Notes under the pieces: model-generated | Told to the model about the DNA's origin: nothing | What the model saw: the letters and a program-made list of their open reading frames with translations, nothing else | Databases searched by the model: none | Assembly: GCA_014687725.1 (NCBI GenBank) | Contig: GCA_014687725.1_4094.1 | DNA from: a phage | Reading direction: 5' to 3' (one strand) | Length of the DNA stretch: 64,000 nt | Translations under genes and position numbers: made by a program | Shown: positions 1-64,000 of the stretch, in pieces | Layout: every line of letters starts with the position of its first letter | Numbering within the stretch: the first letter of the stretch is position 1

Positions 1-1
1 A

Positions 2-190
2 GCACTGGTTAAATCTATGCGGGAACATGCCGACAAAATCGGCGTACAAGATCCAGCCGTTTGCTTCTGCGACGAATTGAATGATGATACCCTGGTAATA
101 GCAGAAGTCCAGGACGTTTCTAACTATTCCTCGCGTTACACTGGCGGCGTAGCAAATAAAGGTGACTTCTGTTTATACCTTACAAAATAA
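2..190 (+). CDS. hypothetical protein, C-terminal fragment (5' end outside window)
   Basis: Frame open from window edge to TAA 188-190, followed directly by a terminator hairpin; not in ORF track because no start codon in window. Confidence 0.4.
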   Translation, partial: ALVKSMREHADKIGVQDPAVCFCDELNDDTLVIAEVQDVSNYSSRYTGGVANKGDFCLYLTK

Positions 191-192
191 CA

Positions 193-226
193 ACGCGGGG
201 AGATAATAACTCCCCGTTACTTTTTC
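193..226 (+). terminator. rho-independent terminator
   Basis: GC stem ACGCGGGGAG/CTCCCCGT with 7-nt loop followed by T-run, right after stop codon. Confidence 0.6.
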
Positions 227-356
227 AGTACTGAATCATTTAATAGACGGATCTCGGCACCCGGTGGGTTAGTGACTGTTTCGTCTTGATGTAGTAATTA
301 TGCCAGTACTGGATGCACTTGTCAACAACTATTTTTCAAATACTTTTTATTAAAAT

Positions 357-412
357 ACTTGCAATTAGTTTTTAAACGCGTATAATGTTTTGCATAGGGG
401 GAGCGGTTCCCC
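357..412 (+). promoter_or_regulatory. class I early promoter + 5'UTR stem-loop cassette (PeSL-like)
   Basis: -35-like ACTTGCA 357-363, TATAAT 381-386, conserved TTTTGCAT, hairpin GGGGGAGCGGTTCCCC 397-412, then SD AAGGA. Confidence 0.6.
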
Positions 413-433
413 TGGTAACTAAGGAATAAGAAA

Positions 434-670
434 ATGGTCGAACAAATCAAATCAACGTCTTCGAATGTAACGGGAACGGTAGCACACTTTACTAGTGATG
501 AATCGCGGGGCGTTCCCTATTGTGCTGTACATGTAAACACTGAGGGTAACTACTGGTTTACGGTTTACGGATCATATTCATTTGGACGGCCAGGGCATCA
601 AAAAATTCTGGATAAAGTACAACCAACGGGTAAAAATATCACTGCCGAAATGTTTTATAAAAAATCATAA
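434..670 (+). CDS. hypothetical small protein (78 aa)
   Basis: ATG with SD AAGGA upstream; follows class I cassette. Confidence 0.7.
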   Translation: MVEQIKSTSSNVTGTVAHFTSDESRGVPYCAVHVNTEGNYWFTVYGSYSFGRPGHQKILDKVQPTGKNITAEMFYKKS

Positions 671-673
671 AGT

Positions 674-734
674 ACTTGATAATAGTTTTTAGTACTGTAT
701 AATATTTTACATCGCAAGGGGGAGCGGTTCCCCC
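674..734 (+). promoter_or_regulatory. class I early promoter + 5'UTR stem-loop cassette
   Basis: TTGATA 676-681, TATAAT 698-703, hairpin GGGGGAGCGGTTCCCCC 718-734. Confidence 0.6.
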
Positions 735-754
735 TGGTAACTAAGGATAATCAA

Positions 755-1054
755 ATGAAAATTGCAATCATCGCCCTGGCTTTATCTGTTTCCTCTTTCG
801 CTGTTAATGCGTCATTAGATGTAAGTAGTGAAAAATTCATTCAGTGCACTGTTGCAATGACCGATGAAAGTACTGGCGAGATTGTTTTAAAGGATTTAGA
901 GATCCAGCCAGAAGCATTTAAAAACGGGCCGTTCCATGAAGAAGACGAAAAAGGTAGCACGACAATTTATTACGATGCAAGTACTAAACGCGGTTCGGTC
1001 ACTGTTATGGATACTGAGAAAGTTACATTCACTGGCGTAATTAATTGTTTATAA
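755..1054 (+). CDS. small secreted/periplasmic protein (predicted signal peptide)
   Basis: N-terminus MKIAIIALALSVSSFAVNA = hydrophobic core + AxA-type cleavage motif; SD AAGGA. Confidence 0.7.
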   Translation: MKIAIIALALSVSSFAVNASLDVSSEKFIQCTVAMTDESTGEIVLKDLEIQPEAFKNGPFHEEDEKGSTTIYYDASTKRGSVTVMDTEKVTFTGVINCL

Positions 1055-1071
1055 TATAGTACTGAATCACT

Positions 1072-1100
1072 AGCCCACTATAAGAAGTGGGCTTTTTTTA
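1072..1100 (+). terminator. rho-independent terminator
   Basis: stem AGCCCACT/AGTGGGCT followed by T7 run. Confidence 0.8.
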
Positions 1101-1150
1101 TTGTAGTATTGTAGTACTGGTATACTTTGAAAATAGTTTTAAAAAAGTAG

Positions 1151-1178
1151 TTGACATTACCAGGGAAAAGCGTAGAAT
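1151..1178 (+). promoter_or_regulatory. sigma70-like promoter with ~115-nt leader
   Basis: TTGACA 1151-1156, 16-nt spacer, TAGAAT 1173-1178. Confidence 0.5.
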
Positions 1179-1292
1179 GTATTACATCAAGACGGGGAAC
1201 ACTAAGTAGACCGCCAGTAAGTCGAATGAAAAACTGGACACGTCAAACAAACTTTGATAAACTAACTTAAACTTTAATTGAGGATTTATAAA

Positions 1293-1775
1293 ATGGCTAA
1301 TGTAAAATCATTTCTGAAAGCACTGATTTCTAACGATACTGTTATTGCTGCTGAATTGCTGGCTGACCTGGATAATGATACCATGAAAGCAGTACGCAAC
1401 AATTTTAACATTGCTTACAGTGAAGCGAAAGAACTACAAGCCAAAAAGGTAGCAGAACTGGAAGAACAGAAAAAAGCCCGTGAAGCAGAACTGCAAGCAA
1501 CAATAGAAAGTATTCAGGCGGCGGTGTCTGGTTTAGATCTGGAAGTGGTTATTGAAATGGCACATAAAGCCCTGGCGGTTAAGTACGGTGAAGATAAGCC
1601 GGAATCTAAGCCTAAAAAATGGATTCAAGAACGTGTTACGGTTGTCCTTGATAACGGGGAAGAACATTTGATTCCTGTACGCGGTAACTGCATTGCGGTA
1701 GTACTGGATGCAATCAAAGAAAGCGGTATGACTCGCGAGGAATGGATCGAAGCTCACCGCAAAGTTGAAGCATAA
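1293..1775 (+). CDS. hypothetical protein (160 aa)
   Basis: ATG 1293 with SD GAGGA 8 nt upstream; track ORF began at in-frame TTG 1278. Confidence 0.75.
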   Translation: MANVKSFLKALISNDTVIAAELLADLDNDTMKAVRNNFNIAYSEAKELQAKKVAELEEQKKAREAELQATIESIQAAVSGLDLEVVIEMAHKALAVKYGEDKPESKPKKWIQERVTVVLDNGEEHLIPVRGNCIAVVLDAIKESGMTREEWIEAHRKVEA

Positions 1776-1796
1776 CAATTAAAGTACTGAATCACT

Positions 1797-1823
1797 AGCC
1801 CACTGTATAAGTGGGCTTTTTTG
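1797..1823 (+). terminator. rho-independent terminator
   Basis: stem AGCCCACT/AGTGGGCT + T-run; near-identical to terminator at 1072-1100. Confidence 0.8.
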
Positions 1824-1839
1824 TGTTTATCGTTTACCA

Positions 1840-1912
1840 GGCCACCAGCACCGCCTAGAATCGATTCTAACGCATTAAACTGATTATCTGATGCATCGCC
1901 CTAGCTGGTGGC
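1840..1912. repeat. inverted-repeat element with opposed Chi octamers flanking a perfect 14-bp palindrome
   Basis: CCACCAGC 1842-1849, palindrome TAGAATCGATTCTA 1856-1869, GCTGGTGG 1904-1911. Confidence 0.5.
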
Positions 1913-1975
1913 GTTAAGGTCGTTAGAATGCGATTGAGGACGTTTAAAGTATTTTGCAAAAAGTAATAAAAAGTA

Positions 1976-2036
1976 CTTGCACGATTAAGAGATTAGCGTA
2001 TAATGTTTTACATCGAGAGGGGGAAACGGTTCTCCT
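1976..2036 (+). promoter_or_regulatory. class I early promoter + 5'UTR stem-loop cassette
   Basis: -35-like TTGCAC 1977-1982, TATAAT 1999-2004, GGGGGAAACGGTTCTCC hairpin in leader. Confidence 0.55.
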
Positions 2037-2059
2037 TCCAAATCAAAGGAATCAAAACA

Positions 2060-2287
2060 ATGGCTATCGTAATCGCTTATGTAACTGGTACTACTGGCAC
2101 TTCTTCTACTGTTGCTGTAATTACCAACAAGAAAGGTGCGGAATTACATTCTGCAATGGATACCTGGGCGGTAAATGAGTTCGGTCAGTGGGCAAGTGTA
2201 GCATATGTTGAAACCTATCAAGTGCCAACCATTAGCTTAACGGATCTCGGTGTAGATCGTATCCTTTGCCTGGATGAATTAAATTAA
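2060..2287 (+). CDS. hypothetical small protein (75 aa)
   Basis: ATG 2060 with SD AAAGGA; track ORF start 2003 lies in promoter -10/leader. Confidence 0.7.
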   Translation: MAIVIAYVTGTTGTSSTVAVITNKKGAELHSAMDTWAVNEFGQWASVAYVETYQVPTISLTDLGVDRILCLDELN

Positions 2288-2373
2288 AAAAGTACTTGCA
2301 AAGTAAATCAGATAAAGTATAATACATTACATCAAGGGGAGAAATGGTTCTCCCTGATAATGAGGAAACTAAT

Positions 2374-2517
2374 ATGAAAACTTGTCAATGTGGTAAAAAA
2401 TCTATTACTGGTTTAAAGCGGGGCGTTGCTCTTTGCCAGTACCATTATAATTTACAAGTATGGGGTAAAGAATGGGCCGACCAGGTGGAAGCAGCAAAGA
2501 AAGCAAAAAGTAAGTAA
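2374..2517 (+). CDS. Cys-rich small protein (47 aa)
   Basis: ATG with SD GAGGAA behind class I cassette; C-x-C...C-x2-H pattern; below track size cut-off. Confidence 0.55.
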   Translation: MKTCQCGKKSITGLKRGVALCQYHYNLQVWGKEWADQVEAAKKAKSK

Positions 2518-2528
2518 AATTATTATCA

Positions 2529-2566
2529 CAGTACTATTGACATAGATTGATAGTACTGGCATAATA
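2529..2566 (+). promoter_or_regulatory. class II promoter with palindromic -35 region
   Basis: TTGACA 2537-2542, 17-nt spacer, CATAAT 2560-2565; -35 embedded in near-palindrome CAGTACTATTGA..TGATAGTACTG. Confidence 0.55.
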
Positions 2567-2598
2567 GATTTTATCAAGACAACTAAGAGGAAACAATA

Positions 2599-2811
2599 AT
2601 GGCTATCATCACAAAAATCAAAGTAAACAAATCACTGGTTAAGCTGGAAGAAGTGAAAGAAGGTTATAAAGTATCGTGGTGCGGCATGTATCGGATTTTT
2701 ACAGATGTTGACGATGCAATCAATTACTACACTGACACGGTAAAAAACTTTGTTCGTGCTGATGTGGTTATGGCAGTGGCAACACACAAAGCATCGAAAG
2801 AAAGTAAGTAA
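2599..2811 (+). CDS. hypothetical small protein (70 aa)
   Basis: ATG with SD AGAGGAA. Confidence 0.7.
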   Translation: MAIITKIKVNKSLVKLEEVKEGYKVSWCGMYRIFTDVDDAINYYTDTVKNFVRADVVMAVATHKASKESK

Positions 2812-2822
2812 AAATATTATCA

Positions 2823-2860
2823 CAGTACTATTGACATAGTTTGATAGTACTGGCATAATA
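2823..2860 (+). promoter_or_regulatory. class II promoter (duplicate of 2529-2566 block)
   Basis: TTGACA 2831-2836, CATAAT 2854-2859; ~80-nt block incl. leader nearly identical to 2508-2590. Confidence 0.55.
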
Positions 2861-2892
2861 GATTTTATCAAGACAACTAAGAGGAAATTAAA

Positions 2893-3237
2893 ATGGCTAA
2901 TATCAACACTATCGCAAAACAAAATATCAACCTGTCTTCTGTTGAAGTTGTACATATTGCCGCTCGGCGTTGGTTCCAGGCTTCATATGGTAACACTTAT
3001 TTCTCTTTAAGTGTAGACGTAGAAATTGATGGTAATTTTATTGAAGTAGTAAACGTGCCGTTCCAATATGGATACGGGGATCACTTTGACACTGTAGCAA
3101 TGGAAGAATTTAGCAAGGTTATTAATATGGAAGATAAAGAGTTTTTACGCGGTTCTTATCTTTCCCGTTTTTGCCGTGACAATAATATCACTGTTTACAG
3201 TTCGGTAACTGATGTTAAACGCAAAAAAGATCTTTAA
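2893..3237 (+). CDS. hypothetical protein (114 aa)
   Basis: ATG with SD AGAGGAA. Confidence 0.7.
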   Translation: MANINTIAKQNINLSSVEVVHIAARRWFQASYGNTYFSLSVDVEIDGNFIEVVNVPFQYGYGDHFDTVAMEEFSKVINMEDKEFLRGSYLSRFCRDNNITVYSSVTDVKRKKDL

Positions 3238-3317
3238 TTAGCTTTACTTTATGCAGATACTTTGATATAGTGTCTGCATAGGGGAAAGAAATTAAATTAA
3301 CTTAAGAGGATAGTATA

Positions 3318-3587
3318 ATGAAAAATATCAGTACTTTAATTGATGCAGGTACACATGTTCGGCGGTCTATGGTTGCAACCAGTACTACAAAACAAGTAGC
3401 GAGCGGTTATCTTGTATTTGTGCACGATGGTAAACTCCTGGAACGTTCAATCAATTTTGATGTTAAAAACAATTGCCGTTTTATTATCTTTAAGCGTGAA
3501 CAATATAAAATTGATTTACCAGCGAAGCCCATAAGCGGGGCGTATAACGTCTATTCATTGTTTGAGCGTCAACCATACACCTATTAA
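3318..3587 (+). CDS. hypothetical protein (89 aa)
   Basis: ATG with SD AAGAGGA. Confidence 0.65.
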   Translation: MKNISTLIDAGTHVRRSMVATSTTKQVASGYLVFVHDGKLLERSINFDVKNNCRFIIFKREQYKIDLPAKPISGAYNVYSLFERQPYTY

Positions 3588-3638
3588 TCAAAACATCGTT
3601 AGCGGTCGATTTAGGCCGCTTATATTGGGGATTATACC

Positions 3639-3911
3639 ATGAACGTTAATCAAGTACTGAATGAGATCGAAAGCATCATTAAACCGATGAAGCGTACTGA
3701 TGCTATGTTAACACCGGAAGAATGCCGCCTTTATGAGCGTTACAGCGTCGAACAAGTCCAGGCAATGGCTATGGCTACGCCAGCCGTTAAACCGCCTGAG
3801 AATGCGTTACAGGACGTTACAGGGGATTATATCATCAATCCAGTACTAGGGAAGATGGCTGCAATCACCGAAGATCAACAAGACTACTTAAGCCAGTACT
3901 TAAAAGGTTAA
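3639..3911 (+). CDS. hypothetical protein (90 aa)
   Basis: ATG preceded by G-rich SD-like TTGGGGA; hairpin upstream. Confidence 0.65.
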   Translation: MNVNQVLNEIESIIKPMKRTDAMLTPEECRLYERYSVEQVQAMAMATPAVKPPENALQDVTGDYIINPVLGKMAAITEDQQDYLSQYLKG

Positions 3912-3916
3912 TTAAT

Positions 3917-4126
3917 ATGCTTACTGTACAGGATAAGATCGACATCTTAAAGGTTAATATGTATGTGATTGATGCAGTACCTGGTAAAGTATTTGCATAC
4001 GATGACACCACTGTAAGCGATTTCTACTATAGCCAGGACGTGGGGGATCTTTCTGTACAGTCGGTTATTGAAAACGTAGTTAATGCAGCGTATGAGCATT
4101 TACTTTCAAATAGTACTTGCAATTAG
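3917..4126 (+). CDS. hypothetical protein (69 aa)
   Basis: ATG 6 nt after previous stop, SD AAAAGG. Confidence 0.6.
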   Translation: MLTVQDKIDILKVNMYVIDAVPGKVFAYDDTTVSDFYYSQDVGDLSVQSVIENVVNAAYEHLLSNSTCN

Positions 4127-4176
4127 TTTTTAAACGCGTATAATGTTTTACATGAAGGGGAGAAATGATTCTCCCC
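4116..4176 (+). promoter_or_regulatory. class I early promoter + 5'UTR stem-loop cassette
   Basis: TTGCAA 4117-4122, TATAAT 4139-4144, hairpin GGGGAGAAATGATTCTCCCC 4157-4176. Confidence 0.6.
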
Positions 4177-4195
4177 ACTAATTAAGGAATATGAA

Positions 4196-4342
4196 ATGAA
4201 AGCATCAAAAAAGAGTAATACTAAGAAAGCACGTTCACCTTTCGCTGGGGTATTCCCTTTACGTTTCGTTGATGAAGTGGTTTCCTACCCGCCTGGCCTT
4301 ACTCCTGAGATGGTAGAAAGTTTGCGTAAATCTAAAAAATAA
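4196..4342 (+). CDS. basic small protein (48 aa)
   Basis: ATG with SD AAGGAA; below track size cut-off. Confidence 0.55.
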   Translation: MKASKKSNTKKARSPFAGVFPLRFVDEVVSYPPGLTPEMVESLRKSKK

Positions 4343-4344
4343 TA

Positions 4345-4405
4345 CTTGCAATTAGTTTTTAGTACTGTATAATAGTTTACATGAAGGGGAGAAATAGTTC
4401 TCCCC
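4345..4405 (+). promoter_or_regulatory. class I early promoter + 5'UTR stem-loop cassette
   Basis: TTGCAA 4346-4351, TATAAT 4368-4373, hairpin GGGGAGAAATAGTTCTCCCC 4386-4405. Confidence 0.6.
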
Positions 4406-4423
4406 AATAACAGGAGAAACAAA

Positions 4424-4576
4424 ATGAAACAATATAATGCTCGGATGGATGTAACTATCGGTAACGGCAAAGGTCAATTCTCTTTCAGTACTCGCAAAAG
4501 TTATACAGAAAACTTCCTGCGTAATTGTGCACTGACCGCCGCACAAATTAAACATTACTTTCAGGCTAAAAAATGA
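4424..4576 (+). CDS. hypothetical small protein (50 aa)
   Basis: ATG with SD AGGAGA; below track cut-off. Confidence 0.55.
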   Translation: MKQYNARMDVTIGNGKGQFSFSTRKSYTENFLRNCALTAAQIKHYFQAKK

Positions 4577-4662
4577 AATCATTAGCTTATTACAGTTCGG
4601 CCCTGGTCGGTGCATTGATCGCGGCATTGTTAGTAACCTATCTATTCTTTATGGTGATTTAA
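4573..4662 (+). CDS. 29-aa hydrophobic peptide (one predicted TM helix)
   Basis: ATGA overlap with upstream stop; MKSLAYYSSALVGALIAALLVTYLFFMVI. Confidence 0.4.
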   Translation: MKSLAYYSSALVGALIAALLVTYLFFMVI

Positions 4663-4800
4663 ATGAATCCTAACGGTTTAATTTACAGTACTCCTAAAAC
4701 GAAAGCAGATAAAGCGAAAGCACGTAAAGCGAAAGTAAAGGAGTACATCAAGCAAGGCATGACGCGAAAGGCGGCAATTCTAAAAGCTAAAAATAAATGA
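4663..4800 (+). CDS. lysine-rich small protein (45 aa)
   Basis: ATG directly after upstream TAA; followed by R1 terminator. Confidence 0.45.
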   Translation: MNPNGLIYSTPKTKADKAKARKAKVKEYIKQGMTRKAAILKAKNK

Positions 4801-4808
4801 AAAAAAAA

Positions 4809-4895
4809 GTGGTTGACTTCGGTCAGCCATTTTGCTATTATGTATTCATTGAGAGATAGCTCACTAGCCCACAGGGTGCATAAGTGTATCTATTG
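4809..4895 (+). repeat. R1 terminator-promoter cassette, copy A (divergent)
   Basis: hairpin TGGTTGACTTCGGTCAGCCA 4810-4829 + T-run; TTGACT 4813-4818 inside hairpin, 17-nt spacer, TATTAT 4836-4841; 3' box AGCCCACAGGGTGCATAAGTGTATCTATTG. Confidence 0.55.
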
Positions 4896-4944
4896 TATAA
4901 TGATTGAGTACTGAAAACTATTTTAAAGTATTTGATAAAAAGTA

Positions 4945-5004
4945 CTTGCATACTATCTCAATAGGCGTATAATGTTTTACATCGCAAGGGGAAACGGTTT
5001 CCCC
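4945..5004 (+). promoter_or_regulatory. class I early promoter + 5'UTR stem-loop cassette
   Basis: CTTGCA 4945-4950, TATAAT 4968-4973, hairpin GGGGAAACGGTTTCCCC 4988-5004. Confidence 0.6.
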
Positions 5005-5024
5005 TGGTAATAAGGAAACGAATC

Positions 5025-5366
5025 ATGACTATTGCAATTGCTCAATCTAACTTTGAAAACGAAATCATCGCTCAGGCACTGCGTTTAAATGATGGTCGGG
5101 CCGAAATCAATTACGGTTTCAATAGTGGTGGATGTGAAAAATATCAGTACTTTATAACTGCTGATGGCGGTGTCCTGGGCATCAATACCGTTATTGTAAA
5201 CATTCAGAAAATTAATTTCAATGATCCAGACGATAGCCAGTTTTACATCACGGGCGTAGACGTGAACTATGAGGATGACTCACTAACTGATGATCACACT
5301 GGTGAGAAGTTAGAAAGTGCATACGGTGAAGATGATTATCAGTCCGGTCCAGAAGATTTCGAATAA
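5025..5366 (+). CDS. hypothetical acidic protein (113 aa)
   Basis: ATG with SD AAGGAA. Confidence 0.7.
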   Translation: MTIAIAQSNFENEIIAQALRLNDGRAEINYGFNSGGCEKYQYFITADGGVLGINTVIVNIQKINFNDPDDSQFYITGVDVNYEDDSLTDDHTGEKLESAYGEDDYQSGPEDFE

Positions 5367-5458
5367 TATTAAAAAATAGTTTGACAATAGTTTTTAGTAC
5401 TGTATAATAGTTTACATGAAGGGGAGAAATGATTCTCCCCACTAAGAGGAAAAACAAA

Positions 5459-5671
5459 ATGGCTAATATCCGCACTGTACTGAAAAATGCAAAACAAGTT
5501 TTATTTTCTGATCATGAAAATTTCAACAAGGATATCACAGGTGTTCGGAATATCAAAGATGTAAAAAGTGTTATGGGTATCTATTGCAATATGAAACGTG
5601 TTGGCACGTTCGGCGATAAAGTACTATACCAGGCAGGGGATTACAATTTTACACTGACTATCATTAACTAA
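5459..5671 (+). CDS. hypothetical small protein (70 aa)
   Basis: ATG 5459 with SD AGAGGA; track start 5429 lies inside leader hairpin. Confidence 0.7.
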   Translation: MANIRTVLKNAKQVLFSDHENFNKDITGVRNIKDVKSVMGIYCNMKRVGTFGDKVLYQAGDYNFTLTIIN

Positions 5672-5684
5672 AAATATTATCACA

Positions 5685-5720
5685 GTACTATTGACAACGT
5701 TTGATAGTACTGGCATAATA
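5685..5720 (+). promoter_or_regulatory. class II palindromic promoter
   Basis: TTGACA 5691-5696, CATAAT 5714-5719; CAGTACTATTGACA..TGATAGTACTG. Confidence 0.55.
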
Positions 5721-5762
5721 ACTTTTATCAAGACAACGCATATTAATTTAAGGAATACTAAA

Positions 5763-5942
5763 ATGGCTATTATCGCAAAAACTGAAATCATCGGCCTGGA
5801 TTCTATCATCATGACGTTTGAAGATCAAAAAGGGATGTATGTAGTTTCCTATGGTGATTATGTTCGGGAGTATGAAACGGTAGACGAAGCCTTTGAAAGT
5901 TACATTCGCCAGGTGAATAAAGCATACGACGACTACCGCTAA
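5763..5942 (+). CDS. hypothetical small protein (59 aa)
   Basis: ATG 5763 with SD AAGGAA; track ORF started in promoter. Confidence 0.6.
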   Translation: MAIIAKTEIIGLDSIIMTFEDQKGMYVVSYGDYVREYETVDEAFESYIRQVNKAYDDYR

Positions 5943-5961
5943 AATATATTACCAGTACTAT

Positions 5962-5997
5962 TAAATCTATTGACAATGATTGATAGTACAGTATAAT
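5962..5997 (+). promoter_or_regulatory. class II palindromic promoter
   Basis: TTGACA 5970-5975, TATAAT 5992-5997. Confidence 0.5.
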
Positions 5998-6041
5998 AAG
6001 TTTTATAAACAGTAGTTAACTTAACCTAAGAGAGAAACAAA

Positions 6042-6185
6042 ATGATCGCACTGGATTCATTCATCGACGCAGTACTGGCAAAAACTGGCGAGGATCTGAC
6101 CGCAGAACAATACGCGATGATCGAGCAATGCCAGCAAAACGGTAAATCGGTGAAAGATACTGTTAAGATTATCCGCAAGATGTAA
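6042..6185 (+). CDS. hypothetical small protein (47 aa)
   Basis: ATG with SD AAGAGAGA; below track cut-off. Confidence 0.55.
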   Translation: MIALDSFIDAVLAKTGEDLTAEQYAMIEQCQQNGKSVKDTVKIIRKM

Positions 6186-6191
6186 GAATAT

Positions 6192-6220
6192 AGCCCACTG
6201 GTTAACGCTGGTGGGCTTTA
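6192..6220 (+). terminator. terminator-like hairpin containing a Chi octamer
   Basis: stem AGCCCAC/GTGGGCT with 12-nt loop, weak T-tract; GCTGGTGG 6207-6214. Confidence 0.4.
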
Positions 6221-6290
6221 ATCATTTACCCTATACAATGCCAGTACTAAACCGTTTAACTCGTTAGAATGCATTACAGGACGTTTAACA

Positions 6291-6488
6291 ATGATTAGCA
6301 TGAAATCAGTACAAAAACAAATTGATACATTATCAAAAATTAAACGTAAACAATACTCATTAGAATATACAATCAATGGTAACTATCATCTAATGAAAGA
6401 GAATAATTTCATAGTCATTGATGAATCATTGCAAGTTATTAGTATAGTACTGAAAGCATTAATCAATGACAGAAAAAAGTTAAAATAA
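6291..6488 (+). CDS. hypothetical small protein (65 aa), weak
   Basis: Track ORF; poor SD, very AT-rich. Confidence 0.35.
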   Translation: MISMKSVQKQIDTLSKIKRKQYSLEYTINGNYHLMKENNFIVIDESLQVISIVLKALINDRKKLK

Positions 6489-6492
6489 TCTA

Positions 6493-6521
6493 TTGACAAA
6501 TTATGCCAGTACTGGCATAAT
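6493..6521 (+). promoter_or_regulatory. class II-type promoter
   Basis: TTGACA 6493-6498, 17-nt spacer, CATAAT 6516-6521. Confidence 0.55.
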
Positions 6522-6583
6522 ACTTACATCAAGACGAGAACGTCACTAACCCATAGGGTGCACAAATGTAGCTGTCTAATATT

Positions 6584-6614
6584 GATCAAAAAATGATCTG
6601 ATCAATACTTGATC
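6584..6614. promoter_or_regulatory. GATC cluster within repeated TGATCA motifs (4 GATC in 31 bp)
   Basis: GATC at 6584, 6595, 6600, 6611; sits in a 330-bp gene-free region. Confidence 0.5.
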
Positions 6615-6819
6615 AATTTGCGTAAAGTAGTATAATTCTATGCAGTTGGTTAGACGAAAGGTTATGATTAGTAGTGGAAGTGTATAAAAATTTTCATGGT
6701 GTGGTGATCCGCACATATGGGGATGAATATGTCGTGTCGTATGGATTGGAAAAAGTAAGAACAAGTAATATACTTGTCGCGTTACAGTACTATAGTATTT
6801 TTATAATGAGGTTAAAATA

Positions 6820-7077
6820 ATGGCTGTAGGATTCACGAAAGATGGGGCCGAGCAAGACGAGATTAACGCAGTGATTCAGGCCGCTGTTAACCACGCTAGA
6901 ACGCAAATTAACGCACAAATAGAATCACTGATACATTGCCTCGACTGCGGCGATATAATCCCTGAGAAACGACGCCAGGCCGTTAAGGGATGTAAGTACT
7001 GCATAACTTGCCAGGAGGATCATGATAGTACTTTTAAACGTCCCCCGCGTAATTGTTGGCATAGATCTATGAGATAA
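6820..7077 (+). CDS. DksA/TraR-family C4 zinc-finger protein
   Basis: CLDCGDIIPEKRRQAVKGCKYC matches the TraR/DksA zinc-finger signature (CxxC...GxxIPxxRRxA...CxxC). Confidence 0.75.
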   Translation: MAVGFTKDGAEQDEINAVIQAAVNHARTQINAQIESLIHCLDCGDIIPEKRRQAVKGCKYCITCQEDHDSTFKRPPRNCWHRSMR

Positions 7078-7083
7078 AAAGTA

Positions 7084-7111
7084 TTGACAGTACTGAAAGA
7101 TAGTGTATAAT
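7084..7111 (+). promoter_or_regulatory. sigma70-like promoter
   Basis: TTGACA 7084-7089, 16-nt spacer, TATAAT 7106-7111. Confidence 0.5.
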
Positions 7112-7140
7112 ATTTTATATCTTAACTGAGGATTGAAATC

Positions 7141-7497
7141 ATGGGAATACAACATATCACGCGTACTACTGACAATGGCGAGATCACTGGCTATCAAGTA
7201 CAGGGCAAAGTAGCACAATTGCAGTACTGGTTTGTTAAACGTGGAATCATTGCACCGGATCTTGATTATGACCGTGTAGCGTTTATTGATTCTCTTTATG
7301 TTGATCCTGATAGTCGGGGCAATGGTGAAGGTAACGAATTAATGAATGCCTTTATTGATGCCGCCGATGATTCAGATTGTATCATTTTAGAATGCGATAC
7401 GGGAGAAGATAACGCCTTTAATCTTAAAGAATGGTACGAAGGTTTCGGATTCGAGGTACTGATCGATAGTGAATATCCTATCATGATTTTATCATAG
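7141..7497 (+). CDS. GNAT-family acetyltransferase-like protein (118 aa)
   Basis: VDPDSRGNGEGNELMNAF resembles the acetyl-CoA-binding R/QxxGxG/A loop; family call tentative. Confidence 0.6.
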   Translation: MGIQHITRTTDNGEITGYQVQGKVAQLQYWFVKRGIIAPDLDYDRVAFIDSLYVDPDSRGNGEGNELMNAFIDAADDSDCIILECDTGEDNAFNLKEWYEGFGFEVLIDSEYPIMILS

Positions 7498-7575
7498 TAC
7501 TTGCATTTAGTTTTCAGTACTGTTATAGTACTTACATCAAGGGGAAACATCTTCCCCTACTAAGAGGAAATAAAA

Positions 7576-7764
7576 ATGGAAAACTTATCAAGTATTTTAG
7601 TACAAGATGATTTCGGTAATCCTGGAAGTGCTATCATTGTTCGGGGTAATAAAGCAACATTTGTTATTGCTGGTGGACCTGTACAGCGTAGCATTAAAAA
7701 TAATGCTGTTACCATTAATAATGTACGCTATCGCTTAGATAAAGAATTGATTCATAAACTTTAA
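7576..7764 (+). CDS. hypothetical small protein (62 aa)
   Basis: ATG with SD AAGAGGAA behind class I cassette. Confidence 0.65.
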   Translation: MENLSSILVQDDFGNPGSAIIVRGNKATFVIAGGPVQRSIKNNAVTINNVRYRLDKELIHKL

Positions 7765-7848
7765 AAAGTATTTGACAATAGATTATAGTACTGTATAATA
7801 AGTTACATGAAGGGGTGAAATGATTCTCCCCACTAAGAGGAAAGAAAA

Positions 7849-8061
7849 ATGCAAGGTCAACTAATCGTTCGTAAATGGTCTGATACTAACGAAAAACCGT
7901 GGGATGTACAATACATCGGACCGGATGGGGTATCACGTTATCAGCCTGGCGTAACGCATAGTACTGAGCAATTCGCAAACGCTCACCGCGAACGCCTGTT
8001 AGAATCCATGAAACAGGGATTCTGTGAAAAATTCATTCAAGATCATTGGCTGAAAGATTAA
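7849..8061 (+). CDS. hypothetical small protein (70 aa)
   Basis: ATG with SD AAGAGGAA behind class I cassette. Confidence 0.7.
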   Translation: MQGQLIVRKWSDTNEKPWDVQYIGPDGVSRYQPGVTHSTEQFANAHRERLLESMKQGFCEKFIQDHWLKD

Positions 8062-8078
8062 TATAAGGAGTACAGCTT

Positions 8079-8171
8079 ATGCAAATGAATCCGATGATTA
8101 TTGTTTTAGCTGTACTTATGATCATTCATGCAATAGTAGAAGTATTAACGCAATCAGGAGTAATAAAATGA
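8079..8171 (+). CDS. 30-aa hydrophobic peptide
   Basis: ATG 8 nt after SD AAGGAG; MQMNPMIIVLAVLMIIHAIVEVL...; below track cut-off. Confidence 0.45.
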   Translation: MQMNPMIIVLAVLMIIHAIVEVLTQSGVIK

Positions 8172-8341
8172 TTCAAGTAGAATTATCAGTACTGAAAGAT
8201 CTGTTTTATCGGTTAGGTACTACTGGCGAGTATCCTAAAAGTGATACCGCAAAACTTTTTGTATCACTCGACTTATGGCAACGCGAACAATTAGTAATGT
8301 CCTGGCGTAAAGGTAAAGCAGATAGCGAGGTGAAAGCATGA
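8168..8341 (+). CDS. hypothetical small protein (57 aa)
   Basis: ATGA overlap with upstream stop; below track cut-off. Confidence 0.5.
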   Translation: MIQVELSVLKDLFYRLGTTGEYPKSDTAKLFVSLDLWQREQLVMSWRKGKADSEVKA

Positions 8342-8487
8342 AAGAATTCTTATTCGAAGTAGTGTTTCAAGGTGTCGGTAGTAACCAACTGATTCGCTCA
8401 AGTGGTTACAATGTTAACCAGGCATGGAATAACATTAAACAAATGTACCCGAACGCTATCACCTATCGCAACCCGAAACAAGTTTAA
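8338..8487 (+). CDS. hypothetical small protein (49 aa)
   Basis: ATGA overlap with upstream stop; followed by R1 terminator. Confidence 0.5.
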   Translation: MKEFLFEVVFQGVGSNQLIRSSGYNVNQAWNNIKQMYPNAITYRNPKQV

Positions 8488-8494
8488 AAATAAT

Positions 8495-8585
8495 TGAAAA
8501 AGGGATTGACTCCGGTCAGTCCCTTTGCTATTATATACGCATAGAAACAAATCAGCCCACAGGGTGCATAAATGTATCTATTGTT
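8495..8585 (+). repeat. R1 terminator-promoter cassette, copy B
   Basis: A-run + hairpin GGGATTGACTCCGGTCAGTCCC 8502-8523 + T-run; TTGACT 8506-8511, 17-nt spacer, TATTAT 8529-8534; 3' box ..AGCCCACAGGGTGCATAAATGTATCTATTG. Confidence 0.6.
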
Positions 8586-8812
8586 TGCTGGTGGCTAGTA
8601 CTATCAAGTACTGAAAACTATTTTTAAAAAAGTACTTGCATTGTACTTAGAATCAAGTATAATGTTTTACATCAGGACGGGGAACGAAACAAGTAACCCC
8701 GTTAAGTAGTCCAGGAGTAAGACATAAGAAAACCTCCCCTGATAAAATAGTTTGACAATAGAAAGTAAACGAGTATAATACTTACATCAACCACTGATAA
8801 GGAAACATTAAA

Positions 8813-9088
8813 ATGCGGATTCTACTGACAGCTAACGAAATCGAACAAGTACTGACTACTAACCTGGAAGACTGGAAACGTGAAGCAGATATCCAGGCGG
8901 TTCAACGGCTTAACGATGAGTTAACGCCGGATGACTTAAGCAAGATTGTAGATCCTCAATTCTACGAAGATATCCACGACACCGCGTTAAGCGTCGAGGA
9001 TGTACTAGATAAGCACTACATTGATATTGATTTGCAGGTTTACGGTCGTAAAAACTTTATCACTATTCACGACATTTACAATAATTAA
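8813..9088 (+). CDS. hypothetical protein (91 aa)
   Basis: ATG with SD AAGGAA; two promoters upstream. Confidence 0.7.
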   Translation: MRILLTANEIEQVLTTNLEDWKREADIQAVQRLNDELTPDDLSKIVDPQFYEDIHDTALSVEDVLDKHYIDIDLQVYGRKNFITIHDIYNN

Positions 9089-9174
9089 GTATTGACAAAG
9101 TATCTTAGTACTGTATAATAGTTTACATCGAGAGGGGGAATGGTTCCCCTCCTAACAAAGAGAGAGAAATAAAA

Positions 9175-9357
9175 ATGGCTAAATGCACTATCTGTAAGAA
9201 AGAAATCGTATTAGTTCCAAGTGCCCGTGAACGTGCCGCTCGGTTCGGTGGCAAACCGTCAGACTATACAAAAATGTTTACTGTCCATGCAGCTTGCCAG
9301 GTAGCAAAACGTTCACAAGAAAGCGTAGAATTAATGCGTAAACTTTCCAAAAAATAA
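9175..9357 (+). CDS. hypothetical small protein (60 aa), Cys-containing
   Basis: ATG with SD AGAGAGA behind class I cassette. Confidence 0.7.
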   Translation: MAKCTICKKEIVLVPSARERAARFGGKPSDYTKMFTVHAACQVAKRSQESVELMRKLSKK

Positions 9358-9445
9358 GTATTGACAAAGTATCTTAGTACTGTATAATAGTTTACATCAA
9401 GTGAGGGGAAACGGTTCCCCTCCTAACAAAGAGAGAGAAATAAAA

Positions 9446-9769
9446 ATGGCTATGATCCTTGCCCAGAAAGTAGAACTGAAAATTGTAACCTCCTTTGACA
9501 TTAAAGTTAATCGGTGGACTGATTCACACGGCAATACTTACCACTCTTGCTACGTGTCTGCGTTAATTGGTGATCGTTGGGAAGACCTGGGACATGAAAC
9601 CTTTACATACGGTTACGGCACACAAGGCGAATACACGGGCTTGGAGATCATTAAAGAAACCGTTATAGGTTTCAACCCGAAAGAAACAGTTATTCACCGC
9701 ATCGAGGAAGAGATCAACAAAGAAATAACAGTTCGATACTACGATGTAAAACGTAAGAAAGATATGTAA
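9446..9769 (+). CDS. hypothetical protein (107 aa)
   Basis: ATG 9446; track start 9401 is a GTG inside the leader hairpin; cassette 9355-9445 duplicates 9084-9174. Confidence 0.7.
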   Translation: MAMILAQKVELKIVTSFDIKVNRWTDSHGNTYHSCYVSALIGDRWEDLGHETFTYGYGTQGEYTGLEIIKETVIGFNPKETVIHRIEEEINKEITVRYYDVKRKKDM

Positions 9770-9855
9770 TAGAATCCATTTAAAGTACTATTTGACATTG
9801 CCCAGATAGTACTTTATAATAGACTCTAACTTGTAGTACTAACTCAACTAATAGG

Positions 9856-10260
9856 ATGTATACCATGATTACTAAATTCTACGCTACCCGTGAAGCTGCC
9901 CGTATTGTTGCACGCGAGGAAGGAGCAGCATTTAAAGACATGGGCAAAGATGCACCGAAAGGCCAACGCTGGGCCGTACAGTTCAAAGAGATCTCTGATA
10001 TTGTGAATTCACCTGAGCCAGTACTAACAGCAGCAGAACTAAAACGAGCGGATTTACTGGCGTCAATACTTGATGCACAAGATGAGTTTATCGCTGATTC
10101 TGATATCAAAGTACAGACAAACCATACCGCTTGGACTCACGCGGATCACCTGGCAAACCTGAAGCGTCCAAGTGAACTGGTACGCAACCAGAAAGAGATC
10201 CGACACGACCGTAAGGGTAATCGTGTAACAGTATACAGTAAACGCCGCCAGGTTATCTAA
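9856..10260 (+). CDS. hypothetical protein (134 aa)
   Basis: Track ORF; alternative ATG at 9865; GC-richer than neighbours. Confidence 0.7.
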   Translation: MYTMITKFYATREAARIVAREEGAAFKDMGKDAPKGQRWAVQFKEISDIVNSPEPVLTAAELKRADLLASILDAQDEFIADSDIKVQTNHTAWTHADHLANLKRPSELVRNQKEIRHDRKGNRVTVYSKRRQVI

Positions 10261-10282
10261 TAACTTGCAGTACTAACAACAC

Positions 10283-10308
10283 GGCGGGATCAGTTCCCGC
10301 CTTTTTTA
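10283..10308 (+). terminator. rho-independent terminator
   Basis: stem GGCGGGA/TCCCGCC + T6. Confidence 0.8.
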
Positions 10309-10321
10309 TAGGACAAACAAA

Positions 10322-10576
10322 ATGATTAAGGTTCAACTATATAAAGATAATATCTTGCGGGTACACTATAAAGCCCCTCAGAGAATCATCACAAAGGCCG
10401 TACAGCTTGCTAATGAGTTTATTAATGGTAACCTATTACCAAGGAAGTTAAGCAACGGAAAACTGCGTGTAATCGATGTAGACACTAACAACAGAATAGT
10501 AATTGAGAACACAGGAAAGATAAACCTATATGAACACCAACAATATAATAAGAAAATAAAACTAATATCACGTTGA
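10322..10576 (+). CDS. hypothetical protein (84 aa)
   Basis: ATG with SD AGGA. Confidence 0.6.
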   Translation: MIKVQLYKDNILRVHYKAPQRIITKAVQLANEFINGNLLPRKLSNGKLRVIDVDTNNRIVIENTGKINLYEHQQYNKKIKLISR

Positions 10577-10629
10577 CAGTACTCAATTGTTTTAGTACTA
10601 TGTACATATACCAACACGGGAGAAACAAA

Positions 10630-10848
10630 ATGAAATTATCTAAAATCGAAAAGAAAACTATTGATGAAGCAGTTAAGCACGGTTATACCTTTCGTAATGA
10701 TTCACATTTTACCAATTTTCAACAAGGGTATCGTACTATTAAAAAACTCATTGACAAAGGTTTATTAGTTGAAGTCAATAACGGCAATGGTATTGAGTAT
10801 CAACCAACACAAGACGCATTTTATTTTAAGAAATATAATATTATCTAA
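10630..10848 (+). CDS. hypothetical protein (72 aa)
   Basis: ATG 10630 with SD GGGAGAAA; track start 10573 is the TTG of the promoter -35. Confidence 0.65.
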   Translation: MKLSKIEKKTIDEAVKHGYTFRNDSHFTNFQQGYRTIKKLIDKGLLVEVNNGNGIEYQPTQDAFYFKKYNII

Positions 10849-10905
10849 TTGACAGTACTCAAATGTTTTAGTACTATATGTACATACCAACACGGGGAAA
10901 ACAAA

Positions 10906-11148
10906 ATGATTACTTTAGAAAAACGTATCAAAGAAACTACATCGCTGGTGGAACTGTTAACAGTACTGAAATGCCGTACTACTCGGTTTAGTACACCGGA
11001 CTTTATTAATATGGTTGATGTTAACGGTCGTTATCGCATTGCAGTAGAACAAGGAACAGCGAAAGTATTCAGTACTAAAAACACTAAGGAAGTGATTCAT
11101 GCTGTAAGTGTTAAAAAAGTAGTTGCCATTGATAGTAAAGTACTGTAA
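10906..11148 (+). CDS. hypothetical protein (80 aa)
   Basis: ATG 10906; promoter/leader block 10849-10905 duplicates 10563-10629. Confidence 0.65.
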   Translation: MITLEKRIKETTSLVELLTVLKCRTTRFSTPDFINMVDVNGRYRIAVEQGTAKVFSTKNTKEVIHAVSVKKVVAIDSKVL

Positions 11149-11179
11149 GATAGTTTCATTAACTCAAGGAGAACATGCA

Positions 11180-11764
11180 ATGCGTAATTATACTAAATTC
11201 ATCCGTACCCTGTCAGAAATGGAAACCAACAAAGAGATCCTTTCAGCTTGTCGGTTAGCTGGTCTGGAGATCATCGGTGCGGGTTCTTCCCGTATTGTAT
11301 TCGCTTTAAATGATCGGTTAGTGATCAAGGTCGCGAATTGTGATGCGGGTGTAGAACAAAATGAAACTGAATGTAAGGTATGGAATTTTTTAGATTATGA
11401 CCGCCCTCAATTGAAACAGTACTTTGCAAAGGTGCATATGCATTTATGCGATCCTGATAATATGTTTATCGTTATGGATCGGTTGAGTACTGCAAGTAAA
11501 GGCAGTGTAAAGCACGTAAACGCGTGCAATGAATTAAAGTACAATATTAAACGTAATGCCATTGAACGCCAGCACCGCTTTGCTGATGCACTACAACACG
11601 TTGATGATACATTATCAACACTAACGATAAGAGATATCAGAAAACAGAATATCGGCCAGGATCGTAATGGCCTTATTAAAGTACTTGATTACGGTTTAAC
11701 CCGCAATATCTGGAATCAGTACTATAAAAAGCGTGATGTAGAAGCAAGTAAGGTAACACGATAA
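11180..11764 (+). CDS. protein kinase-like protein (eukaryote-type kinase fold)
   Basis: Gly-rich loop GAGSSRIVF, VIKVA lysine, catalytic-loop-like IRDIRKQN, DFG-like DYG; ATG with SD AAGGAG. Confidence 0.75.
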   Translation: MRNYTKFIRTLSEMETNKEILSACRLAGLEIIGAGSSRIVFALNDRLVIKVANCDAGVEQNETECKVWNFLDYDRPQLKQYFAKVHMHLCDPDNMFIVMDRLSTASKGSVKHVNACNELKYNIKRNAIERQHRFADALQHVDDTLSTLTIRDIRKQNIGQDRNGLIKVLDYGLTRNIWNQYYKKRDVEASKVTR

Positions 11765-11771
11765 AAAAGAT

Positions 11772-11862
11772 TAAAAAAGGGATTGACTCCGGTCAGTCCC
11801 TTTGCTATTATATATTCATTGAGAGATAACTCACTGACCCATAGGGTGCGGAAGTGTATCTA
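11772..11862 (+). repeat. R1 terminator-promoter cassette, copy C
   Basis: hairpin 11779-11800; TTGACT 11783-11788, TATTAT 11806-11811. Confidence 0.6.
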
Positions 11863-11984
11863 TTATATAAGTATTCAGTACTGAAAACTATTTTAAAAAA
11901 GTACTTGCAATGTACTTAGAATCAAGTATAATGTTTTACATAGAGAGGGGGAAATGGTTCTCCCTGGTAATAAGGAATAAAATC

Positions 11985-12206
11985 ATGACTACAATGACTT
12001 GCATTTACGCTTCCAATCTTCTGAATGATGCGGCCTTTAATGTTGATTCAGAATATCAATGTTATCGGGATGAAAATAAAAAAGTTTTTGTAGTTGATAA
12101 TAATGGTTTCCATATTGAATTACAATCCGGTTTCACTGGTGTTGATGGTAAATCAGTGTGGGGCGTACAGGATGATAAAGGCACATATCATTTTAAACGT
12201 AATTAA
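11985..12206 (+). CDS. hypothetical small protein (73 aa)
   Basis: ATG 11985 with SD AAGGAA; track start 11910 is inside promoter/leader. Confidence 0.7.
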   Translation: MTTMTCIYASNLLNDAAFNVDSEYQCYRDENKKVFVVDNNGFHIELQSGFTGVDGKSVWGVQDDKGTYHFKRN

Positions 12207-12290
12207 GTATTGACAAAGTATATCAGTACTGTATAATAGTTTACATCAAGGGGAGAATAGTTCTCCCCGATACTAAAAGGAAACAAAATT

Positions 12291-12563
12291 ATGTCCAGCT
12301 ACTCCGCTACTATGATCATTAAAGATATGAACGGTAATCCTACTTCTGCTGGTGGATCATTTGGAAACATTAATTTAGATGGTCGGTTATCCATGCAATC
12401 AGCCATCGATGCAGCGAAAGAAGTTTTTAAGAATGAATGTACTGTTAGTAAGCTGGATTATATGGGATTCGCTATCGAGAAAACTAATCGTTTTGTGAAC
12501 TACAAAAATCCACTGATGATTGATACTAACCTGAAAGCTAACGAAGTGGGGTACTTATTATGA
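12291..12563 (+). CDS. hypothetical protein (90 aa)
   Basis: ATG with SD AAAGGAA behind class I cassette. Confidence 0.7.
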   Translation: MSSYSATMIIKDMNGNPTSAGGSFGNINLDGRLSMQSAIDAAKEVFKNECTVSKLDYMGFAIEKTNRFVNYKNPLMIDTNLKANEVGYLL

Positions 12564-12751
12564 CAGTAGAAGAAGTTAAAAAAGTACTGGCAGTACTACG
12601 CTATCATAATCATTGCAAGGTGAAGAATGATCCTGATTATGTTGATTCATCCCTGGAGGAAGACACATTAAACGCAATAAGCCATATGCAAACATTAGCA
12701 AAGCGTATGACCGAAAAGAATAGACCGGACTATATCGGAAATAAAATTTAA
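12560..12751 (+). CDS. hypothetical small protein (63 aa)
   Basis: ATGA overlap with upstream stop. Confidence 0.6.
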   Translation: MTVEEVKKVLAVLRYHNHCKVKNDPDYVDSSLEEDTLNAISHMQTLAKRMTEKNRPDYIGNKI

Positions 12752-12837
12752 AAAGTACTTGCATTGTAGTTAGATTAACGTATAATGTTTTACATAGAGC
12801 GGGGGAACTATTCCCCCGCCAGTCCAGGAGATACACC

Positions 12838-13101
12838 ATGAACACTATCGAAATCACTATCAATGCACACGTATACGACAACGTAGTACTGCAAACTACT
12901 ATGACCGCTAATGATACCAGTACTTTGCGGAATACTGTTATTAGTGCCGTATGTGCCGCTATCGGTGATGTCGCCCTGGAAAATGCAGAACACATCAACA
13001 ACGGTTTCACTATGTGCAAACGTGATAACGCAAAACATATCATCGTAGAAGGTTACGGCGGTGTAGAATATAATCTTTATATGAAAAAAGTACTTGCATA
13101 A
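12838..13101 (+). CDS. hypothetical protein (87 aa)
   Basis: ATG with SD AGGAGA behind class I cassette. Confidence 0.7.
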   Translation: MNTIEITINAHVYDNVVLQTTMTANDTSTLRNTVISAVCAAIGDVALENAEHINNGFTMCKRDNAKHIIVEGYGGVEYNLYMKKVLA

Positions 13102-13168
13102 TAACTAAAACAAAGTATAATGTTTTGCATAGGGGGAGATATCCTCCCCCACTAAAAGGAGTAATAAA

Positions 13169-13393
13169 ATGGCTAACTTTGATGAACTGATGCGGGAAGT
13201 AGCTAACCTGGCAGAAGAGAAGAAATCATTCGATTCTATCTATAACACCGCTCACCGTGATTCAGTACTGGCATGTACTCAGGATCAAAAAGATGAACTA
13301 ATCGCCACATATCATGAAGCATGGAAGTACTACCGCCAATGGGAGAAAGAAGAAAGCGAGTCTACCATCAACGGCATCAATAATCTAATCTAA
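13169..13393 (+). CDS. hypothetical small protein (74 aa)
   Basis: ATG with SD AAAGGAG behind class I cassette. Confidence 0.7.
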   Translation: MANFDELMREVANLAEEKKSFDSIYNTAHRDSVLACTQDQKDELIATYHEAWKYYRQWEKEESESTINGINNLI

Positions 13394-13469
13394 AAGTTTT
13401 ATTTCAGTACTATTGACATAGCTTGATAGTACTGATGTAATAACTTTACTAACTACAAGGGGAAACATA

Positions 13470-13727
13470 ATGGAACAGTTCACACAATATCGGGTAAATC
13501 CTCAAGCTATGGCCTACGTAGAAGACCATAAAACGTTACCAGTACTAACACCAATTAAAGGCCATATCTATCGTGCAATGTCATGGAATACGGCCCAGGA
13601 TGGATATACTACCGCTGGCGTGGGTATGTATTGCGGGAATGGTGAATGGTTTGATCCAAATAATCCGGTAGCCATTGACAGTACTGAAAAAATGAAATGG
13701 GCCGACTACATCGAAGATATTTCATAA
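13470..13727 (+). CDS. hypothetical protein (85 aa)
   Basis: ATG with SD AAGGGGAA behind class II promoter (TTGACA 13413-13418). Confidence 0.7.
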   Translation: MEQFTQYRVNPQAMAYVEDHKTLPVLTPIKGHIYRAMSWNTAQDGYTTAGVGMYCGNGEWFDPNNPVAIDSTEKMKWADYIEDIS

Positions 13728-13816
13728 AACTATTTGACAGTACTAACCAGTAATGTATAATGTTTTACATAGAGCGGGGGAATAGTTCTCCCGCCAATAG
13801 TTTGGAGTAAAACATT

Positions 13817-14017
13817 ATGTCTATCGCTATCGCCCTGGTTGAAGTACTGAAAGAAGCTAAAGCCAACCTTATCGATGTACAGATTAAGGAATTACAAAAT
13901 GGTTTAATCGGCTGTACTTGTACCGCTGGTGGAGCGGCAGACTATCGGGAATTCGAATCACTTGAATCGATGGTCCGTTATCTTACCATGATCGTAGAAG
14001 ATTGGAGAATCATCTAA
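13817..14017 (+). CDS. hypothetical small protein (66 aa)
   Basis: ATG with SD TTGGAG behind class I cassette. Confidence 0.7.
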   Translation: MSIAIALVEVLKEAKANLIDVQIKELQNGLIGCTCTAGGAADYREFESLESMVRYLTMIVEDWRII

Positions 14018-14028
14018 CAAAAAAGAAT

Positions 14029-14115
14029 AAAAAAAGGGATTGACTCCGGTCAGTCCCTTTGCTATTATATACGCATAGACAAAAACTAGCCCACTGGGTG
14101 CAGGAGTGTATCTAA
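14029..14115 (+). repeat. R1 terminator-promoter cassette, copy D
   Basis: hairpin 14036-14057; TTGACT 14040-14045, TATTAT 14063-14068. Confidence 0.6.
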
Positions 14116-14263
14116 AATATATAGTTAATAACGGTGAGTAACTATCTGCTGGTGGGGTGAAAACTATTAATAAAAAAAGTATTGACAAAGTATATCAGTA
14201 CTGCAATAATGTATCTCGTAGGGCGGCAATGGTGCGACGGCCCACAAAGTTAGGAGATTCAAA

Positions 14264-14596
14264 ATGAGTACTTCAATCGCTATCGTTAAAGCTTTCATCC
14301 GTACCAATGTTTCATCTGTATTCATCGACGGTCTGGATCGGGAAGTAGAATACTCAATCATTATCGCACAGACTGCAAACGGTGCTCGGTATATCCTTAA
14401 TGATAGTGAAGCAAATCACTACTACTTCACTAAAGCTACTGGCTTTAAACGCATCGATGCTGACGTAGTATACACTAAGATGAATAAGCTGGTAGACAAG
14501 ATTAACGCGAAAGGTACTATCGATTTACAGTACTGGACCGAAACCGATCCAGAATATGGATCTCACCGCTACCTGAATCCAGGTATTAAAATGTAA
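14264..14596 (+). CDS. hypothetical protein (110 aa)
   Basis: ATG with SD TAGGAGA. Confidence 0.7.
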   Translation: MSTSIAIVKAFIRTNVSSVFIDGLDREVEYSIIIAQTANGARYILNDSEANHYYFTKATGFKRIDADVVYTKMNKLVDKINAKGTIDLQYWTETDPEYGSHRYLNPGIKM

Positions 14597-14685
14597 AAAG
14601 TACTTGCATAGTACTTAGAATCAAGTATAATGTTTTACATAGAGAGGGGGAAATGGTTCTCCCTCCTAAATTAAGGAGTTTTATC

Positions 14686-15087
14686 ATGACCTTCTCAATC
14701 AATTCCTTCGCTGACGTTTTAGTACTGGCTCGGACTTTCGGTAAAGATGCACTGGAGTACGCTGTAAGTAATGGTACTATCCAACCGGAACAGTGCCGCA
14801 TCATTGGAAACTGCAAACGTTGGGCGGTATCCAATACTATTGCACTGGAAAACTTCCACGATGGCAACAATGAATATTCTGTTGATGTAGTATTCGAAGC
14901 CGTTGATCTCGGCGGTATCTATAATACTAACCTGAATGATGTGCGTATCGTTCGCACGGGGTTCGGTGCTTATGATGTATCTATTCGTGAAGCTATGAAC
15001 ACCGGATACATTAGCAAGGACTTACTTGCTCACATCATGCAGCTGTGTACGGAACGTAACGAAGCACGCACTATCTTAGGACTGTAA
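14686..15087 (+). CDS. hypothetical protein (133 aa)
   Basis: ATG 14686 with SD AAGGAG; track start 14653 lies in leader hairpin. Confidence 0.7.
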   Translation: MTFSINSFADVLVLARTFGKDALEYAVSNGTIQPEQCRIIGNCKRWAVSNTIALENFHDGNNEYSVDVVFEAVDLGGIYNTNLNDVRIVRTGFGAYDVSIREAMNTGYISKDLLAHIMQLCTERNEARTILGL

Positions 15088-15155
15088 GCGTTACACATCA
15101 CCAAACATCATAGGCCGCCTTGTAGCGGCCTTAACTATATCAGGAGGGCATACAT

Positions 15156-15365
15156 ATGTTCTATACAGTATACAGCGTTCTAGGTACTATTGCAGGCGTA
15201 CATGATAACGTCAATGATGCTATGCGTACAGTACTGCAACAGGTTCCACTAAAGCCTAAGACCATTAAGCAGATGACAGCACGACTAACCAGGGCGACCG
15301 ATGGCGTGGAAGTATGGCAGGACTACGGGGATACACAGATAATCGTTAGCGTAACGAAGGATTAA
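15156..15365 (+). CDS. hypothetical small protein (69 aa)
   Basis: ATG with SD AGGAGGG. Confidence 0.65.
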   Translation: MFYTVYSVLGTIAGVHDNVNDAMRTVLQQVPLKPKTIKQMTARLTRATDGVEVWQDYGDTQIIVSVTKD

Positions 15366-15393
15366 TGCGTAAAGGGATCTAGTACTGATTCAG

Positions 15394-15459
15394 AAAAAAG
15401 TCAAGGCGTTTTTAAAATTATGCGTTAAAAAAATGCATAGGTAATCCCTTGACTTTTTT
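15394..15459. repeat. 13-bp perfect inverted repeat flanking a 40-nt AT-rich core
   Basis: AAAAAAGTCAAGG 15394-15406 / CCTTGACTTTTTT 15447-15459; in the 250-bp gene-free region before the array. Confidence 0.5.
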
Positions 15460-15556
15460 GAAATAAAAGGGATTGGACTATGGCAAAATGCGTAGGGGGC
15501 TAAAGGGCGGGTAACCTTAGCGACTTCGATAAAGGGGTATTACGAATAAAATGTTA

Positions 15557-15585
15557 TTGACTTTTTATATGAATCGTATAAAATA
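15557..15585 (+). promoter_or_regulatory. promoter at head of paralog array
   Basis: TTGACT 15557-15562, ~16-nt spacer, TAAAAT -10; then SD AAGGGAG. Confidence 0.5.
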
Positions 15586-15614
15586 TGATTGATATTAATT
15601 TTAAGGGAGTCCCT

Positions 15615-15812
15615 ATGCGTATTTTAACTAAAGAACAGCACCACGAAAGACTTATCAATAACATGGCTATGATAATGTATAAGTCCCATGACCGTGGTAT
15701 TGCCTATAAGCGTGAATTAATTATGGCACTATTCATTGGAACTAACTTTCAGGAAAGGTATGTCAACGATTGGATTTGGTATTTAATTGAAGATATAACG
15801 AGTAAACTATGA
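15615..15812 (+). CDS. family A paralog (LGTNYQ-motif small protein)
   Basis: motif FIGTNFQER; ATG 15615 with SD AAGGGAG (track start 15585). Confidence 0.65.
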   Translation: MRILTKEQHHERLINNMAMIMYKSHDRGIAYKRELIMALFIGTNFQERYVNDWIWYLIEDITSKL

Positions 15813-16009
15813 AAATGCGTATTTTAAATAAAGAAGAATATCAATCACTGTTACGTAAAAACTTCACAAAGATTTATAATACAGACACACACGTAGAACG
15901 AATGGAGTTATACCTTTTGATTACATTGGGAACAAACTATCAGGGTAGATGGGTGTGGCAATATATGGATACATTGAAAAATAAAATATTGTCCACGAGG
16001 AAACAATGA
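15809..16009 (+). CDS. family A paralog
   Basis: motif LGTNYQGR; ATGA stop/start overlap. Confidence 0.65.
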   Translation: MKMRILNKEEYQSLLRKNFTKIYNTDTHVERMELYLLITLGTNYQGRWVWQYMDTLKNKILSTRKQ

Positions 16010-16215
16010 AAACTATAACACGAACCCAATCATACGGTCTTATCTTGAAATACATGGACTTAATGGTGGATATCAGCAAAGACCTGCCTAAAACTGAAAT
16101 TGAAGTTGCAAGAGCAGAGATCCGCATGTTGGCTGTACTGAACACAAACCATCAGGAAGATTATGTTGAAGAATGGATTCGATTTTTAATAGAAGATATT
16201 AAGAGTAAACTATGA
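16006..16215 (+). CDS. family A paralog
   Basis: motif LNTNHQED; ATGA overlap. Confidence 0.65.
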   Translation: MKTITRTQSYGLILKYMDLMVDISKDLPKTEIEVARAEIRMLAVLNTNHQEDYVEEWIRFLIEDIKSKL

Positions 16216-16427
16216 TTATTATAGAAAACTCATATCAATATACTAAACGCATCGCTGCCAGACAACTTGAAATCCTCATAATATACGAAGAGACTTCTGA
16301 TTTAAACTTAGCCGAGGTATTGGAAAATGAAATACTTTTGGGTGCATTCTTGGGAACAGACTATCAGGAGTATTATGAGGAAAAGTATTTGTCATCTCTA
16401 GAGAAATACATCAGGAGCAAATTATGA
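16212..16427 (+). CDS. family A paralog
   Basis: motif LGTDYQEY; ATGA overlap. Confidence 0.65.
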   Translation: MIIIENSYQYTKRIAARQLEILIIYEETSDLNLAEVLENEILLGAFLGTDYQEYYEEKYLSSLEKYIRSKL

Positions 16428-16636
16428 TTATATTAACACCAGAAGAATATAAGAAACGTTTCAATTCTGTCCAGACTGAAATATTACTTATATACCTTTC
16501 AAATGCAGACCTTAACTTATCAAGGGCAATGGAGAAGGATTTACTTATGGGTGCATTTTTGGATACAGACTTTCAGGAGTATTATGTAGGGAAATACTTA
16601 ATTGAACTTCAGAACTACATTAAGAGTAAACTATGA
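16424..16636 (+). CDS. family A paralog
   Basis: motif LDTDFQEY; ATGA overlap. Confidence 0.65.
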   Translation: MIILTPEEYKKRFNSVQTEILLIYLSNADLNLSRAMEKDLLMGAFLDTDFQEYYVGKYLIELQNYIKSKL

Positions 16637-16860
16637 AACATTTAAGTAATATTGAGAAGATGAGAATTATCATTGATGCATTAAACAAATACGATACCCT
16701 TTTACAAATAAAAGGTTTAACTCGATTGGAACACAAGATAAACACCACCGATGTACGCATGTTGGCTGTACTGGGGACGAACTTTCAGGAAGAGTATGTT
16801 GTTGCACACATAGTTGCACTCACTAATTACATAATGGACAAATGTAATGAACATCATTAA
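16633..16860 (+). CDS. family A paralog
   Basis: motif LGTNFQEE; ATGA overlap. Confidence 0.65.
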   Translation: MKHLSNIEKMRIIIDALNKYDTLLQIKGLTRLEHKINTTDVRMLAVLGTNFQEEYVVAHIVALTNYIMDKCNEHH

Positions 16861-17071
16861 TAACTTTGAATACGAGGCCCGTGCTAAGAGTGCCAGAAAA
16901 AAAGAGAACACCATTTACTTCACTATGATGTACTTACAATGGACTGAAATTGAAGAAAAGGTTGCTGAAGTATGGATGTTGGAATTCATGGGGACGCAGT
17001 ATCAGAATAGGTTTGCGGGTGAGTATATCAATGTTCTTATGAAACAAATAGAAAGAAAGGAAAAGAACTAA
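16847..17071 (+). CDS. family A paralog
   Basis: motif MGTQYQNR. Confidence 0.65.
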   Translation: MNIINNFEYEARAKSARKKENTIYFTMMYLQWTEIEEKVAEVWMLEFMGTQYQNRFAGEYINVLMKQIERKEKN

Positions 17072-17229
17072 TGGTTTTCATTAACATATCTGACCAACTC
17101 GATACTAAACTAGAAGTCGAGCAGAGTGAGGGATGGATGCTGTACTTTCTTGGAACTTCTCATCAGAATTTTTATATCCATGAACACATAGTTGCACTCA
17201 AGAATTACATTATGGACAAATGCAAATGA
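17071..17229 (+). CDS. family A paralog, N-terminally shortened copy (52 aa)
   Basis: motif LGTSHQNF; C-terminus HIVALKNYIMDKC repeats that of the 16633-16860 copy; TAATG overlap; below track cut-off. Confidence 0.4.
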   Translation: MVFINISDQLDTKLEVEQSEGWMLYFLGTSHQNFYIHEHIVALKNYIMDKCK

Positions 17230-17483
17230 AATACTTAACACAAGATGAATATTCACTTAGAATTCGAAAGCTCACCCCAGAAGCAAGAGTAATCTACGAT
17301 GACCCCACCCTTACATGGAACCAAATGCGAGCTAAAGTTAATGAGCTATGGTTGCTGTACTTTATGGGGACTCAATATCAAGATAAGTTTTGCAAAGAAT
17401 TTGTCGATCAATTAATGAATGTTATACAGGATAAACTAGATGAATATTGGCTCGCAAAACATGAAGACTTTATCAGGAGTTGA
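17220..17483 (+). CDS. family A paralog
   Basis: motif MGTQYQDK. Confidence 0.65.
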   Translation: MQMKYLTQDEYSLRIRKLTPEARVIYDDPTLTWNQMRAKVNELWLLYFMGTQYQDKFCKEFVDQLMNVIQDKLDEYWLAKHEDFIRS

Positions 17484-17712
17484 GTATCAAACTGCCCTCT
17501 TCTCTCTTATTAACACCCTTAGAAAAAACAATGCATTACATGGTGCACCTGAAGTGGATGTTATCAACGGTGATGTTTATCTTATGAAATTCATTGGAAC
17601 AAACTATCAAGATCTGTTCATTCAACGATACTTGGCAGCATTAAGAAACCAAATCCAATATAAAACCCGTCAAGCCCAAAGAGAATGGAAGAGACAATGC
17701 GACAAAGACTAA
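17461..17712 (+). CDS. family A paralog
   Basis: motif IGTNYQDL; start uncertain (track 17440). Confidence 0.6.
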   Translation: MKTLSGVEYQTALFSLINTLRKNNALHGAPEVDVINGDVYLMKFIGTNYQDLFIQRYLAALRNQIQYKTRQAQREWKRQCDKD

Positions 17713-17945
17713 ATCACAAAATGTATTGTAAACTATTACAAACACTGGCACAGAAACACTATGACACCGTATCTGAAATATTACCCTATGATATCATGCG
17801 TTTAATTCATAGTGAGGCCGAGATGCTTGTACTGATGAGAGGGACTGATAAAACAGCAATAGCCAGATCGATTGAGCAATATATTGATGCACACTGCCAA
17901 CACATGAGAACCGAAATCTGGAGGAAAGAGAATGATAATCCTTAA
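17685..17945 (+). CDS. family A paralog (divergent)
   Basis: motif region MRGTDKTA; tandem position. Confidence 0.55.
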   Translation: MEETMRQRLNHKMYCKLLQTLAQKHYDTVSEILPYDIMRLIHSEAEMLVLMRGTDKTAIARSIEQYIDAHCQHMRTEIWRKENDNP

Positions 17946-18147
17946 TGAGTATCAGTATCATTGGAGGTTACAAACTATCAAATCAAAAGTGTATAGTATT
18001 GTGTTAAACAAATCTATTGCACAAGAGGACAAATGTGTTATAATAGCTGAAATGAAGTTGGGTGTATTCGTAGGGACAAACTATCAAAACATCTACACTG
18101 ACGTATTATTAAGTTCCTTACGTAACAAGGTGGTATCCAAAATATGA
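17932..18147 (+). CDS. family A paralog
   Basis: motif VGTNYQNI. Confidence 0.65.
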   Translation: MIILNEYQYHWRLQTIKSKVYSIVLNKSIAQEDKCVIIAEMKLGVFVGTNYQNIYTDVLLSSLRNKVVSKI

Positions 18148-18362
18148 GAAATTTACAAGGCTTTGAATACATCAGACTCCTGAAAACATGTGGAAGCAGA
18201 AGGAGAATGATATCAAGCGATAAGAGCATCCAAGCTAACCTTAAGCACGCACTAGTAACTGAACTCTATGTAGGTGCACTCTTAGGCACAAACTATCAAC
18301 AAATGTATGTAGATCTATGGATTGACGCTCTACAGAAAGAGGTTAAAAGTAAATGCAAATGA
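18144..18362 (+). CDS. family A paralog
   Basis: motif LGTNYQQM; ATGA overlap. Confidence 0.65.
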   Translation: MRNLQGFEYIRLLKTCGSRRRMISSDKSIQANLKHALVTELYVGALLGTNYQQMYVDLWIDALQKEVKSKCK

Positions 18363-18571
18363 TTAATTTAAGTAAAGACGAATTTTATGTTATACTGGCG
18401 AAAACTTATCCAGCACGTAAGGCCGTTTATGATAGTCACATTATTGAACCCTCAAAGAAGTTGATTTTAGTAAATGAGATAAAGATGCTTTCAGTCTTAG
18501 GAACAAACTATCAAGAGAATGCTGTACTGATGTTAATTGATGCCCTCCAGCGAGAGGTTAAACGTAAATGA
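18353..18571 (+). CDS. family A paralog
   Basis: motif LGTNYQEN. Confidence 0.65.
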   Translation: MQMINLSKDEFYVILAKTYPARKAVYDSHIIEPSKKLILVNEIKMLSVLGTNYQENAVLMLIDALQREVKRK

Positions 18572-18798
18572 AAATGATTCATTTAACTTACCATGAATAT
18601 CAAAAACGTTTAAATGCATCCAGAGATATAAGGATTCAAATATTCAATAACAAAAGATTGAAGCCTGATATCAGAAAAATCAAAATTATAGAAGCAGAGT
18701 TATGCAACTTTCTAGGGACCAACTATCAGGCAGGTAAGGTAAAAAACTATCTTAGAGAACTAATGAATAGTATTGAAAATAAATGTAAGGGTAATTAA
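18568..18798 (+). CDS. family A paralog
   Basis: motif LGTNYQAG; ATGA overlap. Confidence 0.65.
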   Translation: MKMIHLTYHEYQKRLNASRDIRIQIFNNKRLKPDIRKIKIIEAELCNFLGTNYQAGKVKNYLRELMNSIENKCKGN

Positions 18799-18799
18799 C

Positions 18800-19039
18800 A
18801 TGAAAATGATTAAATTATCTCAAGCAAAATATAAAGAACGCCTGGTGAAAATTGCACCTGGACTTAATGAAATCCATCACGGAGAAGTCATTAAACACGG
18901 AAATAAGATGATTATGAAACTTGAGTTAAAGGTGGGTGCATTCATAGGAACAAACTATCAGGAGTATTATGTAGATGAATACATAATCGCACTTAAGAGA
19001 TACATTGGAAGAAAACTATATCTACAAACTAAAGAATAG
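18800..19039 (+). CDS. family A paralog
   Basis: motif IGTNYQEY; ATG 18800 right after upstream TAA (track TTG 18773). Confidence 0.6.
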   Translation: MKMIKLSQAKYKERLVKIAPGLNEIHHGEVIKHGNKMIMKLELKVGAFIGTNYQEYYVDEYIIALKRYIGRKLYLQTKE

Positions 19040-19068
19040 TATTGAAAATAAATGTGAGGTTGATGAAC

Positions 19069-19332
19069 ATGCAAATGATCAATTTAAGTAAAGATGAATA
19101 TACCGAGCGTATGACAAAAATTACGCACAAACGTAATACAATCTATCACAACCCAGAAATTCAACACAGTAAGAAAATGATTATGATGCGTGAGTTAAAG
19201 ATGGGTGTATTCTTAGGAACAAACTATCAAGATACAGAAGTAAATCGCTTAATCGCGGAGTTACTACTGGAAATCAGAGGTAAGCTGTACTTTCATCAAA
19301 TGACCCAACCACTGAGGTGTACTAAGAAATGA
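19069..19332 (+). CDS. family A paralog
   Basis: motif LGTNYQDT; start uncertain (track TTG 19042). Confidence 0.6.
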   Translation: MQMINLSKDEYTERMTKITHKRNTIYHNPEIQHSKKMIMMRELKMGVFLGTNYQDTEVNRLIAELLLEIRGKLYFHQMTQPLRCTKK

Positions 19333-19544
19333 TCAACATCACATTGCAAGAAAGATTCATCCGAATCAACTATGCAATTACCAAATTAGATGCTACTATA
19401 GGATTCCAAAGTCTACCATACAAAACCAGATTGTTATTAGAGTGTGAAGCTAAGTTGGGTGTACTGTTAGGGACGCAACACCAACAACGATATGTGGAAA
19501 TCTGGATTGACCTTTTAACCCAAAATATATATGAGAGAATGTAA
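19329..19544 (+). CDS. family A paralog
   Basis: motif LGTQHQQR; ATGA overlap. Confidence 0.65.
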   Translation: MINITLQERFIRINYAITKLDATIGFQSLPYKTRLLLECEAKLGVLLGTQHQQRYVEIWIDLLTQNIYERM

Positions 19545-19775
19545 ATGCAAAATGAAATGATATACTTAACGAATGAAGAATTTCAAGAGAAGATGTTAAA
19601 AACCAAAAACATTACTCTTAAGTTCGTTCCAAATCAATCAATATCTGAAGTATCTGCAAATGTATTGTTTCAGAAGCTACCATACGTTCTTGGAACTGAT
19701 AAACAAGAATTTATGGTTCAAAATATGATTGAACATCTTATAATGAGTATTAAGGAAAAAGTTAATGCAAAATGA
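19545..19775 (+). CDS. family A paralog (long-N variant)
   Basis: motif LGTDKQEF. Confidence 0.65.
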   Translation: MQNEMIYLTNEEFQEKMLKTKNITLKFVPNQSISEVSANVLFQKLPYVLGTDKQEFMVQNMIEHLIMSIKEKVNAK

Positions 19776-20019
19776 AATGATATACTTAACCTATAATGAA
19801 TACGTCGAGAGATTAGTTCGTGCCAAGAGATATACCAATAAACGTCCAATTGACCTAAACCAAACCCCAGCAGAAAGGAGTGCAGAAGTATTATTCCAAT
19901 CACTACCATATCTTCTGGGAACTGATAGACAAGAGGAATATGTTGCACGTATGATTAGATATCTTAAAATCACTATTAAGGAAAAAGTAAATGCAAATGA
20001 AATACTTAACAGACGATGA
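19765..20019 (+). CDS. family A paralog (long-N variant)
   Basis: motif LGTDRQEE; first 33 nt identical to the 19545 copy. Confidence 0.65.
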   Translation: MQNEMIYLTYNEYVERLVRAKRYTNKRPIDLNQTPAERSAEVLFQSLPYLLGTDRQEEYVARMIRYLKITIKEKVNANEILNRR

Positions 20020-20242
20020 GTTAAAAGAACGACTAATTAAATCAAGAAAACATACAAATCAACTTCCAAACGACACAAACAAGTCTCCAGCGGAAAGGAG
20101 TGCAGAAGTTTTATACATTCAACTCATGTACTTTCTTGGCACTGACAGACAAGAGTATTACATTGAAAGTATGCTTCGATATCTTAAATTCTCTATAAAG
20201 GAAAAGATACATGATCAAGTATTTAAAAATCCTAACAGTTAA
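19991..20242 (+). CDS. family A paralog (long-N variant)
   Basis: motif LGTDRQEY. Confidence 0.65.
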   Translation: MQMKYLTDDELKERLIKSRKHTNQLPNDTNKSPAERSAEVLYIQLMYFLGTDRQEYYIESMLRYLKFSIKEKIHDQVFKNPNS

Positions 20243-20453
20243 TGAATATCATAAGATTGTAATGAAAACTAATAGTGCTTACGCTAAAAAATCAAACCCA
20301 AAGTACATACTGGAACACACATTTGAAGAACGTCAATTAGCTTTAGTTGAAGCAAAACTTCTTGCACTATTAGGAACAAACTATCAGGAAGAATACAATA
20401 GAAAACTAATATACCTTTTAACTAAACATATAAGAAAAAGAAAAAATGCATGA
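20211..20453 (+). CDS. family A paralog
   Basis: motif LGTNYQEE. Confidence 0.65.
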   Translation: MIKYLKILTVNEYHKIVMKTNSAYAKKSNPKYILEHTFEERQLALVEAKLLALLGTNYQEEYNRKLIYLLTKHIRKRKNA

Positions 20454-20680
20454 AACACTTGACAGATGATGAACATGGGCTTATAGTAATGGATGTAATC
20501 AACATCGAATACAAAAAGTTGATACGCTATCGTTGTTATGAAGATAAGCAACTCGTTCTAGCAGAACAGAAGTTGTTTCGACTCTTAAACACAAACTACC
20601 AAGCACAATACGAAGAATCGTATATGTACCTTTTGGCGAGGAAAGCAAAAAGAGATTATGAAAATTTTAAGCAAAGGTGA
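20450..20680 (+). CDS. family A paralog
   Basis: motif LNTNYQAQ; ATGA overlap. Confidence 0.65.
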   Translation: MKHLTDDEHGLIVMDVINIEYKKLIRYRCYEDKQLVLAEQKLFRLLNTNYQAQYEESYMYLLARKAKRDYENFKQR

Positions 20681-20879
20681 TTCAGTAATATTACTTATAG
20701 AGAGTTCAAGTAAATTCTTAAACATAACACTGTCTGATATAGATGAAGATGACAAAGAAGTACTGAGAGCAGATTTAAGAGTACTGTTACATATCGGAAC
20801 AAACCTACAAGAAGAATATGTAGAGTGCTACATCAATGAACTTAAAGAATCAGTACTGAGAAAATGCAAATGCAAATGA
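20658..20879 (+). CDS. family A paralog
   Basis: motif IGTNLQEE. Confidence 0.65.
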   Translation: MKILSKGDSVILLIESSSKFLNITLSDIDEDDKEVLRADLRVLLHIGTNLQEEYVECYINELKESVLRKCKCK

Positions 20880-21097
20880 AAATCATTACCGATGTAGAAT
20901 ACCTAACAATCATAAATGGACTGTTTTTGAAGCTCTTCGTCATTAACACATCAGATATACCAGATATGGATAAAATTATTAAGAGAAATGAAGTCTATGT
21001 TCTAGCTACCCTTGGAACGAACTATCAAGAACACGACATTAAAGATTATATTAATACACTTAAACGAGCTATTGAACTAAAATGCCAAAACCACTAG
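20864..21097 (+). CDS. family A paralog
   Basis: motif LGTNYQEH. Confidence 0.65.
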   Translation: MQMQMKIITDVEYLTIINGLFLKLFVINTSDIPDMDKIIKRNEVYVLATLGTNYQEHDIKDYINTLKRAIELKCQNH

Positions 21098-21297
21098 GAA
21101 CAGCAGAATACATTGAACTCATGGGATTACACTTCTCATCCTTTCAGAAACTTATGCGAGAATCAAAGAATGATTTAGAATATACCATCAGAGGTTCCGA
21201 TTTAAGAATGCTTCTCACCCTAGACACAGATTCCCAAGAGCGATTTGTCAATGAGCATATTAGAGCACTTTTAATGGAAATTAAAAGTAAACTATGA
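21082..21297 (+). CDS. family A paralog
   Basis: motif LDTDSQER. Confidence 0.65.
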   Translation: MPKPLGTAEYIELMGLHFSSFQKLMRESKNDLEYTIRGSDLRMLLTLDTDSQERFVNEHIRALLMEIKSKL

Positions 21298-21509
21298 AGA
21301 TAATATCAAACCAAGAGTACTTGGCACTATTCAGGAAGAATAATCACAAATATATGGCACTTGATTCAAGAACTGATATAAGTGAACTTGAAAAAAATCT
21401 TTTGCGTTCAGATATGATAGTACTGACACTCTTAGGAACACAGCATCAAGAGAGAACTGTTAATTCATACATAGGTATTCTTATACAGATAGTACAGGAA
21501 AAGATATGA
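21294..21509 (+). CDS. family A paralog
   Basis: motif LGTQHQER; ATGA overlap. Confidence 0.65.
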   Translation: MKIISNQEYLALFRKNNHKYMALDSRTDISELEKNLLRSDMIVLTLLGTQHQERTVNSYIGILIQIVQEKI

Positions 21510-21727
21510 GAATCATAACACAACAAGATATTCTTAAGTTCACAAGGGTTCATGCATCTGAATTTGATGCTATATTATCAAAAAGTTACAATGACCCTTA
21601 TACACAAGATGTACATTACAGTGAATTATGGATGTATATACTTTTAGGTACAAATAAGCAAGAGCAAGCCGTACAGAAGTATTTGACAGCTTTACGTGAT
21701 GCTACTGCTAATGGAGTATGTGTTTAA
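21506..21727 (+). CDS. family A paralog
   Basis: motif LGTNKQEQ; ATGA overlap. Confidence 0.65.
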   Translation: MRIITQQDILKFTRVHASEFDAILSKSYNDPYTQDVHYSELWMYILLGTNKQEQAVQKYLTALRDATANGVCV

Positions 21728-21728
21728 T

Positions 21729-21971
21729 ATGAAAGTACTGACAGAACTAGAAATGTATCATAGATTTAATAAGTACTATCATTTACTTAAGCCTATACAG
21801 AGGATTAAATGTCCATTTGAAGAGAAACAGGTTTTAATCTATGAGCACAAGTTCTTTGTATCATTAGGTACAGATCAACAAGAGTACTATTTGACGTTGT
21901 ACTTGATTACATTAATAGATTTAATTCACTATAAAACCAAACAAGCTAATAAAGAGAAATATGAAAACTAA
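21729..21971 (+). CDS. family A paralog
   Basis: motif LGTDQQEY; ATG 21729 just after upstream TAA (track 21696). Confidence 0.6.
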   Translation: MKVLTELEMYHRFNKYYHLLKPIQRIKCPFEEKQVLIYEHKFFVSLGTDQQEYYLTLYLITLIDLIHYKTKQANKEKYEN

Positions 21972-22305
21972 TATACAACTCAAGGTATATAAATCATTTG
22001 AACATACATATATCAAAAGTAGTCTATGTAGAGATGTAATGGATTACAAGGGTAAGCCATTCACAATTACCTATGATTCTTATGTTAGTGATTTATATAT
22101 ATCATTTGTTAATTACGAAAATAAAATATACAAGCACGTTGATATTAAAGATTTAAGTACTTTATCACCAGAGGAATACTTTCAGGAATCATTAGTATGG
22201 GATTTAGAGTTTCCTATGCCATTAGTACATAAGATGATAGTACTAATGAAAGAATCTAAACAGGAGCCTAATGGTGATTATGAAGAACACACAGTTGAGT
22301 ATTAA
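21961..22305 (+). CDS. family B paralog (EEYFQ-motif protein)
   Basis: motif LSPEEYFQESLVWD. Confidence 0.65.
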   Translation: MKTNIQLKVYKSFEHTYIKSSLCRDVMDYKGKPFTITYDSYVSDLYISFVNYENKIYKHVDIKDLSTLSPEEYFQESLVWDLEFPMPLVHKMIVLMKESKQEPNGDYEEHTVEY

Positions 22306-22675
22306 AAGTACTGATAATACTAAGAGTTATACAAGCTCAAGTACTGTGACAATCGAAGTGAATTCTATTAATGCTGGTAATGCAGTAGATAAGTTCTTTA
22401 TTGCTCAAGGGTACAGGAAAGATATTCATCAATATTGTTCAGTATATGGGGAGTACAATTCTACTGAAGATATAATTTATTGGTCAACACATCAAGATTA
22501 TATAACTAAAATTGGCGTTCCAGATGTTAGTACTTTATCTGAAGAAGAATACTTTCAGTACAGCTTAGTACATGATGTACCTATACCTTTAGGGTTAATC
22601 AAGGGTATGCAGGAAGAGGTTCATAAGCTTAAATCCATGAGTTCAGGTACTTTCATTAGAACAGTGCAATACTAG
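22271..22675 (+). CDS. family B paralog
   Basis: motif LSEEEYFQYSLVHD; start uncertain (alt ATG 22280). Confidence 0.6.
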   Translation: MVIMKNTQLSIKSTDNTKSYTSSSTVTIEVNSINAGNAVDKFFIAQGYRKDIHQYCSVYGEYNSTEDIIYWSTHQDYITKIGVPDVSTLSEEEYFQYSLVHDVPIPLGLIKGMQEEVHKLKSMSSGTFIRTVQY

Positions 22676-22676
22676 C

Positions 22677-22705
22677 TTGACAGTACTTTTCATTACTGAT
22701 ATAGT
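22677..22705 (+). promoter_or_regulatory. sigma70-like promoter inside array
   Basis: TTGACA 22677-22682, 17-nt spacer, TATAGT 22700-22705. Confidence 0.55.
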
Positions 22706-22734
22706 ACACTAACGTTAATCATAGGGTAAAAATT

Positions 22735-22980
22735 ATGTTAAATTTTTTAAATTTCCTTATCGTTTTGTGTATTGTTCTTGGGATTGCACCATTTGTATTG
22801 TATTTCATGGATTCAGATGAAATGCAGAAGATGAATTGCACAAGGACAGGACAGAGTAGAGAAGAGACGATTCTTATGCCTGTTACGGTTATTGTTAACA
22901 ACATGCCCATTACAAACATGGTCCCTACCCTAACGACAACGTACCAGTACTCTTGTGCTGACGGAGAGAGGTGGAGATGA
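22735..22980 (+). CDS. hypothetical small membrane protein (81 aa)
   Basis: N-terminal hydrophobic helix MLNFLNFLIVLCIVLGIAPFVLYF; own promoter. Confidence 0.55.
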   Translation: MLNFLNFLIVLCIVLGIAPFVLYFMDSDEMQKMNCTRTGQSREETILMPVTVIVNNMPITNMVPTLTTTYQYSCADGERWR

Positions 22981-23297
22981 AATTTAATATAGCAAAAACA
23001 TCGAGTATATGTATTTTTGGTTATGCAGAAGAGTTAGGTGATATTGACATTCTTTTGTACAAAAAGGATGGTGTTATGCATTTCAAGTACCAGGATGAAG
23101 AGGCAGACAATTATCCTTTACCTAATTTAGTACAAATGCAGGAAGATGAATTATTCCAGTACAGCTTAATATACGACATTGATATTTGCACGATGCCAGT
23201 ACTAATTAGTATTCAAAAAGTGATGCTCGATATGTATGATAAGCTAATACAAGGTACATCAGGGAGAATCATTGAAATCGATATACAAGACAATTAA
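22977..23297 (+). CDS. family B paralog
   Basis: motif MQEDELFQYSLIYD; ATG 22977 in ATGA overlap (track GTG 22971). Confidence 0.6.
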   Translation: MKFNIAKTSSICIFGYAEELGDIDILLYKKDGVMHFKYQDEEADNYPLPNLVQMQEDELFQYSLIYDIDICTMPVLISIQKVMLDMYDKLIQGTSGRIIEIDIQDN

Positions 23298-23490
23298 TCA
23301 AGAATGGAAGACCCAAAAGTACAGGGAATTCAACAGGAATTTTACAAAAGATGCATTGAATTTAAAAACAACAGAGTTTGATATGTTTATTTTTCTTGGA
23401 ACACGTTCACAAGAACAATTTGTTCATTATTATATAAATTCGTTGCGAACGGAGATAGTATGCAAAACACAGGGTATTATAAAAAGGTAA
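23272..23490 (+). CDS. family A paralog (island inside family B block)
   Basis: motif LGTRSQEQ; TTG start with SD GGGAGA. Confidence 0.55.
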   Translation: MKSIYKTINQEWKTQKYREFNRNFTKDALNLKTTEFDMFIFLGTRSQEQFVHYYINSLRTEIVCKTQGIIKR

Positions 23491-23726
23491 ACCAATATTT
23501 GTACGCTACAAAGTACAGGGATTTTTGTTTAAAGGGTGGTGATGAAGATTTTTCTTTGCGATTATCAGAATTTAATCTGTTATTTTATCTTGGTACAAAA
23601 GAACAAGAAGAAATGGCACAGAAATTTATCAAGCACCTTGTACAAAAAATTAATATGCAAATTTTGATGCTTAAGATACAGAATGAGATAAATGAATATG
23701 AATCCAGAAATAGTTCAGGATCTTAA
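23460..23726 (+). CDS. family A paralog (island)
   Basis: motif LGTKEQEE; ATG with SD GGAG. Confidence 0.6.
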   Translation: MQNTGYYKKVNQYLYATKYRDFCLKGGDEDFSLRLSEFNLLFYLGTKEQEEMAQKFIKHLVQKINMQILMLKIQNEINEYESRNSSGS

Positions 23727-24084
23727 AAAAGTAATATTTCTTTTGAATACCAGAAGTGAATTGTATACAGAGTTAAAAGAGATTAATGCATTTTATCAGA
23801 ATTTTGTAATCCAAGAGATCAGTGATTTAATTACAGATGCATTATTTGAATTATCGGAGAAATACAAAGGTTCAGAGTTCAGTGTTAAGAATGTTATTCG
23901 TCCAAGTGCAAGGAAAATTATATTATCACATTTTACATTTGACAATAAAGATTTATTCAGTCATAATCCAAGTACAGCTTTATATTTTATTCCTGATTCA
24001 GACAAAAATCATCCTATTCATTACGGATGGATTTTGTCATATATAGTACAAGGAAAGGAGTATCCTATTAAATGGAAAGATTAG
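23692..24084 (+). CDS. hypothetical protein (130 aa) with family A-like N-terminal segment
   Basis: FLLNTRSELYTELKEI resembles family A core; longer C-terminal extension. Confidence 0.55.
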   Translation: MNMNPEIVQDLKKVIFLLNTRSELYTELKEINAFYQNFVIQEISDLITDALFELSEKYKGSEFSVKNVIRPSARKIILSHFTFDNKDLFSHNPSTALYFIPDSDKNHPIHYGWILSYIVQGKEYPIKWKD

Positions 24085-24232
24085 GGCGATTAGATTATTA
24101 CACAATTAATACAAATTATTTGTTGCGTAATATAAAATCCGATTACAAAATATGGATAAAGAACAGAGATAGCATGTGTTATGAATTTTATTTAGATTAT
24201 GCTATCAAACGATTTTTAAGAGAAGAACATTA

Positions 24233-24436
24233 ATGCAAAAGATTAATACGATAACATTAAATGCATTACAGGATTCATTATTAGATAGTATTAAGATGTA
24301 TTACAATATACATTTGAAGGGTGGTATTGATAATTACGATTATTATTTGAGTTTAATTACATTTGAGCACCTTTCAGTACAGGACAGGATTTTACATCCT
24401 ACAAATCCTAGGTATCCATCGATAGGTAAATTATGA
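24233..24436 (+). CDS. hypothetical small protein (67 aa)
   Basis: Track ORF after 148-bp gap. Confidence 0.5.
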   Translation: MQKINTITLNALQDSLLDSIKMYYNIHLKGGIDNYDYYLSLITFEHLSVQDRILHPTNPRYPSIGKL

Positions 24437-24981
24437 ATGAGATAGAGTTATTAGCACACAAGATAAGTACAATAATGCTTATCCTCAATAACAACCATCC
24501 TATATCGCATATAGATGGAATCCTGAGTCAGAGGACAGGTGGTAGTTTATATTTGTCCATAAACGCAGATATCGCAAGGAAATACATTGATATTGATGTT
24601 GAAATCGAATATGATACAACGGGGATTGTTGATGTAGGTGCATTAATCAGTTCAAATCCAGTATCAGCATCCCCATTGACCAAAGATGTTAGTACAGGAT
24701 TCGAAGGATATTTGTGGTACAATACCAATGATGATTATTTTATATATCAGCATTCCAATACAAATTATGATGAAGACAAATTTCAGTTCATAGACCCTTA
24801 TGATGAAGCTGGCGTATTCCAACAATCATTAATCACAAAACCGCATGAGATGATGTATCTAATGTTATTCAGTACAATGCATTTGAATCCATTAATTAAA
24901 GGTTTAAAATTTTATATTCAATTAAATTTAGTCCATGTAGTTTATGATTTATTAATGCAAGGATATAGTTATGAAGTATAA
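24433..24981 (+). CDS. family B paralog (divergent)
   Basis: motif DEAGVFQQSLITK; ATGA overlap. Confidence 0.6.
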   Translation: MNEIELLAHKISTIMLILNNNHPISHIDGILSQRTGGSLYLSINADIARKYIDIDVEIEYDTTGIVDVGALISSNPVSASPLTKDVSTGFEGYLWYNTNDDYFIYQHSNTNYDEDKFQFIDPYDEAGVFQQSLITKPHEMMYLMLFSTMHLNPLIKGLKFYIQLNLVHVVYDLLMQGYSYEV

Positions 24982-25282
24982 AATGATGTATACCCCAGAT
25001 ATGATTTATGTTGAATTAGAAGATGATGACGATGGGTGGAATTTGATTTATTCAAGAAGTTCAGGTTGGTACATGGCACATTTAAATGATTCGATAGTTA
25101 CAGATTATTTTGTAGATTTCAATACATTATCCGATGAAGAATTGTTCCAACAGCAATTAGTGATTGACACGGGTGGTTATGATGTCTTATTATTAAAAAA
25201 GATACAGAAAGCTGTTATTGATTTTAAGCCCATGATATGGCAAAGGAAATATTATGACCTCGAAGTACCGTACCAGCAATGA
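24971..25282 (+). CDS. family B paralog
   Basis: motif LSDEELFQQQLVID. Confidence 0.65.
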   Translation: MKYKMMYTPDMIYVELEDDDDGWNLIYSRSSGWYMAHLNDSIVTDYFVDFNTLSDEELFQQQLVIDTGGYDVLLLKKIQKAVIDFKPMIWQRKYYDLEVPYQQ

Positions 25283-25820
25283 AATTCAGTACACCTACGC
25301 TAATGCAATCCTTATGGGACAAAAGTTAGCTTGTATTGTTGCAGCCTTATATAATGCCCAGAAATATCACAAGCGTCATTTCCACAAATGTATTGGTATT
25401 ATTCCATCGAAGTACAATACATATATTGCGTGCACGAGTCATTTTGATAAACGATTCAATACACCTGATACCCCAAATTCCCGTAGTGTTATTGGTCTTT
25501 TGGATTTCGCACCTGGTGCTGTTATTGGAAAGAATGATTTAGAGTACGCATGGTATAATAAAAATGCCCCATTAGTAATGGTAACATATGATAAAGAAAC
25601 GAACAAAACAATAGAGTACAATACATATAAATCAGAGGAAGAATTTTTCCAAGGTTCAATGCTTGTACCAGTGCGTTTGTTATTTTATAATGTCATAATG
25701 AGTACAGTACACAATAGTCCATTACACAAGAATCACAAAATTAATTTCAATTTTTGTGCTTATGCGATTGATGGTGTGTATGAGTGTTTAATGGAGGTAT
25801 TGAGTTATGAAGCTGAATAA
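25254..25820 (+). CDS. family B paralog
   Basis: motif KSEEEFFQGSMLV. Confidence 0.65.
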   Translation: MTSKYRTSNEIQYTYANAILMGQKLACIVAALYNAQKYHKRHFHKCIGIIPSKYNTYIACTSHFDKRFNTPDTPNSRSVIGLLDFAPGAVIGKNDLEYAWYNKNAPLVMVTYDKETNKTIEYNTYKSEEEFFQGSMLVPVRLLFYNVIMSTVHNSPLHKNHKINFNFCAYAIDGVYECLMEVLSYEAE

Positions 25821-26148
25821 TACATTTGATATTAATAAGTTAAGAGAATGGTTTTATAGTATTGAAATTGAAGCCATCCCGTATCATAGATATGAACAAT
25901 ATAATTTAACCAGTATTGATATCAGTGAGTTGTACGCGTATTATCAAAGTGCATTAGAGATGCATAAGTTATTTTTGAGTACAGATTTTGTTCTAAATTA
26001 CAATTTTGAGGAATTTAAAAATTATAATTTAGTACAGAAATATGTAGTAGCAAAGTACATGTACCTTCAAGGAATTACAAGTATAGTGGAATTCAATACA
26101 GTCCTTGCTTTAGTTGAGGTAATTTTATGCAGTACATGTATGATTTAG
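25807..26148 (+). CDS. hypothetical protein (113 aa), array member
   Basis: Track ORF; no clear family motif. Confidence 0.5.
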   Translation: MKLNNTFDINKLREWFYSIEIEAIPYHRYEQYNLTSIDISELYAYYQSALEMHKLFLSTDFVLNYNFEEFKNYNLVQKYVVAKYMYLQGITSIVEFNTVLALVEVILCSTCMI

Positions 26149-26633
26149 AGTTCAGCTTAGATGCTGCATTTAAATATGTTCACAAGATAGAAACAATATA
26201 CAGTACATTATGTGCAATAAAATCAGTAACAGAAGAGCTTGATGTTGGTGAAAAATATCAGGTATGGAATAATACATTTTTAAATAAAGAACGTTGCTCT
26301 ACGGGGTTTAATATTTTAACATTTAATCCCAGCAATTGTTACCCAGAGAAGCATGAACGTTATCCGAATGACGACATGTGGTTTGAGTACAAAGAAGATT
26401 GTGATATGTCGTTCATTGAAGTTCCTGATGATTTTAATGCACAAGATTTAACAGACGAGTGGTGGTTCCAGCAGAATTTAGTCCACGATGATATTGATTT
26501 ATTTTTTTATGTAGTATTTAAAATGCTTTATCACAACAATATAGTACAAGATAGTGTGTTTTTTTCATGTCTATATATTGATGATTTGTACAATGAAATT
26601 CAAATCAACATGCCCAGCACGCCTGTATCGTAA
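26127..26633 (+). CDS. family B paralog
   Basis: motif LTDEWWFQQNLVHD. Confidence 0.65.
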   Translation: MQYMYDLEFSLDAAFKYVHKIETIYSTLCAIKSVTEELDVGEKYQVWNNTFLNKERCSTGFNILTFNPSNCYPEKHERYPNDDMWFEYKEDCDMSFIEVPDDFNAQDLTDEWWFQQNLVHDDIDLFFYVVFKMLYHNNIVQDSVFFSCLYIDDLYNEIQINMPSTPVS

Positions 26634-26649
26634 GATATGGGCTTTTTTC
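26612..26649 (+). terminator. terminator-like hairpin + T-run
   Basis: 5-bp stem GCCCA/TGGGC with long loop, then T6. Confidence 0.4.
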
Positions 26650-26658
26650 GTTTTGGTA

Positions 26659-26687
26659 TTGACAAAGAAGTGCAAAGCTGTTATCAT
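26659..26687 (+). promoter_or_regulatory. sigma70-like promoter inside array
   Basis: TTGACA 26659-26664, 17-nt spacer, TATCAT 26682-26687. Confidence 0.5.
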
Positions 26688-26715
26688 GTGTAATCATTTT
26701 AAAGGAGAACATATA

Positions 26716-27228
26716 GTGAGTTTCATAATCCCAAGTACATACGAAGATGCATCAAGTGCAGTTCATAAGATTCATTATATTTTTAATTTAATTATTAGAT
26801 CTGCAAAAATTAAAATGTATGCACCTCTTGTGACAAATAATCGAAATGAAGAAATTTTTATTAGCACAGACAAAATTATTTTTCCATATTTCAATGAAGA
26901 TAGATTGTGGTTCATACATTTAGCTGCATTACAAAAATATAAGATGTCAATTCGTAATAATTTGGTTATACCGTTATATCATCCAGATATTGGAGAGGAT
27001 GAGTATTTTCAGTACAGTACAGTGCATCGCCATGAAGATATCTTTGTTGCTATGCTTATTGCTAAATTGAACACCGTTGATTTGGAGTACCACAAATACA
27101 ATAATAAATCATGTAAGATCATAATCCCTGCATTCATAGCTCTTTATGATTATGTGGTGCATAACAAAAAAGATGATACATATGCTTTCAATGAAGAGTA
27201 TTTGGATTTTTTTAAGGATAACATATGA
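26716..27228 (+). CDS. family B paralog
   Basis: motif IGEDEYFQYSTVH; GTG 26716 with SD AAAGGAG (track ORF began upstream at 26554; alt ATG 26683). Confidence 0.55.
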   Translation: MSFIIPSTYEDASSAVHKIHYIFNLIIRSAKIKMYAPLVTNNRNEEIFISTDKIIFPYFNEDRLWFIHLAALQKYKMSIRNNLVIPLYHPDIGEDEYFQYSTVHRHEDIFVAMLIAKLNTVDLEYHKYNNKSCKIIIPAFIALYDYVVHNKKDDTYAFNEEYLDFFKDNI

Positions 27229-27764
27229 GCAGTACAACAGTATCAAAAGTACAGAAAGCAATGTCATTCAATGAAATTGGTACATTTAAAGATAAGATCA
27301 TTGATTGCCTTGAATACATGATTTGTAGTAATATCGAAAGTATCGAGATATTTAACAAGACAAATCGCTCTTACCATATGATGTACATTGCAAACAATAA
27401 TGGTATCATTCCATTTATTTCGGATAGTACAATATGGTACGCATGTGATACGAAAAAATACACAGCAGGTTCGTATAGCTTAGGGTCACATACGGAATTG
27501 ATTATTCCTGAGCATTGTATGAAAGAAGAAGAATATTTTCAAATGCAATGTATACATTCACCATTAGTGTTGTTTAGTTTATATATTATACCTTATATCA
27601 CCAAATGTGTTCATGAGAATAAAGCTCCGTGGAATCATGAATTTGTATCGTTGAAGTTATTGTATAATGTATTAGTAGAATATTATGATTACAGGCACAA
27701 TGGTACAATCAGTGATGTATGGGATTTTGAATCGCTAAGGGTGAAAACATACACAGGTGAATGA
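27225..27764 (+). CDS. family B paralog
   Basis: motif MKEEEYFQMQCIH; ATGA overlap. Confidence 0.65.
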   Translation: MSSTTVSKVQKAMSFNEIGTFKDKIIDCLEYMICSNIESIEIFNKTNRSYHMMYIANNNGIIPFISDSTIWYACDTKKYTAGSYSLGSHTELIIPEHCMKEEEYFQMQCIHSPLVLFSLYIIPYITKCVHENKAPWNHEFVSLKLLYNVLVEYYDYRHNGTISDVWDFESLRVKTYTGE

Positions 27765-27765
27765 T

Positions 27766-28380
27766 ATGACCAGAATTAAAATGTATGATTTGATGCAGTA
27801 CAGTAAAATTGCCATTCCAGTGCTTAATAAAGTGCTGGATGCATTCATTGCCAAATACCCTGAGAATTCAGTGTTATGTATTCCATTTAGTGTTCCAGAT
27901 AAAGATGATATATTCCAAGTGAATGTCAGTACACGTGGTATTACATTACAGCAGAAATACATGGATACGGAATATTATGGAATAAAGTTGGATTCAGTAC
28001 AGGGTTCAAAATCAGCCTATGATTTTTTTGTTCCTAATAATATAGAGTCATGGGAAACAAACATTTCAAAGAAAGATGAAAATGATGTTCCTATTAGTGG
28101 TGTGTTCAACAATAAAGTTTTTTATTATTACGAAACCGACAAATTCCCTGAAGAGTTATATTACAATTCAGAAATGAATGAAGATGTAGATGCATTCATG
28201 TTTCAATTATCTTTAGTACATGATATCATTGATGTTCAAGAGTTAAGAGCAGAAATCAATTTAGCTAAAGAGTTATCGGACATGCTGCCACCGTTTAGTA
28301 TGCTTTTTTGTGAAGGTGGTTATTTTTCAAAAGAAGTGTTTGAACATTTCGTAGATGTTGTAAAAGGGTTGGATATATAG
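27766..28380 (+). CDS. family B paralog
   Basis: motif DVDAFMFQLSLVHD; ATG 27766 with SD AGGTGA (track GTG 27757). Confidence 0.6.
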   Translation: MTRIKMYDLMQYSKIAIPVLNKVLDAFIAKYPENSVLCIPFSVPDKDDIFQVNVSTRGITLQQKYMDTEYYGIKLDSVQGSKSAYDFFVPNNIESWETNISKKDENDVPISGVFNNKVFYYYETDKFPEELYYNSEMNEDVDAFMFQLSLVHDIIDVQELRAEINLAKELSDMLPPFSMLFCEGGYFSKEVFEHFVDVVKGLDI

Positions 28381-28381
28381 T

Positions 28382-28576
28382 ATGCTTACAGTTGATGTTA
28401 AACAAAAATACCGTAAGTTTGATTGGTTCACCGACAGTTTCCAGCTTGAATTATTACATTTGAATATCTGTGAAACATTATGTGCAGAAACACAAGATGA
28501 ATTTGATGATAGAGTGATGAACATAGTAATGCTTTCTTGCTTTAAACATTTTGGTTATTTTTTCGGACAGAATTGA
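28382..28576 (+). CDS. hypothetical small protein (64 aa)
   Basis: Track ORF. Confidence 0.5.
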   Translation: MLTVDVKQKYRKFDWFTDSFQLELLHLNICETLCAETQDEFDDRVMNIVMLSCFKHFGYFFGQN

Positions 28577-28584
28577 GGTAAAAA

Positions 28585-29100
28585 ATGCATCAACACAAGC
28601 ATCATTCATATGATTTTGCAATTAACATTATGAAGTTCATTCGAGCGTTGGAGGATGGGAAGCTTAGTCATAAGTACACCAAAGTGGGTGACAATTGGTT
28701 CAGAAATGATGATGAGTTCAGAAGTCATAAGATTGTTTACAGCAATAATTACAGTGCCAATTACCTACAAGATGTAGTGATGTGTTTTGAATACGTGTTG
28801 CAGTTCAGGGGTTCAATCCAGGATGAGTTGATGGAGCACATGTACATCCGATACCTTCCAATGCTCAAAGATGAAAATGTATTATTAAATTCAATATACC
28901 AACGAGTTCGTGAAATTGAGTGCAGGGATATATTAGATACAGAAGAATCGTATTTCCAGCAATCCCTGATTTATGCACCTGATTTATTACAGGTACATAA
29001 TTTGTTTAATACATTACGTCAAAACATCAGTACAGACATATTTTTGTCATTATCGGATTATGATACATTTGTCAAAGATTTAGAGGAAATAGGTTTATGA
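28585..29100 (+). CDS. family B paralog
   Basis: motif TEESYFQQSLIY; SD GAGG. Confidence 0.65.
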   Translation: MHQHKHHSYDFAINIMKFIRALEDGKLSHKYTKVGDNWFRNDDEFRSHKIVYSNNYSANYLQDVVMCFEYVLQFRGSIQDELMEHMYIRYLPMLKDENVLLNSIYQRVREIECRDILDTEESYFQQSLIYAPDLLQVHNLFNTLRQNISTDIFLSLSDYDTFVKDLEEIGL

Positions 29101-29441
29101 GTCGATTTTCGGTTTATATAGTAAACGTCAGTAAAGATGGTAGTTTAATTGAATTTGATGTAGTTGATAACAATGATAATTCATATGGTATTAAGGTACA
29201 GGACAATGATGTACAGTTCAGTACAAGGACAAATTTTGAGAATCCAGTCCAAGTTCCGAATTTCATAGAAGATGAAGCTGCACGATTCCAATACGAAACG
29301 GCATATGACAATGTACATATGCATATTATTATGCAAACGAGTTTAGTTCAATTAGTTCCTTTGTTCAGACAAAATATATATGTACATGAAGTGTCGATTA
29401 ATGGCATTCAAAGTTCCGTTTTGTTCGGTACAAATATGTAA
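29097..29441 (+). CDS. family B paralog (divergent)
   Basis: motif EDEAARFQYETAYD; ATGA overlap. Confidence 0.6.
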   Translation: MSRFSVYIVNVSKDGSLIEFDVVDNNDNSYGIKVQDNDVQFSTRTNFENPVQVPNFIEDEAARFQYETAYDNVHMHIIMQTSLVQLVPLFRQNIYVHEVSINGIQSSVLFGTNM

Positions 29442-29451
29442 GGAAAGTACA

Positions 29452-30003
29452 ATGAGTTCAATGAGTTTATTAGATACATTAGAAAAAGACAGAAGTGCAA
29501 TTAAGCGTTTAAAAGAGCAAGTACAAAAGATTGTATACAACGTTGATAAGTTTGAAGTCCCAGGAAGATTTGGTGATATTTCCCATACGGAGATCAAATC
29601 CCTTAAGTCAGATTTGTTGATTAAAAATAAAAATGGGTTGATTTTAGTTTTGAGTTCAGATATGATGGGGGCAACACATAGTTATAATGCAGTATCGGTG
29701 CGTTCAGAGTGTGAAGGTATATATCTATCACAGGGTTTCAATAGCGAGACACAGGTTTGTTTTTGTGATGCAGTACATGACCCTATGAAGTTCACGAGAA
29801 GTGAAGCCCAAGCGTTATTAGAGCTATCAGACGAGAGTTTGTTTCAGTACAGTACAATGTATGACAATGATAAGCTTCGTTGTATGTACGCTGTAAAGCA
29901 TTATACACAGGAGTTTTCTGGATTTGCATACCTTTTAGTTAGAACCAATACCAGATATATTGATATGTTAGAAGATTACATCGATAAAGTTGTTAATGTA
30001 TGA
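29452..30003 (+). CDS. family B paralog
   Basis: motif SDESLFQYSTMYD; ATG 29452 with SD AAGGAAAG (track 29380 overlaps upstream gene). Confidence 0.65.
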   Translation: MSSMSLLDTLEKDRSAIKRLKEQVQKIVYNVDKFEVPGRFGDISHTEIKSLKSDLLIKNKNGLILVLSSDMMGATHSYNAVSVRSECEGIYLSQGFNSETQVCFCDAVHDPMKFTRSEAQALLELSDESLFQYSTMYDNDKLRCMYAVKHYTQEFSGFAYLLVRTNTRYIDMLEDYIDKVVNV

Positions 30004-30185
30004 TGTATGATTATGTGATGGTATAATGCTGATGAAAGAGTTATTTGAAGATCAGTTCAATACATATGTGGATAATATTCTTTATTCCAGCCGTGCTAGT
30101 CAACGAGGAAATCGTGCTTACAATATAGATTACCTATTAGTGGTGCTGAGTTCACAGTACACCTACGCTGTACAGAGGACATATT

Positions 30186-30389
30186 ATGAATAATTTTAGA
30201 GATGTTGCTAAGGAGAAGTTCAAGTGCAGTTTAGATTTTGGGTTAAATGATTTTCTGACATGCACAATGTACAGGAATGATGATTATGAGCAATCCGTAA
30301 TTTCGTTGCACAGATATTTCGAAATAATTTACGCAAGATATCTTAGAAGGTTAGAGGGAATAGGGGATTGGAATTATGATTACGTTTGA
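30186..30389 (+). CDS. hypothetical small protein (67 aa)
   Basis: Track ORF after 180-bp gap with extended -10 TGGTATAAT 30020-30028. Confidence 0.5.
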   Translation: MNNFRDVAKEKFKCSLDFGLNDFLTCTMYRNDDYEQSVISLHRYFEIIYARYLRRLEGIGDWNYDYV

Positions 30390-30600
30390 AGAGCCGGAAG
30401 TGGCATATTGCTTTAGTGTGAAAGGTTTTGAATTCATGATGGATTCTATTTTGAAGGATACATATTTGGTTCAGATTGCAGTTGCAGATAATACAGATAA
30501 TGCATTACAGCGAGTATTGAATATATACGAGAGGACGAGTCGAAGGCTTTGTGCAATGAAAAGGATTGAAGAAATCAAGGTTTCTAGGCTGAATAAATAG
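30376..30600 (+). CDS. hypothetical small protein (74 aa)
   Basis: Track ORF. Confidence 0.5.
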   Translation: MITFEEPEVAYCFSVKGFEFMMDSILKDTYLVQIAVADNTDNALQRVLNIYERTSRRLCAMKRIEEIKVSRLNK

Positions 30601-30798
30601 AGACGTTTCATTTTGACAGGCCGCAGGGGGGGGTCAAAAAAATTTCCGCTGAAAAACATGCTAAGGTATATGTTTAATATAAAGTTTTATATTGTGTTTT
30701 TCAGAGTACAGTTCATGTTTCCTGAAACAAAAAATACCCCGCCGCCGAACGTTCTCCTTATATTGGAGTTTACCTTATTAATTATAGTAGAGATTAAG

Positions 30799-31176
30799 AT
30801 GGAAATAAAATATAATGAATTTTGTGCAAGGACATGGATGTACACTGGTGAGTTAGTTACGCACTCTAACTTATACAAGGGTGATTTAAACTACGCTAGG
30901 GACAAGATTTTAAAGTACTGGAATGCTGACTTTTATTTGATGGATTTTAGTACTGGGTTTAGGGGTAAAGCAACCGAGATGTTGGACTATACAGTACTTG
31001 ATGATGCTGCACTGTTTCAGGCGGCATTAGTATTTGATAAGAAGTACATCTGTACATTAGAAGAGATGATTGAATTACAGCGTAGAATTAAATGTATTCA
31101 CAGGGAATGTATAGATATCTGGTGCAGTACTGGTGAAGATGATTTTTGTAATCATTTCAATCTAGGGGAAGTGTGA
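30799..31176 (+). CDS. family B paralog
   Basis: motif LDDAALFQAALVFD; ATG 30799; track start 30613 (TTG) runs through a G8 tract and non-coding-looking sequence. Confidence 0.55.
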   Translation: MEIKYNEFCARTWMYTGELVTHSNLYKGDLNYARDKILKYWNADFYLMDFSTGFRGKATEMLDYTVLDDAALFQAALVFDKKYICTLEEMIELQRRIKCIHRECIDIWCSTGEDDFCNHFNLGEV

Positions 31177-31337
31177 TGGAATTTGATTTTTTAATATCAG
31201 TACATTCTTTTAAGCACAGTTATCAGTACTTTTGTAATTTAAACAAAGGTGATTTGATTATGGATACAGATACAGAGGCTGTATACAGTTCTAATATTCT
31301 GTACAAATTCAGTACTAATCTGAAGGAGATTTTATGA
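31176..31337 (+). CDS. family B paralog, truncated N-terminal duplicate (53 aa)
   Basis: first 27 codons near-identical to gene 31705-32061 (MEFDFLISVH(S/T)FKHSYQYFCNLNKGDL); likely recombination remnant. Confidence 0.4.
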   Translation: MEFDFLISVHSFKHSYQYFCNLNKGDLIMDTDTEAVYSSNILYKFSTNLKEIL

Positions 31338-31705
31338 AAAAAGAAATTAGAATTCAATTCGGTATGAGGAAAAAAGAGGTCATCTGTACACTGAATCATG
31401 CGGTCGTGGAAAGCCTTGGTGGTGCATTACAAAAATTCTCCCATTTTGTTCTTGTACTATATGAAAATGGGTCTTTTAAAATCTTCACATATGATGATTC
31501 AAAAAATTACCGTAATGATTTTGTAAATCTGACAGTACTGTCAGAAGAGGAATTCTTTCAGGAAAGTACTGTCTGGAATTTACCAGGAGCACCAATTGAA
31601 TACGTCCGTGCTACACAGGCAGAAATGATCAAAGTAATGCAGAACTATCCAGAAGATTATATGACTAAGTTTCCTGAATCTATTTATGTAGAGGTTGAGT
31701 ACTGA
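31334..31705 (+). CDS. family B paralog
   Basis: motif LSEEEFFQESTVW; ATGA overlap. Confidence 0.65.
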   Translation: MKKEIRIQFGMRKKEVICTLNHAVVESLGGALQKFSHFVLVLYENGSFKIFTYDDSKNYRNDFVNLTVLSEEEFFQESTVWNLPGAPIEYVRATQAEMIKVMQNYPEDYMTKFPESIYVEVEY

Positions 31706-32061
31706 TGGAATTTGATTTTTTAATATCAGTACATACTTTCAAGCACAGTTATCAGTACTTTTGTAATTTAAACAAAGGTGATTTAATGCACAGTGCAAAT
31801 GAGTATATTCATTACACTCAGGGTAAATTTACATTCATTGATTACAGTTCATTACAGTATCCACACCAAGATATGCCGGACTATACATTAATGGATACCG
31901 CAGAACTATTCCAAGAATCATTAGTATTTGATAAGAAGTACTTGTGTACATTTGAAGAAGTTATTGCAATACAAAATGAAATGAAAGAGTATGCTGCTTT
32001 GCATAAACCCAATGCAAGTATTAATCAAGAATACAAATTCAATTTAGGAATTCAAGAATGA
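31705..32061 (+). CDS. family B paralog
   Basis: motif MDTAELFQESLVFD. Confidence 0.65.
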   Translation: MEFDFLISVHTFKHSYQYFCNLNKGDLMHSANEYIHYTQGKFTFIDYSSLQYPHQDMPDYTLMDTAELFQESLVFDKKYLCTFEEVIAIQNEMKEYAALHKPNASINQEYKFNLGIQE

Positions 32062-32417
32062 CATATGATTATTCTATGTACTATTATAAGTTACCTAAAG
32101 GATGGGACTTGTGCTGTAATCTTATTAAGGGCGACTCGGAACATGAGTTGAGTTTATATATGCATTACAAAGATTCTTGTTTTAAATTTATTCATGTATC
32201 ACATGACGACTATGACTATGAATCTGAGAGTCTTATAGATTATACAGTACTGGACGATGGTGAACTATTTCAGGCTGCATTAGTGTTTGATAAGAATAAG
32301 TACTCCTGTACATTTGAAGAAATGGTTTCTTTGCAAAATGAAATGAAGAGATTTGAAAAAGAAAACGTATTTAATCCATCCCCATCAAGAACGAATAATT
32401 ATTATTTCAATATATGA
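32058..32417 (+). CDS. family B paralog
   Basis: motif LDDGELFQAALVFD; ATGA overlap. Confidence 0.65.
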   Translation: MTYDYSMYYYKLPKGWDLCCNLIKGDSEHELSLYMHYKDSCFKFIHVSHDDYDYESESLIDYTVLDDGELFQAALVFDKNKYSCTFEEMVSLQNEMKRFEKENVFNPSPSRTNNYYFNI

Positions 32418-32426
32418 GATTATAAA

Positions 32427-32918
32427 ATGACATTACAGAGTTCATTGGAAAAAGCAAAGAAGATTCATGAGTACATGAATATGGCAAAAGAAGGTTCAGT
32501 TTACGGTGTTTTCAAAGACACAAGTACTCAATATTATGTACCGGATAACCTCCTTTATAATGACTGCTCAGATACAGAAACGTGCGTACTGGATACAGAA
32601 ACGTGCATACTAGATACCGACCCTAATGATTATGAATGCTTCATTAATATGCATAATGAGTACATGGTCTATATTAATGATACAGATACCATCAACAGTA
32701 CTGACAGCGATTCCAATGACATTATAATTCCGAGTGAAGTACTGGAAGGTCCGTGGGATAGTGAAGAGTATTACTTCCAACAAAGTACTGTATATGATAA
32801 TGAAGTACTTGATGTTATTATAATTATGTGGTACTTTAAAAGTATTGGTTCTGGGAACTTCTATTTCGATTACAAATACGTAAAGAAAACTGTAGATAAC
32901 GGTATTAACAGGGGTTGA
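32427..32918 (+). CDS. family B paralog (WDSEEYYFQ subgroup)
   Basis: motif WDSEEYYFQQSTVYD; contains in-frame 21-bp tandem repeat 32571-32621. Confidence 0.65.
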   Translation: MTLQSSLEKAKKIHEYMNMAKEGSVYGVFKDTSTQYYVPDNLLYNDCSDTETCVLDTETCILDTDPNDYECFINMHNEYMVYINDTDTINSTDSDSNDIIIPSEVLEGPWDSEEYYFQQSTVYDNEVLDVIIIMWYFKSIGSGNFYFDYKYVKKTVDNGINRG

Positions 32919-32919
32919 A

Positions 32920-33390
32920 ATGAGTTTAGAAAGAGCATTAGAGATTGCGAAGTTAATTGATTTATGCAGCAAAGAAATTGTAGCAAATTGTCTTAATGGA
33001 TATCTATTCAAGGAAGGTAAATCATATTGTCGAATGAGATACGATGACAGTAGTGAGTACATTCACATGTATGAAGAAAACTTAGATTCTTCTGAAACAA
33101 CACTCAATGGGTGTGATGTTAATTTGGAAGATAATTACATGTACTTCTGTCGTGATGCTGATATTTTAATACAAGATTCTGACATTATATCTGGTGCAGC
33201 AGAGAAACATCTTCCGTATTCAGTACTGGATAATGACTGGGGAAGTGAAGAGTACTACTTCCAGCAGAATACTATCTACGAGGAAGATGTACTTGACAAG
33301 CTTGTCATTCTGTGGTACTTTAATAATACAGATTGTCCTAGCTTCTATTTGGACTTGGATCTACTACGAGTTATTAAAGAGGATATATGA
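32920..33390 (+). CDS. family B paralog (WDSEEYYFQ subgroup)
   Basis: motif WGSEEYYFQQNTIYE. Confidence 0.65.
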   Translation: MSLERALEIAKLIDLCSKEIVANCLNGYLFKEGKSYCRMRYDDSSEYIHMYEENLDSSETTLNGCDVNLEDNYMYFCRDADILIQDSDIISGAAEKHLPYSVLDNDWGSEEYYFQQNTIYEEDVLDKLVILWYFNNTDCPSFYLDLDLLRVIKEDI

Positions 33391-33830
33391 GTTTAGCAAG
33401 TGCACTTGAACTAGCACACAGAATACATCACTTCCACGATAACATAAAAAGTGGTTTCTATGGTGATAAAGTAAGTGCATTTGGTAATGAGTATTATCTA
33501 TCAGGTATAAAGACATACTCTGATGATATTTTACTTATGGGACAGGATAAAGACAATACTATACAGTACTCTTCATGTAGTCAATATACTAATTTTTTTG
33601 TATATATTCCAGGTACTAAGATTACTTTTGACACAACAAATACACCTGTTGACTTCGGGGTACTTGATGGCCCGTGGGGTACTGAAGAGTATTACTTCCA
33701 ACAGAGTCTCATTTTTAACCAAGAAATTCTTGATTCCTTGGTTGTGTTGTGGTACTTTAAGGAATTGAATTTTGAACCATTCTTTCTTGACTGGGGAGCA
33801 TGTGAATATTTAAGTACAGGGGATTTGTAA
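33387..33830 (+). CDS. family B paralog (WDSEEYYFQ subgroup)
   Basis: motif WGTEEYYFQQSLIFN; ATGA overlap. Confidence 0.65.
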   Translation: MSLASALELAHRIHHFHDNIKSGFYGDKVSAFGNEYYLSGIKTYSDDILLMGQDKDNTIQYSSCSQYTNFFVYIPGTKITFDTTNTPVDFGVLDGPWGTEEYYFQQSLIFNQEILDSLVVLWYFKELNFEPFFLDWGACEYLSTGDL

Positions 33831-34318
33831 TGTCATTACAAAGTGCATTGAAAGAAGCAAAGAAGATTCATGAGTACATGATTATGGTACAGGAAGGTTC
33901 AGTACCAGGTGTATATAAAACATCTGATACTGAATTTTTTGTAAAAGACCGTGACGATTATGACGAGTCCGAGATATGTGCAGAAACATTAGTACTGCAC
34001 ACTGATACTGGTGACAGTGATAACTGTGAATATCATATGTACAATCAGTACATTAGTTATTGCCGTAATGAAGATATTACCATCTACAACACAGATAGTG
34101 ATGCTGATGACACTATCATTCCTTATTCAGTACTGGAAGGACCGTGGGATAGTGAAGAATATTACTTCCAGAATAGTACGTTGTACAATGAAGAAGAATT
34201 AGATGTTATTGTAATTATGTGGTATTTCAAAAGTATTGACTCCAGTAGTTTCTATTTTGATTATGAATATGTAGAGAATACTGTAGGAGAAGGTAATGTC
34301 ATTACAAAGTGCTCTTGA
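33830..34318 (+). CDS. family B paralog (WDSEEYYFQ subgroup)
   Basis: motif WDSEEYYFQNSTLYN. Confidence 0.65.
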   Translation: MSLQSALKEAKKIHEYMIMVQEGSVPGVYKTSDTEFFVKDRDDYDESEICAETLVLHTDTGDSDNCEYHMYNQYISYCRNEDITIYNTDSDADDTIIPYSVLEGPWDSEEYYFQNSTLYNEEELDVIVIMWYFKSIDSSSFYFDYEYVENTVGEGNVITKCS

Positions 34319-34748
34319 AAAAGCAAAAGAACTACATGGATACTTTGACGATATAAAGGCAGGAAAGTTCAAAGAAGTGTACAAAGCCGAGAACGGCAAC
34401 TACTACAAGGATGAAATGTATAATAACTCCGTTGGTGTAAGGGTTATTCTTGGGTTGAATTCCAATAGTCCTATATCGTTTTCTGAATACAATAGAGATG
34501 CAGAATTTATTAGTTATGTTGAAAATGGTAGCATTCGTTTTATTAATCGCAAAAAACCATTAATTTTGAATTATGAAGTACTGGAAGGTCCGTGGGATAG
34601 TGAAGAGTATTACTTCCAAAACAGTACTGTTTACGATGATGAAGTACTTGAAGCATTAGTTATTATGTGGTACTTAAAGAGTGTTAACTGTCCTCGATTT
34701 TATTTGGATTTCGAAGAACTTCGTAAAGATCCAGAAGGTATAGAATGA
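34296..34748 (+). CDS. family B paralog (WDSEEYYFQ subgroup)
   Basis: motif WDSEEYYFQNSTVYD. Confidence 0.65.
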   Translation: MSLQSALEKAKELHGYFDDIKAGKFKEVYKAENGNYYKDEMYNNSVGVRVILGLNSNSPISFSEYNRDAEFISYVENGSIRFINRKKPLILNYEVLEGPWDSEEYYFQNSTVYDDEVLEALVIMWYLKSVNCPRFYLDFEELRKDPEGIE

Positions 34749-35059
34749 AAAACTTATTCAGTGTTCAGTACGTCCCTGGTGAAATTAGTTTATTGTATCT
34801 GTTTGATCATGATAATTCATTATTACTAGTAGTAAAGAAATGCCAAGCTAGTTCGTTTGTTGAATACATTCACGATAGTGAATATATACCTGATTTTTTA
34901 GAGTGTGATTATTACGATGAACATGAATCATTTATTTTCCAGGAATCTCTCGTATGGGATAAATCGATCAACTTCTTTACGTTAATTGAATTACAAAAGC
35001 AGGTGAAGTATCATTGGGATTATTTAATCACACAGGATTACATTGAGATAGAAATATAA
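34745..35059 (+). CDS. family B paralog
   Basis: motif DEHESFIFQESLVWD; ATGA overlap. Confidence 0.65.
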   Translation: MKNLFSVQYVPGEISLLYLFDHDNSLLLVVKKCQASSFVEYIHDSEYIPDFLECDYYDEHESFIFQESLVWDKSINFFTLIELQKQVKYHWDYLITQDYIEIEI

Positions 35060-35367
35060 TGACTAAAAATGAATTTGATTCACTTTGTACGGTTTATAAT
35101 TCATTGACAGAAATACCTGACTTTATTAATTACATTTCAGCTTTAAATCAAATTATGCATAGTTTTGAACAATCGTTTGAAGAGAAATATGCTGGTAGAA
35201 AAGTTCTATGTCATATGTCAATGTACTTAGGAGATGGTGAGCCTTACACTACAAGTACTACATGTGAAATAAAAAAATATAATATATTATTGGGGACAAT
35301 AGAATTCACAGTATCCAATGGTGGTAGTTATATGTACTTTAGAGATGGAGTGGTTGAATTATTATGA
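35059..35367 (+). CDS. hypothetical protein (102 aa), array member
   Basis: Track ORF; no clear motif. Confidence 0.5.
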   Translation: MTKNEFDSLCTVYNSLTEIPDFINYISALNQIMHSFEQSFEEKYAGRKVLCHMSMYLGDGEPYTTSTTCEIKKYNILLGTIEFTVSNGGSYMYFRDGVVELL

Positions 35368-35813
35368 GTTACGAAAGTGCAATCAAGAAAGCAAATGATA
35401 TTCTACGCGTCGTTAAATTCTTCAAAGAAAATCCTGAATACTTAGCTGATGAAAACCATGATCACGATGAGAGATTGAGACGAAAAATTGTCGCTTTATT
35501 TGACACTAATGCGGATAATTATAGTCTAATTGAGTTAGCATACGATTATATTTCATTGAACCGAAACGGCAATATAGTTAATATAGAAAGACATGCAACT
35601 GAAGAATCTTTTAAAATTTCAGATATTTTATCCCTGAGTACTGAAGAAGGGTACTTCCAGGGTAGTACTGTTTATGAACAAGGAACACTTGACAATCTAT
35701 GCACATTCAGTGTAATATATCAGAAATCTGTATTAGATGTATTTTATCTTGACACTGCTGAACTGGATACACTAACCAATTTTGTTACTACTGAAGAGGC
35801 TACATTCGAGTGA
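35364..35813 (+). CDS. family B paralog
   Basis: motif LSTEEGYFQGSTVYE; ATGA overlap. Confidence 0.65.
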   Translation: MSYESAIKKANDILRVVKFFKENPEYLADENHDHDERLRRKIVALFDTNADNYSLIELAYDYISLNRNGNIVNIERHATEESFKISDILSLSTEEGYFQGSTVYEQGTLDNLCTFSVIYQKSVLDVFYLDTAELDTLTNFVTTEEATFE

Positions 35814-36346
35814 TGAAAGTTAACATCAATGACTTTGATGCATTACAAGATTTATCAAAAAAGATTCGCACCATTGTACCAGTACTCAAAAAATGCAGTA
35901 CTGGTTTAATCGATCCTAGTACTGTTGTTAATGAGAAGTACAATTTTCATTATGTATTACAGGGTACTGGGGCATTCCAGAAGTGTGAGGTGCGTGAGAC
36001 ACACGTAATTGATACATCATTGTTTTCTATTGGTGCACCTGTGTCGAATAATACTATTTTCCTAGACAACGCTGGAAATATTCAACAATTAACATTTAAG
36101 AAAAGGAAAAAGAACAATAACATTGGTGTGTATGCGATGAAGTGGGGTCAACCTGATTTGAAGCGTGAAATTCACATCCCTAAGTACAATTACAATGCAT
36201 TTGACGAACAGTGTTTTCAACTATCGTGTACTGACCCTGACTATGCTATCATTCAGTTCTATATGGAATTGCAGATAGCATTTAACAGTAATTTGTATAT
36301 TAACTTATTGGCGATTAACATTGATGAAGTATTCAAAAACATTTAA
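35813..36346 (+). CDS. family B paralog (divergent)
   Basis: motif FDEQCFQLSCTD; ATG 35813 (track GTG 35810). Confidence 0.55.
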   Translation: MKVNINDFDALQDLSKKIRTIVPVLKKCSTGLIDPSTVVNEKYNFHYVLQGTGAFQKCEVRETHVIDTSLFSIGAPVSNNTIFLDNAGNIQQLTFKKRKKNNNIGVYAMKWGQPDLKREIHIPKYNYNAFDEQCFQLSCTDPDYAIIQFYMELQIAFNSNLYINLLAINIDEVFKNI

Positions 36347-36542
36347 TCGAATTGAATACATGAGAACTGTGAGTGCAGTGTGGGACATATGGTTCACTAC
36401 TAAACCAAAAATGGATTACCATGACTTTAAGCTCTTGTTCTTCGTTGGCTCTAACAAACAGGATGTTGCAATGAAGGGTTATATTCAGCACTTACAGGAA
36501 CTAATCCAGAAGAGAATATATGAAAATAATAGACCAAAATGA
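36324..36542 (+). CDS. family A paralog (island inside family B block)
   Basis: motif FFVGSNKQDV; ATG 36324 (track TTG 36321). Confidence 0.55.
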   Translation: MKYSKTFNRIEYMRTVSAVWDIWFTTKPKMDYHDFKLLFFVGSNKQDVAMKGYIQHLQELIQKRIYENNRPK

Positions 36543-36711
36543 CATTGCTAAACTATTCAATATATATTCTACTAGAATGATGCAAACAGACTCATATAGT
36601 ACTGAATTCAAAGAGTTGAAAGTCCTGATGTACTTGGGAACCCAATATCAGGAACAAGTTATTTTGGAATATATTAATTCGCTGAAGAAGGATATCCGTT
36701 ATGTACGATGA
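36520..36711 (+). CDS. family A paralog (island)
   Basis: motif LGTQYQEQ. Confidence 0.6.
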   Translation: MKIIDQNDIAKLFNIYSTRMMQTDSYSTEFKELKVLMYLGTQYQEQVILEYINSLKKDIRYVR

Positions 36712-37261
36712 TTTAGATATTGCGTTTGAACGTATGGTAATTTTAATGCAATGTGCAGAAATGCATGAAACAATCCGTCGCACCAAAGGGATTGAATATA
36801 CAAGTAAACTATTCTCATACGAAAGTCGTCGAGGGATGGATCATTTTTACTGCACTGATTGTTCAAAGTTTTCAGTACTGAAATATTATCATCCTACTGT
36901 TTCCAATAATAGTTTAATATCCACATATGACGGTGATCTGTTTAGTGTAATGTATGACACATTACATCCATCAATTTCAATCTATAAAGATTGCGATAGT
37001 AGTTTATCGTATATAATTGAAGATTACTTATCTCCTAATACTGAAGAGAATATTTTTCAGAACAGTGTGTTGCATGATGAATTAAGTATAAAATGCATCT
37101 ATATGTTCAATAAGTTAAAAGAGTACGCCGATAATAATTACTTAATTGATAAGTTAGCAGTATTGTCTGTTTCCGTTTTTAATACAAATGACATTGATAT
37201 GAAATACTATAATGAGATTTGTAAAGTACATCATATGTATAAGGAACTATTATGTCAATAA
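36701..37261 (+). CDS. family B paralog
   Basis: motif NTEENIFQNSVLHD. Confidence 0.65.
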   Translation: MYDDLDIAFERMVILMQCAEMHETIRRTKGIEYTSKLFSYESRRGMDHFYCTDCSKFSVLKYYHPTVSNNSLISTYDGDLFSVMYDTLHPSISIYKDCDSSLSYIIEDYLSPNTEENIFQNSVLHDELSIKCIYMFNKLKEYADNNYLIDKLAVLSVSVFNTNDIDMKYYNEICKVHHMYKELLCQ

Positions 37262-37854
37262 ATGCAAATAAATGTTGTAGTGCAGATGTGCATTTGTTTT
37301 TTAAGAAATTAGCAAATGATATTATATATATGCAGGAAATGATTTATCACAAACGAGCGGATTTAGAAAAAGCATTAGTACAGTTCTCATTTATGCTTGA
37401 TGGTGATATATTTCTAGAGAGTGATGCATTGCGAATAGTATTAGACAAAAATGCTAAAAGATTTTTATTTCATATAGATAATAAATTATGTTCCTCCGTA
37501 TGTCGTACTTTTTATAATCGTGATTCGGACTTATATCAATTCCTTTATTCTAAAGGTGCAGTAGAAGCATCATATGGTGATGGTTATGCCCTAGGAAAGA
37601 GTATTCCATTTATGAAATCATTTAAAATAGAACACATCAGTACTGATGAAGATGCAATGTTCACAAATGATATAACTATGGGACGTGAAGATGCAATGCG
37701 ATATATTACAAATTCTATGCATACATTCTTTCAACGAACAGAATTTGATAATGTATATATATCAAATGTAAATATTTTCAATGACCTGTGTCAGTACTTG
37801 AGAAGTGTTTGTGATTTTGATGAAAGCTATTGTAAGCTTTATACTGAGGTATAA
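37252..37854 (+). CDS. hypothetical protein (200 aa), array member
   Basis: Track ORF; no clear motif. Confidence 0.55.
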   Translation: MSINANKCCSADVHLFFKKLANDIIYMQEMIYHKRADLEKALVQFSFMLDGDIFLESDALRIVLDKNAKRFLFHIDNKLCSSVCRTFYNRDSDLYQFLYSKGAVEASYGDGYALGKSIPFMKSFKIEHISTDEDAMFTNDITMGREDAMRYITNSMHTFFQRTEFDNVYISNVNIFNDLCQYLRSVCDFDESYCKLYTEV

Positions 37855-37859
37855 AACAA

Positions 37860-38222
37860 ATGAACACATTAAGTATTACATACTATACAACTAAAAAATT
37901 AGTTACTTGTTTAATATCATTGAAGACAAACCATGATGATATGTTTGATATGGCTGCATATGAATTAGAATTATCAGAAGATGGCTTCAAGAGCTATGAA
38001 GTATATAGCTATGTTCGTGAAGATGTAATTGACACTACACTAATGCAAGAGGATGAGTTATTCCAAGAAAGTTTAGTATGGGATAATAAGTACGATTGTA
38101 ACTTTGATTTCTTATGTTTAATCCAGAAAGAAATGAAAAGAATCTTTGATAATTATCCAGTGAAGAGATTGAGTACTGGACCGGAGCAGTACAGGAGAAT
38201 TTTATTCCGTTATGAAGACTGA
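37860..38222 (+). CDS. family B paralog
   Basis: motif MQEDELFQESLVWD. Confidence 0.65.
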   Translation: MNTLSITYYTTKKLVTCLISLKTNHDDMFDMAAYELELSEDGFKSYEVYSYVREDVIDTTLMQEDELFQESLVWDNKYDCNFDFLCLIQKEMKRIFDNYPVKRLSTGPEQYRRILFRYED

Positions 38223-38547
38223 ATTAGTTAAAGTAATGTACGCTACTCATATTAAACTACTACTTGTTAAATTTGATTATAATAAAAAACATAATGATTT
38301 CTATACTTTAATTCGTGATGAAAATACATTCTCCTTGCGATGCAACAATATACCCTTGAAGATAAATGATTTTACTTCACTTGACGAGGGGGAATTATTT
38401 CAAGAATCATTAGTTTTTAATAGTAATATAAAAATTGATATAGAAGTTATTAAAAAATACCAGATTCTATTGAACAAAATTATGAATTGTTATCCATGTG
38501 AAATAGGTGGTCATATGCAGTTCAAATCAAAAATGTATGAATTATGA
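38212..38547 (+). CDS. family B paralog
   Basis: motif LDEGELFQESLVFN. Confidence 0.65.
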   Translation: MKTELVKVMYATHIKLLLVKFDYNKKHNDFYTLIRDENTFSLRCNNIPLKINDFTSLDEGELFQESLVFNSNIKIDIEVIKKYQILLNKIMNCYPCEIGGHMQFKSKMYEL

Positions 38548-38554
38548 GGTTTAT

Positions 38555-39091
38555 ATGTTAGATAAAAAAATGAACTCTGGAACCCAATATAATCATCTTA
38601 AGTTGGATACATTCGAATCAGCTATCAGTACAGCACAAGATATAATTGATATTATCAAGTTCATTAAAGAAGATAAGTTCAAATGTTTGAAAATACTAAA
38701 TCGTTCAATGTACCGTGATAAAAATATTCATGTATCAGTACGTAGACCGAAAGATCAAGAAAGTGGGAGAGATTTCTATAACAACAGTGAGCAGTTCGAA
38801 TGTGAATATGATCCAGAATTTAGAGGTGGTTTCATGTGTTACAGTATGAAGGATACCTCACACATTGAGATACGTTCATCGAAAGGTGGCATACGTACAT
38901 TAGAGTTTATTGATATAGTTTTAAATCAGGAATACTACTTTCAACTATCATTATTGTTTCCTGCATACGATTTAGGAGTTCTATTCATGTATAAGTACTT
39001 TCATGAGCACTGGAATGAAGACTTCTATCTGGACTTAGAAGATTACCAATTAGTTTGGGAAGAAATGGTAGAACTTCGCAACCACTCTTGA
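38555..39091 (+). CDS. family B paralog
   Basis: motif LNQEYYFQLSLLF; ATG 38555 with SD GAGG (track GTG 38507 overlaps upstream gene). Confidence 0.6.
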   Translation: MLDKKMNSGTQYNHLKLDTFESAISTAQDIIDIIKFIKEDKFKCLKILNRSMYRDKNIHVSVRRPKDQESGRDFYNNSEQFECEYDPEFRGGFMCYSMKDTSHIEIRSSKGGIRTLEFIDIVLNQEYYFQLSLLFPAYDLGVLFMYKYFHEHWNEDFYLDLEDYQLVWEEMVELRNHS

Positions 39092-39117
39092 CACCCACCG
39101 ATTTTTTGTGATATAAT
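39088..39117 (+). promoter_or_regulatory. sigma70-like promoter with extended -10, inside array
   Basis: TTGACA 39088-39093 (overlaps upstream stop), TG-n-TATAAT ending 39117; hairpin CCCTTTA..TAAAGGG downstream. Confidence 0.55.
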
Positions 39118-39150
39118 CCCTTTATATTAATTGTAAAGGGTTATAACACA

Positions 39151-39627
39151 ATGTCCAAAGACCTATCATTTAGCAATGCACAAAAAATAGCAAAAGACAT
39201 TATCAGGGTTTATAAATTCCTTGCGAATGTTACTGAAGATTTTTTAATTGATAAAAATAAAGTTATTAAACGAAATGGATATCTTTCCTTTATGGATGGG
39301 TTACTCTATAGCTCAGATGAATCAACTTGTAGTATTAGAGTGCTTGATGAAGTACCAAGTGGTGATTTTATTTCATACCATTTCCCAAGTTCAGATAATT
39401 TCAAATACTACAATCATCTTCTTATAAATGAAGCATTTGATACGATTGTAATTAACACTGAAGAAGAGTTCTTCCAGTACAGTACTGTGTATCCAGAGAG
39501 GATTGTTTTCAGTTCAGTGATTTTAACAGCCCTTAAAAATGAACTAAATTCCGATAGTGATCATTTCTACTTGGACCTGAACAATGTCGATTGTATTATT
39601 GAGTACCTGGAGAAAAATGGTTTATGA
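39151..39627 (+). CDS. family B paralog
   Basis: motif NTEEEFFQYSTVY. Confidence 0.65.
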   Translation: MSKDLSFSNAQKIAKDIIRVYKFLANVTEDFLIDKNKVIKRNGYLSFMDGLLYSSDESTCSIRVLDEVPSGDFISYHFPSSDNFKYYNHLLINEAFDTIVINTEEEFFQYSTVYPERIVFSSVILTALKNELNSDSDHFYLDLNNVDCIIEYLEKNGL

Positions 39628-40094
39628 TTACTACAGAATATGATTACGATGGTGTTTTAGAATTTGCAGAAAATATCTATCGCATTGCAAAGGAGTTCAG
39701 AAGTCCTAAACCTTTTGGTGGTATGTTTCAATACGATGAGTTCAGTTCATCTAAAGGAAGACTAGCATTTACTAATGGTAGAGGTAATCAAATCTACGCG
39801 GAGTACTTTGATGATAATGACTTTCATTACAAAGCAGAATACATTTCATATTGCCCTGGGTCTGATTTGAAGATTAATATTGATACATTTAGAGAAGCAG
39901 TACAAGTTCCATATAATGATTTAGTATTCATGTCAGAGGAAATGTACTTTCAGAAATCATTGATTAATGATACAAAAGTACTTAATGCTATGTTATTTTA
40001 TGGTGCACTACTTAATCATTACAAATACAATCAACGATTCTTTTTAGATTTAGCAGTATACTATAAATGCGTGGATTATTTGAATGCAAAATAA
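39624..40094 (+). CDS. family B paralog
   Basis: motif MSEEMYFQKSLIND; ATGA overlap. Confidence 0.65.
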   Translation: MITTEYDYDGVLEFAENIYRIAKEFRSPKPFGGMFQYDEFSSSKGRLAFTNGRGNQIYAEYFDDNDFHYKAEYISYCPGSDLKINIDTFREAVQVPYNDLVFMSEEMYFQKSLINDTKVLNAMLFYGALLNHYKYNQRFFLDLAVYYKCVDYLNAK

Positions 40095-40446
40095 GAAAAC
40101 AATTCAGTACATGACTGATGGTTCTGAATACTTTGTTTCAAGATATGTAATCAACTACAACCATTATGTAACCTATATTCCAGAGTACAATCAATTTTAT
40201 ATTCAGATTTATCAAAATAATGGAAAGATAAATGATATATATTCAGAAATAAAAATCCCTGATTATAGTACTTTATCAGAAGAGGAATTGTTTCAGGAGA
40301 ACACTATAAGTACTGAAGATGTGTACGAAATAATGGAATACCAGAAGGTACTTAAACATTTTCATGAAGCAAATGATATACAAATAGATATTGTTAAACC
40401 GTGGTGTTACAATACATATGAGGTAAATTATGTTAGAAATGATTAA
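40084..40446 (+). CDS. family B paralog
   Basis: motif LSEEELFQENTIS. Confidence 0.65.
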   Translation: MQNKKTIQYMTDGSEYFVSRYVINYNHYVTYIPEYNQFYIQIYQNNGKINDIYSEIKIPDYSTLSEEELFQENTISTEDVYEIMEYQKVLKHFHEANDIQIDIVKPWCYNTYEVNYVRND

Positions 40447-40843
40447 AATTATGCAACGCTGTCTTGTTGATCAACACGGGGTATATGGATATCGTTTAAG
40501 TGCTCCTATTGACAAAAATAAAACAACCTATGTAAGCTATAATGCTGTACATGGATTTGATATATTCATTGATGCCAACAATAAAATCAAACAAGCTAAG
40601 GATGTGTCTATAATGACCCCTGATGAGTTATTCCAGTACAGCTTAGTTCTTCCTACATGTATCGATTTACAACGTCTAGGAGCGATACAGAAGGTTTTAC
40701 GCGAACATAAAGTACAACCCAATAAAGTCACACACATTCCAGAAACAATCTTCAAAACCATAGAAGTAGAAACTCCTGATTATATGTTAAGTGATGATGA
40801 GTACTACGAAAAACACTTCCCTGGTAAAGTTTGGAGAGACTAA
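40430..40843 (+). CDS. family B paralog
   Basis: motif MTPDELFQYSLVL. Confidence 0.65.
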   Translation: MLEMIKIMQRCLVDQHGVYGYRLSAPIDKNKTTYVSYNAVHGFDIFIDANNKIKQAKDVSIMTPDELFQYSLVLPTCIDLQRLGAIQKVLREHKVQPNKVTHIPETIFKTIEVETPDYMLSDDEYYEKHFPGKVWRD

Positions 40844-41334
40844 TGAACCGAAAGTACAGAGAAACTATGAAGTTCGCTAAGGAGTGTTTAGAAGTGTTTG
40901 AGTTCATCAATGCTCATAAAGATTTACTCCATAGATACATTGCAATCAGTGAGACAGATGACCATAGGTACATATGTTCTCGAATTCAAGATAAGATATA
41001 TAAGATTGTGTTCTCGGAAACATACACAGATACATCTAATTCACTATATGATTTTGCACGTACTGATTACGTTTCATACAAATCTTGGTCTGATAGTATT
41101 AAAATTGTGCACAAGCAAAATACATTTTATTCTTTTCTTACGGACATTTCCGAAGAAAGTTACTTTCAAAACAGTTTAATTTATACAGAAAAAGAACTCA
41201 AAATGTTATTCATAATGTCGTACTTTAAAAAGTACTGCAAATTTAATACATTATCTTTTGAGATTTCTGCAATGAAAGTATTCATTAAAAATGTAAAAGA
41301 ATTAAAGAGGGCTTTTAATGTACATAGAAAATGA
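40843..41334 (+). CDS. family B paralog
   Basis: motif ISEESYFQNSLIY; ATG 40843 (track TTG 40831). Confidence 0.6.
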   Translation: MNRKYRETMKFAKECLEVFEFINAHKDLLHRYIAISETDDHRYICSRIQDKIYKIVFSETYTDTSNSLYDFARTDYVSYKSWSDSIKIVHKQNTFYSFLTDISEESYFQNSLIYTEKELKMLFIMSYFKKYCKFNTLSFEISAMKVFIKNVKELKRAFNVHRK

Positions 41335-41860
41335 GAATGTAAAATGCATTACTGACATTTGTATAAAATTAATGAAAATTTTCATTAACCCAAAATACAA
41401 GACTCGTTCTTTACGTCATAATATTGATGAGCATTGTACCATTAATATACTAGGTAGTATTCTTGATGTAAAATATGATGGTAAAATGTTATTCGGTATA
41501 AGAGAAGAGAAGATAGATGATGCATTCTTTTCTTCTAAAGATAAATTTGAACCTTCTGATTATAAAGTGATTATTCGTGATGATAGCATCTATATTAGTA
41601 GTGATTATTCAAATTACTTCGATAAAATATACACTGAAAACGTTGACTACCATTATGAAATGATTGATTTACCAGTAACAGACATTGATATGGAGAGAAT
41701 CAAATTTTCATTATCAGATAATGAGTACTTAGGTATACAAACATATTATTCACTACAAGGAAAGATTCCACCTGCTATGTATATAAGGATTGAGATTGGT
41801 AATGTATTCAATGATAAGGTTATATCAATTGCTGATAAAATATTGGGGGTTGAATTATGA
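41318..41860 (+). CDS. hypothetical protein (180 aa), array member
   Basis: Track ORF; no clear motif. Confidence 0.55.
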   Translation: MYIENENVKCITDICIKLMKIFINPKYKTRSLRHNIDEHCTINILGSILDVKYDGKMLFGIREEKIDDAFFSSKDKFEPSDYKVIIRDDSIYISSDYSNYFDKIYTENVDYHYEMIDLPVTDIDMERIKFSLSDNEYLGIQTYYSLQGKIPPAMYIRIEIGNVFNDKVISIADKILGVEL

Positions 41861-42420
41861 ATATCAATGATTACCAATTTCATAGGCTTGAATTTCGTCA
41901 TTGTGTTGCATTTGCAAAAACATTGATGTGCATCATTGACACTCTTTCATCCAAACAATTTCGTAAGGATAATGATTTATTTCTGAAAAAAGGTCGTGTA
42001 ACATCATCCGATATCTGTGTTGAACTATTTGTTGATATCAGTGTTGATACCGGAGACAGTACAAGGGTTGGTTGTATAGGTCATATTGGTACACATTGCT
42101 TCACATGGAATCCAAATACAAGTCAAGTACGAATTGATTATAGAAATTCACGTTGGGTTGATCTTAGTACTGAATCAGATTTAGAATCAGCTATGTTCCA
42201 GCTAAGTTTAATTCACAATCCTAATGAACTTCTTTACATTATTACTTTCAGTTATCTGTTACAAAACTACGATAAACCATCAGGGTTTTTCATAGAATCG
42301 GATATAGAAGAAATTATGGAAGAGTTTCCTAGTTTAAAGGATATTCTGGTAGAAAAAGATTTCTATGAAGACTTCAGAGATTTATACGACATGCACTTGG
42401 AGTTATTTAAGAATGGATAA
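41857..42420 (+). CDS. family B paralog
   Basis: motif SDLESAMFQLSLIHN; ATGA overlap. Confidence 0.65.
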   Translation: MNINDYQFHRLEFRHCVAFAKTLMCIIDTLSSKQFRKDNDLFLKKGRVTSSDICVELFVDISVDTGDSTRVGCIGHIGTHCFTWNPNTSQVRIDYRNSRWVDLSTESDLESAMFQLSLIHNPNELLYIITFSYLLQNYDKPSGFFIESDIEEIMEEFPSLKDILVEKDFYEDFRDLYDMHLELFKNG

Positions 42421-42931
42421 AGATGATATTCTAATTAGACTAATCAACAGTCTGTTAAATTTCGTGAATAGTGCCAGTGATACACACAATATAGGTGACA
42501 TTGAATTCAAATCATTTGGAATGTACGGTGAGGAAAAAACATATTATGCATCAATGAAATTCCAAGATTATTATGAAATGTTAGTTTCATTATCATACGA
42601 AGATGTGGACCCAAGATGGAGTTCCAGTATTTCACTATCGAGAATGGTAATTCGTAGTAAACATCGTTACATTTCGTCAAAGAATACTCCCAACTTGTTT
42701 GATATTGTTTTAAATGAAAATACCAATCCTATATCTAAACATGATATCGTACCTTTAACTGATGAAGTACTTTTTCAATTAAGTACCATTTGTGATGAAG
42801 ATGTGATATCATGTATGAAAATTTATGAGAAGGTTGGGAGTGATATTCCCATGAACTATTACCTAACGATAGATGGAACATACCTCAGAGATGAAGCTCT
42901 AGCGTACATTGACAGTGTTTTACCAAAATAA
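42413..42931 (+). CDS. family B paralog
   Basis: motif LTDEVLFQLSTICD; ATG 42413 (track 42365 overlaps upstream gene). Confidence 0.6.
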   Translation: MDKDDILIRLINSLLNFVNSASDTHNIGDIEFKSFGMYGEEKTYYASMKFQDYYEMLVSLSYEDVDPRWSSSISLSRMVIRSKHRYISSKNTPNLFDIVLNENTNPISKHDIVPLTDEVLFQLSTICDEDVISCMKIYEKVGSDIPMNYYLTIDGTYLRDEALAYIDSVLPK

Positions 42932-42953
42932 AGACCCGTATTGGGTCTTTTTG
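42932..42953 (+). terminator. rho-independent terminator
   Basis: stem AGACCC/GGGTCT, 5-nt loop, T-run. Confidence 0.7.
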
Positions 42954-42963
42954 TGTTTACGTC

Positions 42964-42992
42964 TTTACAGTAGCATTCAGATGTGTTATAAT
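42964..42992 (+). promoter_or_regulatory. promoter with extended -10
   Basis: TTTACA 42964-42969, 14-nt spacer, TG-n-TATAAT 42984-42992. Confidence 0.5.
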
Positions 42993-43019
42993 CGCTTTTA
43001 ATAGAGTACAGGAGAAGAT

Positions 43020-43586
43020 ATGAGTACTGAATTAATTAAAGAAGTTACCTTACTTCTGAAGCATTGTTTTAAGTTCATTCCTGATACTGGTTCACGCCAG
43101 TACATTAAAGTTAATGAGAAATATAACATCAATATCCTTGTATCTGAAACTGCGAGCAGTTATGCTAACATTGAGTTGGATTCTGAAGAAAAATATACAG
43201 TATTACAAATCATAGCAGATGTACAACGTAAACAAGATTATCGTTCTTCATTTTACAACGATTATCTGTGTGTTTGCTCAAACTTCAGTGAGAATAAAAT
43301 TGTGTATAAGAATTTATACACACATGAAGTGATTGATACATATAATTATAAAATTTCATCTGATGAATACAATGTGCTAATGTTCAACGCAAACCTTTTG
43401 TATGATACCAGTACTGTACGCTGTTTAGAGTTAGCATATAAAATTCCAAAGATCATGGAAAGAAAAGATTTGATTCACTTTAAAACTATTTTAAAATACA
43501 GTACAAAAGAATTAGAGGATTTAGTACAGGCTCTTAAGAATTTCATTAATGAACATGTACCTGTTAAATTCGAGGATGCACAATGA
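43020..43586 (+). CDS. hypothetical protein (188 aa), possibly very divergent family B
   Basis: weak motif-like segment VLMFNANLLYD; SD AGGAGAAG. Confidence 0.6.
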   Translation: MSTELIKEVTLLLKHCFKFIPDTGSRQYIKVNEKYNINILVSETASSYANIELDSEEKYTVLQIIADVQRKQDYRSSFYNDYLCVCSNFSENKIVYKNLYTHEVIDTYNYKISSDEYNVLMFNANLLYDTSTVRCLELAYKIPKIMERKDLIHFKTILKYSTKELEDLVQALKNFINEHVPVKFEDAQ

Positions 43587-44167
43587 ACCATATCAGAACT
43601 AAAATTTTGAGACTCATGCATGACATTGCAGAACTTTCAGAGATTCATGACATTACAGAAATTGTTGAATTTGGTGATTATCGACTGAAAATTGAAAACA
43701 AATCCAAACATCGTTTTGGTTCAGTTCAGTTGGATGTATATAAAACTTATGAATTTTCTAAAAAAATTAAAAGTTCATGGGATACGATTACTATGTACAT
43801 TCGCACATCCAGAAATCGTGAACGTATTGGTTCTATTTCTTCTAATATGGTATTTGCGAATGCATTACATGAAAAAATGAATAAAATTGTAGAATCTGAT
43901 TTCAGTGAAGATGATGGTTTTATTGGGTTGGATGTTCCACCAGAATTAGACCAAAGTGAAGATATTCGAGATGCATTCATTTTCCAGAAATCATTGTTGG
44001 ACAATTACAAAGAATTCGAGTACTTAATGCTTTGTTACGATACTGCAAAAGTTCTTGATTGTGGTGAACTAGTTATGTACAATGATTTTATCAATTACAA
44101 GACTGATGTTCTGAATACACTACTTCAAAATATAGAATCGGTTAAGGAAAAATATGAACGCTTATAG
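43583..44167 (+). CDS. family B paralog
   Basis: motif IRDAFIFQKSLLDN; ATGA overlap. Confidence 0.65.
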   Translation: MNHIRTKILRLMHDIAELSEIHDITEIVEFGDYRLKIENKSKHRFGSVQLDVYKTYEFSKKIKSSWDTITMYIRTSRNRERIGSISSNMVFANALHEKMNKIVESDFSEDDGFIGLDVPPELDQSEDIRDAFIFQKSLLDNYKEFEYLMLCYDTAKVLDCGELVMYNDFINYKTDVLNTLLQNIESVKEKYERL

Positions 44168-44732
44168 TTATATGACAGAACGCCATCAGTTATTATATGA
44201 TATCAGTACAAAAATGTTATCAATTGTTAGTAGTGCAAAAGAAATTGAAAAACAATACCTCATCCGTGATGTAGCAATTTCATCTAAATGTTGGTCCAAT
44301 GAATATTACGATCACGGTATTCTTACTATTTCTGGGGCTAGAAATATTTGTATTGTAAAAAATAAAAATAAAAGTAATGAAGAGTGTGAGATTAGAACCG
44401 ATATACAAATTAAGGATGATGGGAGTTTTTCACACCACCCATTCCATATTAGTACTATTAGTGTTTTATATAATATTAAAGTACTATTCGGTGATGAAGA
44501 GTATGTGTTAAAAGCTATCAATCCAGAATCAAGTACAGTTGAAGAAGAACTGTTCCAGATGAGCACTGTTATACATGAAGAGGTTCTTAGTACTGTTATT
44601 TTTTGTAGTTTAATTTATCATGAATACAAAAAGTTCCAGTTCGATTTCCACATGTTAGGAACATACATCTTCAATAATTTGAATGTAGATCGTTTAAAAG
44701 CATTAAATGCAGCAATGGATAAGGTGCTATAA
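44154..44732 (+). CDS. family B paralog
   Basis: motif VEEELFQMSTVIHE. Confidence 0.65.
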   Translation: MNAYSYMTERHQLLYDISTKMLSIVSSAKEIEKQYLIRDVAISSKCWSNEYYDHGILTISGARNICIVKNKNKSNEECEIRTDIQIKDDGSFSHHPFHISTISVLYNIKVLFGDEEYVLKAINPESSTVEEELFQMSTVIHEEVLSTVIFCSLIYHEYKKFQFDFHMLGTYIFNNLNVDRLKALNAAMDKVL

Positions 44733-45160
44733 TGACAAGAGATGATTGTTTGTACATATGGGATATAATTGAAACTACACTTTCAAATCCAGAAAATTAT
44801 AAAACAAAAAAAAGACAACGACACAAAATATGGATAGATTTGTTCGTTGAGGGCATACACGCAGTGACTATTTGGCATTCACCAAGGGCATCAGCATCTA
44901 CTCTATTGGACAATGAATGCATTGATTGCATTAATTCCACTTTTCATCTCCACGGTACTACAATTTTCGGTACATTTCTGGATATTGAAAGTAAAGATGA
45001 TATTGATTCACTTGCGTTACAATACCAAGTACTATATAATACTAAATTAATTTACGATTTAGTACTAGCTTCTTATGTGTATAAATTAATGATGAAATAT
45101 AATCATATTTCTGTTTCAGTTTATACTAAGGATATTCTTTCATTAAGAGACAAAACATGA
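44732..45160 (+). CDS. hypothetical protein (142 aa), array member
   Basis: Track ORF. Confidence 0.55.
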   Translation: MTRDDCLYIWDIIETTLSNPENYKTKKRQRHKIWIDLFVEGIHAVTIWHSPRASASTLLDNECIDCINSTFHLHGTTIFGTFLDIESKDDIDSLALQYQVLYNTKLIYDLVLASYVYKLMMKYNHISVSVYTKDILSLRDKT

Positions 45161-45666
45161 GTTTATTAAATGCACGAGAATTAGTTGAGATGTATGAGAT
45201 CTTATCTTCATATAAAAATTCTCCAAAAGATGTAATTCTAAACAAAAAGTTCCATGTCAGTGTTGAACATATAACAAATATAGATATGATTTCTTTGGTG
45301 GAAAGTAATAAGTCAGGTCTGGAGCGTGATATCATGCGTTTGATTTATATTCCTAAACCATCATATACTAATGATAGTACTATTAGCAATGAGACATTCA
45401 TGTATAGTCCTGGTACGGATTCTACTATAGTATCGCTGTCCAATAAATCAATGGATACTTTACAATTCATCAATACCAGTACTGATAACATTGAAGAAAT
45501 TGAATTTCAAAACAATACATTAAGTCCATGTAGTAGTGTTATAACCTTTATGTCATATCTATGGTCAACTAAAACAAGTGCTGTTGTATATAGTTCAAAT
45601 TATACACAAGATAGTATTGTTGAATCATATAAAGTTCTAAAGGAATACTATGAAAATAACAAATGA
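45157..45666 (+). CDS. family B paralog (divergent)
   Basis: motif NIEEIEFQNNTLS; ATGA overlap. Confidence 0.55.
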   Translation: MSLLNARELVEMYEILSSYKNSPKDVILNKKFHVSVEHITNIDMISLVESNKSGLERDIMRLIYIPKPSYTNDSTISNETFMYSPGTDSTIVSLSNKSMDTLQFINTSTDNIEEIEFQNNTLSPCSSVITFMSYLWSTKTSAVVYSSNYTQDSIVESYKVLKEYYENNK

Positions 45667-46231
45667 TTTTATTAAAAGTGTAGTACACCCTATGCTTAGT
45701 ATTATGAAAAAAATACAGAATCTACCGGAAGATAACGATTACAAGTTTAATCGTTTTGATTCAGATGTGTTTTGTATTGAAATTGAAATTAATAACAATC
45801 GTAATTTACATTTAAAATTCAAAGAATCTTCGAGTCCGTACTACAACTTTGATATGAATTTTAAAATAGATACTGACATTGAAGAAAACATAATATCAAA
45901 TCATACTAGCAAAAATGGTTTTATGCATAGAACTACTATGTACAATAATAAAAATAGTATTATATCTAAATGGAATCAACAATTCACTAAAATTTGTGAA
46001 ATTGAATATAATGATTTTGGTGAAGAACATTACTTTCAGTTAAGTACAATTCATGAACTTCCACCATATGATTATGTTAAAACATGGTTTGATATTCATA
46101 ATATAATTGATGATGCAATCAAACTTCCATTTGGTGTGTCAATATCATATACTGCTCCTAAAACATTTGTTTTTACTGAAGATATGATTATGAAAAAGAT
46201 ATGGGCAATCATCCCACTTATGATGGATTAA
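45650..46231 (+). CDS. family B paralog
   Basis: motif FGEEHYFQLSTIHE. Confidence 0.65.
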   Translation: MKITNDFIKSVVHPMLSIMKKIQNLPEDNDYKFNRFDSDVFCIEIEINNNRNLHLKFKESSSPYYNFDMNFKIDTDIEENIISNHTSKNGFMHRTTMYNNKNSIISKWNQQFTKICEIEYNDFGEEHYFQLSTIHELPPYDYVKTWFDIHNIIDDAIKLPFGVSISYTAPKTFVFTEDMIMKKIWAIIPLMMD

Positions 46232-46237
46232 ATTTGT

Positions 46238-46263
46238 ACCAGGGGTTGACTCTGGTTTTTTTG
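46238..46263 (+). terminator. rho-independent terminator (contains TTGACT)
   Basis: stem ACCAG/CTGGT, loop GGGTTGACT, T7 run. Confidence 0.65.
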
Positions 46264-46292
46264 TATGATACATTGTTCTCAAGGAGAATTTT

Positions 46293-46844
46293 ATGAACTA
46301 CAATCATGATCTTTTTACATTATGTGCATCCAAATGTGTTGAAGGATGGGCAGATAAAATCAATACCATAATTCATCGATATCTCGTCTTTAGTTCCCGT
46401 GCACGAAGTGAGGGGGCTATGGATTTCAAATATACACTATCTATTGATGGTGTAACTATCCATGCAGACGAAGAACGTCTGAACATTAATTTGTATGATT
46501 CCTGTGTATTTGCTATTCACCAAAAGATGGGGAAAGGATGGGGTTGTAATAACATTAACTCCAAAGCTATCTTTTGGGTTGGTCACCATCAGACAGTACT
46601 TGATCCTTCAATCAAATCTAATCTTTTATCCGATAATATGGTTTATGATTTATTGTACTCCGAAGAACAACATTTTCAGTTAAGTACATTGCATGTTCTG
46701 GCACAGTACGAGGATTGTTACAAAACATTAGAACTATGCCATTCCCTTGAACTTAAAGATAAATTAATACAAGTTTACCCTTCATTCTTTCATGAAGAAG
46801 TCCAAAGTACACTAGATCATATTTTATATGGATACGATAAATGA
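46293..46844 (+). CDS. family B paralog
   Basis: motif SEEQHFQLSTLHV; SD AAGGAGAA. Confidence 0.65.
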   Translation: MNYNHDLFTLCASKCVEGWADKINTIIHRYLVFSSRARSEGAMDFKYTLSIDGVTIHADEERLNINLYDSCVFAIHQKMGKGWGCNNINSKAIFWVGHHQTVLDPSIKSNLLSDNMVYDLLYSEEQHFQLSTLHVLAQYEDCYKTLELCHSLELKDKLIQVYPSFFHEEVQSTLDHILYGYDK

Positions 46845-47443
46845 GAAAAAGTTATCAAGAAGCTATTGACTTAATTCGTGAAGTTATCAAGGTGGCTCCT
46901 GCTGCTATTGAGTTCAAGAAGTCCATATACAAGAAGTATGGGTCAATGTCGAGTATGTGCTTTCAAAAGAAACGTAGAGCATTCACTACCCAGTACTGGA
47001 ATGATTCTATCATCCTGAGCAATGAGACTCAGCGTATTTTAACACTAGAATCTGAACCTAATGAGTACGGGGAAGGGAACATTTGTGTACCTGATTATGA
47101 TGAAATTAACTTCAACTGCGGTGATTTTGAAACAACATTATTACTTCATGAGGGTTATCCAGAAGGTGATGTATTAGCTGAGTACAATCCAAAAACTAAA
47201 ATTCTCAAAAGAGGAATCCAGTTCACTATTAATAACAAAGATGATGTTCAAGCAGCACTGATGCAACTGAGTACAAGTGAACCTATCACTATTAGTGTAG
47301 AAGAGTTATGGGGAATTATTTCAGTACTCAATGAGTGCTACAAAGTAAAATCATTGCGTAAACACAGCATTATATTACATACCAATATGGCAAATATAAA
47401 ATGTAAGCACATTCAAGAAATGGTGGTTCCAGATGGACTTTAA
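46841..47443 (+). CDS. hypothetical protein (200 aa), weakly family B-like
   Basis: segment AALMQLSTSEP; ATGA overlap. Confidence 0.55.
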   Translation: MRKSYQEAIDLIREVIKVAPAAIEFKKSIYKKYGSMSSMCFQKKRRAFTTQYWNDSIILSNETQRILTLESEPNEYGEGNICVPDYDEINFNCGDFETTLLLHEGYPEGDVLAEYNPKTKILKRGIQFTINNKDDVQAALMQLSTSEPITISVEELWGIISVLNECYKVKSLRKHSIILHTNMANIKCKHIQEMVVPDGL

Positions 47444-48017
47444 AGAAATTGAAAGTAAATTAAAGTACTTCAAAGATATCAAACTTCTTTGGAAAAAGTA
47501 TAAAGTTGATTACAATTTCAGTGATGATGAGACAATAAAATACATTGAGATTAATATCAAAATCAAGTTCAAGAATAATAATTATGGTGAAGTAACCTTA
47601 AATCATACTGGTATATCACTCAAGGACTATGATGGTACAACACTCGCATATTTTGACTTCACACCAGAACCAGGTGAAACACTACTTAGTGAGATAAATT
47701 CCTATGACATGGAAGTGTTCGGCGGGAATCCGTTACTGTTCCGACTTTCTGAAGAGTGGAGTGAAGAGTACTACACTTACAAAGATGGTGTAGTACTTGA
47801 TATTCATGGAGAAGTTGTGAATGACTTGGAAGAACGTTTGTTCCAAGAATTGTGTGTTTCAAATACTTCATATGCATACAATCATATCCTTGACATGTTT
47901 GATTTATATAGTAAAATAGATGCTGAAATGAAGGCACATGGTATTCATTACCTTACAATTAACGACTATGCTCAACTCGAAACCGCTGTGAAAGCATTGA
48001 CTAAAGTACTGAAATAG
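47433..48017 (+). CDS. family B paralog (divergent)
   Basis: motif LEERLFQELCVSN. Confidence 0.55.
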   Translation: MDFKEIESKLKYFKDIKLLWKKYKVDYNFSDDETIKYIEINIKIKFKNNNYGEVTLNHTGISLKDYDGTTLAYFDFTPEPGETLLSEINSYDMEVFGGNPLLFRLSEEWSEEYYTYKDGVVLDIHGEVVNDLEERLFQELCVSNTSYAYNHILDMFDLYSKIDAEMKAHGIHYLTINDYAQLETAVKALTKVLK

Positions 48018-48026
48018 GAATGAAAT

Positions 48027-48440
48027 ATGAAACTGTATCATGCGAGTACTGTAAAAATTGATAACTTTTATATCCCGTATGGTGGTCTTCATATGGGAGG
48101 TAAACACAGTGCTTTGGAAGCTGCATTACGCAAGCTGAGAAGCCCACTGAACGTAGTAGACGCATGTACAGTATACTTGCATACCTTAGAAGTTGATGTT
48201 GATAACGTGCTTCTGTGTGAAGATTTAGGCAGTGATGATGAGTGGCGTTCACTTATTGAGAATTGCACTGCTCAAGGTTATGATGCTGTTCAGTACAAAA
48301 ATGATTACGAGCCAGACAATGTTCCTAGCTTTATGATTTGGGATGCATCTAAAGTTCGCATCATTGAAGTTGATGCTATGCATATGGATGAAGCTGAAAT
48401 GATTATCGAAGATTTTCTTGATGAATATGAAGGTGTATAA
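48027..48440 (+). CDS. hypothetical protein (137 aa)
   Basis: Track ORF; distinct from families A/B. Confidence 0.6.
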   Translation: MKLYHASTVKIDNFYIPYGGLHMGGKHSALEAALRKLRSPLNVVDACTVYLHTLEVDVDNVLLCEDLGSDDEWRSLIENCTAQGYDAVQYKNDYEPDNVPSFMIWDASKVRIIEVDAMHMDEAEMIIEDFLDEYEGV

Positions 48441-48976
48441 TGTCTGAACCGATGGTAGCACTGGCACGTACAAAATTACTATTAAAGATTGGTGAGATTT
48501 TTACGGTTCTTCTGTCCAATAATATTGATATCACTGAGCTAGATATTAAGCAACCGTGGGAAGTGACTATGTTCTCGGCGTTCCACCGATTGTCATATAA
48601 AGGTGAAAGTGTTCTTGATTTTAACCCTAAAGCAAAATTCATAGATTATGCTGCGTTGTACAGAGAGTTGCACAGAAATATTTATTCCGGTTGTATAACC
48701 AATAACTTCAAAGAAATTAAAGTTCAAACTGCATCACATGAGTTCAATGATTTACTTTATCCAGAATTTAATCTAACGGAAGAATTACTCTTTCAGTACT
48801 CGTTAATTCTCACAAATCTCGAAACGCTAGAGTACTACAAAGAGTTAGTAGATATTTTTATGAATACACGACTTTCAAAAGATATTGTGATATTCTGGTA
48901 TACAGAGCATGTTACGGAGGAATTGCTTACTGAATTTCTTCTAAATATGACAGCTATAAAGGAGAAGTTATGTTAG
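48440..48976 (+). CDS. family B paralog
   Basis: motif LTEELLFQYSLIL; TAATG overlap. Confidence 0.65.
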   Translation: MSEPMVALARTKLLLKIGEIFTVLLSNNIDITELDIKQPWEVTMFSAFHRLSYKGESVLDFNPKAKFIDYAALYRELHRNIYSGCITNNFKEIKVQTASHEFNDLLYPEFNLTEELLFQYSLILTNLETLEYYKELVDIFMNTRLSKDIVIFWYTEHVTEELLTEFLLNMTAIKEKLC

Positions 48977-49443
48977 ATATTTTAGGAAACATCGATACTG
49001 CAAATTATTTTATCCAGGACGCACTGTTCAATACAGTTCAACAAGGATTAGAAGTTCGTCATAACGTTTACCAAGGTGATGGTTATTTCGTTGATATTGT
49101 TGAGGCACGAAAGAATACGTTTAATGTTAACATTACAACACTGGGTAGACAGAACATTGCACGAATTTTAGTAAGTAAAGATGAAATTGTATTGAGATAC
49201 AGTGCTAAGTTTATGTTGACTTATAAGAAAAAAACTGATATGTTCAGTACTAATTTATTTGATGAACCATTTGACCTTGATGATATTGAAGCTACTTTCT
49301 TTACTCAAAGTACTATGGTAAAATACACTGATGTTCAATTTTCTGCTGATGTAATGTCAGAAACATTACAAATGATCAAGGTATTATTTTATGCATTTGA
49401 GCAATTTAGAGAAGAAAGAAACAAGGTTAACAACCACAGATGA
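48970..49443 (+). CDS. hypothetical protein (157 aa), weakly family B-like
   Basis: segment IEATFFTQSTMV. Confidence 0.55.
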   Translation: MLDILGNIDTANYFIQDALFNTVQQGLEVRHNVYQGDGYFVDIVEARKNTFNVNITTLGRQNIARILVSKDEIVLRYSAKFMLTYKKKTDMFSTNLFDEPFDLDDIEATFFTQSTMVKYTDVQFSADVMSETLQMIKVLFYAFEQFREERNKVNNHR

Positions 49444-49804
49444 ACTAATAGAGGCGATCACTAAGGAGTCAAAATACCACAAAGGGATTCGTCTATATTT
49501 TATAGATATTGGTTCAATGGAAGGCATATACATTTATGGTTCACAATCTTTATCTTATGATGTAATGCCAAAAAAACATGTAAAAATCTTTTTAGGTTCA
49601 AATAAAAAAACTTTCTTGACAATTAATGATAAAAACGTTATTATGAATTCGTTGGGTCATGATAAGGTGGAAATTGATCTAAACACACTGGAGGATATTG
49701 ATTTTTTTCAATACGAGTGTTTAGGTGTTGACTTACATGGCATTAGTAGCGATATGATAAAATCATTAATCAAATATTTCGAAGGTGTTCATAAATGTAT
49801 CTAA
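49391..49804 (+). CDS. family B paralog (divergent)
   Basis: motif LEDIDFFQYECLG; 53-nt overlap with upstream gene, start uncertain. Confidence 0.5.
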   Translation: MHLSNLEKKETRLTTTDELIEAITKESKYHKGIRLYFIDIGSMEGIYIYGSQSLSYDVMPKKHVKIFLGSNKKTFLTINDKNVIMNSLGHDKVEIDLNTLEDIDFFQYECLGVDLHGISSDMIKSLIKYFEGVHKCI

Positions 49805-50292
49805 CTAAATCAATGAAAAATTCATTTGATAAAATCAAGAGTTGTCTTGATGGGGAAAATATTACAAGTGTTACACAAACTGCTGACCAAATTCAAAGCA
49901 GTTCAAGTGATTGTACTGTTATTTTAGGTTTACATAGTCTACGTTTATCAATAGTAAATAATATTGACAACACTGCTATTGTAATCACACCATGCCATAT
50001 TCAAAATGAGAATGGTGTATATCTTCATCACATGGGAACAGTATTTCATATTTTCAATACAAACGAAAACATTGTTAAGGAATACAAATCTCTTAATATT
50101 GATTCAGGTGAATTATTTCAAATGAGTACTTTGTACTCATGTAATTTTACAGATACTTCATGTATTTTGCCATTTTTCTTGGAAATTATTAAGAAAATGG
50201 AAAATTTAAAACGTGAATACAATAAAGAAATGGTTCCTGAAGCTATATTAAATATTACTAATGCTATAGAGAAGTATAATGCAGTGACTTAA
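49795..50292 (+). CDS. family B paralog
   Basis: motif DSGELFQMSTLYS. Confidence 0.65.
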   Translation: MYLTKSMKNSFDKIKSCLDGENITSVTQTADQIQSSSSDCTVILGLHSLRLSIVNNIDNTAIVITPCHIQNENGVYLHHMGTVFHIFNTNENIVKEYKSLNIDSGELFQMSTLYSCNFTDTSCILPFFLEIIKKMENLKREYNKEMVPEAILNITNAIEKYNAVT

Positions 50293-50334
50293 TAAAAACG
50301 CACATGGAGTGCATTAGAAGATCAAGGATAGATC

Positions 50335-50808
50335 ATGGAGATTAAAACTGTTGAAAATGGGAAAATTGATGACATTTTAGAGTTGGACGCATTCAAAGTT
50401 CATGATATAATGTTTAATGTGAAGGACATTATTCAATGTCTATTTTTGTGTAGCAAGACAATGCATGATTTTTTTCACAACCCAAATACTAACGTTTTTA
50501 TACTAACAATCAGTACTGAAAACTCGTTTATCATGGGTATGCCTATGAGTACAAATGAACAATATATTGATTGTGTTATTCGTAATAACGATAGTATTAC
50601 GCCACAATCTGAAGTACGTAAAAAGAAAAACACCTACACAATCAAAGATGATAAAATTATGATGTGCTGTAGTAAAGGGTTTATATTAGATAATTTTATC
50701 GTCAAAGACAGTTATCACGACTTTAAAGTGTCTGAAAATCAATCCAATGTAGTTCTTTATGCGAGTGACATAGAAAGTCTAACAGTTAAAGATCCCAGTT
50801 TGGAGTAA
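50335..50808 (+). CDS. hypothetical protein (157 aa)
   Basis: Track ORF; SD AAGGA. Confidence 0.6.
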   Translation: MEIKTVENGKIDDILELDAFKVHDIMFNVKDIIQCLFLCSKTMHDFFHNPNTNVFILTISTENSFIMGMPMSTNEQYIDCVIRNNDSITPQSEVRKKKNTYTIKDDKIMMCCSKGFILDNFIVKDSYHDFKVSENQSNVVLYASDIESLTVKDPSLE

Positions 50809-50810
50809 GT

Positions 50811-50942
50811 ATGGCTAAGAAAGTAAACAATTTCGTACAGAAACACATGAATGAGTTTAACAAGCCTCAGACACATGTGGATCGTAAAAAAGAAATGAAA
50901 AATGGTAAAGTAAAACACAAGTCGAGATTTATTCTCGACTAA
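50811..50942 (+). CDS. basic small protein (43 aa)
   Basis: ATG with SD GGAG 7 nt upstream; MAKKVNNFVQKHMNEFNKPQTHVDRKKEMKNGKVKHKSRFILD; below track cut-off. Confidence 0.45.
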   Translation: MAKKVNNFVQKHMNEFNKPQTHVDRKKEMKNGKVKHKSRFILD

Positions 50943-50971
50943 TTTTTTGTCTAAATTTATGAGGATTGTAT

Positions 50972-51820
50972 ATGTTAGATATTTCAGATTTTCTTAATTT
51001 TAAAAAGTATTCAGTACTTGAACATATCAACGAATTTCTGAATTCTACTACACCATTTGGTATCAGTACATCAGATGCATACGATGGATATACAATCTTC
51101 CCATACAATGACTTTCAAATTTCCGTCAAAAAAGGTTTTACAAAAGAAGTTGCAATTCGTGATGTAGTAATGTATAGCGATTCTTCTATTTCTTACTGTC
51201 ATGACGTGAACAAGTTTGAATCTCTTTCAACACCTAATTGTTCATACTACAAATCCCATGACACGATGATGTATAAAGAACAACATATCAATGGTGTTTC
51301 GTTCTATAAAACTAGCAGTGATAAATCATATACATCTAGAGATGATTTTGGAAAATACACATGTACTATGCACACGGATAATGAAAAAACAAATTACACT
51401 CATTCATTCGAGTCCAAATTCCAAGAGAGTGAAGTTTCAAATATCACTATACAAGAACAGGTTTCAGAAGGCATTGTATATCGTAGTACTGCATTCTTTC
51501 GCATGAAAGATATTGCCACAGGCAGACCAATGATGTACAATATTGACATATACATGAAAGGTGATATATCCGAAGTAGTGATTAGTACTGGTTATCGTGA
51601 AAAATATACAGTTACAATGGAATCACCAGATGCATCATTAGTTCACCTCTTTAACAATTTATATACATTCCAATTCGAACTTAGTTTCGATCCAAATGAA
51701 TATCAAATATTTGATATATTAAAAAGTAATATTATTAATAAGTTAGAATATTACTACAAGTTAGGTGGTAAGATGTGCATAGTTAATACTATGTTACATA
51801 ACATAAAAGAAACATTATAA
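50972..51820 (+). CDS. hypothetical protein (282 aa)
   Basis: ATG 50972 with SD GAGGA (track TTG 50966). Confidence 0.7.
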   Translation: MLDISDFLNFKKYSVLEHINEFLNSTTPFGISTSDAYDGYTIFPYNDFQISVKKGFTKEVAIRDVVMYSDSSISYCHDVNKFESLSTPNCSYYKSHDTMMYKEQHINGVSFYKTSSDKSYTSRDDFGKYTCTMHTDNEKTNYTHSFESKFQESEVSNITIQEQVSEGIVYRSTAFFRMKDIATGRPMMYNIDIYMKGDISEVVISTGYREKYTVTMESPDASLVHLFNNLYTFQFELSFDPNEYQIFDILKSNIINKLEYYYKLGGKMCIVNTMLHNIKETL

Positions 51821-51836
51821 ATCTGGAGGATTTGGT

Positions 51837-52130
51837 ATGGATACTAAATTCAAAATTATTTTTAAAACTAAGCCGTATATTCCACATACAGCAGAACGTT
51901 TTATACCACATGGTGCTGAGGAAATTATTCACCAAGATGGTACTAAGTTATACCTTGTTCCTTGTTCTTATGAACGTGCAGTAGAAATGTTACTAATGAA
52001 TGCTAGACTATGCAAAAACAAGTACATTAGTTACCTATACAATGAACATATTTTAGATTTCAATGATGAAAATATGTTCATTCTAGCAATTGAGGATTTT
52101 GATAACTGGTACAATATTATTAAAATCTAA
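51837..52130 (+). CDS. hypothetical protein (97 aa)
   Basis: ATG with SD GGAGGA. Confidence 0.65.
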   Translation: MDTKFKIIFKTKPYIPHTAERFIPHGAEEIIHQDGTKLYLVPCSYERAVEMLLMNARLCKNKYISYLYNEHILDFNDENMFILAIEDFDNWYNIIKI

Positions 52131-52140
52131 TGAAAATAAT

Positions 52141-52175
52141 GTGAACATATTAGATTCTTGTGATATAATGTTCAC
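52141..52175 (+). promoter_or_regulatory. extended -10 promoter bracketed by 8-bp inverted repeat (operator-like)
   Basis: GTGAACAT 52141-52148 / ATGTTCAC 52168-52175 flank TG-n-TATAAT 52161-52169. Confidence 0.45.
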
Positions 52176-52201
52176 ATCTTTTTTTGATAACGGAGATATA
52201 G

Positions 52202-52588
52202 ATGAATACAAGTTCAGTCCTAAAAGCAATTGGTGGTGTTTTACTCATTGAAGTAAAAGGTGAGCCAAAGCTATGCTGTTTAGAAGATATGAAGAATACA
52301 AAACACTTCAGTACTGGTCAGATTTTCAATGCCATTCGTATTCTAAATGACAAATCCATTGCTGATTATGGAAAAGTTTGGCCTGTATATCAAAATGCTG
52401 ATGGTGATATCAGTACTGATTGGAAAACAATTGAGGCGGTACGACAAAGTTGTGAGAGTGATTGGGACTTCATTGTTGAAGTTTGTGATCAACTACAAGA
52501 AGATGTTCCAGAAATTGTTGAACGAAAAGAAGTTCTAGCACGACTTGAAAAATTCCGTCACGGAACACTACAGTATGACACAATCTAA
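52202..52588 (+). CDS. hypothetical protein (128 aa)
   Basis: ATG with SD GGAGA. Confidence 0.65.
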   Translation: MNTSSVLKAIGGVLLIEVKGEPKLCCLEDMKNTKHFSTGQIFNAIRILNDKSIADYGKVWPVYQNADGDISTDWKTIEAVRQSCESDWDFIVEVCDQLQEDVPEIVERKEVLARLEKFRHGTLQYDTI

Positions 52589-52637
52589 TCTGCTTATTAA
52601 AAATATCTAATTAACATTATATAAAAGGAATTTAAAA

Positions 52638-52943
52638 ATGGAAGACAATGGAATGAAATTTGATATGTTTGAAGGTGTACCAGAGTTCGATTTCAACAAA
52701 CTTGAAGAAGGTGAGGAATCAGAACTAGTTAGTGTTACACTTAAAGCAGATTCTAAAAAGAAATATTCATCATCAGTACGTTCACGTTCACAAGAAGAAT
52801 ACGAAACATTTATTGAAAGTATTCATTATGAAACATTCCATCACGCAGATGGAACTCCATATGAAGTACGTGTAACAGTACTGAAGCCTGAAGTAAATCC
52901 AATGGAAAATCTACGTCCTGTTTACTGCTGGGCAAGTCACTAA
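52638..52943 (+). CDS. hypothetical acidic protein (101 aa)
   Basis: ATG with SD AAAGGAA. Confidence 0.65.
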   Translation: MEDNGMKFDMFEGVPEFDFNKLEEGEESELVSVTLKADSKKKYSSSVRSRSQEEYETFIESIHYETFHHADGTPYEVRVTVLKPEVNPMENLRPVYCWASH

Positions 52944-52951
52944 TAAACCAA

Positions 52952-52983
52952 AGGACGGGATTTGTTATCTCGTCCTTTTTTTG
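52952..52983 (+). terminator. rho-independent terminator
   Basis: ~10-bp stem AGGACGGGAT/ATCTCGTCCT + T7. Confidence 0.75.
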
Positions 52984-52994
52984 TCTGGAGATGT

Positions 52995-53849
52995 ATGAAA
53001 CTTTATCTAATCGTTGACTACAATAAGGATTATGCTGGTAACTTCACCGAAGATTCGGATGGATATTGCACATCGACTAATGTCAATGTACGTAGCAGTA
53101 GTGCTCATGAACATGAATCTTGTAAAAATCTAAAAGATTTTATCGCATACCGAGCATTTGAAAAGAACTTCTGCCGCAGTAGATATTCGAAGTTTGAGTA
53201 CCCGTTAATTGATGTTCCTGATGATTTAATGTTCCAGTTAATGCTGACTGGAGTTCAAGATTATGATTACATAGCGTATAATCATATTACTAAGAAAATT
53301 TATATTGGTACATCATCACATGACACTTCTATGTATGCATCATGCCCAGATGATCGAATGAATGATAGAAAATCATACTATAGTGGGTCAGTTGGTTTAA
53401 ATGATTCATTAAATAAAAATTCATTCTTTGAGTATGTTTATGATTACCATCATGAGAAAAAAGAACGTGAAGATTACTGTATAGCAATTGATAGTACTAA
53501 TGGTTATGAAGACGTGAAAGAAGCACTTATGCCGTACATTATTGAAAAGTACTACAAAGATTTTCAGTACTGTAGTAATTTTCTAATCAGAAATTCTATT
53601 ATAATCGGTCGCCAATCTAGTGCATACTCTCAGTACTATAATGATTCACCAGTAGCATCGGCAAATGAAATGTGTGATATTTTACAAATTCCACGTGAAG
53701 ATATGGCATTCATTTTTACATCTTTTATTGAAGATGATGAGTTGTATATTAAAAATAAACACCGTTTCATGCCAAGCAAGATTGAGGTTATTCGAAGTTT
53801 TAGTGTTGATATACTAACAAATTTCACAGAAAAAACCGAATATAACTGA
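52995..53849 (+). CDS. hypothetical protein (284 aa), weakly family B-like
   Basis: ATG 52995 with SD GGAG (track 52962 overlaps terminator); segment DDLMFQLMLTG. Confidence 0.65.
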   Translation: MKLYLIVDYNKDYAGNFTEDSDGYCTSTNVNVRSSSAHEHESCKNLKDFIAYRAFEKNFCRSRYSKFEYPLIDVPDDLMFQLMLTGVQDYDYIAYNHITKKIYIGTSSHDTSMYASCPDDRMNDRKSYYSGSVGLNDSLNKNSFFEYVYDYHHEKKEREDYCIAIDSTNGYEDVKEALMPYIIEKYYKDFQYCSNFLIRNSIIIGRQSSAYSQYYNDSPVASANEMCDILQIPREDMAFIFTSFIEDDELYIKNKHRFMPSKIEVIRSFSVDILTNFTEKTEYN

Positions 53850-53878
53850 GACAAATGATAAGTTAATGATATAATATA

Positions 53879-53912
53879 AGGTGACAACATAATATGTTGG
53901 TCACCTTTTTTA
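53879..53912 (+). terminator. rho-independent terminator
   Basis: 12-bp stem AGGTGACAACAT/ATGTTGGTCACCT + T6. Confidence 0.8.
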
Positions 53913-53913
53913 A

Positions 53914-54527
53914 TCCTGAAAGGTTCCCATAAGGAAATGATTAAAAGCCTAATCCACTCGAAAATGTAGAGGGTAGATGAGTAGTCCTTTCAGTACGAAC
54001 AGCAGATGAAACCCGTTAGATGATGGCATAGTTTGAACCACTCACGGCAATGCGGCTGTATAAAGAACTCCAATAGGATAAAGAGAGTTCCTCGATAGAC
54101 ATATAAGGATCGCACCTTACCAATTATCTAAGGGAGATTTCATAAGAAATATGCGGTCGGAATTATACAATATAGTTGCGTCCAAATTTTGTGAAATCAA
54201 ATACAAGTACTGGTCATATGGTATTTGTATTATGTGTCGGGATGTTTAAGACCGACGACCGTTGCTACAAGAACCGCGATAGAGAGAAACAGAGCAACCC
54301 GCTTTCGTCTCGTAAGAGAATTCGTGATATGAACTATGTGAAGGCCACCAGCGTCAAATTTTTTTGTTCTTTCCCCTGCGGGGGGGATGAAATATGCTCA
54401 AGCAAACCCCGTCAATATTAATTAAAAGAAAATAGTACTTGTAGAATTAGACATGCGTAGCATGATAATTCTACTGATGTTGATGCAATCAACGTCACGT
54501 ATATTCATTGATGTTTCCATAGGAATA
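53914..54527. other. ORF-poor, GC-richer intergenic region (candidate structured RNA / origin-type element)
   Basis: ~600 bp with no convincing ORF on either strand; multiple short hairpins; G7 tract 54380-54386; minus-strand Chi 54345-54352. Confidence 0.4.
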
Positions 54528-55073
54528 ATGATGGCATTTATTAGAAAAGAAAAAACTGTTACTTATAAAACTTTGAATTTTGATGATTGCATTAATCAAT
54601 CACAAGACGAAGATATCTTTACTGGATATGTGGTTATTAAAGAAAAAGGATGCATTTCTTATATAAAGGAATTACAAAATGGAATTGAAGTGACTTCAGT
54701 TAAATTACTTCCTACTCAAAAACCAACAATATCAAAAGCCCAGTATGGTAATTATTTTGAAGAAAGATATAGTAATAATTCAATAAGTGTTAAGGCTCAT
54801 ATTATTAAAGGAGAACTAGAAGGAGAATATAGAAAATACAACCCACAAGGAAAATGTGTTTGGGTTAAATACTTCAATTCAGGATATGATGTAACATCTG
54901 AAATTATAGAATTCTTGGGTTTAAAATGTACCCCTGAGACTATTCATGATTACAAGTTCAATACTGAAGAAGAGTTTAATCTGATGATGCGTTACGGTTC
55001 ACATTTTAAATTTTTATATGAATATAACATTGACAGTAGTACTTTTGATAAGATAGTACACAACTGTCTCTAA
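54528..55073 (+). CDS. hypothetical protein (181 aa)
   Basis: ATG 54528 with SD AGGAA (track start 54453 upstream); repeated G-x-Y/W-x-Y-N-x-G-like units, weakly MORN-like. Confidence 0.6.
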   Translation: MMAFIRKEKTVTYKTLNFDDCINQSQDEDIFTGYVVIKEKGCISYIKELQNGIEVTSVKLLPTQKPTISKAQYGNYFEERYSNNSISVKAHIIKGELEGEYRKYNPQGKCVWVKYFNSGYDVTSEIIEFLGLKCTPETIHDYKFNTEEEFNLMMRYGSHFKFLYEYNIDSSTFDKIVHNCL

Positions 55074-55089
55074 CAAAAGGAATTATATA

Positions 55090-55611
55090 ATGTCGAAGAA
55101 GGATGCTTCGAAAAAACATTCAGTACATTTCAGTACTGGAAAGGACAACTGGACAACTCCCAAAGATTTCTTTGAAGATTTGGATGAGTTATGGGGATTT
55201 ACACTTGATGCTGCTTGTGTTGATGAGACTGCATTGTGTGATAACTATTTTACACCTGATGATAATTCTCTTGAACAAGACTGGGGAAAAAATATTGTTT
55301 GGTTAAATCCCCCATATAGTGATTTAAAAACTTGGTTAGCCAAGGCAGTAGATGCGTATAATAAAGGTGCTACAGTACTGATTCTAGTACCATCCAGGAC
55401 TGATACAATAGCATTTCAGGAATATGCAGCCAAAATATGTGATTGTATTTGTTTTATCAAAGGTAGATTACGTTTTGGTATTCCAGAAGAACCTGATAAG
55501 AAAACAGATTCAGCACCATTTCCTTCGTGTCTTATAGTCCTTGATAAGTACCTCACTACTGCTAAAATTAATTATCTTAAATCTCTCGGATTGGTGATGA
55601 AGAATCTATGA
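55090..55611 (+). CDS. DNA N6-adenine methyltransferase (phage Dam-type, NPPY family)
   Basis: WTTPKDFF, LNPPYS, VPSRTDT, GRLRFG blocks; SD AAAGGA. Confidence 0.85.
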   Translation: MSKKDASKKHSVHFSTGKDNWTTPKDFFEDLDELWGFTLDAACVDETALCDNYFTPDDNSLEQDWGKNIVWLNPPYSDLKTWLAKAVDAYNKGATVLILVPSRTDTIAFQEYAAKICDCICFIKGRLRFGIPEEPDKKTDSAPFPSCLIVLDKYLTTAKINYLKSLGLVMKNL

Positions 55612-56141
55612 AAGAAACATGTGTATTAACGTTTGGTCGTATTAATCCTGTACATCGTGGACATGGTTTAGTTTTTGAAAAGGCCAAAACATTACAAGAA
55701 CAGTACAATGCTGATTTAAAAATATATCTAAGCACCAGTACTGACAATATAAAAAACCCACTCCCACCTGAACTAAAAATGTATTATACAGAGGGATTCT
55801 ATCCTTCAGTGCAAGAGAACATCTACACAGAAGACAATCTATTTGATATAATGAGAGAACTGGATGGAAAGTACTTAGATGTTCTTTTCATTTGTGGTTC
55901 TGACCGTATTGATTCTTTTCAAAAAACTCTTGACATGTACAATGGTAAGTTGTATAATTTTTGTAGTATAAAAGCAATTCAGGCAGGTATTGACCGTAAT
56001 GTAAGTCAATATAGCTCAACACAAATGCGTAACTTCGCAAAAAATGAAGATTTTGATAGTTTTCGTGAGTTTTTACCTGGAAATGACGAGGACTTAAAAA
56101 TACAATTATTTGAAGACGTTATAAAATACATGAGGAAATAA
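55608..56141 (+). CDS. HxGH-motif nucleotidyltransferase (cytidylyl/adenylyltransferase superfamily, NMN adenylyltransferase-like)
   Basis: N-terminal TFGRINPVHRGH = (T/H)xGH signature; ATGA overlap with methyltransferase gene. Confidence 0.7.
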   Translation: MKETCVLTFGRINPVHRGHGLVFEKAKTLQEQYNADLKIYLSTSTDNIKNPLPPELKMYYTEGFYPSVQENIYTEDNLFDIMRELDGKYLDVLFICGSDRIDSFQKTLDMYNGKLYNFCSIKAIQAGIDRNVSQYSSTQMRNFAKNEDFDSFREFLPGNDEDLKIQLFEDVIKYMRK

Positions 56142-56143
56142 TT

Positions 56144-56437
56144 ATGTCAGTACTGTTCAAAACCAATCCAGTACTTTGGGTTCAAAATGAGCAATCAGGA
56201 TTTCGTTCCATCCATGTTGAATACAAAGGTAATACTGTAGTTGCAATTATTGCTAACAAAACTCTAGGAAACTGGACTGCACAGGTTGTTCCTATGGGAT
56301 ATTCTTACACATCTGATGAGGTACAATTCCTGGCTGAACTATATCGCCAAGTGCCGTTTATCATTAATGTACTAGAAGGTAATGATACATTATCACATGC
56401 AGATGTGATTAATTTTCTTGGAAACTTGCATGTGTGA
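56144..56437 (+). CDS. hypothetical protein (97 aa)
   Basis: ATG with SD GAGGAA. Confidence 0.65.
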   Translation: MSVLFKTNPVLWVQNEQSGFRSIHVEYKGNTVVAIIANKTLGNWTAQVVPMGYSYTSDEVQFLAELYRQVPFIINVLEGNDTLSHADVINFLGNLHV

Positions 56438-56717
56438 TGAAATAAATCTTACAGGATATTTTTTACAAGAATCAATGATTAAATTTAGTGAAAAATTTTC
56501 AGTACTGGATGGTATCGAAATGTGGCATGTCAAACCACTGTTCCACACTTTCAGTAAAGAGCACAAAATGTTATTGACTGAAGCGAGTAAATCAAATAAC
56601 ATATGTGAAATCAAAATTGGTGTAAATGTCTATAAAGGGATGGTTATCTTTTTTGACAATAACAGCAACTACTTTTATATTGTTAAGGAGCATTACGTTG
56701 ACAAATACAAATACTAA
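56430..56717 (+). CDS. hypothetical protein (95 aa)
   Basis: ATG 56430 (track TTG 56418). Confidence 0.55.
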   Translation: MCDEINLTGYFLQESMIKFSEKFSVLDGIEMWHVKPLFHTFSKEHKMLLTEASKSNNICEIKIGVNVYKGMVIFFDNNSNYFYIVKEHYVDKYKY

Positions 56718-57312
56718 TACATACTTCCGTTATCTTCGCTTAGGTCTTTCCCTACGTCCGATCCGTGGAAAGTGCGATTCACTCGCTGACCTTGACTATG
56801 CATATGCATTACATCATGAAGGTGTACAGTATGTATTGGGTGATTATGGTGAATTTGAAGAAACAAATGACAGTACTGGAATTAATGCTGGTGTAGAAAA
56901 TCTTAACAACATTGCTAACAGTTCTCGCCATGACATTGTGTTACAGATTCAAAACTTTATTGAGCAGCACACAGGTAAACGTGTTTGGTGCTATGTCGGC
57001 ACTGATGCACAAATGTCAATTTCATTCGGTAACGATGAAGGATATGTTGCACAGCTTATTATGGATTTTGAATCTGAAGAGAAGTTTTTAGAATTCAAAG
57101 AAAAGATTATTCAGTCACTTGTTGATATGGGTATCCCCGAAGATAAAATGCCAGAAGTTCAAAACATTGATGAATTTGTTTTGATTCCATCTGATGAGAA
57201 ATATGATGCAATGTTTACTGCTCTTAATATTCCAGGAGTTATTGTGGAGTACTTTGATGATGGTGATGATAGTATCTATATCGATCTAGATGACGATGAC
57301 GACGATGAATAA
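56698..57312 (+). CDS. hypothetical protein with poly-Asp C-terminus (204 aa)
   Basis: TTG 56698 with SD AAGGAG 7 nt upstream (track ATG 56626 would overlap upstream gene by 90 nt); tail DLDDDDDDE. Confidence 0.55.
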   Translation: MTNTNTNTYFRYLRLGLSLRPIRGKCDSLADLDYAYALHHEGVQYVLGDYGEFEETNDSTGINAGVENLNNIANSSRHDIVLQIQNFIEQHTGKRVWCYVGTDAQMSISFGNDEGYVAQLIMDFESEEKFLEFKEKIIQSLVDMGIPEDKMPEVQNIDEFVLIPSDEKYDAMFTALNIPGVIVEYFDDGDDSIYIDLDDDDDDE

Positions 57313-57318
57313 TGTACA

Positions 57319-57347
57319 TAGCCCGACATAAGTTCGGGCTATTTTTG
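57319..57347 (+). terminator. rho-independent terminator
   Basis: stem TAGCCCGA/TCGGGCTA + T5. Confidence 0.8.
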
Positions 57348-57358
57348 TAAGGGGATAT

Positions 57359-57634
57359 ATGAATTATAAAGTTCTACAATATACATACAGTGTTTTGTTT
57401 GATTTACATCACAATGGAAGATATCTCAATACAATACGAGAAAACACATTCACTCATACTATCTGGATTAATCACTTAATAATGATACGTGAATATTTTG
57501 TTAATAGTGAGATAATCATTCGTGGTAAAAAACAGAAGATAGAACAAGTTAATAGTTTTGGTGGTAAATTAGTGCTATCATTTATAGATAGTAATACTAA
57601 TGAAAGATATAGTATAGATTTGGTGGACATATGA
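57359..57634 (+). CDS. family C paralog
   Basis: N-terminus MNYKVLQYTYSVLFDL; SD GGGGA. Confidence 0.65.
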   Translation: MNYKVLQYTYSVLFDLHHNGRYLNTIRENTFTHTIWINHLIMIREYFVNSEIIIRGKKQKIEQVNSFGGKLVLSFIDSNTNERYSIDLVDI

Positions 57635-57897
57635 ATTATAAAGATTTCCTACTAACATACAAGATTATTCAAGATTTAGCACACGACAATGATAGCCCTA
57701 GTCTAGAAGACACATGCACTGAAATGATTCATACGATTCGTGGTAAGATTAAAAAAAAATTCAGTACTGTTATTATTGGTGATGACCATGCAGAATTTTC
57801 TGATATAATCATTAGACGTGATGGTAAAGTTGAGGTTCAGTACTACACTGATTTTGGATTTACCAGTATTCCGTTGGAGATATTCCCTTGGGATTAA
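57631..57897 (+). CDS. family C paralog
   Basis: N-terminus MNYKDFLLTYKIIQDL; ATGA overlap. Confidence 0.65.
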   Translation: MNYKDFLLTYKIIQDLAHDNDSPSLEDTCTEMIHTIRGKIKKKFSTVIIGDDHAEFSDIIIRRDGKVEVQYYTDFGFTSIPLEIFPWD

Positions 57898-58199
57898 ATT
57901 TAAATGATATACAATTCACTTATAAGATCCTATATGATTTGTATGATGTATACCTTGTTAGTAACAACATAGGTTCACATAACCGATCCAAAGAACAACC
58001 ATTTATTGATTTATATATTGAGTACTTAGATTCAGTAGGTGAATATATAAAAAAGAATTACAGTACTTTTATCGATGGAAATGATAAATTCGATTTCTAT
58101 GGTGTGCAATCATATAATGGTATAATCCATGTTCAATTTCAGGAAATAACCGATAGGGGATTTATCGAGATTAAAGTTGTGAAGTTGGTGAATTTATAA
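57888..58199 (+). CDS. family C paralog
   Basis: LNDIQFTYKILYDLYD; TTG start with SD GGAGA, no in-frame ATG nearby. Confidence 0.5.
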   Translation: MGLNLNDIQFTYKILYDLYDVYLVSNNIGSHNRSKEQPFIDLYIEYLDSVGEYIKKNYSTFIDGNDKFDFYGVQSYNGIIHVQFQEITDRGFIEIKVVKLVNL

Positions 58200-58209
58200 G
58201 AGGTTACAT

Positions 58210-58521
58210 ATGTTATTAAATGATATACAATTCACATACAAATTTTTGTATATCCAATACGCTACGGTTGATGCTGGAGAATATCTCTACAGTGAAATCT
58301 ATCGTTCGGTATGGATAAAGTTTTTGGATGAATTACATGAATATTACCATGATTTGTGTATAGTTCGTGATAATAAAATATACAAATTCCGCGATATTGT
58401 TAGTCATAGCGGTAAGCTACGATTGGAATTAAGTACTGATAGTGATGTTGATTGGATTGGTGTAAATTTACTGGAGTTGGAGAATGAAAAACAACTTAAA
58501 GGAAATACAAGTATTTTATAA
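58210..58521 (+). CDS. family C paralog
   Basis: MLLNDIQFTYKFLYIQY; SD AAGAGG. Confidence 0.65.
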   Translation: MLLNDIQFTYKFLYIQYATVDAGEYLYSEIYRSVWIKFLDELHEYYHDLCIVRDNKIYKFRDIVSHSGKLRLELSTDSDVDWIGVNLLELENEKQLKGNTSIL

Positions 58522-58768
58522 ATTCTTATACTTATCATATGTAAAAGATGAGTACTATGAAAGTGTGTATTATTTTTTATGGCAACATTACCGTACTATA
58601 GTAAGAGATTTATATATAGGAAAATCTATCATATACAATGGTGAAAAATGTATATGTACTGATGTCGTTAGTTTTAATGGTTCTTTAACACTGTGTTTCA
58701 GATGCGATAATAATAGTGGGTCATTTTCATTAAACGTATATCAGTTAGAAGGAATAAATTTTGAATAA
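58484..58768 (+). CDS. family C paralog
   Basis: LKEIQVFYKFLYLSY; 38-nt overlap with upstream gene. Confidence 0.55.
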   Translation: MKNNLKEIQVFYKFLYLSYVKDEYYESVYYFLWQHYRTIVRDLYIGKSIIYNGEKCICTDVVSFNGSLTLCFRCDNNSGSFSLNVYQLEGINFE

Positions 58769-58961
58769 ATGTCCATATTGTAACAGTACTCAATTAGCTC
58801 GTTTCCGTTTAGATTCAGACTGGGCGACTGGTGCTGGTGATTTCTTCCCTATTAATGATGATGCGGAATACACCGAAGAACAGCACAAAGATTTTGATAA
58901 ATCATGGCGACCTGACATTGAGTGCATTTATTGCCTTAATTGTGAGCGTGTTCATGACTAA
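58761..58961 (+). CDS. zinc-ribbon small protein (66 aa)
   Basis: CPYC...CLNC pattern; TTG start with SD AAGGA. Confidence 0.5.
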   Translation: MNKCPYCNSTQLARFRLDSDWATGAGDFFPINDDAEYTEEQHKDFDKSWRPDIECIYCLNCERVHD

Positions 58962-59217
58962 AGCTGAACTAATAGTTCATACATATAAAATGATATCAAG
59001 TACTGAGTTATCATATAGTGCAGATAATCCAGTACTGGATTATTTTGTTGAATTATTGAAAGAGCATTATATTGGTAAATCACTGAATATTAATAATATT
59101 AATTTCACTATAACGGATGTGGGACCAGGAAAAAACGTACTAATTGTATGTATTACTTCAACTGGTAACCCATTATACCCAATATCAGTAATTTTTGAGG
59201 TATTAGGTGATTTATGA
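58954..59217 (+). CDS. family C paralog
   Basis: ATG 58954 (track 58831 is out-of-frame overlap of zinc-ribbon gene); shares layout with 59214 copy. Confidence 0.55.
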   Translation: MTKAELIVHTYKMISSTELSYSADNPVLDYFVELLKEHYIGKSLNINNINFTITDVGPGKNVLIVCITSTGNPLYPISVIFEVLGDL

Positions 59218-59504
59218 ATATCATATTAATACAAAAAACATATACTCTACTGATGAAAGAATATACTAATACTTATGATGAAAAGTGCAGTGCAAATCAT
59301 AATATGTATGAATTCATTACTCAAGAGTACAGGGATTATATATATGCTGTGTTAGTTGGTAGATATTTCAGTACTAGAAAATACCCAAAACTTCAAATAG
59401 TTGATGTTTCTTTTTATTTCAATGGTCATATTACTATTCATAGTTTAGACCAAGATTCAACAACGTACTTAAACTTTTCATTTGATGAGGTAATATTTTT
59501 ATGA
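59214..59504 (+). CDS. family C paralog
   Basis: MNIILIQKTYTLLMKEY; ATGA overlap. Confidence 0.65.
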   Translation: MNIILIQKTYTLLMKEYTNTYDEKCSANHNMYEFITQEYRDYIYAVLVGRYFSTRKYPKLQIVDVSFYFNGHITIHSLDQDSTTYLNFSFDEVIFL

Positions 59505-59677
59505 GAACAGTATTTTTTATCTGGAGTCTTTTTTCATTGGCAGTACTGACAGTATGTGGGATTTGTTTCCTTTCATCAATTAATACTTGGTATATCAATT
59601 TACTATTTCCATTTGTCGGTGTTGGTTTAGGGTTTACTTTGCATAGTGTATGTAAGGATTACAATGAGAACAAATGA
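59501..59677 (+). CDS. small membrane protein (58 aa, two predicted TM helices)
   Basis: ATGA overlap; FFIWSLFSLAVLTVCGICFL and INLLFPFVGVGLGFTL segments; below track cut-off. Confidence 0.45.
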   Translation: MRTVFFIWSLFSLAVLTVCGICFLSSINTWYINLLFPFVGVGLGFTLHSVCKDYNENK

Positions 59678-59942
59678 AGTACTTATTGCTGAAACAATGA
59701 AGATGATTTACAATATCACGTCAGCACAGAATATGCCCTATCCAACTAAGTCTTTATTGAGGACTGTGTATCTGGGGATAGTACAGGAGTACTACAAATC
59801 CAAGCACCGAAGCATTATTAGTGTTTATCGTGATTATGAAAGGATTCGTATTTTATTCTGGAACAAGAATCGAGTACGTTCTGAATGTGACCTAGTGGAC
59901 TTTAAATTAGAGAATCTTTATTGCTATAAACAGGGACAATAG
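59664..59942 (+). CDS. hypothetical protein (92 aa)
   Basis: ATG 59664 with SD AAGGA (track GTG 59646). Confidence 0.55.
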   Translation: MRTNEVLIAETMKMIYNITSAQNMPYPTKSLLRTVYLGIVQEYYKSKHRSIISVYRDYERIRILFWNKNRVRSECDLVDFKLENLYCYKQGQ

Positions 59943-60000
59943 TTTAATTCATGATATAATAATGGGTAAGGAACAATAATTAACACAAGGAGTGTGTGAA

Positions 60001-60729
60001 ATGCTTGACCGTATCCGTTTCGCTACAGAGATGGCGAATGAATTAAACATGGCAAATTTCCAAATGTTAACATCAGTAATGGCTGAACATGCATGTGCTT
60101 ATTCTGTAAGTGGTGTGCAGTGTGGTCAGGAGAATATGTTAGCAGATGTTTATAGTGAAGTGCAAAGTAAGCAATATAGTGTAAAGACATATAAGGATAA
60201 GTTTGTTAGTCTTTATATGAACGAAGATATTGCCGAAGACCGTAAATTCACTGATTTTATTATTGAACGCCGAGTATCAGGTGTATCTAATCCTAATGCA
60301 TCAAGCGAGGAAGTTTTTGCAGAAGTACTGAAAGATATATACGAAAATGAATTAAAAAGTAAGAATCATTACAATGTACGTGAAACGAACACAGTGCTCT
60401 TGGGATATGATGAAGACGAAGAATACTATTATTTTCGTATGACTGAAGTTCCTTTTGAATACAAATCTCCATATACAACTACAGTGAAAGAATTTACTGA
60501 AAAAAGTAAAAACTTCATGAAGCATGAAGGAAATCGTTGTAGTATAAATGGTTATGACGAAAATGGCATTCACATTTATGAATGGGTTCACCCAAATTGT
60601 CAGACATACACTCGTTGCTTGAAAAAACGTTATAATTTAGAAGAGCATGAATCATTCTATTTTAAAGTTAAGAAGCAAGGTTATACTCGCCCCGCCGATT
60701 CTGAATTGATGGGTATGATATATTTCTAA
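60001..60729 (+). CDS. hypothetical protein (242 aa)
   Basis: ATG 60001 with SD AAGGAG (track GTG 59992). Confidence 0.7.
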   Translation: MLDRIRFATEMANELNMANFQMLTSVMAEHACAYSVSGVQCGQENMLADVYSEVQSKQYSVKTYKDKFVSLYMNEDIAEDRKFTDFIIERRVSGVSNPNASSEEVFAEVLKDIYENELKSKNHYNVRETNTVLLGYDEDEEYYYFRMTEVPFEYKSPYTTTVKEFTEKSKNFMKHEGNRCSINGYDENGIHIYEWVHPNCQTYTRCLKKRYNLEEHESFYFKVKKQGYTRPADSELMGMIYF

Positions 60730-60739
60730 GGAAACTTCT

Positions 60740-61021
60740 ATGGATTTTTATCTACACACATGGACATACGAACAATATATTACATTATATCTTGAAATTA
60801 TTAACACAGAACCTAGGTGTGGTTGTAGGTTCGCAGATATCATAAAAGAGTATGCTGACGAGTTCGAGTTTGTGTATCTTGGGTCTGATATATTTGTAAA
60901 AAGTGTAGGTAAAACCGGACGAATCACTGATATAGATTACGACACTGTTAGTGTGAATTTCTATGTTGATTTTCCTGATGCTGGCGTTGATGGTGTATAT
61001 TGTCTTTATGAAATAATTTAA
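60740..61021 (+). CDS. hypothetical protein (93 aa)
   Basis: Track ORF; followed by terminator. Confidence 0.65.
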   Translation: MDFYLHTWTYEQYITLYLEIINTEPRCGCRFADIIKEYADEFEFVYLGSDIFVKSVGKTGRITDIDYDTVSVNFYVDFPDAGVDGVYCLYEII

Positions 61022-61027
61022 ATTCTT

Positions 61028-61053
61028 AGGCCAGCGTTTGCTGGTCTTTTTTC
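61028..61053 (+). terminator. rho-independent terminator
   Basis: stem AGGCCAGC/GCTGGTCT + T6. Confidence 0.75.
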
Positions 61054-61065
61054 GCAGGTACAAAG

Positions 61066-61368
61066 ATGTTCAGTATAGATTTAATTAACAGTACTATCAA
61101 AATGTTGGCTGATTTGGTGAGACAATCCAATGGAACTTTATATCCATCAATGTATAAAATGTTTGACCGATACATCAAGGATTGTAACATATCATTATAT
61201 GGACTTGCTGTTGATATAGACGATTACTATGGAATTAATACTTCATATAAAACAGGAATTTTAATTGGTATTAATATAAAGATGGGGTATTTACCTTATT
61301 ACTGTATAGGATTACCAGATAATACTTTTGTAGAATATCCAGCCAGTACTATTAAATTAAGAGGATAA
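61066..61368 (+). CDS. hypothetical protein (100 aa)
   Basis: Track ORF. Confidence 0.6.
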   Translation: MFSIDLINSTIKMLADLVRQSNGTLYPSMYKMFDRYIKDCNISLYGLAVDIDDYYGINTSYKTGILIGINIKMGYLPYYCIGLPDNTFVEYPASTIKLRG

Positions 61369-61375
61369 AACTAAA

Positions 61376-61954
61376 ATGAATGTATTAGAATTAAGTACTA
61401 AGCTGATTAGTATGCGTAATGAGTGGTACGATTGGTTTTATAATGGTACTGATATGGATTTTTCAAAATATCCATTTATGGAATCAGGATGTGATGCAAG
61501 ATACCGCTGGTTGAGCAAAGATTGTTCTGGTTTACATATTCTAGTTGACGATAGTGGTCAGGGAATTATAAAAGATTTACTTCAAGTTGAACAACTCGTC
61601 CATGATAATTGGTGTGATAACGATCCATACCTTGGAAATATGATTTATGTAAGTGAAGATGATTGCATATTCGTTATCCAGCGTCATGGTAATTCTATGT
61701 TTTATGTAGCAGATAGCAGTACTCCAGAAGGTGCAGCAGCCGATGGACTTATGCCTAAGATTGATATATTGGAATTTGGATTACCTGAGCACTTCCAGAT
61801 TAGTACTTTATACGATATTCCACCACTTGAGTTCTTTGAAGAATTTAAATTGTACTACAATGATCTTCAAAAATTGAGTACTGATCGACGCATTGAAATA
61901 ACTGTTAAGTACATGGACGGAACGAAATTAACTGATACGGGGATAGAATTTTGA
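61376..61954 (+). CDS. family B paralog (outlier copy)
   Basis: motif GLPEHFQISTLYD. Confidence 0.6.
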   Translation: MNVLELSTKLISMRNEWYDWFYNGTDMDFSKYPFMESGCDARYRWLSKDCSGLHILVDDSGQGIIKDLLQVEQLVHDNWCDNDPYLGNMIYVSEDDCIFVIQRHGNSMFYVADSSTPEGAAADGLMPKIDILEFGLPEHFQISTLYDIPPLEFFEEFKLYYNDLQKLSTDRRIEITVKYMDGTKLTDTGIEF

Positions 61955-62640
61955 TTAAAGATTTAGATAGAATTTTATATGTACTAAGGGGTGTAATTAC
62001 ATTACATCCACAAATCAATCGAATTGAAAGTACATTTCAGTTGGAGTCAAGAGAAACTCCATATTCACATATATCAAATGTAGTTGGTTCACTCAGTACT
62101 GAAGACTCGTCTTACGATATTTGTGTATGTGAAGTACAACCAAGTTCGGATCTTGGATTTGCTATTTTTGATAAAGATCAAAATCTCATTAGTATGTTTC
62201 AGTGCAATAATCCTTTTTGGAAAACATGCCTGTATCCAGAGTGGGCTATGCTTGATCCAACCAAGAGTACCATTAAAGTTTATGACTCTAAAAATGATGA
62301 AGTCGTTATTGATTTGGATGAGTCAATGTCAGAGGAAGAACACTTTCAGCTAATGATGATGCGTGCTATGCCGGAATACAATGCAATGATTAACACTGTG
62401 CAATACATTAAGGATACCATGCCAGCGTTGCGTACACATGAGTTTTGTCATCCGGTATTGTATGAACATCTAGATTTAGACTTCAGTACTATTAAATTTA
62501 AAGATAGTGTTAAAAAATATATTCAAGAGAATGTTAAATTTGATTTTATTAGTACTATGAACAATAATCCAAAAACTAATTTTAGGCATCAGTACAATGA
62601 ATCTTTGTCTAATGGACGTGATACAAGTTGGTGGAAATAA
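61951..62640 (+). CDS. family B-like paralog (outlier copy)
   Basis: motif MSEEEHFQLMMMRAM; TTG start with SD GGGGA. Confidence 0.5.
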   Translation: MIKDLDRILYVLRGVITLHPQINRIESTFQLESRETPYSHISNVVGSLSTEDSSYDICVCEVQPSSDLGFAIFDKDQNLISMFQCNNPFWKTCLYPEWAMLDPTKSTIKVYDSKNDEVVIDLDESMSEEEHFQLMMMRAMPEYNAMINTVQYIKDTMPALRTHEFCHPVLYEHLDLDFSTIKFKDSVKKYIQENVKFDFISTMNNNPKTNFRHQYNESLSNGRDTSWWK

Positions 62641-62641
62641 T

Positions 62642-62905
62642 ATGAATATTAAAGATAGATTACAATTACTATACACTATTGAACAGGCTGCTTATGATCT
62701 TGTTCGAAAAATCTCAGATGAACTACCTAAAGGAACTAAAGTTCGTGTACGTGAGATGAATTATTTTTCTGGAAAATTTGAAGAACAAGTACTAACAGTG
62801 AATAAAGTAACATACTATGAATCTGAGTTGTCTATTCAGTGTGAATCTGATCATGGATTAATATCATATTATGGAACTGATGTAGATATAGAGGTAATAA
62901 AATGA
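62642..62905 (+). CDS. hypothetical small protein (87 aa)
   Basis: ATG 62642 just after upstream TAA (track 62597). Confidence 0.55.
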   Translation: MNIKDRLQLLYTIEQAAYDLVRKISDELPKGTKVRVREMNYFSGKFEEQVLTVNKVTYYESELSIQCESDHGLISYYGTDVDIEVIK

Positions 62906-64000
62906 CCCTTTTGCAAATATATGAAGATTTAATGCACTTATGTAATACAAACGATGCATTCTTTTATGTGGATCATAAAAGCCCTGCTGGTGGCACGTAT
63001 CGTGTATTCAGTTATCGTCTAGCATCATACACTGATTTCATGCAACCAAATGCGTTGGAAACCCGTGGCTCTATGTGGGAAATTGATGAAGAAGGTGAAA
63101 TGATACGTTGTGCAGCACGTACAATGAAAAAGTTCTTCAATGCTTACGAGAATCCTGCTACAATGTTCCCTGCTAACACCACATTCGATGACATTGCGGT
63201 AGTGATGCCTAAGTTGGATGGTTCGATTATCAGTACTTACCGTGATAATGATGGTGAGATTCGTTGTAAATCACATACTGCATTGTATTCTGACCATGCG
63301 ATTAACAGTACTCGACTTATTAACGAGAACCAGAATTTGTATCAGTACATCGACGAAGCGGAACGTTTAGGTTACACAGTTAATATGGAGTATACAAGCC
63401 CAGAGTACCGAATTGTATTACCATATCAGGTAGAACAACTGTTTGTACTGAACGTTCGTCATCGTGTGAGTGGTGAGTTGCTATGTGGTAAAGCACTACG
63501 TGATAAGTTTCCATGTCTTGCACAGTACAGTACTAATATGACTGGAAAAGATATTCATCACACTTTTCCGGTACGAAATACCTTCCGTGAAAGCGTGGAG
63601 GAAGTTCATAAAATGCTTGATATTGAGGGTTTTGTGTGCATCCTAAATAATGGGACAATGTGTAAAATAAAGACTGACTGGTACAGTTCATTACATCTTA
63701 CAAAAGATAGTATTATTATTGATTCTCATTTATATGAAGCAGTATTAAATGGTTCAAGTGATGATTTAAAACAATTGTTCAGTACTGATGAATATGCTAT
63801 GCAAAAGATATTAAGAATGGAACAATTGGTATTTTCGTGCTATAATGCATTACAAGATGAAGTAGAAAGCTTCGTCAAGGAACACAAGCACTTGGAGCGA
63901 AAGGAATTCGCAATGAAGGTTCAGGAGTGTTTAACTAATGAACTGAATCGTCAGGGCTTGGCCTTTGCAATGTATAACAATAAGAAAGTTGATTACAAAG
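62902..64000 (+). CDS. rnlA: RNA ligase 1 (T4 gp63/Rnl1-like), 3'-truncated by window end
   Basis: ATGA overlap start; blocks TYRVFSYRLASYTDF, ALETRGSMWEID, nucleotidyl-lysine motif KLDGS, IEGFVCILNNG..KIKTDWYSSLH parallel T4 Rnl1; not in track (no stop in window). Confidence 0.9.
   Translation, partial: MTLLQIYEDLMHLCNTNDAFFYVDHKSPAGGTYRVFSYRLASYTDFMQPNALETRGSMWEIDEEGEMIRCAARTMKKFFNAYENPATMFPANTTFDDIAVVMPKLDGSIISTYRDNDGEIRCKSHTALYSDHAINSTRLINENQNLYQYIDEAERLGYTVNMEYTSPEYRIVLPYQVEQLFVLNVRHRVSGELLCGKALRDKFPCLAQYSTNMTGKDIHHTFPVRNTFRESVEEVHKMLDIEGFVCILNNGTMCKIKTDWYSSLHLTKDSIIIDSHLYEAVLNGSSDDLKQLFSTDEYAMQKILRMEQLVFSCYNALQDEVESFVKEHKHLERKEFAMKVQECLTNELNRQGLAFAMYNNKKVDYK

Follow-up and report, generated by a model that had tools for sequence, protein, structure and literature searches.

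Small phage proteins that are expressed early and sit in the inner membrane include the T4 superinfection-exclusion proteins Imm, of 83 aa, and Sp, of 97 aa, and other Sie proteins. In bacteria, small membrane proteins such as KdpF (29 aa), AcrZ (49 aa), MgrB (47 aa), and CydX (37 aa) modulate larger complexes, which is the commonest known action of such membrane peptides. The pre-early genes of phage T5 are small, have host-type promoters, and lie within a long direct terminal repeat. T4-type phages have PeSL (promoter-early stem-loop) cassettes, in which near-perfect sigma70 promoters are joined to a conserved stem-loop. These cassettes recur between the small ORFan genes of a hyperplastic region, and their positions match those of insertions, deletions, and replacements among close relatives (Arbiol et al. 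2010, PMC2839356; Comeau et al. 2014, PMC4122927). For the Rak2-like phages, the CBB paper proposes early-gene status for regions of RpoD-like promoters and short hypothetical ORFs (PMC5259590), and fEgEco12 has a 20,993-bp repeat that was confirmed by restriction digests (PMC13070987).

The window analysed here, a stretch of 64,000 nt of phage DNA (contig GCA_014687725.1_4094.1), belongs, judged by its sequence, to a jumbo coliphage of the genus Asteriusvirus (121Q/PBECO4/G17-like), of which it is the left end, and megablast gave 90 to 98% identity to 121Q, PBECO4, G17, SHEFM2K, and others. The initial annotation listed 11 micro-ORFs in it, lettered A to K here in window order from 2374–2517 (A) through 59501–59677 (K), and their ends, lengths, and ATG starts were all found in the sequence. 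The micro-ORFs had been put forward as missed genes; however, each of the 11 carries an annotation in one or more public relatives, and it was only the 60-aa cut-off of the initial annotation itself that missed them. They have not been overlooked, as they are hypothetical proteins in relatives, and several are PHROG or Pfam families (Table 1). The same genes were found in the same order at 90 to 100% amino acid identity in Asteriusvirus (for example, gp280, 286, 287, 291, 298–300, and 430 of 121Q; gp519c–521c of phAPEC6). Their annotation is uneven: D is uncalled in 121Q, PBECO4, G17, vB_Ec-M-J, JNE01, and Turkey5, G in PBECO4 and phAPEC6, and J in PBECO4 and RaK2. Searches of Pfam, NCBIfam, and PHROGs gave no significant match between any of A to K and a characterised family.

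Table 1. Micro-ORFs and associated signals in the window.
Feature	Position	Strand	Evidence
Promoter of cassette A, sigma70-type TTGCAA-16-TATAAT, then 5′ GC hairpin	2296..2323	+	promoter/hairpin scan
A, 47-aa basic microprotein, SD GAGGAA	2374..2517	+	pN/pS 0.13; codon positions 3:3:16
Promoter of cassette B, sigma70-type, plus hairpin	4117..4144	+	promoter/hairpin scan
B, 48-aa basic microprotein	4196..4342	+	pN/pS 0.21; codon positions 2:3:9
C-D-E promoter, sigma70-type, plus hairpin	4346..4373	+	promoter/hairpin scan
C, 50-aa basic microprotein, phrog_7119	4424..4576	+	codon positions 3:2:14
D, 29-aa single-pass hydrophobic peptide, weak SD, ATGA overlap with C	4573..4662	+	KD 2.69; codon positions 3:1:8
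E, 45-aa Lys-rich microprotein, phrog_29913	4663..4800	+	codon positions 11:5:26
Intrinsic terminator hairpin ending C-D-E operon	4806..4833	+	hairpin scan; terminator also annotated in G17
Promoter of cassette F, perfect TTGACA-16-TATAAT	5970..5997	+	promoter scan
F, 47-aa acidic three-helix microprotein (predicted), phrog_34103	6042..6185	+	pN/pS 0.10; codon positions 2:1:10
Promoter (perfect sigma70) of operon 7849–8061/G/H/I	7772..7799	+	promoter scan
G, 30-aa hydrophobic peptide, SD TAAGGAG, strongest of the set	8079..8171	+	hydropathy; diverged Turkey5 copy
H, 57-aa microprotein, phrog_10572, ATGA overlap with G	8168..8341	+	codon positions 16:8:27
I, 49-aa basic microprotein, phrog_37188, ATGA overlap with H	8338..8487	+	pN/pS 0.07; codon positions 8:3:20
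Intrinsic terminator ending G-H-I operon	8499..8526	+	hairpin scan; G17 annotation
J, 43-aa very basic microprotein, Pfam DUF7230, phrog_1359	50811..50942	+	DUF7230 match 62.4 bits vs cut-off 27, full-length
K, 58-aa hydrophobic protein	59501..59677	+	pN/pS 0.23; one clear and one marginal TM segment

Nine of the micro-ORFs (A to I) sit in a promoter-dense array of roughly 16 kb that maps to the direct terminal repeat of approximately 21 kb. The offset between the window and vB_Ec-M-J, which has an annotated direct terminal repeat of 21,525 bp, is constant at about 5.55 kb, at A to I and at J alike, and therefore A to I would lie inside its terminal repeat, with the repeat end near window position 16 kb, where both GC content and promoter density fall. 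As many as 28 of the 32 strong sigma70-type promoters are within the first 16 kb of the window, eight promoters in 10 kb are perfect (TTGACA-16-TATAAT), and hairpins of −9 to −17 kcal/mol come after most of the strong promoters. In a unit of the array, one to four small genes with an SD stand behind a near-consensus sigma70 promoter and, in most cases, a 5′ GC hairpin, and some units, not all, are closed by an intrinsic terminator, as is found 3′ of E and of I. A, B, and F are each the sole ORF between consecutive promoters and so make up one-promoter, one-micro-gene cassettes; C-D-E and G-H-I are strings with overlapping or abutting starts and stops. The earlier placement of the micro-ORFs in an early region agrees with the promoter distribution for A to I but not for J and K, which lie outside the array and for which no promoter motif was found. 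We therefore do not extend the term early to J and K, and early timing is well supported, on promoter grounds, for A to I only.

This arrangement is like that of T5 in that both put small genes with host-type promoters in a long terminal repeat (about 10 kb in T5 and about 21 kb here), but no homology was seen to T5 A1, A2, or dmp and, unlike in T5, we know of no two-step DNA transfer in these phages. It is like the PeSLs in that cassettes A and B and the G slot vary between close relatives: cassette B is carried by some relatives and is missing in 121Q, PBECO4, and SD-1_S14, and in four relatives a promoter-hairpin cassette stands in the place of G. In contrast, the PeSL stem-loop is described as a terminator joined to a promoter, whereas the hairpin in the window follows the −10 box within the 5′ UTR and lacks a U-tract, with separate terminators after some operons only; furthermore, the phage here is a Rak2-like jumbo phage, outside the T4 group proper. 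Cassettes here act as exchangeable modules, with A, B, and G present or absent among close relatives and A and C common to unrelated coliphages. An 81% homologue of A was found in phage EmilieFrey, and for C, 163 phage records had homologues, among them those of Klebsiella jumbo phages and of about 124 rV5-like phages.

Because the chance background is 118 ORFs of at least 25 aa in 10 kb of the window, a small ORF is by itself weak evidence of a gene. The coding status of the micro-ORFs was evaluated using orthologues from 8 to 11 relatives. It was found that every orthologue keeps the micro-ORFs intact, that the indels (6 nt, in E and K; that of E in some relatives) are in-frame, that the variable columns at codon positions 1:2:3 number 67:38:159 (chi-square p = 2e-20), and that pN/pS across the micro-ORFs is 0.07 to 0.35. 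The excess at position 3 gave a binomial p ≤ 0.02 for each of A to I, with the exception of G; variable columns for single-ORF statistics were few for D (12) and for close copies of G (8). About 55 decoys, which were ORFs in other frames or antisense, were mostly broken or without codon-position bias. This pattern in the alignments shows purifying selection acting on the micro-ORFs, and the earlier description of well-supported small genes is borne out by it. The coding support for G comes from Turkey5, since close copies of G alone are not significant: the copy in Turkey5 is diverged and has its own promoter, and it is identical at 62% of nucleotides and 14 of 29 amino acids, with differences of 12:3:18 and a hydropathy correlation of r = 0.90. 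The first start of A in the ORF listing is at 2344, from which the extension is intact in just two of six and covers the 5′ hairpin; all orthologues conserve the start at 2374, as initially given.

The eleven micro-ORFs are therefore very probably bona fide conserved protein-coding genes, with A to I in cassettes of the terminal-repeat array, J and K outside it, and functions suggested at the level of class. It is highly improbable that they are instead ORFs that occur by chance in the untranslated leaders or the spacers of early transcripts, with conservation reflecting merely the low divergence of the relatives. Small ORFs are indeed common, the relatives differ by just 2 to 15% in the region, and PHANOTATE-type annotations include clearly non-coding ORFs here, such as a 33-aa ORF at 4813–4914, but the codon-position bias, low pN/pS, in-frame indels, and intact orthologues are set against decoys from the same DNA that are broken or unbiased. 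Moreover, J, C, and G retain protein sequence or hydropathy at 40 to 70% identity across genera, and if these ORFs were not genes, the promoters of cassettes A, B, and F would drive nothing. No transcriptome, Ribo-seq, or proteome covering the micro-ORFs was found in the literature, and the abstract of the phAPEC6 study describes mass spectrometry on virion-associated proteins only (PMC7247149).

The SD duplex energy against the 16S 3′ end was ≤ −5.3 kcal/mol in 9 of the 11 micro-ORFs, relative to a median of −5.8 for genes of at least 100 aa and to 17.5% of all window ATGs that reach ≤ −4. The SDs of D and E are weak (−2.5 and −2.8), but their starts are at ATGA (D) and TAAATG (E) junctions, the start of E abutting the stop of D. 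ATGA overlaps are also present at G/H, at H/I, and between K and its upstream gene; K overlaps its downstream gene by 14 nt, and J starts 2 nt past the stop of an upstream 157-aa gene. These junctions and SDs agree with the earlier statements that most of the micro-ORFs have a good SD or ATGA/TAATG coupling and that they form translationally coupled strings. From promoter quality and position, host RNA polymerase would transcribe the A to I cassettes right after DNA entry, and the 5′ hairpin may stabilise or insulate the short mRNA. Ribosomes would initiate at the SD of the first gene of a unit, and the overlaps and the weak SDs of D and E suggest that the downstream cistrons of C-D-E and G-H-I are translated partly via termination-reinitiation at ATGA/TAAATG.

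Relative to C, D lies in the −1 frame, and its weak SD and the six A residues at the junction (GCTAAAAAATGA) would also suit a single gene in which −1 slippage on the A6 run, whether ribosomal or transcriptional, yields a membrane-anchored C-D fusion. However, an ATGA overlap is the ordinary signature of translational coupling, G/H and H/I have the same type of junction without A-runs, the A-run does not fit the canonical X XXY YYZ heptamer, and the C homologues of the rV5-like and Klebsiella phages are solitary, with no D-like partner. We give such a fusion very little credence and regard C and D as two coupled genes. It is somewhat less improbable, although still quite unlikely, that D and G are translated merely as coupling or spacer cistrons feeding ribosomes to E and H, the peptides being without function. 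They are the shortest of the set and are placed between cistrons with start/stop overlaps, and G is dispensable in the four relatives mentioned above, where the promoter-hairpin-SD cassette serves H directly. Against this, H has a strong SD of its own (−6.9), and so G is not needed by H; the amino acid sequence of D is constrained, being at least 93% identical in the records of 34 genomes with only conservative changes (L/V, V/I, S/T, K/R) and variable synonymous sites; and the Turkey5 copy of G, for all its divergence, keeps the length, the MNP and GVI motifs, E21, and the hydropathy profile. We favour the reading that D and G are peptides under selection in their own right.

The initial annotation had described several of the micro-ORFs as hydrophobic, which by Kyte–Doolittle is the case for D, G, and K, and not for the other eight. 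D has K2 followed by a TM segment that runs as far as the C terminus. Of the two TM helices that had been assigned to K, the first segment is clear and the second marginal, with a hand-calculated 19-residue Kyte–Doolittle mean of about 1.3, and no window starting after residue 11 attains the threshold of 1.6. K, which was found in Asteriusvirus only (36 records, 62 to 100% amino acid identity), is a probable helical-hairpin inner-membrane peptide. The likeness of D, G, and K to T4 Imm and Sp, which goes with the initial suggestion of superinfection exclusion, is one of small membrane class; Imm and Sp are larger, and Pfam, PHROGs, and NCBIfam gave no sequence or profile similarity of D, G, and K to Imm, Sp, or Sie proteins. 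D and G are equal in size class to KdpF, AcrZ, MgrB, and CydX and likewise have a single uncharged TM helix, but there is no homology; the best hit, that of G to the NCBIfam KPN_01571 30-aa family, scored 17.5 bits, below the cut-off of 35. The single-pass D and G, and K, would most likely dock onto larger host membrane complexes rather than act as enzymes. The proposed role in superinfection exclusion or host takeover is speculation by analogy, and it reaches only 3 of the 11 ORFs.

Small hydrophobic peptides may also damage membranes or time lysis: TisB is a type I toxin of 29 aa, and class II holins and pinholins have two TM segments. The size and topology of the three peptides are similar to these, and K, with its two segments, is outside the early promoter array, which would suit a toxin or a holin/antiholin-like factor in place of a takeover or exclusion factor. 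However, D and G are hydrophobic throughout, without amphipathic character, and have one basic residue each (K2 of D, N-terminal; K30 of G, C-terminal), K has neither a holin-family match nor an identifiable endolysin neighbour, and its second segment falls short of the threshold. We consider this alternative unlikely and retain docking onto host complexes as the working interpretation.

The strongly basic products are those of A, B, C, E, I, and J, and these soluble microproteins would most likely bind host nucleic acid or acidic protein surfaces. For F, an AF2 model (pLDDT 88.7) with three helices, for which the structural neighbour search gave no significant fold match, suggests an acidic three-helix bundle. 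The AF2 model of A (pLDDT 78.7) also had no significant fold match in this search. A had been called Cys-rich, which amounts to three Cys and one His; C4, C21, and H24 do not vary and C6 hardly does, and these four residues are a possible small zinc-binding motif. For the DUF7230 family of J, the literature search returned no paper that mentions it, and no solved relative was found. J shares with DUF7230/PHROG 1359 (about 50 representative clusters) the motif NFVAKHMxxFNKPxTHxDRKKxxKxGxxKHK. J was present in 87 phage records. Its conservation extends over Rak2-like genera and to some T4-like phages, and it is syntenic and alignable in five other phages of at least three other named genera (K64-1, Munch, fHe-Yen9-04, pEa_SNUABM_12, and GAP32).

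The eleven micro-ORFs that the initial annotation had listed below its cut-off of 60 amino acids, here called A to K, were all found in the window with the ends and lengths shown in the table. Because ORFs of such size are common (a chance background of 118 ORFs of at least 25 aa per 10 kb), each was compared with the orthologous DNA of 8 to 11 relatives. It was found that A to K were unbroken in each relative possessing the segment and that the only indels within them were in-frame (6 nt in E and in K), an apparent indel in the A-run after the stop codon of E being an alignment artefact. For the whole set, the variable alignment columns fell on codon positions 1, 2 and 3 in the ratio 67:38:159 (chi-square p = 2e-20), pooled pN/pS values were 0.07 to 0.35, and, taken one by one, A, B, C, D, E, F, H and I each had a significant excess at position 3 (binomial p 0.0001 to 0.02; 11 relatives). 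Thirteen ORFs of at least 60 aa behaved in the same way under the same procedure; about 55 other ORFs of at least 25 aa between 2 and 9 kb, in other frames and antisense, served as decoys and were broken or lacked the position-3 bias, except for antisense frames whose register matched that of a real gene. A to K are thus protein-coding genes under purifying selection, located in promoter-bounded cassettes and coupled strings, and their description as well-supported small genes stands; the observation is correct and of an ordinary kind.

For A, the mechanical ORF begins at 2344, but this extension overlaps a 5′ hairpin and is intact in only two of six orthologues, whereas the ATG at 2374 and its SD (GAGGAA) are kept in all of them; therefore, the start originally chosen, 2374, is the correct one. 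Coupled strings with good SDs had also been described, and this is borne out by SD duplex energies of -5.3 to -8.8 kcal/mol for nine of the ORFs and by the start/stop junctions of the C-D-E and G-H-I strings. The weak SDs of D (-2.5 kcal/mol) and E (-2.8 kcal/mol) fit reinitiation past the upstream stop, and E also has a GGTGAT able to pair with an extended anti-SD.

Coordinates of the micro-ORFs, their operons and other small features of the window
Feature	Coordinates	Strand	Length (aa)	Setting
A	2374-2517	+	47	single-gene cassette
B	4196-4342	+	48	single-gene cassette
C	4424-4576	+	50	C-D-E operon
D	4573-4662	+	29	C-D-E operon
E	4663-4800	+	45	C-D-E operon
F	6042-6185	+	47	single-gene cassette
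G	8079-8171	+	30	G-H-I string
H	8168-8341	+	57	G-H-I string
I	8338-8487	+	49	G-H-I string
J	50811-50942	+	43	
K	59501-59677	+	58	
C-D-E operon	promoter 4346, terminator 4806	+		ATGA overlap C/D, TAAATG junction D/E
G-H-I string	promoter 7772, terminator 8499	+		after gene 7849-8061; two ATGA overlaps
Unlisted ORF	17071-17229		52	SD-preceded ATG, in gap between larger forward genes
Unlisted ORF	24072-24233		53	SD-preceded ATG, in gap between larger forward genes
Unlisted ORF	31260-31337		25	SD-preceded ATG, in gap between larger forward genes
Unlisted ORF	6674-6820		48	GTG start in window; TAATG junction with DksA-like zinc-finger gene 6820-7077
ORF-free element, three copies	4813-4935, 6493-6600, 8506-8630

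The first 16 kb of the window form a regular array, the unit of which is a near-consensus sigma70 promoter, usually a GC hairpin, an SD and one to four short genes, with a hairpin-T terminator closing only some units. Eight perfect (12/12) TTGACA-16-TATAAT promoters lie within 10 kb, and the hairpin (GGGGAGAAAnnnTTCTCCCC type, -9 to -17 kcal/mol) lies a few bases past the -10 box of most promoters. The first 16 kb contain 28 strong sigma70-type promoters, compared to 4 in the other 48 kb (n = 32). A, B and F are each the sole forward ORF between two consecutive promoters, so that their cassettes would be empty if these ORFs were discounted. We infer, with good support, that host RNA polymerase would transcribe A to I at an early stage of infection. 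The CBB paper had already put forward regions with RpoD-like promoters and many short hypothetical ORFs as the early genes of Rak2-like phages (PMC5259590). J and K are in tightly packed operons outside this promoter array, and neither T4-late (TATAAATA) nor CBB-type (TGAAACG...TATA) promoters were found near them.

By megablast, window positions 4000-9000 and 48000-60000 are 90-98% identical to phages of the genus Asteriusvirus, Rak2-like jumbo myoviruses of about 350-380 kb (Escherichia phages 121Q, PBECO4, G17, SHEFM2K, UB, vB_Ec-M-J and others). The vB_Ec-M-J DNA matching the window lies within an annotated ‘Direct Terminal Repeats’ feature of 21,525 bp, and the coordinate offset between the two is about 5.55 kb both at A-I and at J. 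This constant offset indicates that the window is collinear with the left genome end, so that the end of the repeat is expected near window 16 kb, around which the GC content goes from about 0.38 to about 0.31. In the relative fEgEco12, a terminal repeat of about 21 kb has been experimentally confirmed (PMC13070987). A compositional break with an AT skew peak of 0.16-0.21 was seen at about 16000-22000, close to the mapped repeat end of vB_Ec-M-J. In the latter phage, an additional gene of 924 nt, labelled ‘endonuclease’, separates the K-containing operon from a conserved 242-aa gene; this additional gene is present neither in the window (about 59950-60000) nor in 121Q and is probably a homing-endonuclease insertion.

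The content of the cassettes differs between close relatives: PBECO4 and SD-1_S14 lack both A and B, 121Q lacks B, and in vB_Ec-M-J, WPEC5, Ecwhy_1 and JNE01 an 86-nt promoter-hairpin-SD cassette before H exactly replaces the 93-nt G gene. The slot between the gene preceding G and H itself (window 8062-8171) was found in three states among relatives, namely G with an SD only, the promoter-hairpin cassette with a diverged G (Turkey5), and the promoter-hairpin cassette alone. An 81% identical homologue of A is present in phage EmilieFrey (Justusliebigvirus), and homologues of C are present in about 124 rV5-like phages (about 47-49% identity) and in Klebsiella jumbo phages (40-61%), in both as a stand-alone gene and in rV5 also amid annotated sigma70 promoters. 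In IMG/VR scans using C and H, the sole match was the 121Q genome itself. Several records named ‘Campylobacter phage’ (C9, C12 and others; about 130-138 kb) contain rV5-like coliphage sequence, with a homologue of C equal in identity to that in E. coli rV5-like phages, which suggests that these are mislabelled or contaminant public entries.

In T4-type phages, small ORFans are shuffled as modules through PeSL (promoter-early stem-loop) cassettes (PMC2839356, PMC4122927). The A-I array similarly repeats a near-consensus sigma70 early promoter, and its cassettes lie next to sites where close relatives differ by an indel or replacement of a small ORFan (A, B and the G slot). Unlike PeSL, the conserved hairpin of the array is located in the 5′ UTR before the SD and is without a U-tract. 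The first 16 kb have a modular layout of PeSL-like type within the direct terminal repeat.

Several of the ORFs had been called hydrophobic, which by Kyte-Doolittle hydropathy is true of D, G and K (19-residue maxima of 2.69, 2.67 and 2.35) and not of the other eight. As for the two TM helices attributed to K, one segment is clear and the second is marginal, since no 19-residue window starting past residue 11 reaches 1.6 and its hand-calculated mean is about 1.3; both hydrophobic segments are conserved, the cysteines not. K was found in 36 records at 62-100% identity, all of them Asteriusvirus, and D in 34 Asteriusvirus records at an amino-acid identity of at least 93%. G is the weakest case of the set, as its close copies show few changes. 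The diverged G of Turkey5 (MHMNPFIVVIAIMMAVQAVLEYLSKAGVI), which has its own promoter-hairpin-SD cassette upstream, shares 62% nucleotide identity and 14 of 29 residues with the G of the window, with codon-position differences of 12:3:18 and a hydropathy correlation of 0.90, a pattern that is hard to explain unless the G peptide itself is under selection.

D, G and K may be inner-membrane peptides that work through binding to larger complexes. The proposal that small membrane peptides of this kind are superinfection-exclusion or host-takeover factors reaches only three of the eleven genes, because only these are hydrophobic, and it appears unlikely that any of the three is such a factor; at the thresholds of Pfam, PHROGs and NCBIfam, none matched characterised exclusion proteins (Imm/Sp/Sie-type). 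That they are toxins or holin-like seems considerably less probable still. D and G had no match to known bacterial small membrane proteins or type I toxins above the NCBIfam or Pfam cut-off, the best match of the two being G to the NCBIfam family KPN_01571 (17.5 bits against a cut-off of 35, noise; D had none). A holin or pinholin was taken to have at least two TM segments, a charged C-terminal tail, and a holin family match or endolysin linkage; K, with its marginal second segment, matched no holin family and has neighbours without lysis domains, so it was not classed as one. K64-1 gp591 (68 aa, two TM segments) is in a position similar to that of K and has no sequence similarity to it, and a match of K to DUF5422 (16.2 bits against a cut-off of 25) was noise. 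Tentatively, and at low probability, D, G and possibly K could be new families of early phage membrane microproteins docking on host inner-membrane machinery. If such docking does occur, these peptides could block a transporter, the DNA entry of competing phages or a membrane-bound defence sensor, and would pass from phage to phage as cassettes bounded by promoters within the terminal repeat.

J matched the Pfam family DUF7230 over positions 1-39 of the 42 in the profile, with 62.4 bits (hmmscan; E = 4.3e-17, curated gathering cut-off 27), and is a member of this family of stand-alone small proteins in phage genomes; it also matches phrog_1359. The family consensus, from a 43-sequence alignment, is NFVAKHMxxFNKPxTHxDRKKxxKxGxxKHK. 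The slot of J, between genes of about 158 and about 290 aa, is shared with K64-1, Munch, fHe-Yen9-04, pEa_SNUABM_12 and GAP32, in which it is occupied by a small gene whose product is 46-56 aa long and bears the motif NNxVAKHMxxFNKxxTxVDxKKExKxGKxKHK. By tblastn, J is present in 87 phage records, including T4-like Aeromonas phages; its homologue is between gp52 and asiA in the T4-like Aeh1 and adjoins a uvsY-like gene in the unclassified Pseudomonas phage Milchi. A word-indexed homologue search returned only 2 clusters, and an exhaustive HMMER search about 50 representative clusters, nearly all stand-alone, 40-75 aa in length and all unnamed; an 816-aa HMMER match with 13 repeats looks spurious. 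J could be a conserved nucleic-acid- or ribosome-binding microprotein common to Rak2-like and T4-like phages. A likeness to ArfA or to ribosomal protein bS21 was unsupported, with no Pfam match to either at E ≤ 1. The DUF7230 profile matched no PDB sequence even at E ≤ 10, hence no solved relative, and a literature search returned no paper mentioning the family.

The initial annotation had correctly called J very basic, and a pI of at least 9.7 is common to A, B, C, E, I and J, with F acidic and H near neutral. The basic microproteins may bind host nucleic acids or proteins. C4, C21 and H24 of A are invariant and C6 nearly so, a pattern compatible with a small zinc site; A might be an HNH-associated CxC...CxxH zinc knuckle and F might be an HTH. 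The AF2 models of A (pLDDT 78.7) and F (pLDDT 88.7, a predicted three-helix bundle) had no Foldseek match in PDB better than E = 2. Full-length PHROG profile matches (E 1.6e-27 to 3.6e-40) were obtained for C (7119), E (29913), F (34103), H (10572) and I (37188), families that are all annotated as of unknown function, and the matches of C to SAM_SMF (20.6 bits against 27) and of E to aureocin A53 (16.5 bits against 27) were noise. None of A to K was tied to a characterised family in Pfam, NCBIfam or PHROGs; they enlarge a big pool of uncharacterised phage microproteins and give no pointer to any specific new mechanism. For a small-protein functional screen, sensible choices would be D, G, K and J, the last of which is widely conserved.

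These genes had been presented as missed, which holds only for the 60-aa cut-off that the initial annotation itself used, because A to K are already known as annotated genes in public relatives. The genes called are A, C, E, F, G, H, I and K in the 121Q RefSeq record (gp280, 286, 287, 291, 298-300 and 430), C, D and E in phAPEC6 (gp521c-519c) and the whole of A-I in SHEFM2K; D is also annotated in WPEC5 and in SD-1_S14, the latter annotating G as well. The shortest genes are nevertheless treated inconsistently by reference annotation, D, G and J being absent from some RefSeq/GenBank records: D is uncalled in 121Q, PBECO4, G17, vB_Ec-M-J, JNE01 and Turkey5, G is uncalled though present in PBECO4 and phAPEC6, and J is uncalled in PBECO4 and RaK2. 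The set is mainly of value as a calibration, showing that sequence alone can validate ORFs of 29-58 aa in the early regions of phages, the evidence that succeeded being cassette anatomy, SD or start/stop coupling, and the codon-position substitution pattern.

A scan of the gaps for SD-preceded ATG ORFs of 20-59 aa recovered eight of the eleven genes and added just three candidates, so the original list is nearly complete. The unlisted GTG-initiated ORF of 48 aa is a 147-nt CDS in 121Q (gp293) and several relatives; it was intact in all three orthologues found, with variable columns of 4:2:7.

An ORF-free conserved element was also observed in three copies, each with a sigma70-like promoter, which in two of the three lies within the hairpin that terminates the preceding operon. 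The promoter is followed, after about 30 nt, by the box (A/G)CCCA(C/T)AGGGTGCA(T/C)AA(A/G)TGTA(T/G)CT, and a 30-mer of the element occurs twice compared to an expectation of 0. A 33-aa CDS called over the element by PHANOTATE has a substitution pattern that is not coding-like, and an Rfam search gave no match within the window, this element included. The RNA fold of 4801-4945 has a z of -3.0, and the element is a candidate small RNA or regulatory site.

Follow-up and report, generated by a model that had tools for sequence, protein, structure and literature searches.

The R1 copies and their setting

The window is a stretch of 64,000 nucleotides from a phage contig (GCA_014687725.1_4094.1). 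We identify it as a terminal-repeat early region of Asteriusvirus, a Rak2-like jumbo coliphage of E. coli. Asteriusvirus genomes show 93-98% identity with the window, which begins at what is position 4529 in the 20,993-bp terminal repeat of fEgEco12 (PMC13070987).

Copies of a cassette, here called R1, lie after the stops at 4800, 8487, 11764 and 14017, with hairpins 6-16 nt 3' of the stops (Table 1). An earlier note had placed four copies at these sites. The order that it described is present in each: stop codon, A-run, 12-bp hairpin with a UNCG loop, TTGACT-17-TGcTATTAT and a conserved box. Nevertheless, four is not the total. The window presents six box copies, the additional ones at 6493-6575 (plus strand) and 325-185 (minus strand). 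The repeat had also been given as about 85 bp long, but the unit is longer. A second strong promoter (P2), with a UP-like A/T tract, lies 3' of every plus-strand copy. Likewise, a related arrangement had been reported at 46238. A terminator-like hairpin with TTGACT-17-TGaTACATT is found there (46238-46274), although the box is absent.

Table 1. Features of the R1 copies and related sites in the window. R1 starts, stops and RNA sizes are predictions from sequence.
Feature	Position	Strand	Details
Copy 1 terminator hairpin	4806-4833	+	AAAGTGGTTGAC-TTCG-GTCAGCCATTTT; A-tract before, T-tract after; stop codon 4798-4800
Copy 1 stem arms	within 4806-4833	+	5' GTGGTTGAC, loop TTCG, 3' GTCAGCCAT
Copy 1 promoter P1	4813-4841	+	TTGACT 4813-4818, 17 nt, TG, TATTAT 4836-4841; predicted start A4848 in CAT
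Copy 1 conserved RNA	4848-4893	+	HP1 TGAG-AGATAG-CTCA 4850-4863, then linker CTAG
Copy 1 HP2 box	4868-4879	+	CCCACAGGGTGC; then tail ATAAGTGTATCTAT 4880-4893
P2 after copy 1	4946-4973	+	TTGCAT, 16 nt, TATAAT; A/T tract upstream; serves gene 5025-5366
Copy 5 (plain promoter, without terminator hairpin)	6493-6575	+	TTGACA 6493-6498, 17 nt, TGgCATAAT, CATAAT 6516-6521; start A6528
Copy 5 RNA	to 6575 (tail end)	+	HP1 GACG-AGAA-CGTC 6533-6544; box CCCATAGGGTGC 6550-6561
P2 after copy 5	6609-6636	+	
Copy 2 terminator hairpin	8499-8526	+	AAAGGGATTGAC-TCCG-GTCAGTCCCTTT; stop at 8487 precedes
Copy 2 P1 and RNA	8506-8581	+	TTGACT 8506-8511, TATTAT 8529-8534, start A8541, box 8556-8567, tail to 8581
P2 after copy 2	8636-8663	+	TTGCAT, 16 nt, TATAAT
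Copy 3 terminator hairpin	11776-11803	+	AAAGGGATTGAC-TCCG-GTCAGTCCCTTT; stop at 11764 precedes
Copy 3 P1	11783-11811	+	TTGACT 11783-11788, TATTAT 11806-11811, start A11818
Copy 3 RNA	to 11863 (tail end)	+	HP1 TGAG-AGATAA-CTCA; box 11838-11849
P2 after copy 3	11905-11932	+	
Copy 4 terminator hairpin	14033-14060	+	AAAGGGATTGAC-TCCG-GTCAGTCCCTTT; stop at 14017 precedes
Copy 4 P1 and RNA	14040-14115	+	TTGACT 14040-14045, TATTAT 14063-14068, start A14075, box 14090-14101, tail to 14115
P2 after copy 4	14182-14210	+	
Copy 6 promoter	325-297	-	TTGACA 325-320, TGgCATAAT, CATAAT 302-297, start A290
Copy 6 RNA	from 290	-	HP1 GAC-GAAACA-GTC 285-274; box CCCACCGGGTGC 268-257; tail to 243
Copy 6 terminator	217-195; hairpin 216-196 and U-rich run	-	Bidirectional; also terminator of gene 17-190
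Box-less overlap	9785-9820	+	Hairpin GTACTATTTGACATTGCCCAGATAGTAC containing TTGACA, 17 nt to TATAAT; between genes 9401-9769 and 9856-10260
Box-less overlap	46238-46274	+	Hairpin ACCAG-GGGTTGACT-CTGGT and T7; TTGACT, 17 nt, TGaTACATT; RBS directly after, ATG 46294

The pattern TTGACTYCGGTCAG has four exact matches in the window and six in total at up to two mismatches, against 0.46 expected. The 25-nt box pattern has five matches, against 0.01 expected. The hairpins also fold far better than shuffled sequences (copy 1: -15.9 kcal/mol, z -4.8; copy 2: -21.3 kcal/mol, z -6.4). Taken together, these results exclude chance.

Terminator and promoter in the same DNA

The P1 promoters of the four R1 copies consist of TTGACT and TATTAT separated by 17 nt, with TG at -15/-14. 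The counterpart of the copy 2 hairpin in phage G17 is annotated as an ARNold terminator. Compared with copies 2-4, the copy 1 stem presents two compensatory changes.

We compared about 120 unique copies from related phages, including 44 unique hairpin copies. The 5' arm is TTGAC in 40 of these 44, and the 3' arm occurs as GTCAG, GTTAG, GTTAA, GTCGG or GTTGG. The changes in the 3' arm are restricted to swaps between Watson-Crick and G-U pairs (G-C 24 and G-U 20; U-A 33 and U-G 11; U-G 34 and U-A 10), while the -35 arm is kept as TTGAC. The loop is UNCG in 28/44, and the extended -10 is conserved across copies. These comparisons show selection on both the putative terminator and the putative promoter function of the hairpin DNA. 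The claim of a -35 buried in the stem is sustained: the hairpin of an intrinsic terminator and a sigma-70 promoter are specified by one stretch of DNA. The cassette is located between transcription units and would insulate them, as had been suggested.

Among 62 box matches in eight phages, the hairpin is present in 35 of the 44 gene-direction (plus) copies and in none of the 18 antisense (minus) copies. It means that the hairpin behaves as the terminator of the upstream gene, not as a component of a switch. With a U-tract this short and broken (UUUGCUAUUAU), the hairpin may stop only some of the polymerases. We infer that P1 fires and that the hairpin terminates transcription in vivo.

A predicted conserved RNA downstream of P1

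In the 62 box matches of the eight phages, the box lies 21-29 nt 3' of a near-consensus promoter, scoring at least 8.5/12. The element is always promoter-proximal and has a single orientation relative to its promoter. The predicted RNA begins with a covarying 5' hairpin (HP1), continues with an invariant CCC-loop-GGG hairpin (HP2) and ends in a conserved tail.

HP1 occurs as 31 distinct stems with loop types in common. In 32 gapless copies, all four pairs vary on both sides, and the covariation score is 0.72, against 0.17 after shuffling and 0.11 or less in slid controls; the variants are paralogue types shared across genera, so that independent changes are fewer than the counts suggest. This set was picked for a 4-bp stem, and its paired-cell percentage is therefore circular. 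HP1 is absent or has only 2 bp in a short-leader class, which includes copy 2 (without a real HP1 stem) and copy 4 of the window.

In HP2, the C-G pairs are found in 59-60 of 60 sequences, and the closing pair is A-U in 28 and G-U in 29. One compensatory change to U-A is present, with a second instance in another phage. Each box position is 87-100% conserved, save two variable loop positions, and the tail is also near-invariant across genera. The surrounding sequence has diverged between genera, and conservation ends 13 nt past GGGTGC. In single-sequence folding, the RNA core is no better than shuffles (z -0.06 to -1.6). A search for a partner, target or RNA-binding protein of this RNA identified none, and we found no description of it in the literature.

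By these comparisons, the box is no appendage: the embedded promoter would transcribe it into a lineage-wide structured RNA. The earlier note had overlooked this, as well as what appears to be a separate promoter for the downstream gene. By inspection, P2 precedes the next gene in all five plus-strand cases of the window and in most of those from related phages.

The plus-strand copies have no terminator between the P1 RNA and P2. There, a longer mRNA may simply begin with this RNA, unless processing releases it or P2-bound polymerase blocks its extension. Single (unpaired) minus-strand copies reach a terminator 22-26 nt past the tail. Copy 6 (185-325, minus) is predicted to be a self-contained small-RNA unit, with an RNA of about 105 nt. 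Convergent R1 pairs show a fixed geometry, and some gene-free regions contain R1 units only.

Distribution among phages

The element is kept well outside the genus: a 115-nt query matched 65 phage records with 72-100% identity. They are jumbo phages of Escherichia, Klebsiella, Salmonella, Cronobacter, Pectobacterium, Erwinia, Serratia and Yersinia. A scan of IMG/VR gave 31 stretches, 25 on contigs of about 345-378 kb and six on shorter contigs (13-109 kb). A search of 185,579 species genomes of bacteria and archaea gave only two matches, both in unrelated MAGs without R1 context. Sequence comparison demonstrates how the cassette is built, that its hairpin is doubly constrained, that promoter and box go together, that HP1 covaries and that R1 is restricted to this lineage.

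Comparison with known systems

The short phage transcripts lambda oop RNA and lambda PR'-tR' 6S RNA are constitutive, with a strong promoter and a terminator close behind it. The minus-strand R1 copies present the same arrangement of promoter, non-coding RNA of about 100 nt and intrinsic terminator. However, they have no sequence similarity to oop or 6S and belong to a multi-copy family, and neither a Q-binding element nor an antisense target gene was found for them. The lambda nut boxB/boxA and HK022 putL/putR sites encode promoter-proximal antitermination RNAs. Like R1, they have two small hairpins and a conserved segment just 3' of early promoters, and the HP1 loop of R1 is purine-rich. In contrast, R1 has no sequence match to them, includes antisense copies and convergent pairs, and has no cognate factor that we could find.

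The overlap of terminator and promoter is a known design. It is found in the PeSL (promoter-early stem-loop) cassettes of T4-type phages (Arbiol et al. 2010, PMC2839356; Comeau et al. 2014, PMC4122927), which were demonstrated with reporters to be both promoters and terminators (PMC2839356). As in R1, the cassettes are short, repeated and intergenic, and they occupy plastic early regions crowded with small ORFans. Each joins a near-consensus sigma-70 promoter, preceded by an A/T tract, to a G/C stem-loop at which transcription from upstream ends, and subclasses with the stem-loop overlapping the -35 or -10 are known. The nt-1/KVP40 stems (A3-4G3-loop-C3T3-4) are close to the AAAGGG...CCCTTT of R1. 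Nevertheless, R1 belongs to Rak2-like jumbo phages, its -35 invariably forms the inner 5' arm, which a UNCG loop closes, and its promoter-plus-RNA unit also occurs without the stem-loop and in antisense. PeSL ends in the RBS and start codon of the next gene, whereas R1 would drive a conserved non-coding RNA and a second promoter would serve the gene.

PA5oct, a Pseudomonas jumbo phage and distant relative, expresses ncRNA001 and ncRNA002 from its long terminal repeat, each with 1.2-5% of phage reads in RNA-seq (PMC7318152). R1 would share with them the non-coding RNA from a terminal repeat. The PA5oct RNAs differ in being single-copy and of 236 and 451 nt (PMC7318152), and the R1 box is absent from both sequences.

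Alternative explanations

The HP1-HP2-tail segment could be a cis-acting leader, whose RNA or non-template DNA acts on its own polymerase as at lambda nut, HK022 put or ops/RfaH sites. It could also signal pausing or processing. Either way, it would alter read-through of downstream terminators or define mRNA ends. The fixed position and orientation near a promoter are consistent with this, as are several terminators in the region and the invariant 12-nt element at about +20 to +35, an ops-like position. The purine-rich HP1 loops (GAGAAA, GCGAAA, AGAACAA) presumably resemble boxB-type loops, and GG-N8-UG in box and tail fits, in our own reading, the consensus elemental pause. However, 18 copies are antisense to all genes, and most single ones meet a terminator-like hairpin at 8-26 nt, with nothing useful past it. 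Convergent pairs would collide. R1 has no similarity to nut, put or ops, and a check of ten ORFs in the terminal repeat gave no N-, Q- or RfaH-like gene. We regard such a leader as unlikely. It is quite improbable that P1 simply adds transcription to the next gene, with an optimised initial transcribed region and 5' stabiliser that has no RNA function. The plus-strand copies do run unterminated into P2 and a gene. Ordinary P2 units (families D1 and D2) also have the initial CAT, the 5' hairpin and an ACUAA-like linker, which makes such a 5' UTR a possible origin of R1. But a tandem promoter leaves unexplained the terminated minus-strand units of about 100 nt, the convergent pairs, the gene-free regions with R1 only, and a box and tail near-invariant across genera despite diverged neighbouring sequence.

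We find very little probability in a DNA-level element, be it a recombination linker (PeSL-type shuffling or mini-circles), an operator or a transcript-primed (R-loop) origin like T4 oriF/oriG. About 45 bp are identical in copies 2-4 (family D17), which suggests gene conversion. HNH endonuclease genes adjoin some copies, and a G-rich RNA segment (GGGUGCGGAGGUG) is followed by A/T-rich DNA. Homology between Asteriusvirus genomes breaks at promoter cassettes (window 4336, 5374, 5967, 7762, 9355 and 13729), yet these breakpoints coincide with P2-type promoters and not with R1 proper. The G-U tolerance of the terminator and of the HP2 closing pair, together with the HP1 covariation, argues for selection on RNA, and an operator or linker would not need strict coupling to a promoter. 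Finally, the earlier note had proposed a structural switch, with hairpin formation and promoter use mutually exclusive at module junctions. The -35 hexamer is inside the inverted repeat, and upstream polymerases would halt within P1, making some interference possible. But the hairpin forms in the RNA of incoming polymerases and the promoter is read on duplex DNA, so that no shared molecule is contested. The promoter-plus-RNA unit lacks the hairpin in 27/62 copies, the hairpin follows only the presence of a same-direction upstream gene, as a plain terminator predicts, and no conserved alternative pairing or sensor sequence was found. A switch is hardly credible.

Proposed function

R1 is probably an early-region cassette with two jobs, terminator and P1, whose P1 makes a conserved non-coding RNA of a multi-copy family in the terminal repeat. 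The hairpin (A-tract, 9-12 bp stem, UNCG loop and U-rich tail) would be the intrinsic terminator of the upstream early gene. P1 would be a strong extended -10 sigma-70 promoter in the same DNA, with the -35 TTGAC as the inner 5' arm of the stem. The sixth -35 base is the first base of the loop, which may account for T rather than A. The terminator U-tract would double as promoter spacer, TGn and -10. The next gene would be served mainly by its own P2.

The predicted P1 product has a core of about 45-50 nt and starts at the A in CAT. It would consist of HP1 (3-5 bp covarying stem, purine-rich loop), the linker YUAR, HP2 ((R)CCC, 3-4 nt loop, GGG(U)) and a single-stranded tail, GC-RGARNU-GUAUCUAU. 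The promoter-plus-RNA unit is restricted to the terminal repeat in Rak2-like jumbo phages, in multiple copies and in three settings. Some copies point in the gene direction and are joined to a terminator, others are inverted and run into a bidirectional terminator as a predicted complete small-RNA gene of about 100 nt, and others form convergent pairs. We assume a conserved partner for the invariant HP2-tail module, which could be an RNA or a protein of phage or host.

The novel part seems to be the putative product of P1, a conserved structured RNA, and not the overlap of terminator and promoter. We infer that this product is a discrete and abundant immediate-early small RNA. R1 as a whole is most likely a multi-copy family of small immediate-early RNAs.

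The R1 cassettes and their place in the early region

Positions 4000-15000 of the window are 93-98% identical to the Asteriusvirus jumbo coliphages Turkey3, vB_Ec-M-J, slurp01, CRJP21 and G17. Position 1 aligns with position 4529 of phage fEgEco12, which has a direct terminal repeat of 20,993 bp according to PhageTerm and restriction digests (PMC13070987). The first ~16.4 kb of the window is therefore terminal repeat. Two features agree with this. The G+C content falls at about 16 kb, and the plus strand is very densely set with near-consensus σ70 promoters (97 promoter-like sites vs 60.5 expected, ten of them perfect at 12/12). The real genes of this part are all short and all on the plus strand.

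The four copies of R1, the terminator-promoter cassette, show the order that the earlier note had described: stop codon, A-run, hairpin, TTGACT-17-TATTAT and box. The hairpin has 12 pairs. It reads AAAGGGATTGAC-TCCG-GTCAGTCCCTTT in copies 2-4 and AAAGTGGTTGAC-TTCG-GTCAGCCATTTT in copy 1, which differs by two compensatory stem changes and a UUCG loop instead of UCCG. The hairpin-core pattern has four exact matches in the window and six with at most 2 mismatches (0.46 expected); the box pattern has five (0.01 expected). These numbers far exceed expectation, so the repeats are not there by chance. Two further copies had been missed (see the table). Copy 6 runs into the hairpin at 216-196, the bidirectional terminator of a gene ending at 190.

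P1, the promoter with its -35 in the terminator stem, is TTGACT-17-TGcTATTAT in 4/4 copies. Judged by consensus only, it scores 10/12 and has an extended -10 (TG at -15/-14). The A-run is located at -44 to -40. A separate strong promoter of the next gene, P2, follows every plus-strand copy in the window, 80-110 nt past the predicted P1 start. It consists of an UP-like A/T tract, TTGCAt or TTGACA, 16-17 nt and TATAAT, and bears the 5' UTR hairpin and the ribosome-binding site of that gene.

Positions of R1 units and associated features in the window and in early-region loci of related phages
Feature	Sequence	Position	Strand	Remark
R1 copy 1	window	after stop 4800	+	
R1 copy 2	window	after stop 8487	+	
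R1 copy 3	window	after stop 11764	+	
R1 copy 4	window	after stop 14017	+	
R1 copy 5	window	TTGACA-17-TGgCATAAT 6493-6521; box 6550-6561	+	box-pattern search; no hairpin, promoter-box distance as in R1
R1 copy 6	window	TTGACA 325-320; CATAAT 302-297; box 268-257	-	two-strand scan
Box-less overlaps	window	9785-9820; 46238-46274		
Convergent pairs	L003	1008/1076; 3818/3886		
Convergent pairs	L005	3789/3857; 6618/6686; 22899/22967		
Convergent pairs	L006	1003/1089; 7403/7482		
Convergent pair	L041 (fEgEco12)	3197/3265		
Single copies	L041 (fEgEco12)	1110; 4796	-	
HNH genes	L006; L007; L008	15406-15950; 14567-15082; 15001-15947		directly beside R1-type cassettes
σ70-family factor genes	L008 (Serratia phage BF); L009	4005-4997; 4104-5096		near the early region

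Other repeated elements were seen in the window. Around 25 sites in 345-14670 (e.g. 5363-5458, 7754-7849 and 11896-11970) are ordinary early units with one stereotyped layout. Each has an UP-like A/T tract and a TTGACA or TTGCAt spaced 16 nt from TATAAT. The start is at TACAT, and then come a 5' hairpin GGGGAGAAATGGTTCTCCCC, a linker reading ACUAA or UGGUAAU, and the ribosome-binding site (repeat families D1-D3, D7 and D10). The stretch 8664-8812, past the P2 of copy 2 (8636-8663), would give ~90 nt of hairpin-rich, apparently non-coding transcript and then has a third consensus promoter, TTGACA-16-TATAAT (8752-8779), ahead of a gene at 8813-9088. A near-identical terminator pair at 1072-1093 and 1797-1817 has the form AGCCCAC-loop-GTGGGCT followed by T5-6. 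Its opening heptamer is that of the box in R1 copies 1, 2 and 4, and Rfam gives weak Trp_leader-like matches there, below threshold.

The AGTACT hexamer is ~11-18x over-represented, with 233 occurrences in 64 kb and 95 within 1-16000 (~5 expected). It is often found as (C)AGTACTG directly 5' of a -10 (AGTACTGTATAAT, AGTACTGGCATAAT) and also within coding repeats. Possible roles are in protein binding, in modification or as a promoter-spacer signal. Two arrays of small paralogous genes or repeats occupy 16300-22000 and 32680-34750; one has units of ~215-270 bp (D8, D11 and D13) and the other units of ~440-480 bp (D4 and D6), 62-78% identical. Besides the two σ70-family factor genes of the table, such a factor is reported for CBB (CBB_513) and Sharanji. 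It bears on how P1, P2 and other early promoters are later shut off.

The hairpin is a predicted terminator that shares bases with a promoter

The R1 hairpins begin 6-16 nt past the stop codons, and their folding energies are -15.9 and -21.3 kcal/mol (z -4.8 and -6.4). As in intrinsic terminators, a U-tract follows (UUUGCUAUUAU; UUUUGCUAUUAU in copy 1), and the hairpins pass a terminator scan. The predicted 3' ends fall in the U-tracts, at 4834-4842 for copy 1 and at the matching positions of the others. They carry an ARNold terminator annotation in the G17 record. The predicted efficiency is uncertain because the U-tract is interrupted.

We counted hairpins by orientation in seven sources with known gene orientation (the window and the early-region loci L002-L007). 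A stable hairpin burying the promoter (-11.8 to -17.8 kcal/mol) is present in 35/44 plus-strand copies and in 0/18 minus-strand copies. The nine hairpin-free plus-strand copies comprise six in convergent pairs and three single ones (window 6550, Munch 20321 and a doubtful RaK2 match). From these counts and the nature of the exceptions, the hairpin is found where there is an upstream gene to be terminated. It appears to be a terminator and not part of a switch, and the promoter-plus-RNA unit seems to work without it.

The two arms of the stem vary differently. In 40 of the 44 unique hairpin copies, the -35 arm reads TTGAC. The partner arm is GTCAG (18), GTTAG (9), GTTAA (5), GTCGG (5), GTTGG (2) or GTTGA (1), with swaps only between Watson-Crick and G-U pairs. 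The loop is a UNCG tetraloop closed by C-G in 28/44, an RNA-specific stabiliser. Since the partner arm tolerates G-U, the hairpin is selected as RNA; since the 5' arm is frozen, its bases are also selected as a -35. Both functions, predicted terminator and -35, are under selection. In C(UNCG)G, the first base of the loop is also the sixth base of the -35, a possible reason for TTGACT instead of TTGACA. The terminator U-tract (TTTGCTATTAT) also serves as spacer, TGn and -10, and the A-run may act as an UP-like element too.

The earlier note had read the cassette as a regulatory switch or insulator in which promoter and terminator exclude each other. Its dual use as predicted terminator and promoter holds, and insulator is a fair term, since the cassette closes one unit and opens another. 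The switch does not hold. The hairpin belongs to the upstream RNA. Polymerase reads the promoter on duplex DNA, so both functions can operate without structural exclusion.

A conserved RNA is predicted downstream of P1

In eight phages, 62 box matches have a promoter of score 8.5/12 or more, usually with TG, whose -10 lies 21-29 nt 5' of the box. The remaining matches are weak or within coding sequence. A conserved CAT places its A 7 nt past the -10, as the other early promoters of this phage do. In the window, the predicted starts are A residues at 4848, 6528, 8541, 11818 and 14075 and, on the minus strand, at 290. The box appears to be a transcribed product of the promoter. The predicted RNA consists of a hairpin (HP1), a YUAR linker, a second hairpin (HP2, the box) and a tail.

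HP1 has a stem of 3-5 bp and a purine-rich loop (AGAACAA, GAGAAA, GCGAAA or AGAUAA). We found 31 distinct stems at one location with shared loop types, and when a 5' and a 3' arm are drawn from different copies, only 4% of such pairs are complementary. In 32 gapless copies, a set selected for a 4-bp stem, 4/4 pairs vary on both sides (GC, CG, AU, UA, GU), with a covariation of 0.72 against 0.17 ± 0.03 for shuffled and at most 0.11 for slid partners. A stem of 4 bp or more is present in 62% of the real leaders and in 30% of shuffled ones. The short-leader class, including copies 2 and 4, has no real HP1 stem.

HP2 is formed by CCC, a loop of 3 nt (AYA and variants) or 4 nt (UAUA, UCAA, UAGA), and GGG. 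Its stem is almost invariant, with three C-G pairs in 57-60/60 copies and a closing pair that is A-U in 28 and G-U in 29. Two phages present the compensatory CCU...AGG (U-A). Pairs kept by compensatory change are thus found in HP1 and HP2, the HP1 set being a selected one in which several stem types are old paralogues common to several genera, so that independent events are fewer than the counts. The tail consists of UGC and then RGARNU-GUAUCUAU, and conservation stops 13 nt past GGGUGC. Complementarity and mutual-information tests found no pairing partner for the tail. A leader-tail closing helix, taken from single-sequence MFE folds, was rejected: complementarity is 4.21 within a copy and 4.16 ± 0.06 between copies, and there is no long-range mutual information.

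A known RNA family or ribozyme was discarded for want of an Rfam match; a permissive scan of window 1-16500 with Rfam 15 gave no relevant match for the conserved RNA. The box sequence was not found in a phage context in the literature searched, and the genome papers of CBB, fEgEco12 and Sharanji do not mention it.

The RNA unit occurs in three settings

In the plus-strand copies, the order is terminator/P1, RNA, P2 and gene. Single minus-strand copies have P1 divergent from P2, the RNA, and a terminator hairpin 22-26 nt past the tail. Complete minus-strand units of ~100 nt occur at window 325-185 and in RaK2, Munch, CBB, GAP32 and a Yersinia phage. With a predicted promoter and terminator of its own and no ORF, the unit at 325-185 has the properties of a small-RNA gene, as do the minus-strand single copies elsewhere. 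The five plus-strand copies of the window do not, because no terminator was found ahead of P2. A short RNA from them would require processing or a block by P2-bound polymerase.

In convergent pairs, two units lie face to face with the inverted box at a fixed 31 nt past the tail (13 entries), often in gene-free DNA by the left genome end. Within a pair, the boxes are perfect inverted repeats of each other over ~14 bp. The small ORFs that annotations place across these pairs (e.g. CBB_7 and fEgEco12 g05) are probably spurious. An Asteriusvirus terminal repeat thus holds at least nine units.

Only the promoter and the RNA are common to all three settings. For this reason, the RNA or its synthesis would be the point, rather than a role for the downstream gene. 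The three settings point to an independent RNA unit.

Distribution among phages

A 115-nt query (8486-8600) matched 65 phage records at 72-100% identity. Outside Escherichia, they include Klebsiella phages RaK2, K64-1 and Muenster, Cronobacter GAP32, Pectobacterium CBB, Salmonella Munch, SE_PL and PHA46, Yersinia fHe-Yen9-03, Serratia BF, and Erwinia Hallingskeid and pEa_SNUABM. Phages with the cassette have only about a third of their proteins in common (PMC5259590). We scanned the early regions of seven matched phages on both strands, and the pooled data set holds 122-124 unique copies from all sources.

In IMG/VR, 31 stretches matched the exact pattern, 25 of them on contigs of ~345-378 kb and 6 on shorter contigs (13-109 kb). 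Among 185,579 bacterial and archaeal species (one genome each), there were two matches, both in unrelated MAGs without R1-like context, and a host-derived or prophage element was rejected. R1 is therefore specific to Rak2-like jumbo phages (Asteriusvirus, Alcyoneusvirus, Mimasvirus, Eneladusvirus and relatives). In three loci (see the table), R1-type cassettes have an inserted HNH homing-endonuclease gene directly beside them. In Munch, one box is degenerate (CCCACAGGGCGG) and an HNH gene takes the place of the tail.

Comparison with known systems

The promoter-early stem-loop cassettes (PeSL) of T4-type phages are repeated intergenic elements with a σ70 promoter and a G/C stem-loop, which in some subclasses overlaps the -35 or -10. 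Reporter assays gave strong promoter activity and termination on a par with rrnB T1, and a role in modular gene shuffling was proposed (PMC2839356; PMC4122927). R1 resembles them in its σ70-type early promoter with an upstream A/T-rich tract (62 related copies, by consensus only) and in a stable stem-loop that overlaps the promoter and is positioned, by prediction, to end upstream transcription. The nt-1/KVP40 stems, A3-4G3-loop-C3T3-4, also resemble those of R1. The overlap of terminator and promoter is therefore a known design, present here in another phage lineage. The box-less overlaps of the table are exactly of the PeSL type, ending in a Shine-Dalgarno sequence and a start codon; the one at 46238, noted earlier as related to R1, is a real hairpin/promoter overlap. 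The 3' end of R1 is different: P1 leads to an RNA core of ~45-50 nt and then to P2. This conserved RNA is what the PeSL description does not contain, and it is the part worth experiments.

Homology between Asteriusvirus genomes breaks off at promoter cassettes (window 4336, 5374, 5967, 7762, 9355 and 13729, all P2-type); only 14125 abuts an R1 copy. The breakpoints would fit PeSL-like shuffling, though at P2-type cassettes and not at R1. They coincide with the ordinary early units, which suggests shuffling of this kind.

PA5oct, a distant relative, has two abundant terminal-repeat ncRNAs by RNA-seq (PMC7318152). We found no homology between these and the R1 RNA.

Possible functions of the RNA

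We propose that the R1 units would encode an immediate-early small RNA in multiple copies, and that its invariant HP2-tail module would bind a conserved partner. A wider reading is tentative and, on balance, somewhat doubtful. In it, the HP1-HP2-tail RNA could be an unrecognised immediate-early RNA class of all Rak2-like jumbo phages, made from at least nine strong promoters per terminal repeat (~18 per packaged genome). Its invariant CCC-loop-GGG-UGC...GUAUCUAU module could capture a conserved host or phage factor, as decoy or regulator, or reprogram the transcribing polymerase.

The main rival is a cis-acting role of the RNA in antitermination, pausing or processing. Its resemblance to nut, put or ops-type sites is positional only, and the antisense and convergent copies weaken it. 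A Pfam search of ten terminal-repeat ORFs gave no RNA-binding or antiterminator protein, only a kinase-like and a GNAT domain. A plain tandem promoter, with P1 simply preceding P2, is less likely, the downstream gene being a feature of some settings only. A DNA-level role in recombination, as operator or as origin is also less likely, and so is the structural switch, given a hairpin that follows the upstream gene only.

Other candidates were tried and rejected. Mini-ORFs or leader peptides from the tail RUG differ among copies; one is ATG-TAG, and the tail class AUCCGUC has no start codon. As for a MotA-like middle or T4-like late promoter, only some copies have the downstream -10-like hexamer and the ATAAAT motif. 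A promoter for a phage σ factor is unsupported, the published middle motif being TGAAACG...TATA (PMC5259590). An antisense target in phage mRNAs was not found: the plus strand of the 64-kb window has no anti-box except the complement of the minus-strand copy. CsrA, Shine-Dalgarno or RegB-type GGA/GGAG motifs of the tail occur in about half of the copies only (2/6 in the window).

Significance

Rak2-like jumbo phages are under proposal for phage therapy (e.g. PMC13070987, PMC12648861), and no transcriptome study of any of them was found in the literature searched. The analysis gives a precise, predicted map of their early transcription signals. It also gives a clear natural case of a doubly constrained sequence, with the -35 fixed and its pairing partner free only within G-U tolerance. 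The R1 cassette may also serve as a compact insulator part that combines terminator and promoter.

The conserved non-coding RNA is lineage-specific and multi-copy, and is absent from current annotations or hidden under spurious small ORFs. Because box and tail are invariant, all copies could be detected with a single probe or silenced with a single antisense oligomer, so its function is directly testable. If the wider reading is true, the HP1-HP2-tail RNA would be a central player in host takeover by Rak2-like jumbo phages.
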